A program made the translations under genes and the position numbers. A DNA stretch of 47,411 bases from Elusimicrobiota bacterium (GTDB lineage Bacteria; Elusimicrobiota; Elusimicrobia; UBA1565), in NCBI GenBank assembly GCA_043819795.1, contig JBDREN010000131.1, positions 1 through 47,411 of the forward strand, in the 5' to 3' direction. Shown piece by piece: positions 1-47,411 of this stretch (position 1 is the first letter of the stretch; each line of letters opens with the position of its first letter). The notes beneath the pieces are model-generated. The model ran no database searches. It was not told the DNA's origin and saw nothing but the letters and a program-made list of their open reading frames with translations.

Positions 1-217
1 GCCCGTGGCAAAAGTATTTCGGATGGCGAAATCGCCTGGAGCGAGCCGAGCCAAGGCGCGACGAGGGAGCATCCCTCGACGGGATGTGACCGAGGAGGCC
101 GCTTCCCAACGGCGTCTGGACGCGGCACTTCCTCGCGATAACGCTCGGTCGCAACGCGGGCGCAGGCCGCTTCCAGGCGATTGCAGGCCCCGGAAGACTT
201 TTGCCACGGGCTGCTAG
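1..217. mobile_element. MITE-like non-autonomous element (left terminus probably clipped by the window edge)
   Basis: Perfect 15-bp inverted repeat GCCCGTGGCAAAAGT (1-15) / ACTTTTGCCACGGGC (197-211), followed by TGCTAG. Inner inverted pair AATCGCCTGGA (30-40) / TCCAGGCGATT (172-182) and hairpin CATCCC-TCGAC-GGGATG. No credible coding capacity. The terminal CTAG coincides with the stop codon of the adjacent gene. Confidence 0.75.
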
Positions 218-981
218 CGGAAGGACATCACCCGGCGATGAGAGAACTCCGGCAGGGGGAACTTGAGGCGGCGGGAGATGGCCGCCCGGTAGCGTCGGTA
301 GCCGGACTCCGGGACCGCGCGCGGGGTCCCCGTCTGAAAGCCCGAAAAGGAGCGGTGGAGATAGTCTGCGGGCCGGTAGGCCGGGGCCGAACAGCAGGCT
401 AGCGTGATCCAGGTGAAAGACGGCCGCTCTTGCGGCCCCCACCGCCTTTCATCGCGATTCCCGGTGTAGAGATCCTCGTCCCAGCGCTCGCGGTCATCCG
501 CCTCCTCGGGCCGCGATTCCAGGTCCCTCCGAGCCGCTCCGCCCCTCAGCCACGCGCCGCGGACCTTCTCGTGGTCCAGATAGGCTCGCGCCGCGGCATG
601 GTCGGGCTCGAGCCGGAGCACGCGCTCGGCCGCGGCCTCGGCGGACAGGGGGAGGCCGTTCTCAGCCGCCCAGCGGGCCAGGGTCCAGAGGGCCGCCGCG
701 TCCCGAGGGTCCGTTTCCGCCTCGCGCGCCCTGTGCTCGGCGTGCTTGTTGGGGCCCGCCACTATCCGCGAGACGGCCTTCCTGGGAAGCGACACCGTCC
801 CGCCATCGACCTCGACCGTGACGCTCCCCTCATCGAGCGAAACGAGGAGTCCGTCCATCGTGTGGCCGTTGCTGAAGGTGAGGCGGGCGCCCATCGGAGG
901 CCGCGCGATCGACTCCCCGGGGGGCGCGGCGCCGGCCGTGGCGCCGGAGGCGAGGAAAGCCAGGATGAGCAGCGGCCTCAT
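214..981 (-). CDS. Secreted hypothetical protein with a short helical (TPR-like) segment
   Basis: Signal-peptide-like N-terminus MRPLLILAFLASGATAGA, then a small beta domain, then DAAALWTLARWAAENGL...VLRLEPDHAAARAYL. A -10-like GATAAT lies 5 nt upstream of the start. Confidence 0.7.
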   Translation of the reverse strand: MRPLLILAFLASGATAGAAPPGESIARPPMGARLTFSNGHTMDGLLVSLDEGSVTVEVDGGTVSLPRKAVSRIVAGPNKHAEHRAREAETDPRDAAALWTLARWAAENGLPLSAEAAAERVLRLEPDHAAARAYLDHEKVRGAWLRGGAARRDLESRPEEADDRERWDEDLYTGNRDERRWGPQERPSFTWITLACCSAPAYRPADYLHRSFSGFQTGTPRAVPESGYRRYRAAISRRLKFPLPEFSHRRVMSFR

Positions 982-1055
982 GTCCTATTATCCCACAGAG
1001 CCCGCCGTTCGGGAAGAGCGCCGCCGATCAGGAGCAGCCGCCGGCGCATCGCGAC

Positions 1056-2132
1056 CTAATCCGCCGGCAGGAGACCGCGGTCGGGGGGGAGGGAAAACGA
1101 TGTCCCGTCGAGCTCGTGGACGGTCTCTTTGAGGCCGTCGGGCCCGGCCTCGATGATGAGGTAATGGGCCTTCTTTCTCTTTGGGTAATCCGGAGGCAGC
1201 GGATAGAGCGGCGAGCCGCCGCCGGCGGTGAGCACATAGCGCACGCCCTTGTGCACCGCGGACCCGAAGGCGTGGATGTGGCCCATGTAGACCCGCTCGA
1301 CCGCGCGCTCGGACATGATCTCCCCGAAGCGCTCGCTTCCCTCCTTGAAGAACCCGCTGCCCCGGAACTGGGCGGAGATGTCCGCCGGGCCGGTCGATTG
1401 GAGCCGTCCCTCGAGGAACGCCGGGACCACATGGGTGAATACGACCTTGCGAAGCGGGGTTTCGAGCTCCCGGTCCAGCCACGCGAGCTGCGCCGAGCCC
1501 AGCCGAGAGTCGGACGAGTCGACCGCGACGAAGCGCCAGCCGTTGTGGTCGAAGGAGTAATCGCCCTCGCCGAAGAGGGCGCGGTACAGGCTCTTGTCGG
1601 CTTCGCCGTTGGGCCTCGACCGGTCGTGGTTGCCGATGACGTGGAACATGGGCAGGCTGACTTCCTCCCCGATGAGCCGGAGGTAGGCGCCGTAGTTTTC
1701 GGCCGTCCCTTTGCTCACGAAGTCCCCGAGCTGCACGATCAAGTCCGGGCTTTGCGCGTGGATGGCCCGGAGCTGTCGCAGGAAGGCGTCTTTGCCCGGC
1801 GACCACCACCGCTGCCAGGGGAAGCGTCCGCCCTCGACGTCGCCGATGACCGCGAAGGTGAAGGACTCGTTGGACTCCGGATGCAGGCTTTTGAGAAGCG
1901 CGGACTGGGCTTGGTTGCCCCACCTGTCGCGGGCGTCCGTCAGCTCCGGCGGCGGCTCGAGGGGCGCGCCCTCGGGCGCGGGGGGCGCGACGGCGGGCTC
2001 AAAGGCATCGAGGCTCGCCTTCTCTCCCGAGCCGTCGAAGATGCCGGAGAGCGTCCGCGGGTCCGTCTCCGCCGACGCCGAGGCGGGCGCGGCCACGGCC
2101 GCGGCGAGCAGTAGAAGCAGCGTGGTCTTCAT
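1056..2132 (-). CDS. Secreted calcineurin-like metallophosphoesterase
   Basis: Signal peptide; motifs IGD, LGDFV, IGNHD, FTH and MGHIH in the canonical order. Confidence 0.9.
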   Translation of the reverse strand: MKTTLLLLLAAAVAAPASASAETDPRTLSGIFDGSGEKASLDAFEPAVAPPAPEGAPLEPPPELTDARDRWGNQAQSALLKSLHPESNESFTFAVIGDVEGGRFPWQRWWSPGKDAFLRQLRAIHAQSPDLIVQLGDFVSKGTAENYGAYLRLIGEEVSLPMFHVIGNHDRSRPNGEADKSLYRALFGEGDYSFDHNGWRFVAVDSSDSRLGSAQLAWLDRELETPLRKVVFTHVVPAFLEGRLQSTGPADISAQFRGSGFFKEGSERFGEIMSERAVERVYMGHIHAFGSAVHKGVRYVLTAGGGSPLYPLPPDYPKRKKAHYLIIEAGPDGLKETVHELDGTSFSLPPDRGLLPAD

Positions 2133-3355
2133 CGCCCCCCTCCCGCGAGGGCGGCTTGTTGCGGCGTGTCCGCGGCCGCCGCGAGCTCATGGAAGGCCTC
2201 GAGCAGCATCCCGGCGCTCCAGCTGAACGGGCTCTCGGAGCGGTAGAGCCAGGCGCGCACCTCGCGGCCGTCTTCGGGGCGGTACACTTCGGAGACCCGG
2301 CCGGAGGAGTTGAGCAGTCCGCAGACCCCCAGCGCGATGCGGTCGCGCAGCGTCCGCTTTCCGAGGCGATGCAGGACGCGCAGCGCGAGCGCCGAGATCC
2401 AGAGCCGGACGAAATCGTCGCCGTAGCCGGGCACGCCGGCCAGGATGATGAGGGGGCTCTTGCCGCGCAGAGGGTATCGCTGGCTCGTCCGCGGCCCCCA
2501 AGGCGTCCAGAGCCCGAGGCGGTCCATGGCGCGCACGATGGCGGCGGCCTGCGTCTCGTCGGCGAAGCCCCACGCGGCCGCGGCGAGGTTGGCCTCGGAG
2601 GACAGCAGGCGATGCTTCAGGGAGTCCGCGAAGAAGCCGCGCTCCGCGTCCCAGAATCCCCGGTGCAGGCGCCGGGCGTAGGTCCGGGCGCGGTCCTTCC
2701 AGGTGGCCGCCGTCCGGGCCCGGCCCATCGCCCTGCAGAGGTCCTCGAGCGAGCGCATCGCCCGCCAGCGCAGGAGCTGCGTGAAGAACACCGCGCCGCG
2801 GCGGGCGGGGGTCTTGTCCTTCCAGTCCGAGCACGGTGGCTGATGGACGAGGCCGTCGCGCTCGAGGGCGTCGTAGGCGGCCATGGCGAGATCGAGCTTC
2901 GGAAGCGCGAGCCCGGCCCAGGCGAGGTTATCCGCGCGTAGCGCGTAGTGCGCCGCGGTCCAGACGACCAGGCTGTTGGAGTCGACCGCCGTCACGAGCT
3001 GGTCGGAGAGGAAGTTGGGGGCCAGGGGCTCTCTCAGGGGCACCAGGCCGCCGAGGACCGCGCGGGCGAAGCGCATGCCGGGATGAAAGGAGTCCAGCAG
3101 GCGCGGGAGAAGTCCGTCGGGCCGCTGGCGCGCGAGGATCGCGTCGAGCGTGTCCCGCACGGCCCGGGCCTCCCCGGCGGCCAGCAGCCCGCCCGCCGCG
3201 AAGCAGAAGTCGCGCGTCCAGACCGAATGGTACTTGCCGGGGCCGGCGACGAGCAGGGTCCGCTCGCGACCGTCCGGGCCCTTCAGAGGGCGGAGGTTCG
3301 CGCGCAGGTTGCGCGCGGCGACGGCCGACGCTTTCAGCAGCTCTTGACGGTCCAT
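2129..3355 (-). CDS. (alpha/alpha)6-barrel glycoside hydrolase (amylo-alpha-1,6-glucosidase/GH78/GH100-like)
   Basis: AGPGKYHSVWTRD, QRPDGLLP, DWKD, FWD and C-terminal FSWSAGM motifs typical of six-hairpin glycosidases. ATGA overlap with the next gene. Confidence 0.75.
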   Translation of the reverse strand: MDRQELLKASAVAARNLRANLRPLKGPDGRERTLLVAGPGKYHSVWTRDFCFAAGGLLAAGEARAVRDTLDAILARQRPDGLLPRLLDSFHPGMRFARAVLGGLVPLREPLAPNFLSDQLVTAVDSNSLVVWTAAHYALRADNLAWAGLALPKLDLAMAAYDALERDGLVHQPPCSDWKDKTPARRGAVFFTQLLRWRAMRSLEDLCRAMGRARTAATWKDRARTYARRLHRGFWDAERGFFADSLKHRLLSSEANLAAAAWGFADETQAAAIVRAMDRLGLWTPWGPRTSQRYPLRGKSPLIILAGVPGYGDDFVRLWISALALRVLHRLGKRTLRDRIALGVCGLLNSSGRVSEVYRPEDGREVRAWLYRSESPFSWSAGMLLEAFHELAAAADTPQQAALAGGGR

Positions 3356-3364
3356 CGGGGCCGG

Positions 3365-4390
3365 CTATATTGTACCAAACAGGCGCGCCAGCGGAACGAG
3401 GCTGCGCACCGTGCGCGCGTCGATGGCCCAGAGCGCCAGCAGGCTCAGCGCCCCCAGCGCCGCCGCCGCCGCGACCCGGGCCGCGGGGGCGGCCGTCTCC
3501 CACCGGGTCTCGAAGAAGTGCCAGAGGCTGGAGCACCCGAGGGCGAACGGCAGGAAGCCCAGGTACCCCAGGAGCGGCATCTCGAAGAGCTTCGGGCCCT
3601 TGGGCCAGGGCACGGTGTACTTCCACTTGGCGCCCGCCCAGAAATTCAGAGATTCCCAGAGAAGGCCGCAGATCAGTCCCGAGAGCAGCAAAGCCGAGAG
3701 GTCCCGGGCCTTGCCGGCGCTCAGCGAGGCCAGCCACGAGCGACGCGGCCGGCGGCGGGCCAGCCACGGCTCGATCATGAGGAAGGCCGGCGCCCAGACG
3801 AGTCCGAAGAAGAGCCGGGGCCAGAGCATCGGGAGGGCCAGGCAGACGACGCCGAGACAGAAAGAGGCCTTGAGCGTCACGTCGGAGACGGCGTCCGGCA
3901 CGGCGCCCCTGCCGGGGTCGACGCCGCGCCGGAGCAGGGTCGCGCAAAACGCGGCCGTCTCCAGGATGGCCGGCAGGACGGTCGCGAAAGCCAGGACGTA
4001 CCCGGGCCAGCGGATCCACAGCGGCTCCGGCAGTTCCCAATATTCCCAGTTCGCGAGGCGGAGGTTCAGGGCTTCGTAGATGAGCCAGGCCGGGACCGAG
4101 AAGAGCGCCATGCGGGCGTAGGTCCCCGGCCGGTCAGCGATCCAGGACGGGGCGCCCTCCGCGGGGCGCGCACCGGCCGCCAACGCCGAATCCGAGGGCG
4201 TCCGGCACGGCGCCCCTGCCGGGGTCGACGCCGCGCCGGCCAGCCGGCGGTTGGCTCCCCCGACGAGCATCAGGTAGGACCACCAGACGGGCAGGTAGAA
4301 GAACTGCCGGATCCATGGCGCCCCGGAGGCGAGCGCGCCGATCGACAAGGCCAGTCCGCACGCCCCGGCCGCCAGCATCATATTCGCCAT
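3365..4390 (-). CDS. Polytopic membrane protein of unknown function carrying two in-frame repeat insertions
   Basis: About 8 hydrophobic segments; motifs YEALNLRLANWEY and WESLNFWAGAKWKY...LFEMPLLGYLGF. Repeat copies at 3890-3932 and 4173-4241. Confidence 0.8.
   Translation of the reverse strand: MANMMLAAGACGLALSIGALASGAPWIRQFFYLPVWWSYLMLVGGANRRLAGAASTPAGAPCRTPSDSALAAGARPAEGAPSWIADRPGTYARMALFSVPAWLIYEALNLRLANWEYWELPEPLWIRWPGYVLAFATVLPAILETAAFCATLLRRGVDPGRGAVPDAVSDVTLKASFCLGVVCLALPMLWPRLFFGLVWAPAFLMIEPWLARRRPRRSWLASLSAGKARDLSALLLSGLICGLLWESLNFWAGAKWKYTVPWPKGPKLFEMPLLGYLGFLPFALGCSSLWHFFETRWETAAPAARVAAAAALGALSLLALWAIDARTVRSLVPLARLFGTI
3890..3932 (+). repeat. Palindromic repeat family A, copy 1 (3' part only)
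   Basis: GGCGTCCGGCACGGCGCCCCTGCCGGGGTCGACGCCGCGCCGG; read on the minus strand as RRGVDPGRGAVPDA in the host gene. Confidence 0.95.
4173..4241 (+). repeat. Palindromic repeat family A, copy 2 (full length, 69 bp)
   Basis: CCGGCCGCCAACGCCGAATCCGAGGGCGTCCGGCACGGCGCCCCTGCCGGGGTCGACGCCGCGCCGGCC; read on the minus strand as AGAASTPAGAPCRTPSDSALAAG. Confidence 0.95.
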
Positions 4391-4415
4391 GGTTTCCTCC
4401 GGACGGAGCGAGGCG

Positions 4416-5282
4416 TTACTGCTTGGACGGGGTGATGTCCTGGAACGTGGCGCCGACGCCGGCGAGGGTGCCGCGGGTGTCTTTGATGAGAAGCGTGCTG
4501 TAGCCGAGCAGGCGGGGATCGCCGTCGCGCCACCACCGTATCTCCTGGCGTTTCACCGTGTTCTTCGTGGAGAGCGTCTGGCGCAGGACCTGCGCGAGCT
4601 CGGGGATCTCGGTGAGCGCCTTCTCTATCGGCATCGTCGTGGGCTCCCCGGATATTTTCAGCATGCGGCGGGCCGCCGGGTTGCACATCATCACCCGGCC
4701 CTTGGGGTCCACGGCCACGAACCCGCCCGACAGGCTGTCGAAGATGCTGGCCTTGCGCGTCGTGACCCGGGTGGCTATGTTCTCGAGCTCGAGGCGGCGG
4801 ATCGTGTGCGAGGTCTGCTGCGCGATCGCGCGGACGAGCTTGAGGTCGTCGGGCGTGAACGCCGCCGGCCGGGGGGAGAGGTACTCGAAGACCCCGACGA
4901 AGTCGAGGCTGACGAAGAGGGGGATGGCCATCACCGAGCGCGCTTCCACGCCCGGGGCGCGGTCGACGTCCTTGTCGTATCGGGCGTCGTGCTCCGTGTC
5001 CGTGACCAGGAGCGGCTCGTGGAACTTGGCGACCCATCCGGCCAAGCCCTCGCCGATGGTGACGGGGGTGTAGTCGGGCTCCGGCGGAGCGTCTCCGAGC
5101 CGGCAGAAGGGGACGAGCTGGCGCGAGAGCGTGTCGTAGTAGAGGTAGGCGCCGGCCGGCGCGTCGAGGGCCGCGGCGGTCTTCTCGAGCAGCCGGGACC
5201 AGACCTTGATGTCGTTGGACTCCCGCATCGCGGCGAGGAACTCCAGCGCGTCGTAGAGGGTGTCGAGGGGTTCCTTCCTCAT
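4416..5282 (-). CDS. GAF + PAS domain sensor protein without an output domain
   Basis: Start MRKEPLD overlaps the upstream stop (ATGA). GAF motifs GEGLAGWVA, DARYDKDVD, RSVMAIPL and FTPDD; PAS motifs IFDSLSGGFVAVD, NPAARRML and FQDIT, followed immediately by the stop. Confidence 0.85.
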   Translation of the reverse strand: MRKEPLDTLYDALEFLAAMRESNDIKVWSRLLEKTAAALDAPAGAYLYYDTLSRQLVPFCRLGDAPPEPDYTPVTIGEGLAGWVAKFHEPLLVTDTEHDARYDKDVDRAPGVEARSVMAIPLFVSLDFVGVFEYLSPRPAAFTPDDLKLVRAIAQQTSHTIRRLELENIATRVTTRKASIFDSLSGGFVAVDPKGRVMMCNPAARRMLKISGEPTTMPIEKALTEIPELAQVLRQTLSTKNTVKRQEIRWWRDGDPRLLGYSTLLIKDTRGTLAGVGATFQDITPSKQ

Positions 5283-7258
5283 GGCTCGCTCAAGAAGCTT
5301 CCGAAGTATATGCGCCGCCGCAGCGGCTTCTTGCGCGTCCGGTCCGTGACGCGGTCGCCGGATTCCATGCCGGTCAGCGGGCGCCCGAAGCGCTCGACGA
5401 ACGTGGTGCGAAGGGTCCTGCCGGCCGATGAGCGGCTCTCCAGCAGCCCGTCGCCTCCCGTATAGAGTAGCACATGATTGACGCGTTTCGACCGTGCGGA
5501 TTCGGTGAGGAACACCGCGTCGCCGGGGAGCATCCGGCGCCGGCGCACGGGGCGGGCCTTGAGGTATTGGGCGTGGGCGTCCCGGGGGACGCTGATGCCG
5601 ACGGACCGGTAGGCCAGCTGAACGAGGCCGGAGCAGTCGAGGCCCCATCCCGGCTTCGGCTGCAGGCTCGAGCGGCCGCCCCAGACGTAGCGGTCGCCCA
5701 GAAAGAGGGCCGCCGCCTCGAGGACGTCCCGCCCGTCGGGGGGCGGGCGCGCCGCCGCGTCGAGCCGCAGCAGGGCTCCGGAATCCACGTGGGCCGTGCG
5801 GCCGTCGAGAAGGAGGACGTCCGTGCGCGCGCCGCGGTCCGTCCCGGCGAGGAGGGCCGTCCCCAGGGGGAGCGTCAGGCTCTCCTCGAGGCCCTGGGCC
5901 TCGAGCCAGCGCAGCTCGGCGCGCTTAGCCCGGATCACCGCGTTGGGGTGATAAGGGATCGGGGCGATCCGCAGGGCGTCGGCGCGCATCCAGCCGGGGT
6001 ACCCGCCCCAGGATCCCGGCTTCGGATGGTGCTGCTGTTCGACGGCAAGGACGCGGACCCAGTCGCCCTTCGCCTCCAATATCCGGACGCGCTCGCCGTA
6101 GAGGAGCTGGGAGCGCCGGGCGGGATCGGTCGCGCTGAGCCGCCGGGAAGCGCGCGGGCGCGCCCGGAGGTCGGCCGTCGGCACGCCGACCACGGCTTCC
6201 AGCGGGAATCGTTCCGAGAGCATGTAGGCGAGGCCGTTCTTGTTCTGAAGCCACGCCTTCTCGAGCTGGCTCCGCCGGTAGACGCGGCGCACCGTCTTGC
6301 GCGTCGGCGCCGCCGGATCGTTGACGATCACGTCGCCCCGAGCGGTGAATCCGGTCACGACCAGCAGGTGTCCCCGCGACCGGGGCAGGGGGGCGCCCGT
6401 CAGCTCGCCCTCCTTGAACGTGATTGAGACGACGACCGGCCGTCCGGCCGCGATCTCATCTTGAAGGGTGTTGAGCGACGGCAATCGGGCCACCTGTCCG
6501 GCGAGGCCGTAGGCCGCGGCGGCGGCGACGTTGAAGGGCCAGTTGCCGTAGATGCCGGCGCCCGTGTCCCGGACGGCTTCGGCGACCTCGAGCGTGTCCC
6601 GCTTCACGCCCCAGTATTCGAGCACCATCGCCAGCGCCGTCGGACTGCAGATGTCGCGCCGGTACTTCTTCTGCTGCTCCATCTGCGAGCGCGGAGCCAC
6701 CTTCAGCTCGCGGACCCAGGGTCCTTTCTCGAAGGGGGGCGACGGGGGGGGCGGGTGCGAGATGCTTTCGTAGGCGACGGCCACCCGCGTGAGGCGCGCC
6801 TCGCGCGCGCCCGCGGAGGTCATCCGGATGCGGTAGCGGAACGCGTCGGCCGGACGGCTGAGCTTCAGCGTGTCGACCGCGACGAAGCCGTTGGCGTCGC
6901 GCTGCCGGTCGAAGCTCTTCGGCGCGCCCGGCTCCCAGCGGGAGAGGCGGTACCACTTCGACCATTTCCCGCCCTGGCGCGCCTGGGCGTCCATCTCCAC
7001 GGAGGCCCCGCGGGGGGTATCGGCGTTCCATGACCCGACGAGGTCGTCGAAGTGGAAGGCGGTCTCGATCACGGGGGACTCGAGCGCGCCGGTGCCCTGG
7101 AGCAGGCCCTTCTCGAACGGGAGGGGCGCGAGGCCCTCGATGCGGGCCCCCTGCAGGTCGAGCGGGGAGACGTGCACGACGGTCACGCCGGCCTCCGCGC
7201 GCGGCGCGGCCTGGAGGGCCATCGCCAGCAGGAGAAAGGCGGCGCCGCGTCTGCGCAT
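5279..7258 (-). CDS. Secreted fusion: C39-like cysteine peptidase + SH3b + NlpC/P60 (C40) peptidase
   Basis: Signal MRRRGAAFLLLAMALQAAPRAEA. C39-like SQM...ICSPTALAMVL...GHLLVVTGF...VNDP. SH3b-like SQLLYGERVRIL...YPGWM. NlpC/P60 YVWGG...GLDCSGLVQ...PRDA...HVLLY. Confidence 0.85.
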   Translation of the reverse strand: MRRRGAAFLLLAMALQAAPRAEAGVTVVHVSPLDLQGARIEGLAPLPFEKGLLQGTGALESPVIETAFHFDDLVGSWNADTPRGASVEMDAQARQGGKWSKWYRLSRWEPGAPKSFDRQRDANGFVAVDTLKLSRPADAFRYRIRMTSAGAREARLTRVAVAYESISHPPPPSPPFEKGPWVRELKVAPRSQMEQQKKYRRDICSPTALAMVLEYWGVKRDTLEVAEAVRDTGAGIYGNWPFNVAAAAAYGLAGQVARLPSLNTLQDEIAAGRPVVVSITFKEGELTGAPLPRSRGHLLVVTGFTARGDVIVNDPAAPTRKTVRRVYRRSQLEKAWLQNKNGLAYMLSERFPLEAVVGVPTADLRARPRASRRLSATDPARRSQLLYGERVRILEAKGDWVRVLAVEQQHHPKPGSWGGYPGWMRADALRIAPIPYHPNAVIRAKRAELRWLEAQGLEESLTLPLGTALLAGTDRGARTDVLLLDGRTAHVDSGALLRLDAAARPPPDGRDVLEAAALFLGDRYVWGGRSSLQPKPGWGLDCSGLVQLAYRSVGISVPRDAHAQYLKARPVRRRRMLPGDAVFLTESARSKRVNHVLLYTGGDGLLESRSSAGRTLRTTFVERFGRPLTGMESGDRVTDRTRKKPLRRRIYFGSFLSEP

Positions 7259-7284
7259 GCTCTGCTCATCGTCCGTTGGACAAC

Positions 7285-7341
7285 AAGGCCGCGCGCCGCG
7301 CCGGTGGACGACCGCCCTCGGCGCTGCGCGCGGCCTTTTTT
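7285..7341. terminator. GC-rich hairpin, possible (bidirectional) terminator downstream of the ferredoxin
   Basis: AAGGCCGCGCGC (7285-7296) / GCGCGCGGCCTT (7326-7337), with a T run on + and TTGTTGT on -. Confidence 0.5.
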
Positions 7342-7359
7342 GGAAGCCGGCTCGTGCCG

Positions 7360-7674
7360 CTACTTTACGAGCGCGTTGTCCGGCTTCTTGGGCGCTTCGT
7401 TCGGCGGCCGCGGCGTGACTTTCGGATTGTCCTTGAACGTCGGCGCGAGCTCCGCGTTGACCTTCGCCCAGTCGGGAGATTCGTCCACGGACCCCACGAT
7501 GCCGCCGATGGGGCATTCAGGCAAGCAGACTCCGCAGTCGATGCACACCTCGGGGTCGATGACCATGAAGTTCTCGCCTTTGTACTCGCCGGGATGGATG
7601 CAGTCCACGGGGCAGACATCTACGCACGCCGCGTAGACCTCGCCCAAGCACTTATCAATGATGACGTGTGGCAT
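7360..7674 (-). CDS. Dicluster ferredoxin (7Fe, FdxA-like)
   Basis: CLGEVYAACVDVCPVDCIH and DPEVCIDCGVCLPECP cysteine motifs; RBS-like GGAAGGG upstream. Confidence 0.93.
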   Translation of the reverse strand: MPHVIIDKCLGEVYAACVDVCPVDCIHPGEYKGENFMVIDPEVCIDCGVCLPECPIGGIVGSVDESPDWAKVNAELAPTFKDNPKVTPRPPNEAPKKPDNALVK

Positions 7675-7873
7675 GGTCCCTTCCTTCTCCCTGTTCTATG
7701 TATTAGCCGAATTTACATGGAATCTTTAAACTGCTAGACTCGCGGCCAAACGGCTGAAGTCATGCTCGATTCCGGAGAGGATTCTAACTCATTTCCAAAT
7801 CGGTGTCAACGCGGCCCGGGGCGGGGCTCGGTTCCGTTCCGGGGCGGCGCGCTTTCCTTAAAGGCCGGCGGGA

Positions 7874-9327
7874 ATGACGCGACGTATCCCTTGGCCGTGG
7901 CTGCGCTGTGCCTGCTGCTCTGGCCGGCCGTTCCGGCCGCCAACGCCGCACCGGAGGGCGTCCGGCACGGCGCCCCTGCCGGGGTCGACGCCGCACCGGT
8001 CTGGGCCGCGGAGGGCGGGCCGGGGAATCCGGAAGGGCCTTCCCGTTTCTCGGGATGGCGCTTGGACGGCAGCATGTCGCTCAACTGGCGCAACGTGGGC
8101 CCGCGGGAGCCCGGGTTCGAGACCCAGATCCAGAACGAGGTCTATCTCGCCGACATGTACTTCGGGGTCCGCGGCCCGGTCCTAGACGGGGTCCCGTTTC
8201 TAATGGAGTTCAACATGCCGACCGGCGGCCAGGGGCAGCTGAGCCTGTATCGCTTCCTTTTCCACTACGACCGCCTCCCGAGCTGGGCCTTCTGGGGCGG
8301 CAAGTTCCTCGTCCCCTTCGGGCGCCACAACGAGCTTTACCGCCCGGACATGTTCCTGACGGTGACGCGACCCCTGCTCTACGCCTCGCCCGACAGCCTC
8401 GACCTCGTCGTGCGCATCAATTCCCCGCGCCCGCCGTTCTCCTCGGGCTACACCGACATCGGCGCCCGGGTCACCTATTATCCTCCGGAGCACAGGTGGT
8501 TCATCCCCAGCGAGGCGACCTTATTCGTGGTCAACGGCCTAAGCGAGAGCTCGAATCGCCAGAGGACGTTCCCCACGCCCGAGAATCTCGGCATCCCTCC
8601 TCCTCCGCCGAACGGGGTGTCGATCGACTTCGGGCACGAGAACAACAACCTCGCCGACAATAACAACAATAAGGTGCCGGGAGGGCGCGTCGTCTTCGCG
8701 CTCGGGGACCTGGACCTGCCGTGGCCGATCCCCGAGGGGCAGCGGGACCTCAACGGTCTCTTGCTCGGCGTGTCGGCGATGGGCGGCCAGTATGAGCTGG
8801 AGGCCGTGCTGAACTACATGATGATCGGAGTGGACCTCGGGTTCGAGTATCAGGGCGTCAATGTCACGGCGGAGTACATGCACAGCTTCACGCATTTCAA
8901 GTCGCCGCTCGAAGCCGCCCCCTCGAGCACCACGCTTCTCACGCCGACCATCTTCGTCCGCGATTATGAGGAGATTCAGGGATTCTTCATCCAGGGTTCC
9001 TTTCCGCTCATTAGGGCTCCCCGCTGGGGCAGGCGCGTAACGGGCGTCGTGGTCTACAACCGGGCGTACCGGCGCGGCCCCCTGCTGGACCTGCTCCTGA
9101 ACCAGACCGTCAACGGGGAGTTCTTCGAGTCGATCGCCGCCTATAATCCGGTCGCGCCGCGCATCGAGCGGCGCGTCACGAAGTATACGGCGGGCCTGAA
9201 CTGGCAGCTGAGCGACCACTTCATCCTCAAGGGCGAATATTCGTATTGGGCGATGGGGGCTTCCTCCACGATCACCGGGACGAGGGATATCTATCAGGGC
9301 GCCTTCTCGGTCGTCATGGGATTCTGA
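7874..9327 (+). CDS. Outer-membrane beta-barrel (porin-like) protein; start uncertain (ATG 7874 with a one-base frameshift, or TTG 7891)
   Basis: Hydrophobic signal LAVAALCLLLWPAVPAA; GKFLVPFG, DNNNNK and alternating beta-strand patterns; C-terminal Phe (VVMGF). Confidence 0.75.
7933..7999 (+). repeat. Palindromic repeat family A, copy 3
   Basis: Encodes PAANAAPEGVRHGAPAGVDAAP in-frame at the signal-peptide/mature-protein junction. Confidence 0.95.
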
Positions 9328-9339
9328 GGATGAAGTCTT

Positions 9340-9381
9340 GGCGTTTCCCGGAAATCCCCAGAGGGATTTACGGGAAACGCC
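9340..9381. other. Intergenic 19-bp-stem hairpin
   Basis: GGCGTTTCCCG-G-AAATCCC CAGA GGGATTT-A-CGGGAAACGCC between two co-directional genes; no U-tract. Confidence 0.7.
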
Positions 9382-9410
9382 GCTCTGCTCACGACAACGC
9401 GGCTGACCCG

Positions 9411-10388
9411 ATGCGGAAGAGCGTCCTGAAATGGAGCCTGGGGCTCGTGTTGGTCCTGGCCGCGCCGGCCGCCAACGCCGGACCGGAAGGCGTCCGGCAC
9501 GGCGCCCCCGCCGGAGACGGCCTTGATTTTCCTTCCGAGATCCGTCTCAAAGCTGAGACCGATCGCTACAGTCACTTCGAAGTGAGCTTCCCCTCCGCGC
9601 GGAAGAGCCCGTTTCCGGTCAACGACACGGTTTGGGGGCATCTCTACCTGCCGCGGATCCCGCCCTGGGTCTCCCCGCCCGATGGCGGGCGGGGGCTTCC
9701 CCCGTGCGTGCTGGTTCTCCCGGTCATGGCTGCGCCCAACGTCTGGATCGAGATGCGCTTCGTGCACGCCTTCCTGCGTCGCGGGCTCGCCGTGATGTGG
9801 ATCGAGATGCCCTACCAGTTCCACCGGCGGCCGCACCCATCCATCCCGAGCGGGCAAGTCTTCCTCGCCCGGACGGCGCGGCGTCTGGGAGAAAACTTCC
9901 GGCAGTCGATCGCGGACGCGCGCCGTTCGATCAGCTGGCTGCGGGGCTCCGGGCTCGTGGACGGCGGGCGCATCGGGCTCTTCGGCATCAGCCTCGGGGC
10001 GGCCGTCGGCGCGGCGGCGTACTCCGTGGACAGCCGCCCGCGCGGAGCCGTCTTCGCTCTGGGGGGGGCGGACTTCCCTGACCTGGTGTTCCGCAGCTCC
10101 ATGACGGGCCCCTTCCTCAAGAAGAGCGGCATCCGGGAGGAGGAGTTGCGCGAGGCCTGGCGCGGGATCGATCCCATGGAGTACCGGGAGGAGAACCGCG
10201 GCAAACCGGTGGTCCTCGTCAACGCCCGCGGCGACAGCGTGGTCCCGCCCGAGAACGCGCGGCGCTTGAAGGAGGCCTTCCCCGACGCGCGCCAGCTCTG
10301 GGTGCCCTGGGGCCACTACAGCGCGCTGCTCCACTTGACGTGGATGCCTTCCTACGCCGCCCGCCAGTTCAGCCGGCTGCTGCGTTAG
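9411..10388 (+). CDS. Secreted alpha/beta-hydrolase
   Basis: Signal MRKSVLKWSLGLVLVLAAPAA; nucleophile elbow GISLG; Asp in NARGDSVVP; His in WGHY. Confidence 0.85.
   Translation: MRKSVLKWSLGLVLVLAAPAANAGPEGVRHGAPAGDGLDFPSEIRLKAETDRYSHFEVSFPSARKSPFPVNDTVWGHLYLPRIPPWVSPPDGGRGLPPCVLVLPVMAAPNVWIEMRFVHAFLRRGLAVMWIEMPYQFHRRPHPSIPSGQVFLARTARRLGENFRQSIADARRSISWLRGSGLVDGGRIGLFGISLGAAVGAAAYSVDSRPRGAVFALGGADFPDLVFRSSMTGPFLKKSGIREEELREAWRGIDPMEYREENRGKPVVLVNARGDSVVPPENARRLKEAFPDARQLWVPWGHYSALLHLTWMPSYAARQFSRLLR
9465..9514 (+). repeat. Palindromic repeat family A, copy 4 (3'-truncated)
   Basis: Encodes PAANAGPEGVRHGAPAG in-frame right after the hydrophobic signal core. Confidence 0.9.
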
Positions 10389-10407
10389 CCCGGATTCCCC
10401 GGCTCCC

Positions 10408-11343
10408 CTATTTTTTCAGGTATTTCTGGAGCAGAGCGGGGTCCATCCCCTCGGGGATCTGCGGTTGCCGGGAGTCCTTCGAGGATTCTTCGCGGTCCGA
10501 TGAGGAGCCGAAGCCCGAGAACCCCTTCGTCGGCTTCAGCTTCGGCTTCGCGCGAAGGGTCCTCTTCCTCCGGGTCCGGCGATCCGCCTTCTTGGGCGCC
10601 GAAGGATCGACTCCGGCGTATCGCAGCAGCTCGTCCGGGAGTCCCGAGCCCCGCCCGTAGAGCCGGACCATCTTAACGACGTTGGGGTCGCTTCCGTTCT
10701 CGAAGAACAGCTGCTCGAGCTTGGGGCCGTTCGTTTCGTCCCCGAGGAGCTTCTTGTTCACCGCGCGCAACGCGGGCGTATTCTTCCGCTTTCTCAGCAT
10801 GTCGTGGAAGGCGCTCGATTTGTTCAGCAGACGGAGGAAGGCCTTGAAGTCCTTGTCGCCGTCGTAGCGGTCCGCGATCGCCTTCAGGTTCCTGTCGCCG
10901 AGGAACTCGTTGTACCAGCGCGGCTGCATCTCGTGGACGGTGTCGACGACTTTCTGCATGAGGACGCGGATCGCGGCGTTGGTCAGCCGCTCGGGGACGC
11001 TTTGGACGTCCTGCTTGAGCTGCTGCACGAGCGACTTCGCGTCGCCGGACTCCGCGGCCTTTCTGGCCTCGGCCGAGGAATCCCCCCCGGTCGAGCTGCC
11101 GGCGAAGGACGCGCTCTTCTGGACGAAGGTCAAAGACGACTGCTGCTGCGACGGGGCCTGCGGCGCGTGGGCCGCAGGCGCGGCTTTCGTCTGGAAGGTG
11201 GGAGGCGCGGACGCCGCGACCGGCGATCCGCCTTCGGGCTTGCCTGCGCCGGACGGCTTGAGCCCCACGAACAGGACCCCCAGCGCGCCGAGGGTCATCA
11301 GCCCGAAAAGGACGAGAAGAATCGCGGTCGATTTATTGTCCAT
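10408..11343 (-). CDS. Single-pass membrane-anchored hypothetical protein (paralog of the neighbour)
   Basis: N-terminal TM, low-complexity linker, helical domain EFLGDRNLKAIADRYDGDKD...; sigma70-like promoter immediately upstream. Confidence 0.8.
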   Translation of the reverse strand: MDNKSTAILLVLFGLMTLGALGVLFVGLKPSGAGKPEGGSPVAASAPPTFQTKAAPAAHAPQAPSQQQSSLTFVQKSASFAGSSTGGDSSAEARKAAESGDAKSLVQQLKQDVQSVPERLTNAAIRVLMQKVVDTVHEMQPRWYNEFLGDRNLKAIADRYDGDKDFKAFLRLLNKSSAFHDMLRKRKNTPALRAVNKKLLGDETNGPKLEQLFFENGSDPNVVKMVRLYGRGSGLPDELLRYAGVDPSAPKKADRRTRRKRTLRAKPKLKPTKGFSGFGSSSDREESSKDSRQPQIPEGMDPALLQKYLKK

Positions 11344-11350
11344 TCACCCC

Positions 11351-11379
11351 AGTATGGCCTCCAAAACCGCGGCTGTCAA
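11351..11379 (-). promoter_or_regulatory. sigma70-type promoter
   Basis: TTGACA-17 nt-CATACT, with ATG 7 nt downstream. Confidence 0.75.
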
Positions 11380-11392
11380 TGACCCCTACGAC

Positions 11393-12208
11393 TCACCGCA
11401 AGGGGACGGGCGCGGCCTCCTCCCTGTCGAGGTACTTCTTGAGAGCCGGGTTGTCCCCGATCCGGCCTCGCGTCTCAGAGCCCTCCCGCCGCGGGTCCGG
11501 GGACTTGCTCCGCGCGGACTTGATCATATCGCGGACGCCCAGGTCCTGGGCGGCCGCGCTGACGTCGGCGTTCTCCATGAAGATGCCGGCCGAGCGGAGC
11601 ACCGCCGGAGCGGCGAGCGCCTCCTTAATGAAGTCCTGGATGTCGGGACGGCCGAGGTACTTCTTCACCAGCTTCGGAAAGTTGGGAGATGTGACCGTGC
11701 CGGCGATCAGCCGGATCGCGTCCTGGTCCTTTTTGTATCGCTCGTTGACCGCGTGGAGGTCGGGATAGGAATGGAAGTCCCGCTTGTACTCCTTGATGAC
11801 CTTCGAGTTCTTGAACCGGGGGGATCTCTTCAACTTCTGGAAGAAGCGCACCGCCTCGGAGATCCTGCGGCTCCTCTTCTCGGAGTCCCCGGTATTCGGC
11901 GACGCGCCGGCCGCCTTCCGGCCGGGGGCCCGCGTTCCGCTTGGGGCCTGGCCCGGGAGGCCCCCCCGCTCCTTGACTACGTAGCTCTCCGGGCCCCTCG
12001 GGACCGAGGCTCGCCGCTCGGACGGGAGGGCCGACGGCGTCGCGTGATGGTCCGGAGTCCGCGCGATGTCGAAACCGGAAGTGTCGACTTCCGCCTGCCT
12101 GCCCTGATACCAGTGCCAACCCCAGATGATCAGACCGATGTCGACGAGCACGACGACCAGCAGCAGAAGCTGTCCGGCGATGCTTTTTTGCCGGCTTTGT
12201 TGATGCAA
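11393..12208 (-). CDS. Single-pass membrane-anchored hypothetical protein (paralog of the neighbour)
   Basis: TTG start with GGAG upstream; TM LLLLVVVLVDIGLIIWGW; helical domain DFHSYPDLHAVNERYKKDQD... Confidence 0.75.
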   Translation of the reverse strand: MHQQSRQKSIAGQLLLLVVVLVDIGLIIWGWHWYQGRQAEVDTSGFDIARTPDHHATPSALPSERRASVPRGPESYVVKERGGLPGQAPSGTRAPGRKAAGASPNTGDSEKRSRRISEAVRFFQKLKRSPRFKNSKVIKEYKRDFHSYPDLHAVNERYKKDQDAIRLIAGTVTSPNFPKLVKKYLGRPDIQDFIKEALAAPAVLRSAGIFMENADVSAAAQDLGVRDMIKSARSKSPDPRREGSETRGRIGDNPALKKYLDREEAAPVPLR

Positions 12209-12242
12209 TGCGATCTCTCCGGGTTCGGGGGGGTATCCATTC

Positions 12243-12271
12243 AGTATTGCGCGGGCGCCGGGCATTGTCAA
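12243..12271 (-). promoter_or_regulatory. sigma70-type promoter
   Basis: TTGACA-17 nt-AATACT. Confidence 0.6.
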
Positions 12272-12345
12272 GCCGAAGAGCCGAAGAACCGGCGTCAGTA
12301 TGCTTCGAGTCCCGGGACCGGGCTTTGTTGTATAATGGGCGCGCT

Positions 12346-13842
12346 GTGAACGAGCATACAGCGACCCGAGATCGCGGCACCGCGCTTCGCAAGGCCTTTT
12401 GGGGCGCATTCCGCTGGCCTCTGCTGGTCTTTTTGGGATTGTCCTGCGCCGCGCGCGCGCACGCCGCGGTATTCAACGACGTCCTCCCCGGCGCCCGGCC
12501 CATGGGCATGGGCATGGCCTACACGTCCGTTTCCGACGACCCCTTCGGGATGTTCTATAACCCGGCGGGCCTGGCGCAGAGCCCGTTCGCGCAGGTCGGC
12601 GGCAGCGTCGGGCGGATGATCTCCCCGGTCGGGATGCTGTCGTTTCATACCGCGGTCTACACCCGTCCCTTTCCCGTGCTGCCCGGATCCACGGTCGGCG
12701 CCGGGCTGTTCCGCCTGAGTCAAAAGGACAATATCGGAAAGACGTTCTCTTCCGTGACTGTCAGCTCGGCGGCCGTAAGCACGACGACGGTGACCTCTGG
12801 TTCTCCGGGCGGGGGGGGCGACAAGACCGTATTCTTGCTGCATTTCTCTCACGCGATCCAGATGCGTCAGTTTTATCTGAAGAAGCCGCTGAAGGTCGGC
12901 GGGAATTTCAAGATCGTCCAGGCGAACGCTCCGTCCCCTAAGGGGAACAAGGTCGGCCTGGGCGTGGACATGGGGGCCTTGATGGACGTGGGCTGGGGGG
13001 TGGAAGTGGGGGCCTCGCTCACCGACCTCACCACCAAGCTCGAGGTCGATAACCCCTCGTTTAATCTCGGCGCCTCGTACCGCTGGCGCCGGCGCCTGAC
13101 GTTCGCGAGCGACTTGCGCATCCGGCCGGGCCTGACGGAGCTCTATCCCGGCGTCGAGTTGGACTTCTACCAGAGGCTGCTCAAGCTTCGCGTCGGCAAG
13201 GGCCTGCCGCTTGACGGCGTGAGCCAGGTCTCCTTTGGGGCGGGGGCGAACTTCTCCCCGCTCATCGTCGATTTTGGGATGACGTTCCCCTGGCAGGGAA
13301 TGACCCGCACCGCGGGAGCCTATCAGCTGTCGATCAACTACAGGTTCGGGGCCCCGGCCTTCTACGGGAGGTTCATCGGGACCGCCGCGAGCGAGGCGGA
13401 GGACCTCCGTTCCGAGATCCTCGAGCTCGAGCGCAGCAGGAAGGACATGGAGGCCCGGACCGCCGCTGCCGAGGCCGACAAGACGAGCCTGGAGGGCCAG
13501 ATCTCGGCGGAGGAGCGGCGCCTGCGCGACCTGCAGGAGCGGTACCGGCAGCTTGAGGAGCAGGTCGACCGCCTCGAGTACGATGTCGGACATCCGGAGC
13601 CGGAGCCCACTATCAAGGCCGAGCCGGTCCCGAAGCCCAAGAGCAAGCAGAAGCCTAAGGCGAATGGGCCTCGCTTCCCGCTGCGGCACGAGGTCCGGGC
13701 CGGGGACACGCTCCGCTCGCTGGCCGAGAAGTACTACAAGGACCCCACGCTCTGGGAGCTTATCTATGAGGCCAACCCCGACAAGGTCGAGCGGGGGCTG
13801 CCCGTGGAGGGGGCCGTGCTGAGCATCCCGGCGCCGCGCTGA
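12346..13842 (+). CDS. PorV/PorQ(FadL)-like outer-membrane barrel + coiled coil + C-terminal LysM
   Basis: GARPMGMGMAYTSVSDDPFGMFYNPAGL N-terminal signature; barrel ending YQLSINYRFG; ~80-aa heptad region; LysM HEVRAGDTLRSLAEKYY...WELIYEAN. TATAAT at 12331-12336 precedes GTG 12346 (start inferred). Confidence 0.85.
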   Translation: MNEHTATRDRGTALRKAFWGAFRWPLLVFLGLSCAARAHAAVFNDVLPGARPMGMGMAYTSVSDDPFGMFYNPAGLAQSPFAQVGGSVGRMISPVGMLSFHTAVYTRPFPVLPGSTVGAGLFRLSQKDNIGKTFSSVTVSSAAVSTTTVTSGSPGGGGDKTVFLLHFSHAIQMRQFYLKKPLKVGGNFKIVQANAPSPKGNKVGLGVDMGALMDVGWGVEVGASLTDLTTKLEVDNPSFNLGASYRWRRRLTFASDLRIRPGLTELYPGVELDFYQRLLKLRVGKGLPLDGVSQVSFGAGANFSPLIVDFGMTFPWQGMTRTAGAYQLSINYRFGAPAFYGRFIGTAASEAEDLRSEILELERSRKDMEARTAAAEADKTSLEGQISAEERRLRDLQERYRQLEEQVDRLEYDVGHPEPEPTIKAEPVPKPKSKQKPKANGPRFPLRHEVRAGDTLRSLAEKYYKDPTLWELIYEANPDKVERGLPVEGAVLSIPAPR

Positions 13843-15065
13843 TGGCGGTCGTCGCCGTCGTCGCCGCCGACGAGAAGTCCCGGAGCGAGCTGCGGCTCGC
13901 GGTGGAGGAGCTCGGGCACCGCGCCGCGTCCGCCTCCGACCTGAAGGCCGGTCTCGAGCTTCTGCGCAGCGAACGGCCGCGGGCGATGCTAGTCGCCCAG
14001 GACCCCTCGGAGACGGTCGCGGAGTCCGCCCTCGTCGAGCTCGAGCGGGAGGCGCCGCTCATGCCGGTGGTCGTGGCCCTCACCAAACGCGACGCCCCGC
14101 GGGCGCTGGAGCTGCTCAAGGCCGGGGCCTTCGAGGTGATCGCTCCACCGTGGACCCCCGAGAACCTGACGGCGTGCCTCTCGAAGGCTCTGCGCTTCAA
14201 GGGCACGGCTTTCGAGGTGATGCGGCCGCCGGAAACGTCGAAAGGGGTATGGTTCTATTTCCTGATGACGCTTGTGCTGTTCACGATCGCCGTGGGCTAC
14301 GCCACGATCGAGCGGCGCCGGCGCCTGGTCCGGATCGCCGAAATGGAGGCGCCCCCGACGCAGTGGGAGCTGCCGTACGCGCACCCCGCCGGGCTCGCGT
14401 TCGACGGCGAGGAGTTCTGGATCACGGACTGGTTCTCCCAGACCCTTTACCGCCACGCCCGTGGGGGCCTCCGCGTGGTGCGCACCCGGCATCTTCCCAG
14501 CGAGGTCCCGGGCGCTGTGGCCTTCGCCGGCGACGCGCTCTGGGTCGCCGGAGCCCCGGCCGGCCTCGCCAAGCATATGCTCGACGACCGGCTCACGATC
14601 CTCGAACGGATCAAGGACGAGGCGGCGCGGACGGTCGGAATGGCCTACGACGGGCTTTATCTTTGGACCTGCGACAATAAGAAGGGGCGGCTCCACAAGA
14701 GGATCCTCGATGAGGAGCTTTCGGTGGTGGCCAGCTACGGCTATCCGGGCTCCCGTCCGGCCGCGCTGGCCTTCGACGGGCGCGGGCTCTGGTCGCTCGA
14801 CGCCGGCAACCGCGAGCTTTTGCGCCACGACCTCGCGGAGCCGGAGCGCGTGACGCTGCGCCTGCCCCTTCCGGAATACGGCTCCGGAGACTGGAGCCCG
14901 ACCGGGCTCGCGTTCGACGGCGAGCGCTTCTGGACCGTGGCCGAGCCCCGGCCGGGTCCCTCCACCGGGCGGCACGCGGGGAATGCCGGGAAGGGGGCGG
15001 GAGCCGGACGCATCTTCGCCCACCGGGTCCCCGAAGAGGTCCTCCGGAAGATCCTTCGGCCATGA
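13842..15065 (+). CDS. Receiver-like domain + TM + extracytoplasmic beta-propeller
   Basis: REC fold pattern (VAVVAADE...RPRAMLVAQ...PVVVALT...GAFEVIAPPW) without the phospho-acceptor Asp or the conserved Lys. TM VWFYFLMTLVLFTIAVGYA. Repeats of GLAFDG.FW type. Confidence 0.8.
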   Translation: MAVVAVVAADEKSRSELRLAVEELGHRAASASDLKAGLELLRSERPRAMLVAQDPSETVAESALVELEREAPLMPVVVALTKRDAPRALELLKAGAFEVIAPPWTPENLTACLSKALRFKGTAFEVMRPPETSKGVWFYFLMTLVLFTIAVGYATIERRRRLVRIAEMEAPPTQWELPYAHPAGLAFDGEEFWITDWFSQTLYRHARGGLRVVRTRHLPSEVPGAVAFAGDALWVAGAPAGLAKHMLDDRLTILERIKDEAARTVGMAYDGLYLWTCDNKKGRLHKRILDEELSVVASYGYPGSRPAALAFDGRGLWSLDAGNRELLRHDLAEPERVTLRLPLPEYGSGDWSPTGLAFDGERFWTVAEPRPGPSTGRHAGNAGKGAGAGRIFAHRVPEEVLRKILRP

Positions 15066-15318
15066 AGGTCGACTCGTCGCGCTTCATCGCTCTGTGTCGC
15101 GTCCCTCCGCCGCCCGGCGGACCGGTAGTCCGCCAGGGGGGCGTCGGATCCCCTCGCTCCGGAGAGGATAGAACGCTTTCGACGGAGCCTCCGCTCGGCC
15201 GCTCTCCAAGGGGGGCTCCGCCCCCCGTTTCATCGGCGCTCGCCTTTCGCCCTTCGGGCGACGGCTCGCTGAACCCCCCGAAGAGGAAGCGATGAGGGTC
15301 GATTCGTCGCGCTTCATC
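15062..15318 (+). repeat. 27-bp direct repeat (15062-15088 / 15292-15318) flanking a structured insert (230-bp period)
   Basis: ATGAAGGTCGACTCGTCGCGCTTCATC vs ATGAGGGTCGATTCGTCGCGCTTCATC (25/27). Interior hairpins at 15106-15148, CGGAGCC...GGCTCCG and TCGCCC-TTC-GGGCGA. Confidence 0.85.
15095..15134 (+). repeat. Repeat family B, copy 1
   Basis: TGTCGCGTCCCTCCGCCGCCCGGCGGACCGGTAGTCCGCC; 35/40 identical to 32947-32986. Confidence 0.85.
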
Positions 15319-15603
15319 CCCGTATTGTTCGATTTCGCGGACGACGAGGCGCGGCAGCGTTGCTGGGGGCGCTTCCTCGAGCTGAGGGCCGACGGAGCGC
15401 GTCTCATCACGCGCTCGCTCGTCGAGCGGGGGTGGCGGCTGCGCCTGCGTTTCGACCTGCCCGGCGAATGGATCGAGGGCGTGCTCGCCGACGTCCGCGA
15501 CGCGGACCGCGACGAGGACGGCTACTACGTCTGCGACCTCAGGTTCGGCGCCGAAGAGGACCGGGTCCGCCTCGGCCGCGCGCTGCGCCGCATCCTCGTT
15601 TAG
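15292..15603 (+). CDS. Small PilZ-like domain protein
   Basis: 103 aa; GRFLELRADGARL, LRLRFDLPG and YYVCDLRF...DRVRL fit the PilZ beta-barrel pattern. The canonical RxxxR and DxSxxG motifs are degenerate. Confidence 0.6.
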   Translation: MRVDSSRFIPVLFDFADDEARQRCWGRFLELRADGARLITRSLVERGWRLRLRFDLPGEWIEGVLADVRDADRDEDGYYVCDLRFGAEEDRVRLGRALRRILV

Positions 15604-15676
15604 TCCTTGCGCCGGCCCTTCTCCCGGATCCTATTAGTGCGGACTATCCGAAGGCAATCCATGAGGAGTCAGCGCC

Positions 15677-15970
15677 TTGAATAAGTCGACACGGGCCCGG
15701 TTCTTCGACGATCGGACGACGGATTACGACCTCTCTGTCGGCGCGAAGGGCCGTTTGTTCCCGTTCGTCGGGTACGGGCGGGTTTTGGATGCGGTGGTCG
15801 GCCGGGCCGGGGCGCGCGCGCGAAAGGGGCCGTCTCCGATGGGCGGATCGGTGGGATGATGACGAGCACTATCGGGCGGCGGACGAGGCGGCGGCAGCCG
15901 AGACTTCGCGCGGCGTATTCCCGGGTGTCGAGCTGCGCCGGCGTCTTCGTGATCAAGCCCGGGGCTTCGA
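15677..15970 (+). pseudogene. Decayed class I SAM-dependent methyltransferase remnant
   Basis: GAGGAG RBS + TTG; N-terminus NKSTRARFFDDRTTDYDLSV...FPFVGYGRVLDAVV. The SAM-binding core is missing; C-terminal-like fragments WDDDEHY and SSCAGVFVI follow in other frames. Confidence 0.5.
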
Positions 15971-15974
15971 TCCG

Positions 15975-16364
15975 TCACTCCTCCGCGGTGACGGTGTAGC
16001 CGTTCTCTCTCAGAAGAACGACGTACTCATCGAAATCCTTGGAGCGCTCCAGCAACTCGCGCAGCCGGTTCTCTTCGCCGGGGACAAAGGCCTGGGCAGT
16101 CAGAAAAGGATGGCTTGGGGACTTGGCGCCGGGAGGCGGCAAGGCCGTGCTCAGCAGGCGCCCGGGTTCGTCCTTCATCCAAAGGACGCGAGTCCCCTGT
16201 CTATCGAAGACGTTCCAGCCTTTCTTCTCGTGCATCGTCTCTCCGCTGGCACCGGATGCATCGGCGGACTTCGCTGGTTTTGCGGGCGGGCGTGAACACC
16301 CGGCGCATGCCAGTAGGCACAATGCCGCGAGGCACGCCGCAATGGGATGAGTCCGGGCGCTCAT
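15975..16364 (-). CDS. Small lipoprotein
   Basis: Lipobox-like LLACAGC after a hydrophobic core; ATGA overlap with the upstream peptidase. Confidence 0.75.
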   Translation of the reverse strand: MSARTHPIAACLAALCLLACAGCSRPPAKPAKSADASGASGETMHEKKGWNVFDRQGTRVLWMKDEPGRLLSTALPPPGAKSPSHPFLTAQAFVPGEENRLRELLERSKDFDEYVVLLRENGYTVTAEE

Positions 16365-17824
16365 TTGCCGGCCGCTTTGGGCGGCCCGTACACCGCGTAC
16401 AAAAACTTGGCCATCTTCGGATGTTTCTCATGGAGCAAGGCCGGAGAAGTGTCGGCTCCCGTGTCGCTGGTGTAACCGGTGCTGAAATAGGCGCCCGTCG
16501 ATTCGGCGAAGTACTCCATATCGTTGGCATCGGCGTACCAGCCGAGCCCTGTCTTCGTCTCGGTGGCCATGGCCTCGCGATAGAGCTCCTTCGATCTGGG
16601 CAGTGAGCACGGTTCCCTTTGCTCGGCGTATGCGATCTTCGCCCCGGTCCAGGCCGTGATCCAATCCGGCCGGGTCAAGGGATGACTGCCCAGTCCCGCC
16701 CGGAATGCGCGGGCCGCGCTGACCGTGCGCGACAAAGGGCCGGGCTGTTCTATGGATTCCGGGGGCTCCTTCGGCAGGCCATGGAGTTGGACCGCGTGGC
16801 CGAACTCATGGACAAGCGTGTGAAGCGCCGGATATCCCTTTGAGTCGAGTCCGGTCGTCAACACAAGGTTCTCTTCTCCGACCGCGATCGCCGAGCCGTT
16901 CGGGAGGGGGGTGTCGCCGATCCCCCGGACTTCGTCCCACCGGCGTCCGTCGAAGGTCCGCTCCCCTTTGAGATAGGCGAAGGGGGGGAGGTCCACCAGC
17001 TTCTTGTCTTTCGGGATGATGTAGATATGAACCCCCGCGTCGATAAGGTTCTTCAAGACTTCGGGGTCGGCGTCCCGCAGCATGAGGCCGACCACCTCTT
17101 CCCCGTTCGCGACCGCGTCCCCGGAAACCCCATCCGCGACGATGCGTGACTGGATGAGTCGCACCCGCGCCTTCCGGCCGGCCGGTACGTCGGGCTTGAC
17201 GCCGGGCACCTTTTTGACGCGTAGATGTCCGGCGGGCTGGAGCGGAAGGTCCGGGTCGTCCGCGGGCCGAAGCCTGGATAACGCTCTCCTGACGCCGGAC
17301 GGTGATGAAATGCCTCCGGTCGTGGAACCAGCACGTTCCCCGTAAATGGCGCCTATGTCCCTGTTCTGTAGTTGCTTCCGGAAGCTGGCATCGATGGTCG
17401 CGATCAAGGCCGCGGAATTCTTCATCCCCCGTCGCTGATCGGGAACACCGGCTCGGTCTTTGCCGGAGGAGGGGCTGAGGGGCTTGGGGATCCGCGCTTT
17501 CCCCGGATTGCCTTCCGAACACAGGGCAGCCACCTTGTCGGCCGGCAAGAGGCCCGCCCTGATGGCGCGTGAGGATCCCTCAACGCACGCGGCGATGAAG
17601 CGATTGCGCGCCTCTTCCAGAGCTTCGGCGGGGCTCTTATGCTTCTCGCAGAGCGCGGCCCAGGAGCTGCGGGAAACGCTCCAGATATCCAAATATCCCG
17701 GGACTTGGTAGGCCTGGAGGCAACCGGAGTCGCGCGGCGGGGCCGGCTCGCCGGCGAGGCACGGGCTCCCAGCCGCGAAGACAAAGCAAAACAGGGCGCA
17801 CCACAACCTTGAGAGAGGGGACAA
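16361..17824 (-). CDS. Secreted zinc metallopeptidase with an ATLF/Pro-Pro endopeptidase-like C-terminal domain
   Basis: AGGAGG RBS + TTG; signal peptide; Cys-rich N-terminal domain; GRRWDEVRGIG, LVHEFGHAV (HExxH) and EYFAES (third zinc ligand). Confidence 0.8.
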   Translation of the reverse strand: MSPLSRLWCALFCFVFAAGSPCLAGEPAPPRDSGCLQAYQVPGYLDIWSVSRSSWAALCEKHKSPAEALEEARNRFIAACVEGSSRAIRAGLLPADKVAALCSEGNPGKARIPKPLSPSSGKDRAGVPDQRRGMKNSAALIATIDASFRKQLQNRDIGAIYGERAGSTTGGISSPSGVRRALSRLRPADDPDLPLQPAGHLRVKKVPGVKPDVPAGRKARVRLIQSRIVADGVSGDAVANGEEVVGLMLRDADPEVLKNLIDAGVHIYIIPKDKKLVDLPPFAYLKGERTFDGRRWDEVRGIGDTPLPNGSAIAVGEENLVLTTGLDSKGYPALHTLVHEFGHAVQLHGLPKEPPESIEQPGPLSRTVSAARAFRAGLGSHPLTRPDWITAWTGAKIAYAEQREPCSLPRSKELYREAMATETKTGLGWYADANDMEYFAESTGAYFSTGYTSDTGADTSPALLHEKHPKMAKFLYAVYGPPKAAGK

Positions 17825-17846
17825 AGCGACCTCCTACCTGGACCAT

Positions 17847-17875
17847 AGTATGGCCGGCACCGCCAGAGCTGTCAA
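17847..17875 (-). promoter_or_regulatory. sigma70-type promoter
   Basis: TTGACA-17 nt-CATACT, upstream of the AGGAGG RBS. Confidence 0.75.
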
Positions 17876-17974
17876 GGGCGCCGGGTCGGCGAAGAACAGG
17901 GTGATCGCGTCCCCGCCAGTTTGGATCCGGAACACAGGTCTCCCGCGGCCAAGGCGCGTCTCCTTTCGGAGACG

Positions 17975-18766
17975 TCAGAAACCGAGTTCGGTCTCGTCGA
18001 TGATGGTGGCCTCGGGCAGGCCCAGGTCCTTGGGCGGGGGGGGAGGCGGCTGAGCCGGCGGCTCCGGGGCCTTCGCCTCCGCTGCCTCGGCCGCGGTCCG
18101 CACGGCTTCCTCCGCGGTCTTGCGGGCGTCCTCCACGGCTTTCTTCGCCTCCTCCAGGACCTCCCGCACCTTCTCCACCAGCTCGGCCGCCGCGCGGCCC
18201 GCCTTGCCCATGTCCTTGCGCGCCCGCCGGCTCATGCGTCCGAGGCGCTTGCCGAAGCCCGCGACGGCGCGCTCCTGGGAGGCGATCTTCTCGTGGGTCC
18301 GCCGGAGGGCCTCCCGCAGGTCCGAGATGGCGCGCAGCCGATCCTCCGCGGCCACGATCCTCGCGCGCAACGCGGAGATTGCACGCTCCTTGAGCGAGAG
18401 CTCCTCGCTCATCCGCTGATAACGGTTTTCCCGGGAGCGCAGCGTCCGGATGTTCCCGCGCAGAAAGGCTTCGAGCTCGATGATGCGCTCCTGCATCGAA
18501 CGCAGGGACGCGGCGTCGTGCAGGGTGGGCTCCGGCGGCAACCAAACCGGCTTCAGGGCCCCGCCCGGCATGGTCTGGTGGAACGAGGGGGGCAGCAGTT
18601 CCCTGAGCTCGGGGACCACGGCCGCGCGGAGCCAGTCTCCGGGGCCGCCGATCCGGTAGCGCTCCGGGCAGACCAAAGACTCCTCCGAGAAGCCCTCGCA
18701 GCGCCGCAGCGACTCCCGGTCGAACGGGCCGGTGACCTTGTCGTCCCGATACAGCCAGTAGCGCAT
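17975..18766 (-). CDS. GYF_2/DUF4339-like N-terminal domain + coiled-coil protein
   Basis: MRYWLYRDDKVTGPFDRESL...SLVCPE...DWLRAAVVPEL, then long heptad repeats and a Pro-rich acidic tail. Confidence 0.75.
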   Translation of the reverse strand: MRYWLYRDDKVTGPFDRESLRRCEGFSEESLVCPERYRIGGPGDWLRAAVVPELRELLPPSFHQTMPGGALKPVWLPPEPTLHDAASLRSMQERIIELEAFLRGNIRTLRSRENRYQRMSEELSLKERAISALRARIVAAEDRLRAISDLREALRRTHEKIASQERAVAGFGKRLGRMSRRARKDMGKAGRAAAELVEKVREVLEEAKKAVEDARKTAEEAVRTAAEAAEAKAPEPPAQPPPPPPKDLGLPEATIIDETELGF

Positions 18767-18772
18767 GTCATA

Positions 18773-18801
18773 AAGATAGACCACCGATGTTACGGCGTCA
18801 A
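18773..18801 (-). promoter_or_regulatory. sigma70-type promoter
   Basis: TTGACG-17 nt-TATCTT, with ATG 6 nt downstream. Confidence 0.65.
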
Positions 18802-18851
18802 GAGCCGTTGTCTGCGGCCTCGGTTTGTGATAAGGTATCCTGGATACGACG

Positions 18852-19969
18852 ATGACCTCCACCCACGCGCCGCGCCGGACCGCGCTCTACGCGATCCATC
18901 AGGACATGGGGGCCAAGCTGGTGGATTTCCACGGCTGGGAGCTCCCCGTCCGCTTCACGAGCATCATCAAGGAGCATGAGGCGGTGCGGACCTCCTGCGG
19001 GCTTTTCGACGTGTCCCATATGGGGCAGGTCGCGGTCCAGGGGCCTCAGGCCCTGGAGTTCATCCAAAGGTGAACTCCAACGACGCGGCGCGCCTCGCCC
19101 CGGGCCAGGCCATGTATTCCCACATGCTCAACGAGCGCGGCGGGGTCGTCGACGATGTGATCGTGTCGCGTCTGGCTCCGGACAGATTCCTTGTCGTCGT
19201 CAACGCCGCAACGACCGAGAAGGATCTCGAATGGCTCTGCCGCCATTCCGAGGGCATGCGGGTATTCCTGGAGGACTTGAGCACTCACTACGGCATGCTC
19301 GCGCTCCAAGGGCCGCGGGCGGAGAAGGTGCTCGCGCCCGTCATCGCGGAGTCCGCCGCTCTCAAGCGCTTCGGCGCGCTTGAGATCGAGCTCTATGGGC
19401 AGCGTGTGGTGGCGACGCGGACCGGCTATACCGGGGAGGACGGGTTCGAGATCATCGCGCCGACGGTCATCCTGTCGCGGATCTGGAACACTTTGGTCGC
19501 GCAGGGGGGGTCCTTCGGCCTGATCCCCTGCGGCCTGGGCGCGCGGGACACGCTGCGCCTGGAGGCGGGCTATCCGCTCTACGGGGCGGACCTCGACGAC
19601 GAGCATACGCCGCTCGAGGCCGGCTGCGCCTGGGTCGTCAAATTCTCGAAAGGCGAGTTCATCGGGAAGGCCGCCCTCGAGGCCCAGAAGCGCTCGGGGC
19701 CGCGGCGACGGATGTTCGGCGTCCGGCTGCTCGAAAGGGGCGTCCCCCGAGCGGGCGCGGAGGTCAGCCTCGATGGCCGCGCGGTCGGCCGGCTCACCAG
19801 CGCTTCGTTCTCTCCCACGCTGCAGGCCGGCATCGGTCTCGGCTACATGGAGCCTCCGGACCTCGAGCCGGGCCGGGAGGTGTCCGTCGAGGCGTACGGG
19901 CGCCGGCTCCGGGCGGAGCTCGTCCGGCTCCCGTTCTACAAGCCGCCCCCGGCGGGCGGCGCATCCTGA
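18852..19969 (+). CDS. gcvT: Glycine cleavage aminomethyltransferase T, split by a one-base frameshift at ~19066-19070
   Basis: RTALY...GWELPVRF...EHEAVR...LFDVSHMG in the first frame; GGVVDDVIV, RTGYTGEDGFEI and GLGARDTLRLEAGYPLYG in the second frame. Confidence 0.93.
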
Positions 19970-19982
19970 GAGGGGGGCATCT

Positions 19983-20372
19983 ATGGCGAATCCGGAAACC
20001 TGCCGTTACATGAAGTCGCACGAATGGGTCTCCATGGATGGCGACCAGGCGACCGTCGGGGTGTCCGACCACGCCCAGAAGGAGATCACGGACGTCGTGT
20101 TCGTCGACCTGCCCAAGGCCGGCCGCGCCGTCTCCAAGGGCGAGGCCGTCGCCGTGGTGGAGTCGGTGAAGGCCGCGTTCGACATCTACGCCCCGCTCTC
20201 CGGCGAGGTGGCGGCCGTCAACGAAGAGCTGGTCGAGAACCCGGCTCTCGTGAACCAGTCGCCGCACGAAAAGGGGTGGCTGTTCCGCATCAAGGCCTCG
20301 GAGCCGGCCGAGTTCGACGGCCTCATGGAGTTCTCCCGGTACCAGGAGTTCCTGAAGTCGGGCGCTCAGTGA
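19983..20372 (+). CDS. gcvH: Glycine cleavage system H protein
   Basis: SHEWV, lipoyl-lysine motif VESVKAAFDIYAPLSGEV, and NQSPHEKGWL. Confidence 0.96.
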   Translation: MANPETCRYMKSHEWVSMDGDQATVGVSDHAQKEITDVVFVDLPKAGRAVSKGEAVAVVESVKAAFDIYAPLSGEVAAVNEELVENPALVNQSPHEKGWLFRIKASEPAEFDGLMEFSRYQEFLKSGAQ

Positions 20373-20376
20373 GCCG

Positions 20377-20446
20377 CCGGCCGCCAAACGCCCGACCGGA
20401 GGTCGCCCGGCACGGCGCCCCTGCCGGGGTCGACGCCGCGCCGGCC
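20377..20446 (+). repeat. Palindromic repeat family A, copy 5 (70 bp, intergenic)
   Basis: CCGGCCGCCAAACGCCCGACCGGAGGTCGCCCGGCACGGCGCCCCTGCCGGGGTCGACGCCGCGCCGGCC; one extra A relative to the coding copies. Confidence 0.93.
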
Positions 20447-20513
20447 ATGGCGTCCCCTGAGCTGAGGCGGCCCGCCGAGGCGCCGTTCCGGCCGTTCCGG
20501 CAGCCGCTCGATC

Positions 20514-21242
20514 ATGCGCGCCTACCTGCTTGAGAGCCCCCCGCTTGACGCCTACGCCCAGATGGCGCTGGACGAGGCCGTCCTCGATCTTCTGGAGCCG
20601 GACGCCTGCGCCCTGCGCGTCTACCGCTGGCGCCACGCGCGCTTCTATCGCGGAGGTACGGTCCACGGAGTCACGTTCGGATGCTCGCAGCGGTTCGCCG
20701 AGGTCGAGGATTCCGTCCGCGGGCGGCAGGGGGGGGTCACGTTCCCGTTGGTGCGCCGGTGCACGGGAGGCGGGATCGTCTGGCACGACGGGGACGTCAC
20801 GTTCTCGTTCGTCTTTCCATGGCCGCGGCTCTCGCCTCCGTCGCGGATCTACCGGGACGTCCATCACGGGGCGCACCTCGGTCTGAAGGCGCACATGCTG
20901 GCGTCGCGGCTGTCCGGTCGGCCGTCGGAGAGGCGTCCGGCCGGCCTGGCCCTGGAATGCTTCGCCGGCCCCGAGCAGGAGGACCTCGTCTACGAGGACG
21001 GAAGCAAGCTGCTCGGCGGAGCCCTGCGGCGCCGTAAGGGCGTGGGGCTTTATCAGGGCTCGATGCGGGCGGCGGGTTTCTCGGTCCCGCCCGAGCGGAT
21101 GCGCCGGGCCTTGGTGGAGGGGTTCAGCCTGAAGTGGGCGGCCCTGTTCATGCCTTGCCCGCCCCGGCCCGACATGGCGGCCGCCGCCGAGCGTCTCCGG
21201 CAAGAGAAATATAGCCAAGACAAATGGAATCAAAAAAGGTAA
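20514..21242 (+). CDS. Lipoate-protein ligase/octanoyltransferase (LipM/LplA-like catalytic domain)
   Basis: QMALDEAVL, LRVYRW, VRRCTGGGIVWHD, KLLGGA and YQGS motifs; adjacent to gcvH. Confidence 0.85.
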   Translation: MRAYLLESPPLDAYAQMALDEAVLDLLEPDACALRVYRWRHARFYRGGTVHGVTFGCSQRFAEVEDSVRGRQGGVTFPLVRRCTGGGIVWHDGDVTFSFVFPWPRLSPPSRIYRDVHHGAHLGLKAHMLASRLSGRPSERRPAGLALECFAGPEQEDLVYEDGSKLLGGALRRRKGVGLYQGSMRAAGFSVPPERMRRALVEGFSLKWAALFMPCPPRPDMAAAAERLRQEKYSQDKWNQKR

Positions 21243-21273
21243 AACACCGGCGGACTGCCGGGAGGAGGGGAAG

Positions 21274-21504
21274 ATGAAAGCATTCGTTCTGTGCAAGCTG
21301 ATCGCCGGTCTCGAGCAGAAGGCCATGAACCAGATACGCACGATCAAGGGCATCACCGATGTGTTCCTGACGTTCGGCTCCTGGGACGCGGTCCTCACGG
21401 CCGAGGCCGACACCATCGACAAGCTCAGCGGCCTCATCGTGCGGGAGATCCGGGGCATCCACGGGGTGCAGACCACGGAGACGCTCGTCACGACGAATCT
21501 ATAG
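21274..21504 (+). CDS. Stand-alone Lrp/AsnC ligand-binding (RAM) domain protein
   Basis: 76 aa; KAFVL...TFGSWDAV...IRGIHGVQTTETL; GGAGG RBS. Confidence 0.88.
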   Translation: MKAFVLCKLIAGLEQKAMNQIRTIKGITDVFLTFGSWDAVLTAEADTIDKLSGLIVREIRGIHGVQTTETLVTTNL

Positions 21505-21513
21505 GGCGGCCGC

Positions 21514-21543
21514 GGAGCCGTTTGCAGAAAGGGGCTCTTTTTT
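21514..21543 (+). terminator. Possible intrinsic terminator
   Basis: Imperfect GAGCC...GGCTC stem followed by T6. Confidence 0.45.
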
Positions 21544-21582
21544 GTACCTTTTCCGTGGCCGAAAGCCGGGGTTGGAGGAACC

Positions 21583-22020
21583 GTGTCAAACGCCCAGGGA
21601 GATCTCTTAGATCCCAAGACGAAGACGGTCCTTATCGTCGACGACGACGAGGCCATACTCAATCTCCTCGAGATCCTCGTGCAGCGGGACGGGTTCAAGG
21701 TGCTGCGCGCCGAGTCGGCGGAGGCCGCCGTCTTCAAGCTGCGGCGCAAGCCGGACGCGGTGCTCCTGGACCTGATCCTGCCCGGCACGAAGACCGGCGT
21801 GGACGTGCTGCGTATGATGCGCGAGGGCGGGGACCCGATGCCCGTCGTCATCGTCATCACGGCGCATGACGCCAAGCATCCGGCTTTCATGGAGGCCAAG
21901 AAGGACCCGAACGTGTCCCATTTTCTCAGCAAGCCGATCAACCAGGACGAGCTCCTGGTGCTGCTGCACCGGCTTCTGAAGACGCAGCCGCCGAAGGGCT
22001 CGGCCGCGGATGTCGCCTAG
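21583..22020 (+). CDS. Single-domain response regulator
   Basis: VLIVDDD, LLDLILPG, VITA and KP motifs; GGAGG RBS. Confidence 0.92.
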   Translation: MSNAQGDLLDPKTKTVLIVDDDEAILNLLEILVQRDGFKVLRAESAEAAVFKLRRKPDAVLLDLILPGTKTGVDVLRMMREGGDPMPVVIVITAHDAKHPAFMEAKKDPNVSHFLSKPINQDELLVLLHRLLKTQPPKGSAADVA

Positions 22021-22086
22021 GATCCCCCGGGGCGGCGACGGCGCCGGTTTGAGAATCTGAAACTCAGCGAGGACGGGAGCATTAGG

Positions 22087-22557
22087 ATGGATGGAGAAGA
22101 ACTGACTCTACCGCCGGACATGGCGGATCCCAAGGATAAGCTGGTCCTGATCGTCGACGACGATGAGAGCCTCTTGGACCTGCTCGAGCACATGGTCAAG
22201 AAAGAGGGCTTTCGCTTCGAGCGGGCGTCCGACGGACAGGAAGCGCTTCGCAAGATCGACGCGCAGACGCCTGACTTGATCATACTTGATTTCATGCTTC
22301 CCGGCATCGGGGGCTTCGAGGTCCTCAAGGAGCTCCAGATGGGCGACGCGCGGAACACCCCCGTCCTCGTGATCACGGGGCGCCGGATCGACCGGGAGAC
22401 GGTCGAGATGGTCCGCCAAGAGTCGAACGTCCGGGAGTACATGGAGAAGCCCATCAAGCCGGCCGTTCTAGGGGCGCTTCTGCACCGGATACTCAAGACG
22501 CGTCCTCCCGATGTCCGCCGCACGACCGACAGGGGCCCTCTCTCGAGCGGCTGGTAG
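22087..22557 (+). CDS. Single-domain response regulator
   Basis: VLIVDDD, ILDFMLPG, VITG and KP motifs; start may instead be ATG 22120. Confidence 0.92.
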   Translation: MDGEELTLPPDMADPKDKLVLIVDDDESLLDLLEHMVKKEGFRFERASDGQEALRKIDAQTPDLIILDFMLPGIGGFEVLKELQMGDARNTPVLVITGRRIDRETVEMVRQESNVREYMEKPIKPAVLGALLHRILKTRPPDVRRTTDRGPLSSGW

Positions 22558-23011
22558 CCGCGCGTTCCGCTGGACCGCAGTCGTCGTCTGCGCGGTTCTG
22601 GCTGTCTACGGGCTCGTCTACGTCGACCTCGTCCTCCGCGCTCGCTCGGCCTACCTCGAGGGCGAGAAGTACATGGAGTGGCACCGCCGTCCCGAGGCCA
22701 AGAAGGCCTTCTTCGAGGCGCGCTTCCTGGGGGAGAAGGAGATCCTCGACCGGCGGAAGGCCGCCGGAGAGCTCGTCGAGACCGAGTACCGGCAGCGTCT
22801 GGAGCTCGAGCGTTTCCGGCGTGACGAGGCCGTGGCCGAGAGCTCTCTGAAATACGCCTACCACTGGCACAAGACGGCCGTCGAGCTGTTCTCCCCGCCC
22901 GAGAGCCGATGGGTGCGCGCCTCCCGGGAGAAGATGGCCGAAGCGAAGGAGCTCTGGAAGCGGGAGCTTGACGGCAAGAACATCCCCTACGAAGACTACA
23001 TGCTGGAATGA
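22511..23011 (+). CDS. Membrane-anchored hypothetical protein
   Basis: One N-terminal TM then a charged helical domain; coupled to the next gene by ATGA. Start uncertain. Confidence 0.7.
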   Translation: MSAARPTGALSRAAGSRAFRWTAVVVCAVLAVYGLVYVDLVLRARSAYLEGEKYMEWHRRPEAKKAFFEARFLGEKEILDRRKAAGELVETEYRQRLELERFRRDEAVAESSLKYAYHWHKTAVELFSPPESRWVRASREKMAEAKELWKRELDGKNIPYEDYMLE

Positions 23012-23730
23012 GCCGGCGACGCCTCCGGAGCGCGTCGGCGGTCCTCCGGCCGGTCGCCGGGCTGGCCCTGATCCCGACCGCGGCCGCCATGTTGCTGGCC
23101 GCGGCCCGGGCCTTCGGGGATCTCTCAGCGCATACCTCCGCGACCGCGTGGTTCCTCGGCGGGTTCGGCGGGTACGCTGCCGCCTACGCCCTCGGCGTGC
23201 TCCGCCTCAAGCCGCTGTATGTCCTCGCCCATGAGCTCACGCATGCGATGGCGGTATGGATGGGCGGGGGCAAGGTATTCAAGCTGGTCGTCCGCGCCGA
23301 AAAGGGGCATGTGGACCTTTCGCACATGAACGCCTTCATCGCGCTGGCGCCGTATTGGATCCCCCTTTACGCGCTGGCGCTCGTGGCGACGTATCGGCTG
23401 GTCCTCTGGGCCGGCCCGCCTCCCGGCGCGCGGGAGGCCTTTCTGCTGCTGATGGGCGCGGCCCTGGCGTTCCACCTCGTGCATACGGCCCGCTCCCTGT
23501 GGGTCGCGCACCAGAGCGACCTGGACCATGCCGGCATCGCCCTCTCGATCGCCCTGATCGCGTTGCTCAACGGCGCCGTGCTCCTGGCGGCGCTCAAGTG
23601 CCTGTTCCCGGAAGCCGTGTCGCTGGCCTCGAGCCTGAATTGGGTCGCGGCCGTGACCGCGGGCTTCTGGCGCCAGACGGCCGGCCTCCTGCGCCGGGGG
23701 GGCGCGGCGTTCTCCGCGGCGGTGGGCTGA
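23008..23730 (+). CDS. Membrane zinc metallopeptidase, M50-like
   Basis: LYVLAHELTHA (HExxH) in a TM context, plus IALAPY and QSDL. Confidence 0.75.
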   Translation: MSRRRLRSASAVLRPVAGLALIPTAAAMLLAAARAFGDLSAHTSATAWFLGGFGGYAAAYALGVLRLKPLYVLAHELTHAMAVWMGGGKVFKLVVRAEKGHVDLSHMNAFIALAPYWIPLYALALVATYRLVLWAGPPPGAREAFLLLMGAALAFHLVHTARSLWVAHQSDLDHAGIALSIALIALLNGAVLLAALKCLFPEAVSLASSLNWVAAVTAGFWRQTAGLLRRGGAAFSAAVG

Positions 23731-23732
23731 GC

Positions 23733-24326
23733 ATGCCTCTGAGCCCGGGATATCGCCTGGAGATCCAGCGCAAGGCCTTCCACTGCCTGAGCCTGATGTA
23801 TCTTCTCGCGTATCTGCTCCTCGGGCTGCGGGTGACGCTCTGGGCGGTGGGGGCCTGGGCGCTCCTGGAGGGAAGCCTCGAGGTGCTTCGCCTGCGCCGG
23901 CCCGCCTTCAACGCGCGGCTCATGCGCTTCTTCCGCGGGATCCATCGCGCGGACGAGGATCGCCGCGTCAGCGGGGTCTTCTGGACCACGCTCGGCTGCT
24001 GGTTCACGATGCTGGCCTTCGGGTCGCGCCCCACGGTCGTCGCCGCCGCCATCCTCTACCTGGCCTTCGGCGACGGGGCCGCGGCTCTCGTCGGACGGGC
24101 GATCGGAAGGGTCCAGATCGGTCTCTTCGGCCGCCGCAAGAGCCTCGAGGGCTCGCTGGCCTGTCTGGCCGTCTGTCTCGCGGCGGGCTGGGCCGTCGGC
24201 ATCCGCGGGCCGGGGCTCTGGGCCGGGGCCGTCGTCGCGACGCTCGTCGAGTACCTTCCCATGCCCCTCGACGACAACCTCTGGCTTCCCGTGCTTTCCG
24301 CGGGCGTCCTGACCCTGCTCGCTTAG
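23733..24326 (+). CDS. CTP-dependent diacylglycerol/polyprenol kinase family membrane protein
   Basis: RKAFH, FGDGAAALVG, KSLEGS and DDNL motifs. Confidence 0.88.
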   Translation: MPLSPGYRLEIQRKAFHCLSLMYLLAYLLLGLRVTLWAVGAWALLEGSLEVLRLRRPAFNARLMRFFRGIHRADEDRRVSGVFWTTLGCWFTMLAFGSRPTVVAAAILYLAFGDGAAALVGRAIGRVQIGLFGRRKSLEGSLACLAVCLAAGWAVGIRGPGLWAGAVVATLVEYLPMPLDDNLWLPVLSAGVLTLLA

Positions 24327-24436
24327 GTCGGCTCATCGCCGCAAGATCGCGCACGGCCGGAAATCCGCCCGGCGAATCTCCGTACGCGCGTACTCGTATG
24401 TGCCCACGCGCGCGAAATGAGCTAGAATAGACGATT

Positions 24437-26755
24437 ATGGCGCGCAAGAAGGCGAAGGCCAAGTCCTCCGGGAAGGGCTCCTGGACGTGGACGCGCTGGA
24501 TCGGTTGGACCGCGGTGGGGGCCGGCGCGGCGGCGCTGGCGCTGGCCGTCGCCGCCACGGTCGCCGTCAATGTGTTCGTGACGCCGGAGGCCCTCAAGTC
24601 GCGCATCGCCGGGGAGCTGGAGAAGGCGTTCAATCGCCCCGTGCGTCTCGATCACGTCACGCTGCTGCTGCACCAGGGGGTCAAGGTCAGCGGGCTCGAG
24701 GTTCAGGATTCCGAGGACTTCGGGGGAGAGGTATTCCTGTCGAGCCGCTTCCTGCTCGCCAAGTTCAAGCTGTGGCCGCTGCTGTTCGGACGGGTCGAGC
24801 TGCGCCGCGTGCTGCTCATGTCTCCTCGCATCCAGCTCGTCCGCCGCGCCGACGGTGTCTGGAACCTGGAGGATATCCTCTTCCGCCCGGAACGGCCGGC
24901 ACGAGTGAAGGATAGCCCGGCGGTCCCGCCGCTGCATTCGGCCGAGTTCATCTCGATCGAGCGCGGCGAGCTGCGAGTGCGCGACGTTCCCCGGCGGCTG
25001 GACCTGAGCTTCGATGGCGTCCGCTTCCAGGCCAAGAATTTCAGCCCGGAGACTCCGTTCACTGTCCAGATGACTTTCCGCAACGAGAGCTGGGTCCGCG
25101 GTAAGCTCGTGCGCGCGGCCGTTGACCTCAAGGGCTCCGTCTCGCTGGGCGGCTTCCGGCCGGGGGAGGTGGAGGTCTCCGCCAAGAGGCTCGCGGTCGA
25201 GGTCGACGGGCTCAAGCTCGAGGCGGAGGGTACCGTCCGGAACCTGCTCCGCCCCGTGGTGGATATAACGCTCGACCTGCCGCGTCTCACCTCCGCCGTC
25301 CTTTCGCGCTACCATGCGGTCCCGAAGGGGATCGACCTCCCTCCGAGCCGATGGGAGCTGCGGTTGGGACCGGAGGCGCCCTCGGCGTCGGCCTCGGCAT
25401 CGACCGGGACCGCGCCGTCCTCCCCGGCCTCCGCGACCGGCTTCGGGGCGTACCGCGTGTCGGAGTTGTCGGTCTCGGCCGGCGGGATGCTGCTGGAGGC
25501 CTCGGGGCGCGTCGACCTAGACGAGCGCGGCCTGAGCCTTACCGTCCGGACGCCGAAGTTCCCGCTTGAGAAGGCGGCCGGCGTCTACGCGCCTTGGGCT
25601 CAACGCCGGATGGAGGGAACGGCCGCGGGGTCGTTGAAGCTGGCCGGGTCCTTCGCGGAGCCGGAGGTCGAGAGCGTGGAGCTCGAGCTGCGCGGCTTCT
25701 CGACGAACCTGAAGAATGGGAAACGCATAGGCAAGGCCGATATCACGATCCGTGGGAAGGACCGCCTGCGCTCCATCGATGTCCGCGTGCCGCGGGGGAC
25801 CTATGTCGCCTACGGCAACGCCCTATCGGACATCGACTTGGAGTTCCGGATCGAAAAAGGCGACATGGTCGTGCCGAAGCTCGGCGTGACGTGGAACGAG
25901 TCCCGGTTCCGGCTGGCGGGCTGCGTCAAGAACGTGGCGGCGCCGAAGGAGGTCTACGTGGACGGGAACGTGGACCGGCTGCGGATCGACGAGTTCTACG
26001 CGGCGATCGAGAACCTCATCATCCTGCGCAAGGCCGAGAAGGGCGAGACGGTCACGAAGGGGCTCCCTTGGGCGCGGGTGTTCAAGTACGCCATCCCGAA
26101 GAGGTTCCCCGACCTGACGGGCCGGGTGCGGATGTCGCGGGCGCACAGCCCCAATTTCGACACCCAGAACGTCGAGGTCTTGTGGGAGCTCAAGGACATC
26201 GCGCGGGGGCTGAAGAACGTCAACGGGCATTTCCGCATAGGGTTCGGGCCGGGGCGCGTGATGGACGTCCCCAAGGTGCGCAAGGCCCATCCCGTGGTGA
26301 ACGTTCTGCTGCTGCCGTTCGTGGAGATGCACAAGATCCAGCGCAAGTCGGACCTCAGCCTCGATACCGCCGTTCCGAAGACGCTCGATTTCACGCGCAC
26401 CTACGGCGAGTTCGGCGCCGAGCGCGGCATCGTCGACGTGCGCTACCTGCATTTCGACAGCGGGCAGTTCGTCTCGTTCACCGACGGCCGGGTGGACTTC
26501 CCCACCGAGAAGCTGGACCTGCACGTCCTGCTGCGCATCCCGGAGCCGCGCGGGAACCTCTCGTACTATCTCGTCGACACTAAGGGGCGGCCGTCCATCG
26601 ACATCACCATCGAGGACGACCTCAATCGTCCGAACGTGAAGTTCAAGACGCGGAAGATCCAGGCCGACGACATCGAGAACGCGCTGGCGGCCGGGCTCCA
26701 GCGCGTGCTGCTGTTCCCGGCGCTGGACGAGAAGCTTTCCTGCGGGAGGAACTGA
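24437..26755 (+). CDS. AsmA-family protein
   Basis: N-terminal TM; LWPLLFGRVEL...PRIQLVRRADGVWNL signature; beta-rich repeats. TAGAAT lies 8 nt upstream of the ATG. Confidence 0.82.
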   Translation: MARKKAKAKSSGKGSWTWTRWIGWTAVGAGAAALALAVAATVAVNVFVTPEALKSRIAGELEKAFNRPVRLDHVTLLLHQGVKVSGLEVQDSEDFGGEVFLSSRFLLAKFKLWPLLFGRVELRRVLLMSPRIQLVRRADGVWNLEDILFRPERPARVKDSPAVPPLHSAEFISIERGELRVRDVPRRLDLSFDGVRFQAKNFSPETPFTVQMTFRNESWVRGKLVRAAVDLKGSVSLGGFRPGEVEVSAKRLAVEVDGLKLEAEGTVRNLLRPVVDITLDLPRLTSAVLSRYHAVPKGIDLPPSRWELRLGPEAPSASASASTGTAPSSPASATGFGAYRVSELSVSAGGMLLEASGRVDLDERGLSLTVRTPKFPLEKAAGVYAPWAQRRMEGTAAGSLKLAGSFAEPEVESVELELRGFSTNLKNGKRIGKADITIRGKDRLRSIDVRVPRGTYVAYGNALSDIDLEFRIEKGDMVVPKLGVTWNESRFRLAGCVKNVAAPKEVYVDGNVDRLRIDEFYAAIENLIILRKAEKGETVTKGLPWARVFKYAIPKRFPDLTGRVRMSRAHSPNFDTQNVEVLWELKDIARGLKNVNGHFRIGFGPGRVMDVPKVRKAHPVVNVLLLPFVEMHKIQRKSDLSLDTAVPKTLDFTRTYGEFGAERGIVDVRYLHFDSGQFVSFTDGRVDFPTEKLDLHVLLRIPEPRGNLSYYLVDTKGRPSIDITIEDDLNRPNVKFKTRKIQADDIENALAAGLQRVLLFPALDEKLSCGRN

Positions 26756-27364
26756 ATGAGACGCATGAACAAGCTGGACGTCATCGGCATTCTGCAGGAG
26801 CACGGGGCGATCCTCGAGGGGCATTTCCGGCTTCCATCGGGGCTGCACAGCCCGATCTACATTCAGCCGGCCGTCGTGCTGCAGTATCCCCATCTGGCGC
26901 ATAAGATCGCGCAGGCCCTGAGCAAGAAGTTTTCCGAGGCCGTGGACGTGGTGGTCTCGCCGGCGATGGGCGGGGTCGTCATCGGGCAGGAGGTGGCGCG
27001 CGTGCGCCGCTGCCGTTCGATCTTCTTCGAGCGGACGGCCGGGGGTCCGGCCATGGGCCTGCGGCGCAACTTCCGGCTCAAATCCGGCGAGCGCGTGCTG
27101 GTCGTGGAGGACGTCCTCATGGCCGGCCGCACGACCAGCGAACTCGTCACTCTGGCGGCCGCCTACGGCGCGAAGGTCGTGGGTGTCGCGGCGATCGTGG
27201 ACCGCTCGATGGGCCCCCTCTCCCTCCCGGTGCCCGCGCGAGCGCTCGTCTCCTTCCCGATCCCGGTGGTCGCTCCGGACGACTGCGAGCTCTGCGCGCG
27301 GCGCCTGCCGGTGACCCTGCCGGAAGAGGGGGGGGCGCCTGCGGCGATAGCCGGCGAGTCATGA
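26756..27364 (+). CDS. pyrE: Orotate phosphoribosyltransferase
   Basis: GAILEGHFRLPSGLHSPIY, SPAMGG, PRPP-binding VLVVEDV and IVDRS. Confidence 0.9.
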   Translation: MRRMNKLDVIGILQEHGAILEGHFRLPSGLHSPIYIQPAVVLQYPHLAHKIAQALSKKFSEAVDVVVSPAMGGVVIGQEVARVRRCRSIFFERTAGGPAMGLRRNFRLKSGERVLVVEDVLMAGRTTSELVTLAAAYGAKVVGVAAIVDRSMGPLSLPVPARALVSFPIPVVAPDDCELCARRLPVTLPEEGGAPAAIAGES

Positions 27365-28674
27365 TCCAGCGGTACACGCGCCCGGAGATGGCGCGCATCT
27401 GGGACCCGGAGACGCGCATCCGGCGCATGCTCGAGGTGGAGCTCGCTTGGATCGAGGCGATCGCCCGGCCCAAGGGCATCCCCGCCGCGCAGGTCGCGGC
27501 GTTCCGGCGTCTGGCTGGGCGCGGGCGCTTTTCGGCCAAGGTCAGGCGGAAGGAGGCCAAGAGCGCCCACGACGTGGTGGCGCTGCTCGAGGTGGTCTCG
27601 GCCGCGCTGCGCCGCGGGTCTCCCGAGGTGGTCCGCTACCTCCACTACGGCCTGACCTCCTCCGACGTCCTCGATACCGTTCTGGCGCTTCAGCTGCGCG
27701 ACGCGGCCGATCTGCTGCTCGCCGGCTGGAGGGCCGTGACCATCCGGATCAAGGCGCTGGCGCGCCGGCACGCGGCGACGTGGATGGCGGGCCGGACTCA
27801 CGGCGTCCACGCCGAGCCGATGGCGTTCGGCCTGAAGCTGGCCGGCTGGCACGCCGAGGCGCGGCGCGACGCGGCCCGCCTCCAGGAGGCTCGGCGGCAT
27901 ATCGCCTACGGCAAGCTCTCGGGCGCCGTGGGGAGCTTCGCCCACGCCTCCCCCGCCCTCGAGGCGGCGGTCCTCAGAAAGCTCGGTCTGAGGCCGGAGC
28001 CGGTCTCCACTCAGGTCGTGCCGCGCGACCGGCACGCGGCCTATCTCCAGGCGGTGGCGCTCTCGGCGTGCGCGATCGAGCGCTTCGCCGTCGAGATCCG
28101 TCACCTGCAGCGCACCGAGGTCCTGGAGGTATCCGAGCCCTTCGGGCGCGGGCAGAAGGGCTCGTCGGCCATGCCGCACAAGCGCAACCCGGTCCTTTGC
28201 GAGAACCTCTGCGGCCTCGCGCGCCTGGTCCGGGCCCATTCGTCCGCGGCCCTGGAGAACGTGGCGTTGTGGCACGAGCGCGACATCAGCCATTCCTCCG
28301 TTGAGCGCGTCGCGCTACCCGACGCGACGGTCCTTCTGGATTTCATGCTCCACCGCTTCGCCGGAGTGCTCCGGGGTCTCGTGATCGACCCCGCGCGCAT
28401 GCGCAAGAACCTGGAGAGCTCGCTGGGCCTGGCATTCAGCCAGGGGGTGCTCCTGGCGCTCATCGACAAGGGTTTGGGCCGCATGGAGGCCTACGACGTC
28501 GTCCAGCGCGCGGCGATGGAGACCTGGCGCGGCTGGCGGCCGCTGCGCGACACGCTCGCCGCCGATCCCGAGGTCCGGCGCCGCCTTCCGGGGGCCGAAC
28601 TGGAGCGCTGCTTCGACCTGGCGCGCTACGGCCGCGCGACGCGGCGGATACTCGAGCGCGAAGGCATCCTGTGA
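27361..28674 (+). CDS. purB: Adenylosuccinate lyase
   Basis: MIQRYTRPEM, HYGLTSSDVLDT, GRTHGVHAEP, GSSAMPHKRNP and LWHERDISHSS. Confidence 0.97.
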   Translation: MIQRYTRPEMARIWDPETRIRRMLEVELAWIEAIARPKGIPAAQVAAFRRLAGRGRFSAKVRRKEAKSAHDVVALLEVVSAALRRGSPEVVRYLHYGLTSSDVLDTVLALQLRDAADLLLAGWRAVTIRIKALARRHAATWMAGRTHGVHAEPMAFGLKLAGWHAEARRDAARLQEARRHIAYGKLSGAVGSFAHASPALEAAVLRKLGLRPEPVSTQVVPRDRHAAYLQAVALSACAIERFAVEIRHLQRTEVLEVSEPFGRGQKGSSAMPHKRNPVLCENLCGLARLVRAHSSAALENVALWHERDISHSSVERVALPDATVLLDFMLHRFAGVLRGLVIDPARMRKNLESSLGLAFSQGVLLALIDKGLGRMEAYDVVQRAAMETWRGWRPLRDTLAADPEVRRRLPGAELERCFDLARYGRATRRILEREGIL

Positions 28675-29462
28675 GCGGGGTGATCGCCCTTTTGACGGAC
28701 TTCGGGCACAAAGACCCGTTCGCGGGGATCATGAAGGGCGTGATCCTCGCTCGCTGCCCCTGGGCGCGGGTCGTCGATCTCTGCCACGGCGTCCCGCCGC
28801 AGGATGTCCGCGCGGGAGCTCTGCGGCTGATGGCCGCCGTCCCCTATTTCCCGAAGGGGACCCTCTTCGTCTGCGTCGTGGACCCCGGGGTCGGTTCGGA
28901 ACGCGCGATCCTCTGGGCCCGCGGCGCGCGCGGGCAGTTCCTGGCGCCCGACAACGGGCTGCTGAGCTGGGCGTCCCGCGTCGAGCCGCTGCGGGAGGTG
29001 CGCCGCGTCGCGAACGCCCGCCTTTTTCTTGATGAGGTCAGCCGGACGTTTCACGGCCGGGACATCTTCGCCCCGGTCGCCGCGGCGCTCGCGTGCGGCG
29101 TGCCGCCGAGCGAGCTCGGCCCGCGGCGCAGGAAGCTCGTGCGCCTGCCGTTTCCGGAGGCGCGACGCCGGGGAGGAAGAGTGCGGGGGGAGGTGATCGC
29201 GTTCGACGGATTCGGCAACGCGGTCACGAACCTGCGGCCCGCGGACCTGCGGCCGAACGTCTCGCTGGAGGCCTGCGGCCTGGCCCTGGGACCGCTCCGG
29301 AGGGCGTACGCGTCGGTCCCGTCGGGCGGACCGCTGGCGCTCGTGGGGTCCTACGGTTTTGTCGAGCTTTCCGTGCGCGATGGGAACTTCGCCGCGAAGT
29401 ACCGCGTACAAGTGGGGGAGCCGGTTTTTGCCCTGCGGCGCTCTTCCGTCGCGAACCCATGA
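28671..29462 (+). CDS. SAM hydrolase / chlorinase-fluorinase family (DUF62)
   Basis: IALLTDFG, VVDPGVGS, APDNGLL, TFHGRDIFAPVAA and DGFGNAVTN. Confidence 0.93.
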   Translation: MSGVIALLTDFGHKDPFAGIMKGVILARCPWARVVDLCHGVPPQDVRAGALRLMAAVPYFPKGTLFVCVVDPGVGSERAILWARGARGQFLAPDNGLLSWASRVEPLREVRRVANARLFLDEVSRTFHGRDIFAPVAAALACGVPPSELGPRRRKLVRLPFPEARRRGGRVRGEVIAFDGFGNAVTNLRPADLRPNVSLEACGLALGPLRRAYASVPSGGPLALVGSYGFVELSVRDGNFAAKYRVQVGEPVFALRRSSVANP

Positions 29463-29474
29463 AGGGGAGGAACG

Positions 29475-30671
29475 ATGACCACTAAGACGGACGCGATCTC
29501 GCTGACGCTCAAGCCCGGGGAGGAGGACCGCCTGCTGCGGGGCCACCGGTGGGTGTTCTCCAACGAACTGCAGGAGGTCCCGAAGACGGCCGAGCCGGGG
29601 ACGCTGGCGGTCCTGCATACTTCCCGCGGGAAGGCTCTGGGGATGGGATTCTTCAACCCGGGCAGCCTGATCGCGTTCCGGCTCTTGGCGCGCGCGGCCG
29701 TCTCGGTCGACGCGGGCTTCTTCCGGGACCGCTTCCAGGCCTGCCTCGACATGCGCCGGCGCCACCTGGGGGAAGTGGAGTCGTTCCGCCTGGCGTTCGG
29801 AGAGTCCGACGGGCTGCCGGGGCTGATCGTGGACAAGTACGGGGACGTGCTCGTGGTCCAGGTCCTGGCCGCCGGCATGCAGAGGCGGCTCGAGGACATC
29901 CAGACGGCCCTGGTCGATACGGTCTGCGCGAAGGGCGTCTACCTGAAGAACGACCATCCCGTGCGCGCCCTCGAGGGGCTGGACTCCGAGCGTCGGACGC
30001 TCTGGGGGGAGGTCCCGGAAAAGGTGCTGATCGAGGAGGCGGGGCTGAAGTACCACGTGGCCCCGGCGGGCCAGCACAAGACCGGGTTCTATTTCGATCA
30101 TCGCGACAACCGGACAGCGCTTGTGCCCTACGTCAAGGATCGCGTCGTGCTCGACCTCTATTGCTACACGGGGGCCTTCTCGCTGCGCGCGGCGAGAGGC
30201 GGGGCGGCCCGCGCGTTCGGGCTCGACAGCTCCGAGAACGCCGTGGAGCTCGCGAAGGAGAACGCCGGCCTCAACGGGCTTCAGGATGCGTGCCAATTCG
30301 AGTGCGGGGACGCCGAGCAGGTGCTGGCGGATTTCTCCGACACCCGGCGGCGGCTGCGGCCGGATATCGTGGTCCTGGACCCCCCGAGCCTGGTCACCGC
30401 GAAGAAGCACCTGCCGAAGGCCCTTCGGGCCTATGCGCGCCTCAACGCGAACGCCTTCCGGTGCCTGCCCCATGGTGGGCTTGTGGCGACGAGCGCGTGC
30501 TCTCACCACGTGTCGCGCGAAAGCTTCCTGAAGATGCTTCGGGAAGCGGCGGGCAAGGCGCAGAAGACGGTGCGGGTGATGGAGGTCCGCGGCCAGGCCA
30601 AGGACCATCCGTTCCTCTTGAGCATGCCCGAAACCGAGTACCTGCACTTCGCGCTCCTGGAAGTTCTTTGA
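29475..30671 (+). CDS. rlmI: RlmI-type 23S rRNA m5C methyltransferase (PUA + class I SAM domain)
   Basis: GHRWVFSNE, ESDGLPGLIVDKY, GQHKTGFYFDHRDNR, VLDLYCYTGAFS, VLDPP and SACS. Confidence 0.85.
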   Translation: MTTKTDAISLTLKPGEEDRLLRGHRWVFSNELQEVPKTAEPGTLAVLHTSRGKALGMGFFNPGSLIAFRLLARAAVSVDAGFFRDRFQACLDMRRRHLGEVESFRLAFGESDGLPGLIVDKYGDVLVVQVLAAGMQRRLEDIQTALVDTVCAKGVYLKNDHPVRALEGLDSERRTLWGEVPEKVLIEEAGLKYHVAPAGQHKTGFYFDHRDNRTALVPYVKDRVVLDLYCYTGAFSLRAARGGAARAFGLDSSENAVELAKENAGLNGLQDACQFECGDAEQVLADFSDTRRRLRPDIVVLDPPSLVTAKKHLPKALRAYARLNANAFRCLPHGGLVATSACSHHVSRESFLKMLREAAGKAQKTVRVMEVRGQAKDHPFLLSMPETEYLHFALLEVL

Positions 30672-30676
30672 GCCTC

Positions 30677-32941
30677 ATGGACGAGGAGGCGCTCGCGCCC
30701 GGGCTCGGCTGGGAGCCCGAGACCCGCGAGGTCGCGTCCTTACGGAGCTTCCTCGAGCGCGAGCACCAGGCCCACCAGCAGGGCCGGGAGGCGCAATACG
30801 ACCGGCCGGTCGACGATCGGACGGCGTCCGGGTCGGCGATAGACCGGGTGTTCTACACCGGCGTCGAGGAGGGAAAGCAGAGGCTCTTCGTATTCTCCTG
30901 CCGCCGCAACGATTCGCGCTTCCGGCCCGGGACGCGCGTGCGCGTCAGCCGGGGCGATGCCCGCCAGCCCCTCGCGATCCTTGAGCTCGTAGACGACCGC
31001 TACGACGGCAAGAAGTACGTCCTGCGTCTCTCGGGACAGGTGTCCAAGCCGGAGGCCTTCGAGAGCGCCGAGCCGTGGGTGCTCGACGAGGACGTCTTCG
31101 ACCTGCTCGACGTGCAGCTGTCCATCCTGCGCGAGGCCGAGCAAAGCGGCTTCGCCGACTGGCTGGCCGGGTCCGAACCGGCGCCGGCCCCCAACGCCGC
31201 ACCGGAGGGCGTCCGGCACGGCGCCCCTGCCGGGGTCGACGCCGCGCCGGCCGGGGCGTCGTCCTATGAGGAAAACGGCTGCGCGTCCCGGTTCGCGGAG
31301 GGCCTGGAAGGCAGCATACGGGAGGCTTTCGAAAGGGCCTGCCGCGCGCCCCGCTGGTTCGCCGTCCAGGGCCCGCCGGGATCGGGCAAGACGCATCTCC
31401 TGGCGCGGCTCGCGCTTCACTTCGCGCTCGAGCGCGGGCGGCGCGTCCTCATCACCGCCGTCTCGCATCAGGCGATCCACCACGCGCTGGCGGAGACCTA
31501 CTGGGTGGGCGGTCGGATGGCCGAGAGCGACGCATCCATGCGGGAGCTCCTCGACGACGGATTCTTTAAGCTGGGCGCTTCGCGGGGAAACAACGAGGGG
31601 CTGCCGGCCGGTGTGCACGCGGCCATGCGGGTCCCGTACGGGAAGCGGCCCCTGATCGCGGGCGCGACGGTGTACGCGGGCATGAACATGCTCGCGGCCT
31701 CGGGCGGACGCGTTCCGATCCCGACGGTTTCCCCCGAGGCGGCGGGAAGCCGGTCCGGGGCGGTCCTTAAAGGCCTGTTCGACGTCGTCCTCTTCGACGA
31801 GTCCGGCCAGGCGCCTTTGGTGCTGGCGCTCGGGGCCAGGCTCCTGGCCCCGAGCGTAGTCTTCATCGGCGACGACGCGCAGCTTCCCCCGGTCGTGCAG
31901 CTTCCCCCGGATGAGGAGTGCGACCCGCTCGCGCGCGTTTCGACGATCGAGTTCGTCCGCCGGCGCTACGGGGATCCGCTCATGCTCACCGAGACGCGGC
32001 GTCTCAACCGCGAGCTCTGCTCCATCGTGAGCGATTGCTTCTACGACGCCGCGCTCGCGCCCACTCCCGAGGCCGAGTCCCGGGCGTTGCGCCTGACGCT
32101 GCCGCCCGCTGAGCCGTTCGCCGAGGTCTTCCGTCCGGACCGCAGCCTCGTGTTCCTGGACGTGCCGCACTCGGACTGCCGCGCCCTCTCGGAGCCGGAG
32201 GCCCGCTGGGCCGTGGCCATCGTGAGGGAGGCGGTCCGCTGCGGGATCCCCTCCGAGGAGATCGGGGTGATCGCCCCGTACCGCGCGCAGTGCAACCGCA
32301 TCCGGTTCCTGCTCGGCAGGCGGGGGGGGACGAACGCCGCGACGGTGGAGCGCTTCCAGGGCCAGGAGCGCGAGATGGTCGTGATCTCGCTGACGAGCTC
32401 GAACCGGCGCTACCTCGCGCGCCTCGCCGCCTTCCTCTTCAATCCGAACCGCCTCAACGTCGCGGTCAGCCGCGCGCGCACCAAGGTCGTCCTGCTGGGC
32501 TCCCGCAAGGCCTTGACCGAGGCCGCCGAGTCCGCCGGCGAGGCCATGTCGGACTCCGCTGCCTCGGCCGGCTTCCAGGTCTTTCTCACGCTTCTGGAGA
32601 ACGCCCATCACGTGGACGGGACGGACCTTCCGGAAGCGGTCCCCATGCCCTCGGACGCGTCTCTCGTCCGGGACGGCGCGCCCGGGGAGCCTTCAACGCG
32701 TGCGTCTCGCGTCCGTCCCCCGGCGGCGCGGCGCCGCTCGACGGATCTGCCGGCCGCGGAGGTCTTCGAGCCCGGTGAGGTGGTCGTGCACGGGACCTAC
32801 GGGGCCGGCCGCGTGCTCTCCAAGTCCGTCCAGCTCATCGACAACCGGCGCGAGTGGGTCAACGAGGTCCGCTTCAACGACGGCGCCGTGCGCCTCGTCA
32901 TCCCGCGCCTCAGCCGTCCGGCCATGCGAAAGGCCGAATGA
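30677..32941 (+). CDS. SF1B (Upf1/Dna2/NAM7-like) helicase with a C-terminal Tudor-like domain
   Basis: QGPPGSGKT, FDESGQ, IGDDAQLPP, IGVIAPYRAQ, TVERFQGQE and RLNVAVSRAR; C-terminal FEPGEVVVHGTYGAGRV. Confidence 0.88.
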   Translation: MDEEALAPGLGWEPETREVASLRSFLEREHQAHQQGREAQYDRPVDDRTASGSAIDRVFYTGVEEGKQRLFVFSCRRNDSRFRPGTRVRVSRGDARQPLAILELVDDRYDGKKYVLRLSGQVSKPEAFESAEPWVLDEDVFDLLDVQLSILREAEQSGFADWLAGSEPAPAPNAAPEGVRHGAPAGVDAAPAGASSYEENGCASRFAEGLEGSIREAFERACRAPRWFAVQGPPGSGKTHLLARLALHFALERGRRVLITAVSHQAIHHALAETYWVGGRMAESDASMRELLDDGFFKLGASRGNNEGLPAGVHAAMRVPYGKRPLIAGATVYAGMNMLAASGGRVPIPTVSPEAAGSRSGAVLKGLFDVVLFDESGQAPLVLALGARLLAPSVVFIGDDAQLPPVVQLPPDEECDPLARVSTIEFVRRRYGDPLMLTETRRLNRELCSIVSDCFYDAALAPTPEAESRALRLTLPPAEPFAEVFRPDRSLVFLDVPHSDCRALSEPEARWAVAIVREAVRCGIPSEEIGVIAPYRAQCNRIRFLLGRRGGTNAATVERFQGQEREMVVISLTSSNRRYLARLAAFLFNPNRLNVAVSRARTKVVLLGSRKALTEAAESAGEAMSDSAASAGFQVFLTLLENAHHVDGTDLPEAVPMPSDASLVRDGAPGEPSTRASRVRPPAARRRSTDLPAAEVFEPGEVVVHGTYGAGRVLSKSVQLIDNRREWVNEVRFNDGAVRLVIPRLSRPAMRKAE
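31184..31252 (+). repeat. Palindromic repeat family A, copy 6 (full length)
   Basis: Encodes PAPNAAPEGVRHGAPAGVDAAPA in-frame in the linker before Walker A. Confidence 0.95.
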
Positions 32942-32946
32942 ATCCT

Positions 32947-32986
32947 TGTCGCATCCCTCCGCCGCTCGGCAGACGGTTAGTCCGCC
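32947..32986 (+). repeat. Repeat family B, copy 2 (intergenic)
   Basis: TGTCGCATCCCTCCGCCGCTCGGCAGACGGTTAGTCCGCC; 35/40 identical to 15095-15134. Confidence 0.85.
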
Positions 32987-32996
32987 GGCGGAAGTC

Positions 32997-33389
32997 ATGA
33001 GGACCTACCTCATAGACGGGACGAACGTGGTGCGGGGGGGGGCCTACGACCCGCGATTCCCGGACGTCGAGGAGGCGCGGACCGCGAAGCTTCTGGGGCG
33101 CCTGAGCGCTTTGGCCGCTCCCTATCTAGAGAGCATACGCGTTGAGGTCTTTTTCGACGGACCCCGGCGTCCGGTCGTCAGCGTCGATCCGCCGGTCCAC
33201 GTGCGCTTCCCCATCGACGGCCACGCCGACACCGCCATCCTGGGAACGGCGCGCCGCGTGCTCTCTTCGGGGCGCGGGGTGGTGGTGGTTACGGGCGACG
33301 GCGCCCTCGCCGATGAGGTGCTCGAGGAGGGTGGGCGCGTCATGGGCCTCGGCGAGCTCGAGCGCCGCCTGCGCGAGCGCAAGGCCTGA
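32997..33389 (+). CDS. NYN (YacP/Rae1-like, PIN-fold) nuclease domain protein
   Basis: YLIDGTNV, VFFDG, ADTAI and VVTGD acidic motifs. Confidence 0.82.
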   Translation: MRTYLIDGTNVVRGGAYDPRFPDVEEARTAKLLGRLSALAAPYLESIRVEVFFDGPRRPVVSVDPPVHVRFPIDGHADTAILGTARRVLSSGRGVVVVTGDGALADEVLEEGGRVMGLGELERRLRERKA

Positions 33390-33391
33390 GC
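33365..33391 (+). repeat. 27-bp direct repeat, left copy (3' end of the NYN gene)
   Basis: CCGCCTGCGCGAGCGCAAGGCCTGAGC, identical to 35741-35767. Confidence 0.95.
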
Positions 33392-33437
33392 GTCGCGACG
33401 CCGCAAAGCTCGGAGGCGGACGCCGGCTCCCGCGCCG

Positions 33438-35711
33438 CTATTCCAGGATGCCGGCGATGACTTCCTGGGCGGTCGCGATTAGCTCGGCGGCGTCCTCCTC
33501 GGCGATCTTCTTGCCCCTCTGGGCTTTCACCTGGTTGATGAAGGCGTTGAGCTGGTTCGCGGCCGCGTTCTTCCTCCCCTTTTCGAGCGACGCGAGGGCG
33601 CTGCCGGTCTTGGCCGCAAGGCTCGACTCGACCGTCCCGGGCAGGTCGAGCTCCTCGACCATCTCATCGAGGTCATCGACGGTGGGGGGCGCGAGGGTCG
33701 AGTAGCCCACCCCGCCCCAGGTCGCGACCCAAAGGCCGCCGTCGCCGTCGACGGCGTACGCGTTCATCCTCCTGTTGGGCACTTGGCCCTTGCCCAGGAT
33801 GAAGCTTCCCCATTGGGTGCCGTCGAACGTGACCAGGTGGTTCGTGTTCGTCTCCCAATCCGAGGAAAAGCCCCACAGGTTCCCGTTCGGATCGACCGAC
33901 AGGTCCGTGATGGAATGGTTGGGCAAGGGCGCGTTGCTGGAATCATAAGCCGTCCAATCCGTGCCGTCGAACTTGGCGATCCCCCCGCCGACCTCGATCC
34001 ACTCGTCGCCGTCCAAGACCCAGGCGGGACGGAGGCTGACCCAGACGCCTCCGGCGTCGTCGGCCGCGAGGCCGTAGACGGCTTCGGACTGCAGGCCGGC
34101 GTCCAATAGATCATAGGTCGTCCAGGCCGCCCCGTCGAATCTGGCCAGGCCTCCCGGGACCGGGACGTATTGACTGCCGTCCCAAAACGAGCTGGGCGGG
34201 AGCCCGATCCATGCTCCGCCCGCGTCGGCGGCGAGATAGGCGGTGTAGCTGTAATAGAGCCCGGAATCGGATATGGGGTGGACGCTCACGTTGACGTCGT
34301 CGTAGCGCACCAGCTTGCCGCCGGCGTCGTCGGACATCAGTATCCACTTGACCCCGTTGGGATCGACGACCAGGTCCCTGAAGTAGCCCAGGCCGCCGCT
34401 TCCGTAGATGGTCCAATCCGCTCCTTCGAAGAGAACCAGGTCGCTCCCCACCCTCATCCATACGGATCCATCGATATCCGTGTCGAGGACCCATGTGACG
34501 TTGCCCACGTCCGGGATGCCGGAATTCAGGCTGTTGTAGACGGACCAACCCGATCCGTCGAGCTTGGCGAGGCCGCCTCCCCAGGTGCCGAACCATTTGG
34601 CGCCCTGGGCGTCGATATCGATGGATGTGACGTAATTGTCGGGGAGGGATGAGGTGCCGACGTTGTAGACGGACCAGTCCGCACCGTCGTAGCTCGCCAA
34701 CCCTCCGTAGAACCCCAGCCATTTGACCCCGGCGGCGTCGACGAGGACCGTCCAGACGTCCCTGTCCGGCAAGGTCCAGCCGTCGGTAGCCGCCATGCCG
34801 AGATGGTCGGTGTCGTACCGGGTCCAGGTCGAGCCGTCGAACGTCACCAGTCCCTTGTAGGTGCCGATCCACTTGGTGCCGTCGCTCGCGACGTCGATGG
34901 AGCGGACCGCGGTGTGCGGCAGGGGGGAATTGCCGGGATGATAGTGAGTCCAGTTCGATCCGTCGAAATGCGTCAATCCGCCGCTGTTCATCCAGAGGCT
35001 CCCGTCGATGTCGATGGCGAGAGAGTCGACGCGGTCGTTCGGCAGCCCGGAGTTGGCTGTGTTGTAGACCGTCCAATTCGTCCCGTCGAACTTCGCCAGG
35101 CCTCCTCCGTTGGTGGCCAGCCACTTGTTGCCGTCCGCGTCGATCACCATCGAGCGGAAATACTCCTCCGGGAGGCCGGAGTTGCTCTTGTTGTAGACGG
35201 TCCAGTCCGTTCCGTCGAATTTGAACAGCCCCCCCATGAAAACGCCGATCCATTTCGTGCCGTCCGCTTCAACAGCGAGGCAGGTGACGTCGTTTCGCGG
35301 CATGGGGGAGTTGCCGGAATCGTAGACGGTCCAATCGCTTCCATCGAATCTGGCCAGGCCGTTGTCCGTGCCGATCCACAGGTCCCCGTTGATGTCCTTG
35401 GCCAGGCCCGCTACCATATTGTCCGGCAGGCCGGAGTTCGCGGCGTCGTAGCGCGTCATCTCGCCGGTGGTCTTGTCGAGCCTGGTCACTCCCCCGTAGG
35501 TCCCGACCCACAGATGGGAGCCGTCGTCGATAAGAGATGTCACGTTGGCCCCGCTCGTATAGTTCAGCGGGACCGAGGCCGCGGATGCCGCGCCCGCGAA
35601 GGCCAGCACCGCTCCGGCGGCCAAAGCCGATATCGCCAATCCACGGGCCGTGGCCGGCATGGAAAGGGCTGAGCCGCGCGTGGAGCCGATTCTTGTTCTG
35701 AAAAGGGTCAT
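33438..35711 (-). CDS. Secreted double beta-propeller (Reg_prop-type repeats) with a C-terminal FIMAH-like helical domain
   Basis: Signal peptide; many FDG.W..Y...NS.LP...V.....D.DG.W repeats; C-terminal KNAAANQLNAFINQVKAQRGKKI; AGGAGG RBS. Confidence 0.88.
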   Translation of the reverse strand: MTLFRTRIGSTRGSALSMPATARGLAISALAAGAVLAFAGAASAASVPLNYTSGANVTSLIDDGSHLWVGTYGGVTRLDKTTGEMTRYDAANSGLPDNMVAGLAKDINGDLWIGTDNGLARFDGSDWTVYDSGNSPMPRNDVTCLAVEADGTKWIGVFMGGLFKFDGTDWTVYNKSNSGLPEEYFRSMVIDADGNKWLATNGGGLAKFDGTNWTVYNTANSGLPNDRVDSLAIDIDGSLWMNSGGLTHFDGSNWTHYHPGNSPLPHTAVRSIDVASDGTKWIGTYKGLVTFDGSTWTRYDTDHLGMAATDGWTLPDRDVWTVLVDAAGVKWLGFYGGLASYDGADWSVYNVGTSSLPDNYVTSIDIDAQGAKWFGTWGGGLAKLDGSGWSVYNSLNSGIPDVGNVTWVLDTDIDGSVWMRVGSDLVLFEGADWTIYGSGGLGYFRDLVVDPNGVKWILMSDDAGGKLVRYDDVNVSVHPISDSGLYYSYTAYLAADAGGAWIGLPPSSFWDGSQYVPVPGGLARFDGAAWTTYDLLDAGLQSEAVYGLAADDAGGVWVSLRPAWVLDGDEWIEVGGGIAKFDGTDWTAYDSSNAPLPNHSITDLSVDPNGNLWGFSSDWETNTNHLVTFDGTQWGSFILGKGQVPNRRMNAYAVDGDGGLWVATWGGVGYSTLAPPTVDDLDEMVEELDLPGTVESSLAAKTGSALASLEKGRKNAAANQLNAFINQVKAQRGKKIAEEDAAELIATAQEVIAGILE

Positions 35712-35740
35712 AGATCCCTCCTATTCTCACCACCGTCTGA

Positions 35741-35767
35741 CCGCCTGCGCGAGCGCAAGGCCTGAGC
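35741..35767 (+). repeat. 27-bp direct repeat, right copy
   Basis: Identical to 33365-33391, 2376 bp away. Confidence 0.95.
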
Positions 35768-35780
35768 TTCTCGCCCGGGT

Positions 35781-38700
35781 TCAGTCGGCCTTACAACCTT
35801 CGGCCCAGCCTTTCCGGCTCGTCCACACCTTCATCGTCCCCGCGGAGCAGCCGAACTTGAGCTCCCCTTTGTCCTCTCCGGGCTTGCAGCCCAGGATCTG
35901 GTCGCAGCCGCAGCCGAAGGCGGCCCCCATGTCCATGTTCGAGGCGTCGTAGTGGTTGGGCTTTAGCCCTCCCGGGGCGAACCACGCGACCGTCTGCGCG
36001 CACGCGTCATCCGCGTCCAGCACCGAATCGTCGTCGTCGTCGGGGTCCACGCAGTCCGCCATCCCGTCGGCGTCGAAGTCGGGGTAGCCCTCGTCCGTCA
36101 AGCCGTCGCAGTCGTCGTCTATGCCGTTGCACGCCTCGGCCGCGTCCGGATGCACGGCCGCGTCGGCGTCGTCGCAGTCCGCGGCCCCGCAGATGCCGCC
36201 CTCCACGGCGAAGCCGTCGCCGTCCGCGTCGGTGCAGTAGACGCAGTCGGGGTCCGTCAATCCTTCGGTCGAGGCGTCGCAGTAGCCGCTCGTGCCGGGT
36301 CCCCACGCCGCGCACATGCCGTCGTCGTCGCAGTCGCAGGCGTCTCCCGTGCCGTCGGCCTCGTAGAGCGTGAAGTCATCAAACACGACCGTGCTCGTGA
36401 CGCCCGCGCTGTGGGAGGTGACGACCATCCCCACCCGCTGGTCCTGGGCGGCGGCCGATACGTCGGCGCTGCCCACATAAGTCCAAGGACCCTCCGCGCT
36501 TGTGGCGCTGCAGTAGCCCGTGAATCCGGTCCCGCGCTTCGCGAGTCTCAGCCAGGTCGGATAGCTCGTCGTTCCCGCCTCCGTCCAGGCGTCCAAGAAG
36601 CCGTTCCCGTCGGAGTCCCACTGGAAGGAGCATCCATTCCCGGGCGTGACGACCATGATCACGTATCCGGCGGAGTCTCCGGCTCCGGGCATGCCGTTTC
36701 TGGCCACGACCCCGGCCTTCGCCCATTGATTCGTGTCCTGCTGGCTTTCCACCTTGACGACCGCGTCGAAATCCCCGGACACTCCCGTGTGCACGGCGCG
36801 GAACTCGTCAGACCCCGTCCAAATGTCGGCGCCGGCGGCCGTTATCCGCATCGCTCCGTCCTCTTCGGCGATATCCCCCTCGGTCGAAGCGAAGGGGCTC
36901 CACTCGGCGCCCATGGAAGCGTCATCGAAATCGTCTTCCAGAATGACGGAGGGCGTGCTCTGCTGCGAGGGGTTCGCCGCGGCAGGGCAGTTGTCGAGCC
37001 CGTCCTCCCATTCGTCCCCGTCGGCGTCCGCGGCGTCGTTGCAGGCGTCGCCTATCCCGCTCGAGTCCGTATCCTGCTGACCCGGATTGGCCGCGGCCGG
37101 GCAGTTGTCGGCCTGGCTCACGGAGTTGCGGCAGCCCCACAGCTCGGTCCCGGGGTCCCCGATCCCGTCATCGTCGGGATCCTGGCACGGCAGGCCCTCG
37201 CAGACGTCCCCGCATTGCGGGTTGAGGGCGAAGGGCATGGCGGGGCAATCCCCGTCCGAGTCCGTCTGATCCGGGTTCATTACGAACCGGCAGTTATCGC
37301 AGGCGTCCCCGAGTCCGTCGCCCGCGATCGGGGCTAACAGTGTGAAGTCGGCGAATTCCACATCGCCCAGGACGCCGGCGTTGTGGGATGTCGCGGCCAT
37401 CCCGATGTCCTGGCGCGCGGCGGCCTGGGGCACGTCGGCCTCGGCCACCAGAGTCCACGGACCGTCCGGGCCCGCCGTGCTGTAACGGCCCGAGAATACG
37501 GTCCCGCGCTTCTCGAGCTTAAGCCAACTAGGATAGGCCGAGCCGCCGATGTTCACGCTGGTGTCCAGGAACCCGTTTCCGTCGGCATCCCAGTGGAATG
37601 CGTATCCGTTTCCGGGAGTCATCACCATCACCGCGTAGCCCGGCGAGCTTCCGGCTCCGGTCATGTCGTTGCGGACCATGAGACCGGCCTTGGCCCACGG
37701 ATGCGTGTAGTCCTGCCTCTTCATTCTGACGACCGCGTCGAAGTCCCCCGTGACGGAGGCGTACACAGCGCCGTACTCATCGTTGTTTCGCCAGATGTCG
37801 GCGCCGGCGGCCGTAATCGTCAGCTTATCATCGGCTTCGGTGAAATCGGCCTCGGCGGAAGCGAACGTGCTCCAGCCGGGGTCCAGGGAGCCATCGCTGA
37901 AATCGTCCTTGACGACCAATGGATCGGAGTCCGCTTGCGAAGGATTCGGGGCGGCGGGGCAGTTGTCGAGGTCGTCCTCCCAGTCGTCTCCGTCCTGGTC
38001 CAAGGCGTCGTTGCAGGCGTCCCCGATCCCGCTCGAATCCGTGTCCTGCTGGCCGGGATTCTCGTCGGCGGGACAGTTGTCGGCCCGGTATGTCGAGCCC
38101 GGACAGCCGCGGAGCACGGTCCCGGGTGTGCCGTAACCGTCCTCGTCCGGGTCGTCGCAGGGCGTGAGCTCGCAGGCGTCCCCGCATTGCGGATCGGAGG
38201 CGAACGGCGCCGCGGGACAGCTCGCGTTGGAATCGGACTGGTCCGGGTTCATGGTATACCGGCAGTTGTCGCAGGCGTCGCCTACGCCGTCCCATATGCC
38301 GGCGCCGGAGAGCGTGAAGTCGTCGAACACGACCTCGCACAGGACGCCGGTGTTGTGAGAGGTGGCGCCCATCCCCACATGCTGGACCGGCTCGGCCGTC
38401 CAGACGTCGGCGGTCCCGACGTGAGTCCACGGGCCTTCGGGACCCTCCGTGCTGTAGTGGCCCGAGAAGACGGTGCCGCGCTTCTTGAGCAAAAGCCAGC
38501 TCGGATAGACCGACGCTCCGGCGTTCACGCTGGTGTCGAGGAATCCGTTCCCGTCGGAATCCCAGTGGAAGGCGTACCCGTTTCCGGGAGTCACGACCAT
38601 CACGGCGTAGCCCGGCGAGGCTCCGGCGCCGGCCATGTCGTTGCGGACCATGAGGCCCGCCTTCGCCCATTGGTGCGTGTCCTGCTGGCTCTCCACCTTG

Positions 38701-39908
38701 ACGACCGCGTCGAAGTCCCCGGTGACGGATGTGTACACGGCGCCGTACTCGTCGGCATAGTTCCAGATATCGGCGCCGGCGGCCGTTATCCGCATCGCGC
38801 CGTCGGATTCGGGGAAATACGCTTCGGCGGAGGCGTATGCGCTCCATTCAGGTCCCAAATAGGCGTCCTCGAAGTCGTCCTGGAATAGGTAGGCGTCGCT
38901 GTCTTCCTGCGAAGGGTTAAACAGGGCGGGACAGTTATCACAGGCATCGCCGGCCCCGTCGCCGTCGCTGTCCGATTGAGCTGGATTGTGGGCGGTGGGA
39001 CAGTTGTCGGCAACGGCGCAAAGGCCGTCCTCGTCGGGATCGTTCACCGGATCATCGGGACAGTCGTCACAAAGGGTTCCTATCCCGTCTCCGTCTGAGT
39101 CCATCTGCTCCGGATTGGGCGTGGCGGGACAGTTGTCGCAGACCTCCCCGGCCCCGTCGCCGTCGCTGTCGGTCTGGTCGGGATTGTGGATGGCCGGGCA
39201 GTTGTCGCAGGCGTCGCCGAATCCGTCCGGGACGCGCATGGCGTAACTCAGGTCGAGAGGGTCGTTCGATGCGTCAAAGATGCCGTAGCAGAGTCCCCAG
39301 CCCCCTGTTCCCTCCGAGACGGCGAACAATACTTTATGCCAGCCTTCGGTCAGCTCCACATCCACCTGGTCCTGGTAGGCGGGATTACACGACCAACCCC
39401 TGGCCACGGAATTGCTGTGGACCAGGTCGCCGTCGACCCACAGCCTGACGGAATCGTCGGAGCCTATCTTGAACCGGACGGTCCGCTCGGCCGGGATGTG
39501 GAGGTAGATGTGGGAGTACGCATAGACATCATCATTGGGAGAGAATATTTCATTAAAGTCCGTCAGGTCGCCCGGCCTCGTATAGTCGAACCACTGCAGT
39601 CCGCCATAGTCGGCTCCCGCAGAGGGATCCGTATTCTCTATTCCTGTCTGGTGACTGTCCACATCGTAGAATCCGGTCGAAGGCCACGGGCCTATCAAGA
39701 GCTGATGTTCCGGCGAGCCGTTTACGAGGGTGAACGGGAGTATGTCGGAATCTGTCTGATCGGAGTTAGGGACGGCCGGGCAGTTATCGGCCGCATCCTC
39801 AATGCCGTCGGCGTCGGTGTCCGCCGCCGCGGCGGCGCCGACGTCGTAGCCTGAAAACGGCGAAACGGTCCAACAGAGCATCATGCCCAGAGCCAGAAGT
39901 TTCTTCAT
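35781..39908 (-). CDS. Large secreted protein: thrombospondin type-3 repeats, a PA14-like domain, three ConA/DUF1349-like beta-sandwiches and a C-terminal Cys/Asp metal-binding repeat
   Basis: Signal peptide; many DNCP...NP.Q.DSDGDG.GDACD repeats; IGSDDSVRLWVDG; three ITAAGADIW...WAKAG modules at a 972-bp period; DCDDADAAVHPDAAEACNGIDDDCDG. Confidence 0.9.
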   Translation of the reverse strand: MKKLLALGMMLCWTVSPFSGYDVGAAAAADTDADGIEDAADNCPAVPNSDQTDSDILPFTLVNGSPEHQLLIGPWPSTGFYDVDSHQTGIENTDPSAGADYGGLQWFDYTRPGDLTDFNEIFSPNDDVYAYSHIYLHIPAERTVRFKIGSDDSVRLWVDGDLVHSNSVARGWSCNPAYQDQVDVELTEGWHKVLFAVSEGTGGWGLCYGIFDASNDPLDLSYAMRVPDGFGDACDNCPAIHNPDQTDSDGDGAGEVCDNCPATPNPEQMDSDGDGIGTLCDDCPDDPVNDPDEDGLCAVADNCPTAHNPAQSDSDGDGAGDACDNCPALFNPSQEDSDAYLFQDDFEDAYLGPEWSAYASAEAYFPESDGAMRITAAGADIWNYADEYGAVYTSVTGDFDAVVKVESQQDTHQWAKAGLMVRNDMAGAGASPGYAVMVVTPGNGYAFHWDSDGNGFLDTSVNAGASVYPSWLLLKKRGTVFSGHYSTEGPEGPWTHVGTADVWTAEPVQHVGMGATSHNTGVLCEVVFDDFTLSGAGIWDGVGDACDNCRYTMNPDQSDSNASCPAAPFASDPQCGDACELTPCDDPDEDGYGTPGTVLRGCPGSTYRADNCPADENPGQQDTDSSGIGDACNDALDQDGDDWEDDLDNCPAAPNPSQADSDPLVVKDDFSDGSLDPGWSTFASAEADFTEADDKLTITAAGADIWRNNDEYGAVYASVTGDFDAVVRMKRQDYTHPWAKAGLMVRNDMTGAGSSPGYAVMVMTPGNGYAFHWDADGNGFLDTSVNIGGSAYPSWLKLEKRGTVFSGRYSTAGPDGPWTLVAEADVPQAAARQDIGMAATSHNAGVLGDVEFADFTLLAPIAGDGLGDACDNCRFVMNPDQTDSDGDCPAMPFALNPQCGDVCEGLPCQDPDDDGIGDPGTELWGCRNSVSQADNCPAAANPGQQDTDSSGIGDACNDAADADGDEWEDGLDNCPAAANPSQQSTPSVILEDDFDDASMGAEWSPFASTEGDIAEEDGAMRITAAGADIWTGSDEFRAVHTGVSGDFDAVVKVESQQDTNQWAKAGVVARNGMPGAGDSAGYVIMVVTPGNGCSFQWDSDGNGFLDAWTEAGTTSYPTWLRLAKRGTGFTGYCSATSAEGPWTYVGSADVSAAAQDQRVGMVVTSHSAGVTSTVVFDDFTLYEADGTGDACDCDDDGMCAAWGPGTSGYCDASTEGLTDPDCVYCTDADGDGFAVEGGICGAADCDDADAAVHPDAAEACNGIDDDCDGLTDEGYPDFDADGMADCVDPDDDDDSVLDADDACAQTVAWFAPGGLKPNHYDASNMDMGAAFGCGCDQILGCKPGEDKGELKFGCSAGTMKVWTSRKGWAEGCKAD

Positions 39909-39990
39909 CCTTGCCCCCTATACGCCTTCAGCGTTCCTTCCGCGGAGCCGTCTTGGACCGCGATTCAGGCTTGCCTGACGCGGTCAATCC

Positions 39991-40019
39991 AGTATAGCCG
40001 GGGTCTGTGGACAAGTCAA
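39991..40019 (-). promoter_or_regulatory. sigma70-type promoter
   Basis: TTGACT-17 nt-TATACT. Confidence 0.75.
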
Positions 40020-40149
40020 TGACAGCGCGCCGACAGGGAATTAAAAAAAGCATTGATAATGCATATTTATTTAAACTTGTCAGCGGCGAGCCTTGGGGCG
40101 GGGCGGGCGGCGGGTTTTTGAGACGGCCGGGAATCGAGGGACCGGGTCG

Positions 40150-41154
40150 TCAGCCTTTCTTCGGAAGGAACTCGATGCGGCGGATGTCCACGCGGTGCAG
40201 GGCCGCGGGCTTCTGCGTGATGATCCAGGCCCAGGCTCCGTTCACGGAGAAGCCCGAGAGCCTGCCGCCTTCGGGAAGATGCGGCCCGATGGGCGCCCGG
40301 CCGGCGGGCTCCAGCCGGTCTCCGATGCGGTAGCGGCCGATGCTGCGGGAGGCCGCGTCCAACACCCACAGATGGTCGCGGTCTCGGTGGATGCCGACCG
40401 GATCAGCCTCGCTCACCGCCGCCTCCGTGATCACGCTGAGGCTCTTGTCGAAGGCGTGCCGGTAGACCTTGCGGGTGCGGCGGTCGTAGCTCCAGAGCTG
40501 CTTGCCGTCCCAGTGGACGGCGGAAGGCGACTCTCCCGGGCTTCTGAACTCCTCCAGGACGACCGACGTTTTCGGGTGGTGCAGCAGGATCATGCCGCTC
40601 TTCGGGTCGGTGCTCCACACGCAGGCTCGCCCCAGGCTCAATCCCGCGGCGTCCGGGTTCGGGAAGGGCGTGGTCTGAAAGAGCCGGCTGCTGTCGGGGT
40701 CCAGCCGGACCAGGAGCCCGCTCTCCCGGTCCACCGAGGCGTAGCTGCCGTGCTCGACGAAAAGGCCGGTCGGCGCGGAGGCCGGAAAGGGCAGGCTTAC
40801 GGTCTCGGCGAGGGGCTCCAACGGCTCGACGGCCGCCTGGGCCGGGGGCGCTTCGACCTGGGGCGGGGCCGGCTTGGAGGCCGTGCGATAGATCCATACC
40901 CCGCCGGCGACGCACAGCGCGGCCGCGACGCCGGCCAGAACGGGCCGGCCGGGGAGCCTGGCGCGGGGGACGAGGGGGACATGGCGCGTGCGCTCCAGGG
41001 AGTCGATCTCGGAGGTCAGCTTGTCGATCTCGGTGCGCAGCTTGGCGTGCGCCTCGTCATGCTCCGGCTGGAGCTCGAGGTCCATCTCCGCGAGCTTGGC
41101 GTCGAAGCTCTCCAGGACTCTCAGCAGCCGTTCGGGATCGGAGTTATCTGGCAT
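40150..41154 (-). CDS. Coiled coil + TM + extracytoplasmic beta-propeller protein
   Basis: N-terminal heptads; TM VLAGVAAALCVAGGVWIY; repeats PTGL, AGLSLG..VW, PSAVHWDGKQLWSYD and PVGIH..DHLWVLD. Confidence 0.78.
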   Translation of the reverse strand: MPDNSDPERLLRVLESFDAKLAEMDLELQPEHDEAHAKLRTEIDKLTSEIDSLERTRHVPLVPRARLPGRPVLAGVAAALCVAGGVWIYRTASKPAPPQVEAPPAQAAVEPLEPLAETVSLPFPASAPTGLFVEHGSYASVDRESGLLVRLDPDSSRLFQTTPFPNPDAAGLSLGRACVWSTDPKSGMILLHHPKTSVVLEEFRSPGESPSAVHWDGKQLWSYDRRTRKVYRHAFDKSLSVITEAAVSEADPVGIHRDRDHLWVLDAASRSIGRYRIGDRLEPAGRAPIGPHLPEGGRLSGFSVNGAWAWIITQKPAALHRVDIRRIEFLPKKG

Positions 41155-41189
41155 CTTCGCTCAAGCCCGGGCGGGCTCGCTCCGGGGGG

Positions 41190-42056
41190 CTAAGAGCCCA
41201 GCCTCGCTCGGTATTCGCTCACCACGTTCCTGATCTCTTCCCGCAGCTTCCGCTTGATGTCGTCGAGCTCGAGGCGCTTCTTCTGCCAGGCGGACTCCAG
41301 GCCCAGCCGGTTCTTCTCGAGGGCCTCCTCCACGCGGCGGACCTCCGCCTCGCGGTCGGCGAGCCTGCTCTCCCGCGCGTCGAACTCCTTGCGCGTCTCT
41401 TGCTGGGCCTCGCGCAGGGCCTCCTCCTTCTTGAGGTACTCGCGCTCGAGCTCCAGGGCGCGCTGCTTCAGGTCGCGCACCTGCTCGAGATGCTTCTCGG
41501 TGAGGTCCTTGACCAGCTTCTCGTGCTCGACCTCCTGGGTGCGGCGGCGCTGGGCCCAGCTCTTCTCCAGCGCCTCTTCCTTGGAATGGAGGTCTTGGAG
41601 GAACTTCTGCATCTTCTCGGCGCGGGCCATGTCCCGATCCGACTCGGACTCGAGGAGCTTCTGCTGGAACTCGGTCCTTTCCTTCTCCTTGTCCTCGAGC
41701 ACGGCGAGCAGCTCCTCGGCCTTCTCGCGCTCGCGCGTGAGGGCCTTGTCGAGGGCTTCCTCCAGGGACTTGGCGTGTCCCCGGGCCTCGTCGAGCTGGC
41801 GCTGCAGGTCCTGCAGGCTCCCCTTGTATTCGGCGTGGACCTCCCGTTCGAGGCCCTTTCTCTGATGAGCGACGGTCGTCTTGAGCGAGAACACGGTCTT
41901 CTCGGCGCGGTCGACCTCGTCCCGGTACTCCTCGAGCAGGGCCTGGAGCCTGACCGCGGCCGTGCGGTCCTCGTCCCAGAGCCTGGCGCAAAGCTTCTCG
42001 AGCCGGCTGAAGACCTCGGTGAGGTGGAGGATGCCGTCGCCGGACTTGTCGGCCAT
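41190..42056 (-). CDS. Coiled-coil protein
   Basis: 288 aa, almost entirely E/K/R/L heptads. Confidence 0.85.
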   Translation of the reverse strand: MADKSGDGILHLTEVFSRLEKLCARLWDEDRTAAVRLQALLEEYRDEVDRAEKTVFSLKTTVAHQRKGLEREVHAEYKGSLQDLQRQLDEARGHAKSLEEALDKALTREREKAEELLAVLEDKEKERTEFQQKLLESESDRDMARAEKMQKFLQDLHSKEEALEKSWAQRRRTQEVEHEKLVKDLTEKHLEQVRDLKQRALELEREYLKKEEALREAQQETRKEFDARESRLADREAEVRRVEEALEKNRLGLESAWQKKRLELDDIKRKLREEIRNVVSEYRARLGS

Positions 42057-42060
42057 GCCG

Positions 42061-43323
42061 CTAGCCTCCCTCCCCCGGCTCCCGCCCGTCGCCCTTGGAG
42101 CGGCCCAGCGCCGCGAGCTTCTCGCGGTAGGCGCGCACGGTCTCTATGAGCTCGCGCTTGAGCTCGTCGATCCGCTGCGCGCGCTCGGCCGCGTACGCGT
42201 CGCTCTCGTAGACCTTCTCGTGCGCCTGGCGGTCCCGCGTGCGCAGCGACGCCTCCCGGTCCTTCCAGGACTGCTCCCGCTTGCGCTCGTGCGCCTCGAA
42301 CTCCTCGAAGCGCTTGACCAGGGCGTCTTCGAGCCCCGAGACCTCGATCTGGCGGAGGTTCATGTTCTCGAAGACGATCTGGCGCTGGGCGTCGAGGTGG
42401 CGTTGGCGCTTGCGGGTCTCCTCCTGGAGGTCCTCCGAGCGCTGCTCCAGCTCCCGGATCTTCTGGAGATAGTCCCTGCCGTCGGCCATCTTCCCGGACT
42501 CCAGCTCCGCGAGGCGGTCCACGGACTCCCGGTTGAGCTCCTCCCATTTACGGACCTGGGCCAGGAGATGGGCCTTCTCGATGGACCATGACCGGCGCTC
42601 GCGCTCCTCGGCGCGGGCGCGCTCCTCCTCCCAAGTCCGCATCTTCAGGCGGGAGCCCTCATGGAGCTCGGCCAGGCGCCGCTGGAACTCGGTCTCGGTG
42701 CGCTCCGCCTCCTTTCGCAGTTCCTCCTGCCGGGCGCGCAGCTGCTGCTCCGTCCTGGCTTCCCGGTCGGCCAGCGTCCTTTCGCGGCTCTCGAGCTGGG
42801 CTTCGGTCGACCGCAGGGCCAGCTCCCGGGACACGTACGACTTGTCCATCTGCGCCTGCCGCTCTTGGAGCGTGCGCTCCACGCCCTCGGCCTGCTGGCG
42901 GCCGCGCACCTCGCCCTCGACCTGCAGCCGTTTGAACCGGCGTTCGAGCTCGTGCTTGCGGGCGTCGAAGTCCTTCTCGATCTGGTTCTGGTGGGTCTCG
43001 AGGGCCCGGGTCCGGTGGGCGAGTTCCTGCTCTCGCGCGAGGAGCTTCTTGAGGTCCAGCGTCCCCTTGCAGTAGTCGGAGAGGAGCTTCTCGATCCGGT
43101 CGTAATAGGCCTCGCGGCCCGTCAGGAACGCCTCCCGCTCCTGGCCCATCTGGGACTGCGCGGCCAAAGTGGCGCGGGCATCCTCCGCCTGCTTGCGGGT
43201 CTCCTGATTGCGGGTCTCGAGCGTGTGGATGCGCTCCAGCGCCCAGCGCAGGGTCATCTTGGCCGTATCGAGGTTATCGATCGCGTCTACGTTGCCGGAC
43301 GCGGGTCTCGGATTCTGTTCCAT
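42061..43323 (-). CDS. Long coiled-coil protein
   Basis: N-terminal IDNLDTAKMTLRWALERIHTLE, then ~380 aa of heptads; promoter upstream. Confidence 0.85.
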   Translation of the reverse strand: MEQNPRPASGNVDAIDNLDTAKMTLRWALERIHTLETRNQETRKQAEDARATLAAQSQMGQEREAFLTGREAYYDRIEKLLSDYCKGTLDLKKLLAREQELAHRTRALETHQNQIEKDFDARKHELERRFKRLQVEGEVRGRQQAEGVERTLQERQAQMDKSYVSRELALRSTEAQLESRERTLADREARTEQQLRARQEELRKEAERTETEFQRRLAELHEGSRLKMRTWEEERARAEERERRSWSIEKAHLLAQVRKWEELNRESVDRLAELESGKMADGRDYLQKIRELEQRSEDLQEETRKRQRHLDAQRQIVFENMNLRQIEVSGLEDALVKRFEEFEAHERKREQSWKDREASLRTRDRQAHEKVYESDAYAAERAQRIDELKRELIETVRAYREKLAALGRSKGDGREPGEGG

Positions 43324-43360
43324 TGAAAGGCCGGGCGGCACCACCGGGGTGCCATCCTTT

Positions 43361-43389
43361 AGATTAGGGGGAAAACCTTAAAAAGTCAA
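43361..43389 (-). promoter_or_regulatory. sigma70-type promoter with an AT-rich upstream element
   Basis: TTGACT-17 nt-TAATCT. Confidence 0.7.
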
Positions 43390-43439
43390 TAAAATTATTG
43401 TTACAGAGGGGTTTTGTGACCGAAAATTCGCAATCCGGG

Positions 43440-44444
43440 CTAGTTTGTCAGGACGATCCGGAAGCGGGGCTTGCCGCGGCGGACCGTCTGGACCCCCTCG
43501 TTGGCCCGCGCCATGGGGAGAGTCTCAACCTGCGCGCCGATCCGGTGGCGGGCGGCGAATTCGAGCATCTCCCGGATCGTCCTTCGCCCCCCGATCGGAC
43601 TGCCGCAGACCGATTTCCGTCCCGCGATGAGGGAGAACACGGGCAGCGAGACCTCGCTCGGGATCGCTCCTACGAAGCACAGCCTGCCGTCCGGCCGCAG
43701 CACGCCCATGTAGGCCGCCCAATCGAGGTCGGCCGGCACGGTCGCGAGCAGGAAGTCGAGGGAGCCGGCCGCGGAGGCCAGGGCATCCTTGTCCCGGCTC
43801 GGGACGAAGCGGTGGGCGCCGAACTTCATGGCCTCTCCCTCCTTGTCCGGAGAGCCCGAGAAGGCGGTCACCTCGCAGCCGAACGCGCGAGCGAACCGGA
43901 GAGCGAGGTGGCCCAGGCCCCCGACGCCGATGACGCCGACCCGCATCGATGGGCGCACGCCGTAATGCGCCAGGGGGGAGTAGACCGTGATGCCTCCGCA
44001 GAGCAGCGGCGCGGCTTGGGCCGAGTCGAGGGAGTCCGGGATCGGGAACGCGAAGCGGCTGTCGACCCGGCGCGCGTCCGCGAAGCCTCCGTGGTTCCCG
44101 TAGCAGGTCGCCGCGCTTCGTCCGCACAGGTTTTCGTCTCCGCGGACGCAGCAGTCGCAGGACCCGCAGGCCCCGCACTGCCAGCCCACGCCGACGCGCT
44201 GGCCCACGGCAAGGCGCCGGACGGCCGGTCCGAGGCGCTTGACGGTCCCGACGATCTCGTGGCCCGGGACCAGCGGGTACCTGCTTCCCTTCCAGTCGTT
44301 GTCGATGAGGTGGATGTCCGAGTGGCAGATCCCGCAGTGCGTGATCTCGATCTCGGCGTCGTGGGCGCCGAGCCGGCCGGAGTCGTAAACGAAGGGAACG
44401 AGTTTCCCTTTGGCTTTATTCGCCGCGTAGGCGTGGATCTTCAT
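43440..44444 (-). CDS. Zn-dependent NAD(P) alcohol dehydrogenase / aldehyde reductase (Ahr/CAD-like)
   Basis: CGICHSD, PGHEIVG, structural zinc site CGSCDCC...C, APLLCGGITVY and GVGGLGH. Confidence 0.95.
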   Translation of the reverse strand: MKIHAYAANKAKGKLVPFVYDSGRLGAHDAEIEITHCGICHSDIHLIDNDWKGSRYPLVPGHEIVGTVKRLGPAVRRLAVGQRVGVGWQCGACGSCDCCVRGDENLCGRSAATCYGNHGGFADARRVDSRFAFPIPDSLDSAQAAPLLCGGITVYSPLAHYGVRPSMRVGVIGVGGLGHLALRFARAFGCEVTAFSGSPDKEGEAMKFGAHRFVPSRDKDALASAAGSLDFLLATVPADLDWAAYMGVLRPDGRLCFVGAIPSEVSLPVFSLIAGRKSVCGSPIGGRRTIREMLEFAARHRIGAQVETLPMARANEGVQTVRRGKPRFRIVLTN

Positions 44445-44474
44445 GGCATCCGCTCCTCAAAAGTCAGCATTCGT

Positions 44475-44555
44475 GCCCGGCATCCGAGTTACTCAATATC
44501 GGTGCCAGGCACCGATAGGCACCGATATTGAGTAACTCGGATCAGGGGCCCGGCA
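44475..44555. repeat. Perfect 25-bp-arm palindrome flanked by 8-bp direct repeats
   Basis: ATCCGAGTTACTCAATATCGGTGCC (44482-44506) / GGCACCGATATTGAGTAACTCGGAT (44518-44542); GCCCGGCA at 44475-44482 and 44548-44555. Confidence 0.9.
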
Positions 44556-44650
44556 CTGGGGTCCGGGGTTAACTTATTACTTTGAGATGGGGCGTGTCGA
44601 GCCGGTGAAAGCCGCGTCCGGGGGGATTTGTTAGAATGGGGGCGTTCGTG

Positions 44651-46834
44651 ATGGCGAAGCCCGCCGGAGAAGCCGACCTCCGCATTCCAGCGCCTTTCGT
44701 TCTGGCGCTCACCGTCGTCGCTCTCGTGCTGACGGCGCGTCACGGCGCGGTGGACCAGTACGTGAAGGCGTTGTTCGAACGGGGTCTGCTGACGGCCGTC
44801 GTTCCCTATTGGGAGATGTCCGTCGGGGCGTTGGCCGGGCACCTGCTGTACCTGGCCGGACTGGCCTGGCTGACGGTGGTGTTCGCGGGATGCGGGCTGG
44901 TCCTGTGCCGGGCCGCCGGCCTGCGCTTCTCGAATCCTTGGGAGGGCTTGGCCTTCAGTTTCGCCCTCGGCTCCGGGGCCTGGGCGTATCTCTTCCTGTT
45001 CCTGGGATTAGCCGGGCTCCTCTACCGGCCCCTCCTGCTGGCCTTGCTGATCGCCGGCGGGCTTTACGCTCTCTGGGAATTCCGGAAAGGGATCCCCGCG
45101 AAAGACGGATCCTTCCTCGCCCCGTTCCGGGGAGACTGGCGCGTATGGGCCTTCGCCCTGCTCCTCCTCGTTCACCTGGTCTTACTGCTGCCGTATGCGC
45201 TCGTGCCGGAGACTTTTTACGACTCTCTCGAATACCATTTCGGCCTGCCGAATCTCTACCTTCTCCGGCATCGGATAGGCCCGACGCCGGACAACTCCTT
45301 TTCGGGCGTTCCGTCGATCCCGGGGATGCTCTACGGCTGGGGCTTGGTCCTCGACCGCTGGGGGATCGTGGCGCACCTGCTGAACTTCAGCTTCCTGGCT
45401 TGGATCGTCGTGGCCCTGGTGGGGCTGGGGACGCGGCTCGGCTCTCCGGTGGCGGGACTGGCCGGCGGCGCGATCTTCAGCTTGATTCCGGCCGCGGCTT
45501 CGGTCTCCTACATGAGCACCATCGAGCTCGGCTGGGGCTTCTATCAGCTCTTGTGCTTCCCGGCCTTCCTCTCGGCCCTCGAGAGTCCCGAGCGAGCTCG
45601 AGAGCGCAAGGCCTGGCTTGTCGTCTGCGGGCTGTGTCTCGGGCTCGCCATGGCGACCAAGTACCTGGCTTGGGCCCTGCCCTTCGCCTTGCTGACGCTT
45701 CTGTTCGGTCTCCGGCGCTCCGACGCGGGCCTGCGGTGCGGCCTGCGCGAACTCGGCCTGGTGTTCGGCACGGGCGCGCTGACGCTGCTGCCCTGGGTGA
45801 TCAAGAACATCGTCTTCTATCGCAACCCCATCTTCCCGTTTCTGCACGAGTTCTGGGCTTCCGCCTCGGAGGTCATGCCGGGCTGGCGATACCTCGGGTC
45901 CGGGGCGACGTTCCAGTGGGATAAGCTCGGTTTGTGGGGATACGCGAGAGAGTATCTGCTCGCTCCCTGGCGCATGGTGCTGTATCAAGGCAAGCCGGCC
46001 GACTCCTTGGGGGCGGTGGTGCTGGCGCTGGCGCCGCTTCTGGCCCTCGTGCGCCTGCCGGATCGGGCGCGACTTCTCGGCTGGTTCGCGCTGGGATGCT
46101 GGCTGCCTTTCAGCTTCATCGTGCATCTCCCGAGGTACTTCGTCCCCTTCTTGCCCCTTCTGAGCCTCCTGGTCGGGCTGGCCGTATGCCGGCCCGGCGT
46201 CCGGTGGCTCAGGAACGCGCTGGCGGCCTGCGTCTGCGTCGCCCTTCTGGCCGGGGGCCTCGCGTTGTGGCGGTGGACCGTCCCGAGGACGCGGTGGCCC
46301 GTGTTCACTGGACGCAAGAGCTTCGCGGAGTTCCTCAGCCACGCGGACGAATACTATTACCCGGCGCCTCTCTATCCGGCCGCGGAATACCTGGACAAGC
46401 ACGCCGCCGCGGACGCGAGGGTGCTCGTTTTCGGAGAGTCCCGGGGCTTCTATCTCCGGCGGGACCACATCGCCTCGACGCCCATGCAGGTCACGGTGCT
46501 CGAGCGGTGGGCCAACGCCTCCGCGTCGGGCCGGGAGCTCAAACGGCGGATGGAGGCCCGCGGCATCACACACATCATCGTGAACCATGCCGACATCGTG
46601 CGCCAGTGGAGCGCGTTCCGCTTCTCGCGGAAGGGTAAGAGGAGCCTCGACGAGTTCTGGAGGCGCTATACCCTCAAGGTCTTCCAGGCCGGTCCGGAGA
46701 GGTTCCGTCCGGAGACCGGGCGCGATAGGCTCGACCGGTGGATCGTCGTCTACAGGGTCCTGTCAGAGGATGAGGCCGAGCGGGACCATCCCACCGACGA
46801 CCTCTTCGAGCACTACAAGGCCCAGGAAGGCTGA
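44651..46834 (+). CDS. Polytopic GT-C-fold (ArnT/PMT-like) glycosyltransferase-like membrane protein
   Basis: More than 12 TM segments; YDSLEYH, GLAMATKY and PWVIKNIVFYRNPIFPF; soluble C-terminal domain. Extended -10 TGtTAGAAT at 44629-44637 argues for a start at 44648 or 44651. Confidence 0.7.
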   Translation: MAKPAGEADLRIPAPFVLALTVVALVLTARHGAVDQYVKALFERGLLTAVVPYWEMSVGALAGHLLYLAGLAWLTVVFAGCGLVLCRAAGLRFSNPWEGLAFSFALGSGAWAYLFLFLGLAGLLYRPLLLALLIAGGLYALWEFRKGIPAKDGSFLAPFRGDWRVWAFALLLLVHLVLLLPYALVPETFYDSLEYHFGLPNLYLLRHRIGPTPDNSFSGVPSIPGMLYGWGLVLDRWGIVAHLLNFSFLAWIVVALVGLGTRLGSPVAGLAGGAIFSLIPAAASVSYMSTIELGWGFYQLLCFPAFLSALESPERARERKAWLVVCGLCLGLAMATKYLAWALPFALLTLLFGLRRSDAGLRCGLRELGLVFGTGALTLLPWVIKNIVFYRNPIFPFLHEFWASASEVMPGWRYLGSGATFQWDKLGLWGYAREYLLAPWRMVLYQGKPADSLGAVVLALAPLLALVRLPDRARLLGWFALGCWLPFSFIVHLPRYFVPFLPLLSLLVGLAVCRPGVRWLRNALAACVCVALLAGGLALWRWTVPRTRWPVFTGRKSFAEFLSHADEYYYPAPLYPAAEYLDKHAAADARVLVFGESRGFYLRRDHIASTPMQVTVLERWANASASGRELKRRMEARGITHIIVNHADIVRQWSAFRFSRKGKRSLDEFWRRYTLKVFQAGPERFRPETGRDRLDRWIVVYRVLSEDEAERDHPTDDLFEHYKAQEG

Positions 46835-46864
46835 TGCCCGGCCCCCGCGGCTGGCGGAGGGTTC

Positions 46865-47140
46865 TCAGCCGGCGTGCTTGGGCAGGAAGGAGGTGTCCAT
46901 CACGTGCCGCTTGGGATCGTCGCGGTCGATGAGGACCTGTACGGTCTCCCCCTGGGTATGAGGTCCCGGATCGAACCAGATGTTCTCGCTTTCGAACGTA
47001 TGCACGGTGTTCGTCGCGGGATCGAGCCACTGCGCCCGGATGACCCAGGGGCTGCGGCCGTTGACCCTGACGCGCGTGTTGCGGTCGACGGCCGTGACCT
47101 TGGCCGTGACGGCCTGCCCGTGCCGCTGCAGCCGGAGATT
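46865..47140 (-). pseudogene. 5'-truncated fragment resembling the C-terminal half of DUF3592-type membrane proteins
   Basis: RLQRHGQAVTAKVTAVDRNTRVRVNGRSPWVIRAQWLDP...FESENIWFDP...VMDTSFLPK. The upstream sequence is repeat DNA with no TM-coding N-terminus. Confidence 0.6.
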
Positions 47141-47192
47141 GGGTGTCCCATCAACAACCGTTCTGTCCCCTCTGTCCCGCTTCATGGGGAAG

Positions 47193-47274
47193 GAGGGGGG
47201 GATTACCTCTCCCGCTCGCGGGAGAGGTCGCGCTGAGCGCAGCGAAGAGGGGGGGATTACCTCTCCCGCTTGCG
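47193..47274. repeat. Tandem REP-like hairpin repeat (54-bp period)
   Basis: GAGGGGGGGATTACCTCTCCCGCTYGCG at 47193-47220 and 47247-47274. The first copy completes the hairpin ACCTCTCCCGC-TC-GCGGGAGAGGT; the second is cut off. Confidence 0.8.
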
Positions 47275-47411
47275 CTGAGGATGTCCCATAGATTTCACTG
47301 GACACAAGCGCTTCATTTTCTTAAACTGCCCGCATGTTCACGATTGGCGGCCGGACATTTTCGGACGAGATTCTCGCTCGGATTGAGCAGACAGTCGAGG
47401 TGGAGCCGCAG
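47275..47411 (+). mobile_element. Probable left end of an IS4-family element with a transposase start at 47334 (runs off the window)
   Basis: Begins CTGAGGATGTCCCATAGA, resembling IS50-subgroup ends, exactly where the hairpin repeat is interrupted. ORF MFTIGGRTFSDEILARIEQTVEVEP resembles the N-termini of DUF4338-containing IS4 transposases (from memory, unverified). Confidence 0.5.

Follow-up and report, generated by a model that had tools for sequence, protein, structure and literature searches.

The window, a stretch of 47,411 nucleotides from an Elusimicrobiota draft genome, carries six copies of a short repeat (family A), all of them present as an earlier note on this DNA had claimed and all on the plus strand. 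Five copies fall inside open frames, shared among four genes, and three different reading frames are used; this confirms what that note had reported of the hosts. The sixth copy is intergenic. The features are as follows.

1..219, plus strand: MITE copy (element of ~170 bp); hairpin modules of 54 and 60 nt insert into the MITE core
3365..4390, minus strand: host gene with two copies; its hydrophobic product belongs to no known family
3890..3933, plus strand: copy truncated at its 5' end so that only the second hairpin is left, antisense in this membrane-protein gene, peptide RRGVDPGRGAVPDAV
4169..4241, plus strand: full copy, antisense in the same gene, peptide AGAASTPAGAPCRTPSDSALAAG
7762..9327, plus strand: host ORF of uncertain start for a conserved, probable outer-membrane protein without a family hit
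7933..7999, plus strand: full copy, sense, directly past a hydrophobic signal-like segment of the probable outer-membrane protein
9411..10388, plus strand: host gene, alpha/beta-hydrolase
9459..9514, plus strand: 3'-truncated copy, sense, directly past the signal-like segment of the alpha/beta-hydrolase
20377..20446, plus strand: intergenic copy with one extra base, between gcvH (end 20372) and a lipoate-ligase-like gene (start 20514)
30677..32941, plus strand: host gene, superfamily-1 (AAA_11/AAA_12) helicase
31181..31253, plus strand: full copy, sense, in the linker ahead of the helicase P-loop

One peptide segment predicted from the repeat is GVRHGAPAGVDAAP. Gene calls were made with a custom hexamer model, which misses N-terminal copies, and a helicase start at 29549 was rejected as wrong, the true start being 30677. 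The 'OM barrel' and 'membrane protein' hosts had no match in a Pfam/NCBIfam search, and these two labels are inferences. The copy at 20377 does lie between genes and does carry an extra base, but the latter shows little, because this base (at 20386) is missing from a ~96%-identical strain of another study and, genome-wide, 14 of the 43 loci anchored by the core lie outside called genes.

The unit, originally given as 69 bp, is 63 nt long, the excess bases representing a terminal redundancy of ~10 nt. A period of 63 was found in 5/5 family-A tandem arrays, and full-length singletons, with a core of ~10 nt (CCGCRCC[G/T]GC) at either end, for that reason align over 67–80 nt. The direct terminal redundancy of the copies (4–17 nt) is imperfect, and the ends vary from copy to copy. 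Its description as a palindrome was overstated, since MFE z-scores (+0.27 to −1.39; three copies, both strands) were no better than those of shuffles, and the fold then proposed showed no covariation (1 cell with two-sided change vs 0.4 in shuffles). A two-hairpin fold had 28 such cells vs 6.3 in shuffles, and 0/500 shuffles scored as high, in a control that is inflated by related sequences. Two GCAC-footed hairpins are maintained through compensatory changes: the foot (GCAC, with GTAC or GGAC in relatives) stands ahead of a stem-bulge-stem hairpin, and an upstream CGTC is poorly kept, its T pairing or persisting in only 20/48 rows. Openness in all six frames, which had been taken for a special property, was shared by 41% of composition-matched shuffles, and 10/29 full copies have a stop triplet on one strand. 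Rfam covariance models gave no hits at gathering score over the window and none at E≤1 over a 501-nt array region.

Comparisons with homologues upheld the central claim that a lineage-specific dispersed repeat lies in frame within unrelated conserved proteins and is missing from their orthologues. In MoaA, the gain is exactly +21 residues (47 vs 26, 8/8 orthologues). Larger net gains were found in the helicase (57 vs 29–32 residues in 14/14 homologues; +25 to +28) and at copy 4169..4241 of the membrane protein (55 vs 23–27 residues in 9/9 homologues; +28 to +32), and the RibF segment has 68 residues vs 31–34 in 10/11 homologues. Copy 3890..3933 adds only 2–4 residues relative to 8/9 homologues, which implies that host sequence (a loop) was replaced, while the homologues are too variable around copy 7933..7999 for its gain to be sized. 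Other hosts include RbfA, a MutY-like protein, YbeY, an E2 acyltransferase linker, sigma-54 activators, a U32 peptidase and archease. The RibF of another genus (L151) has a decayed insert at the same site, which suggests that some copies are old. Traces of the end core were seen at empty sites: the L165 homologue of MoaA encodes AGAD there, with codons matching the core, and GACGC is present in the RibF homologues of L152 and L157 where the copy ends. Among same-species run contigs of fragmentary coverage (run X1 was excluded, as its independence was in question), none had a joint in which a unit was skipped, and the junctions were therefore deduced from genomes that are 50–70% identical. Judged from these alignments, the repeat lands in putatively working genes without breaking them and adds what is predicted to be a floppy 21-residue loop.

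The expectation of many more copies genome-wide was borne out, with 64 nhmmer hits (E<0.01; 0 hits in a reversed-genome control) at 52 loci of the Elusimicrobiota genome and 65 matches to a covariance model. By the same model, 4/16 genomes of the family carry 2–4 matches each and 1/150 genomes of the phylum has a single weak match; the repeat is lineage-specific and nearly absent from sister genera, and the relatives hold their copies in other genes. An exact 29-nt core pattern occurred at one locus (an Elusimicrobia record) across all GTDB species genomes, and an exact-pattern scan of metagenomes likewise gave one locus. Phage and viral collections yielded 0 matches each, and a plasmid collection one weak match of 45 nt. 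No description of the 63-nt family was found in the open-licence literature, REP-survey supplements aside, which could list a similar repeat. The family and its local mode of spread appear to be undescribed; the phenomenon of in-frame insertion is known from Rickettsia.

It had been argued that the conserved entity is nucleotide and not peptide. The DNA is indeed what is copied, but the peptide is not irrelevant, as frame use is strongly skewed: the 29 genic copies are distributed 17/7/3/1/1/0 over the frames, and two Ala/Pro/Gly frames account for 24 of them. This skew exceeds that expected from target-site phase (Monte Carlo p<5e-5), and target phase as its cause was ruled out under three target definitions, from which it follows that the peptide decides which insertions survive. 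Copies are depleted from genes (29/52 loci inside called genes vs 84% expected, p=1e-6); those within genes use both strands and five frames, with 20/29 in sense orientation.

The loci are also clustered and locally point one way. Pairs within 30 kb number 64 vs 8.1 expected (maximum of 23 in 2000 simulations), and 61 of these 64 are co-oriented. Copies differ at 7.1 sites within a contig vs 9.5 between contigs (permutation p=0.004), and orientation is held across oppositely oriented host genes in 14/14 pairs, which derive from two contigs only. In an internal control, co-oriented pairs amounted to 6/18 for the MITE, 5/12 and 30/45 for two other intergenic families, and 45/45 for the 63-nt repeat. 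Arrays are head-to-tail, with tandem periods that are multiples of three in 12/13. Clustering around oriC was considered and rejected, since the DnaA-domain host on contig C155 is not the initiator and dnaA lies on C138. The same genome has a 45-nt in-frame repeat, likewise a multiple of three in length, mostly genic (35/49) and locally co-oriented (49/59 pairs), but with a different sequence and hairpin, and it clustered separately from the 63-nt repeat. The 60-nt module of the MITE is a relative of the 63-nt repeat, and its empty and filled sites can be compared elsewhere in the genome. Most 60- and 54-nt relatives in the MITE have a redundancy of 0–2 nt; of three MITE-type sites occupied by the 60-nt relative, two show 0–2 nt and the third 7 nt. 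The values of 0–2 nt are a better fit to precise enzymatic insertion.

Among described systems, the 63-nt repeat behaves like the coding repeats of the RPE and BRE type, yet it is a member of neither the RPEs, the REPs nor the MITEs. The likeness to Rickettsia palindromic elements, proposed previously, extends to behaviour and not to anatomy, as there is no long stem-loop with terminal inverted repeats. RPEs, attributed to Ogata et al. (2000/2002) and summarised in PMC10969869, PMC2229807 and PMC3733652, are likewise short, inserted in frame in unrelated conserved proteins, also intergenic, and probably near-neutral; PMC2229807 further reports that the RPE insert in R. conorii gmk is translated and the protein works, and gives RPEs as long stem-loops of 105–146 bp with terminal inverted repeats, whereas the present repeat has 63 nt and a folding z near 0. 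Compared by description, it further departs from RPEs in having redundant ends in direct orientation, a pair of short hairpins, arrays arranged head-to-tail and clusters that locally point one way. REPs of the GTAG/CGTC classes (PMC3733652, PMC6006769, PMC3116915) likewise have a tetranucleotide at the 5' foot of a bulged GC-rich hairpin and, together with RAYT/TIRYT, some intragenic copies and Y1 genes in the genome. Their tag is GT[AG]G or CGTC, against GCAC (GTAC/GGAC in relatives) here, and they are mostly extragenic, with rare head-to-tail and predominant inverted dimers, in contrast to the head-to-tail arrays and 29/52 genic loci of the 63-nt repeat. In a REPtron, the cognate Y1 gene is flanked by the repeat; here, no Y1 gene is flanked by the 63-nt repeat. 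The betaproteobacterial repeat element BRE (PMC3110155) is likewise GC-rich, with full and partial copies, tandem arrays, some copies in coding sequences and no alignment with replication, but it is about 90 bp long and mostly intergenic; three short motifs of the 63-nt repeat had 0 hits in its supplement, where the BRE sequences look unrelated. MITEs have terminal inverted repeats, whereas the ends here are direct repeats of the ~10-nt core. The small dispersed repeats (SDRs) of Nostoc, attributed to Elhai and colleagues in 2008, are reportedly 21–27 nt long. These SDRs and the mycobacterial MIRUs are very small, form families that share structure rather than sequence, and are nested in one another, tandem and often frame-preserving; they belong to different phyla, and may resemble the 63-nt repeat in these respects.

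That we are dealing with a selfish in-frame repeat is very probable. We lean, with less assurance, towards a selfish non-autonomous 63-nt element that was recently amplified in one lineage by short-range copying in cis and filtered by selection on the host proteins, and we are evenly divided on whether the route in cis was guided by homology. On such a route, a single-stranded copy of a unit would be laid into a nearby site already resembling the ~10-nt end core, where annealing or template switching would add one unit and leave behind a direct repeat that is imperfect. Where pairing took place at other short homologies, truncated copies or replaced host codons would result, and repeat-to-repeat events would generate arrays. 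Since the unit length of 63 is divisible by three, insertions would survive where they fall in a loop, a linker, a tail or a signal-peptide junction, mostly in the two Ala/Pro/Gly-rich spacer frames, and the predicted peptide would most likely be a passenger that the host tolerates. That the hairpins are conserved and their GCAC foot is fixed suggests a protein that recognises them, for which an enzyme-free route has no explanation.

Movement as a REP-like element with GCAC as a new guide tetranucleotide, by single-stranded cut-and-paste through a RAYT/TIRYT-type Y1 HUH nuclease in trans, is unlikely, although it fares best among the alternatives. The copies show REP architecture as given in PMC6006769 (tetranucleotide 5' of a hairpin-bulge-hairpin), and five long open frames for Y1 proteins occur in the genome, of which the one scanned has DnaA-like C-terminal matches; one Y1 gene is 1.1 kb from its nearest copy, but at the six Y1 loci examined the flanking repeats, where present, were unrelated terminal inverted repeats and never the 63-nt repeat. 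A 9-nt end of the Y1 terminal inverted repeats is exact in the 60-nt subfamily (0.13% of shuffles), but for family A the likeness is at chance level (7–8% of shuffles), and no inverted dimers of the 63-nt repeat were seen. IS200/IS605 elements follow the lagging-strand template (PMC5027513), and 42/52 loci, with 7/7 antisense genic loci, lie on the skew-positive strand here; this polarity nevertheless fails per contig unit (11/17, p=0.33) and in 20 new superfamily loci (9/20; 8/16 at |z|≥2), the skew call itself being weak, with no flip at dnaA, and replication polarity is not supported. A linked transposase was rejected: the Y1 loci have other flanks, and IS91-family genes are present but none has an adjoining family-A copy.

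Movement through an RNA copy, with a reverse transcriptase of the group II intron type acting in trans, is improbable: covariation that includes changes compatible with G-U pairs shows the structure to be conserved, the genome has three long RT open frames, many copies are 5'-truncated and 20/29 genic ones are sense, but the contigs with RT loci lack any copy found by nhmmer, one-orientation clusters across oppositely transcribed genes are left unexplained and there is no Rfam match. Marginally less probable still is a host function (linker peptide, mRNA hairpin or polar DNA site for a chromosome protein), with which the strong frame bias, the conserved hairpin, the local polarity and two copies at signal-peptide junctions would agree; against it stand orthologues without the repeat at every tested site bar one decayed case, the depletion from genes, the use of both strands and five frames, the many truncated copies and the near absence from sister genera. 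An assembly or binning artefact, as a draft of 241 contigs with several terminating in a copy might invite, is excluded for practical purposes, since the copies are diverged yet frame-keeping, other genomes carry relatives, and the ~96%-identical strain from another study has the same copy positions, with contigs bridging the left junctions of the 3890 and 20377 copies.

Returning to the selfish element copied in cis, we consider it possible, though doubtful, that this Elusimicrobiota order has an undescribed superfamily of hairpin repeats tagged with GCAC, of which the 63-nt repeat is the member that has expanded most. Next to GTAG and CGTC, such a superfamily would make a third class of REP-like repeats, whose members keep structure and not sequence, come in units of 51, 57, 60 and 63 nt (multiples of three), and by an orientation-preserving short-range spread in cis, unlike described transposition, may seed Ala/Pro/Gly linkers in neighbouring genes, one part of the chromosome after another. 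The phenomenon itself is not new, and direct tests are limited by the organism being uncultured; the means by which coding repeats such as RPEs move have, however, been an open question since 2000. The clues available here are unusually direct: MoaA has gained exactly one unit, a target resembled the element end beforehand, a multicopy MITE offers both empty and filled sites, and the local one-way spread, which the MITE lacks, can be measured. Selection is seen acting on the reading frame and length of a mobile element, and the repeat supplies housekeeping enzymes with lineage-specific loops, which will mislead annotation and alignment.

The six copies in the window, all on the + strand and 66–100% alike over 74 nt, were recovered by a repeat finder as a single family (family A) at the positions first reported, and the expectation of many more copies genome-wide was borne out. 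The draft genome (4.99 Mb, 66.8% GC, 241 contigs) gave 68 BLASTN matches across 28 contigs, and a profile trained on 32 long BLASTN matches yielded 64 matches at E<0.01, which were merged into 52 loci; the reversed genome, used as control with the same profile and threshold, gave 0. With a covariance model, 65 matches were found in this genome and 2–4 in four of 16 other genomes of the same taxonomic family, while under stricter filters a sample of 150 genomes from the phylum contained one weak match in a single genome. BLASTN in relatives returned 1–5 matches in 9 of 40, and the core pattern is present in an Elusimicrobia record (L068), the same copy occurring in a genome from the same taxonomic family. 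By these counts, the expansion of family A is specific to this lineage and overlies an older, sparse superfamily.

Tandem arrays of family A have a period of 63 nt in all five cases, and the 69-nt unit of the earlier note corresponds to one such unit plus part of the terminal redundancy. Full single copies match over 67–80 nt with a core of ~10 nt at each end; many others are shortened, with variable break points. Array periods in related subfamilies are 60, 57 and, in one instance, 62, so that 12 of 13 arrays have periods divisible by three, arrays within one subfamily not being independent of each other. There is also a relative with a 51-nt period.

Single copies folded no better than shuffles, which does not sustain the description of the repeat as palindromic, and the fold first proposed had no covariation on 48 aligned copies. 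On the same copies, a two-hairpin fold pairs 91% of cells; hairpin 1 closes a variable loop and hairpin 2 is a stem-bulge-stem with a TGCC cap. This fold has 28 two-sided changes (6.3 in shuffles) and its inner stem has 13 in 20 diverged relatives (4.4 in the control), kinship of the sequences inflating both controls and 10 of the 20 relatives having been found by a model that rewards this stem. In the 51-nt tandem relative of another genome (G002, L115–L117) the first hairpin is perfect and the second carries compensatory changes. Openness in six frames, earlier taken as a special property, is frequent at this composition, 41% of shuffles showing it.

Alignment with homologues indicated in-frame insertion into four host proteins. 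The stretch concerned measures 57 residues in the helicase against 29–32 in all 14 homologues (those returned as loci, among 25 genomes with a match), and 55 residues at the full copy in the membrane protein against 23–27 in 9/9. Outside the window, it measures 47 residues in MoaA against 26 in 8/8 homologues, three weaker loci being left out; the difference equals one unit exactly, and the insert is likewise absent from a solved structure of MoaA. In RibF the stretch is 68 residues long against 31–34 in 10 of 11. In the eleventh RibF homologue (L151, genome G005), an insert of 17 residues at this position looks like the remains of a decayed copy; the insertion may thus be older than the genus split, or it may have arisen more than once. 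For the second, partial copy in the membrane protein, the net gain is just 2–4 residues relative to eight of nine homologues. The copies in the hydrolase and the probable outer-membrane protein come directly after a signal-like segment, at sites too variable among 14 homologues each for the gain to be sized. Among further hosts are RbfA, YbeY, a MutY-like protein, an E2 acyltransferase linker and two sigma-54 activators, in a list of 35 that includes neighbours of intergenic copies.

By gene calls from a self-trained hexamer model, 29 of 52 loci lie inside genes, N-terminal copies being undercounted; random positions do so in 84% of cases (p=1e-6). Family A is nevertheless far more genic than the MITE-like families of the genome, which are almost wholly intergenic. 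Tabulation of the core-anchored loci placed 29/43 in genes with five frames in use: 17 read PEGVRHGAPAGVDAA, 7 read antisense STPAGAPCRTPS, and the rest divide as 3, 1, 1 and 0. This split was not reproduced by the phase in which candidate target motifs lie within genes (p<5e-5).

The window also holds the following features:
1–219: MITE (about 50 loci genome-wide) that has terminal inverted repeats; its core takes modules of 54 and 60 nt at fixed positions
15092–15202 and 47133–47411: copies of two more dispersed intergenic repeat families
16361–17824 (−): ORF with a weak Pfam ATLF-domain match (24.2 bits, below the 27.4 cut-off), probably of metallopeptidase-like fold; the shorter called gene has no NCBIfam match
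35781–39908 (−): protein of 1375 residues containing thrombospondin type 3 repeats and three internal repeats of 972 bp
44472–44552: intergenic inverted repeat between divergent genes, with 35-nt arms that are 89% complementary

The ~170-bp MITE has a core that may be ERIC-like; it measures 56–58 nt in 26 copies, while five copies carry an extra 54 nt and two an extra 60 nt. The added 60 nt are related to family A and lie at one fixed position with an overlap of at most 2 nt; in a related element, a third copy shows a repeat of 7 nt. On contig C37, a MITE is inserted in the loop of a family A copy. At the empty sites of MoaA and RibF homologues, sequence like the family A end is already present. 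Contigs of another study, from a ~96%-identical strain, bridge two window copies, and 63-nt tandem joints occur in contigs from that study; no joint skipping one unit was found in them.

Locus pairs within 30 kb number 64 against 8.1 expected and share orientation in 61 cases, and copies on one contig are more alike than others (p=0.004). Pairs in oppositely running genes, all from two contigs, are co-oriented in 14/14. Local pairs are co-oriented in two other genic families (26/26 for the 51/54-nt and 49/59 for the 45-nt family), MITE pairs in just 6/18. Alignment with GC skew holds for 42/52 loci but for 11/17 contig units and 9/20 new loci, and third-position skew keeps its sign at dnaA (C138, 43502–44854, a DnaA-box cluster just downstream); absolute polarity is therefore unsupported. 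The 45-nt in-frame family (C83, C182, C218, C36, C41 and others) is locally co-oriented and has 49 loci, 35 of them genic; inside a GT-C gene near 30770–30860 of C83, a partial 45-nt copy is followed immediately by one of family A. The 51/54-nt hairpin family (C30 with nine loci, C190, C138, C171) is half genic, with 18/20 on one skew strand, and also provides the MITE with its 54-nt module.

The best-supported reading is a selfish repeat that would be copied in cis into nearby sites resembling its end core, new copies then being filtered by the tolerance of the host protein; the copying step and a neutral role of the peptide are what we infer. Its main rival invokes a Y1 nuclease that would act on a REP-like substrate tagged with GCAC. 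GCAC or a close variant forms the foot of the second hairpin; in the consensus the first hairpin is likewise preceded by GCAC. As for the nearby transposase that the earlier note proposed to look for, the genome encodes Y1 HUH, IS91-family and RT genes, none flanked by family A. The Y1 genes are TIR-flanked and the one protein scanned has DnaA-like C-terminal matches, so they fit subclass 2.1/TIRYT, a class for which PMC6006769 reports that no REPs were found. The 9-nt TIR end of these genes is exact in the 60-nt subfamily and at chance level in family A, a likeness that may serve as a lead, not a result. Five long TIRYT-like frames lie on C72, C96, C140, C198 and C102 (L070–L075), at least three of them lying between inverted repeats of their own; these repeats also make up dispersed families of 15–30 loci. 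The 3.3-kb contig C91 (L174) carries an integron-integrase-like gene, labelled by inspection, followed by an IS91-family Y2 transposase.

Set against PMC3733652, PMC10969869, PMC3184786, PMC2229807, PMC3110155, PMC3116915, PMC6006769 and PMC5027513, family A works like the coding repeats RPE and BRE, has the anatomy of neither RPE nor MITE, and differs from GTAG/CGTC REPs in tag, arrangement and linkage. No description of it, or of such repeats in Elusimicrobiota, was found in the openly licensed literature searched. Family A is real and appears undescribed, and the kind of phenomenon is already known; what is unusual in it is the local one-way spread and the frame-preserving unit lengths.
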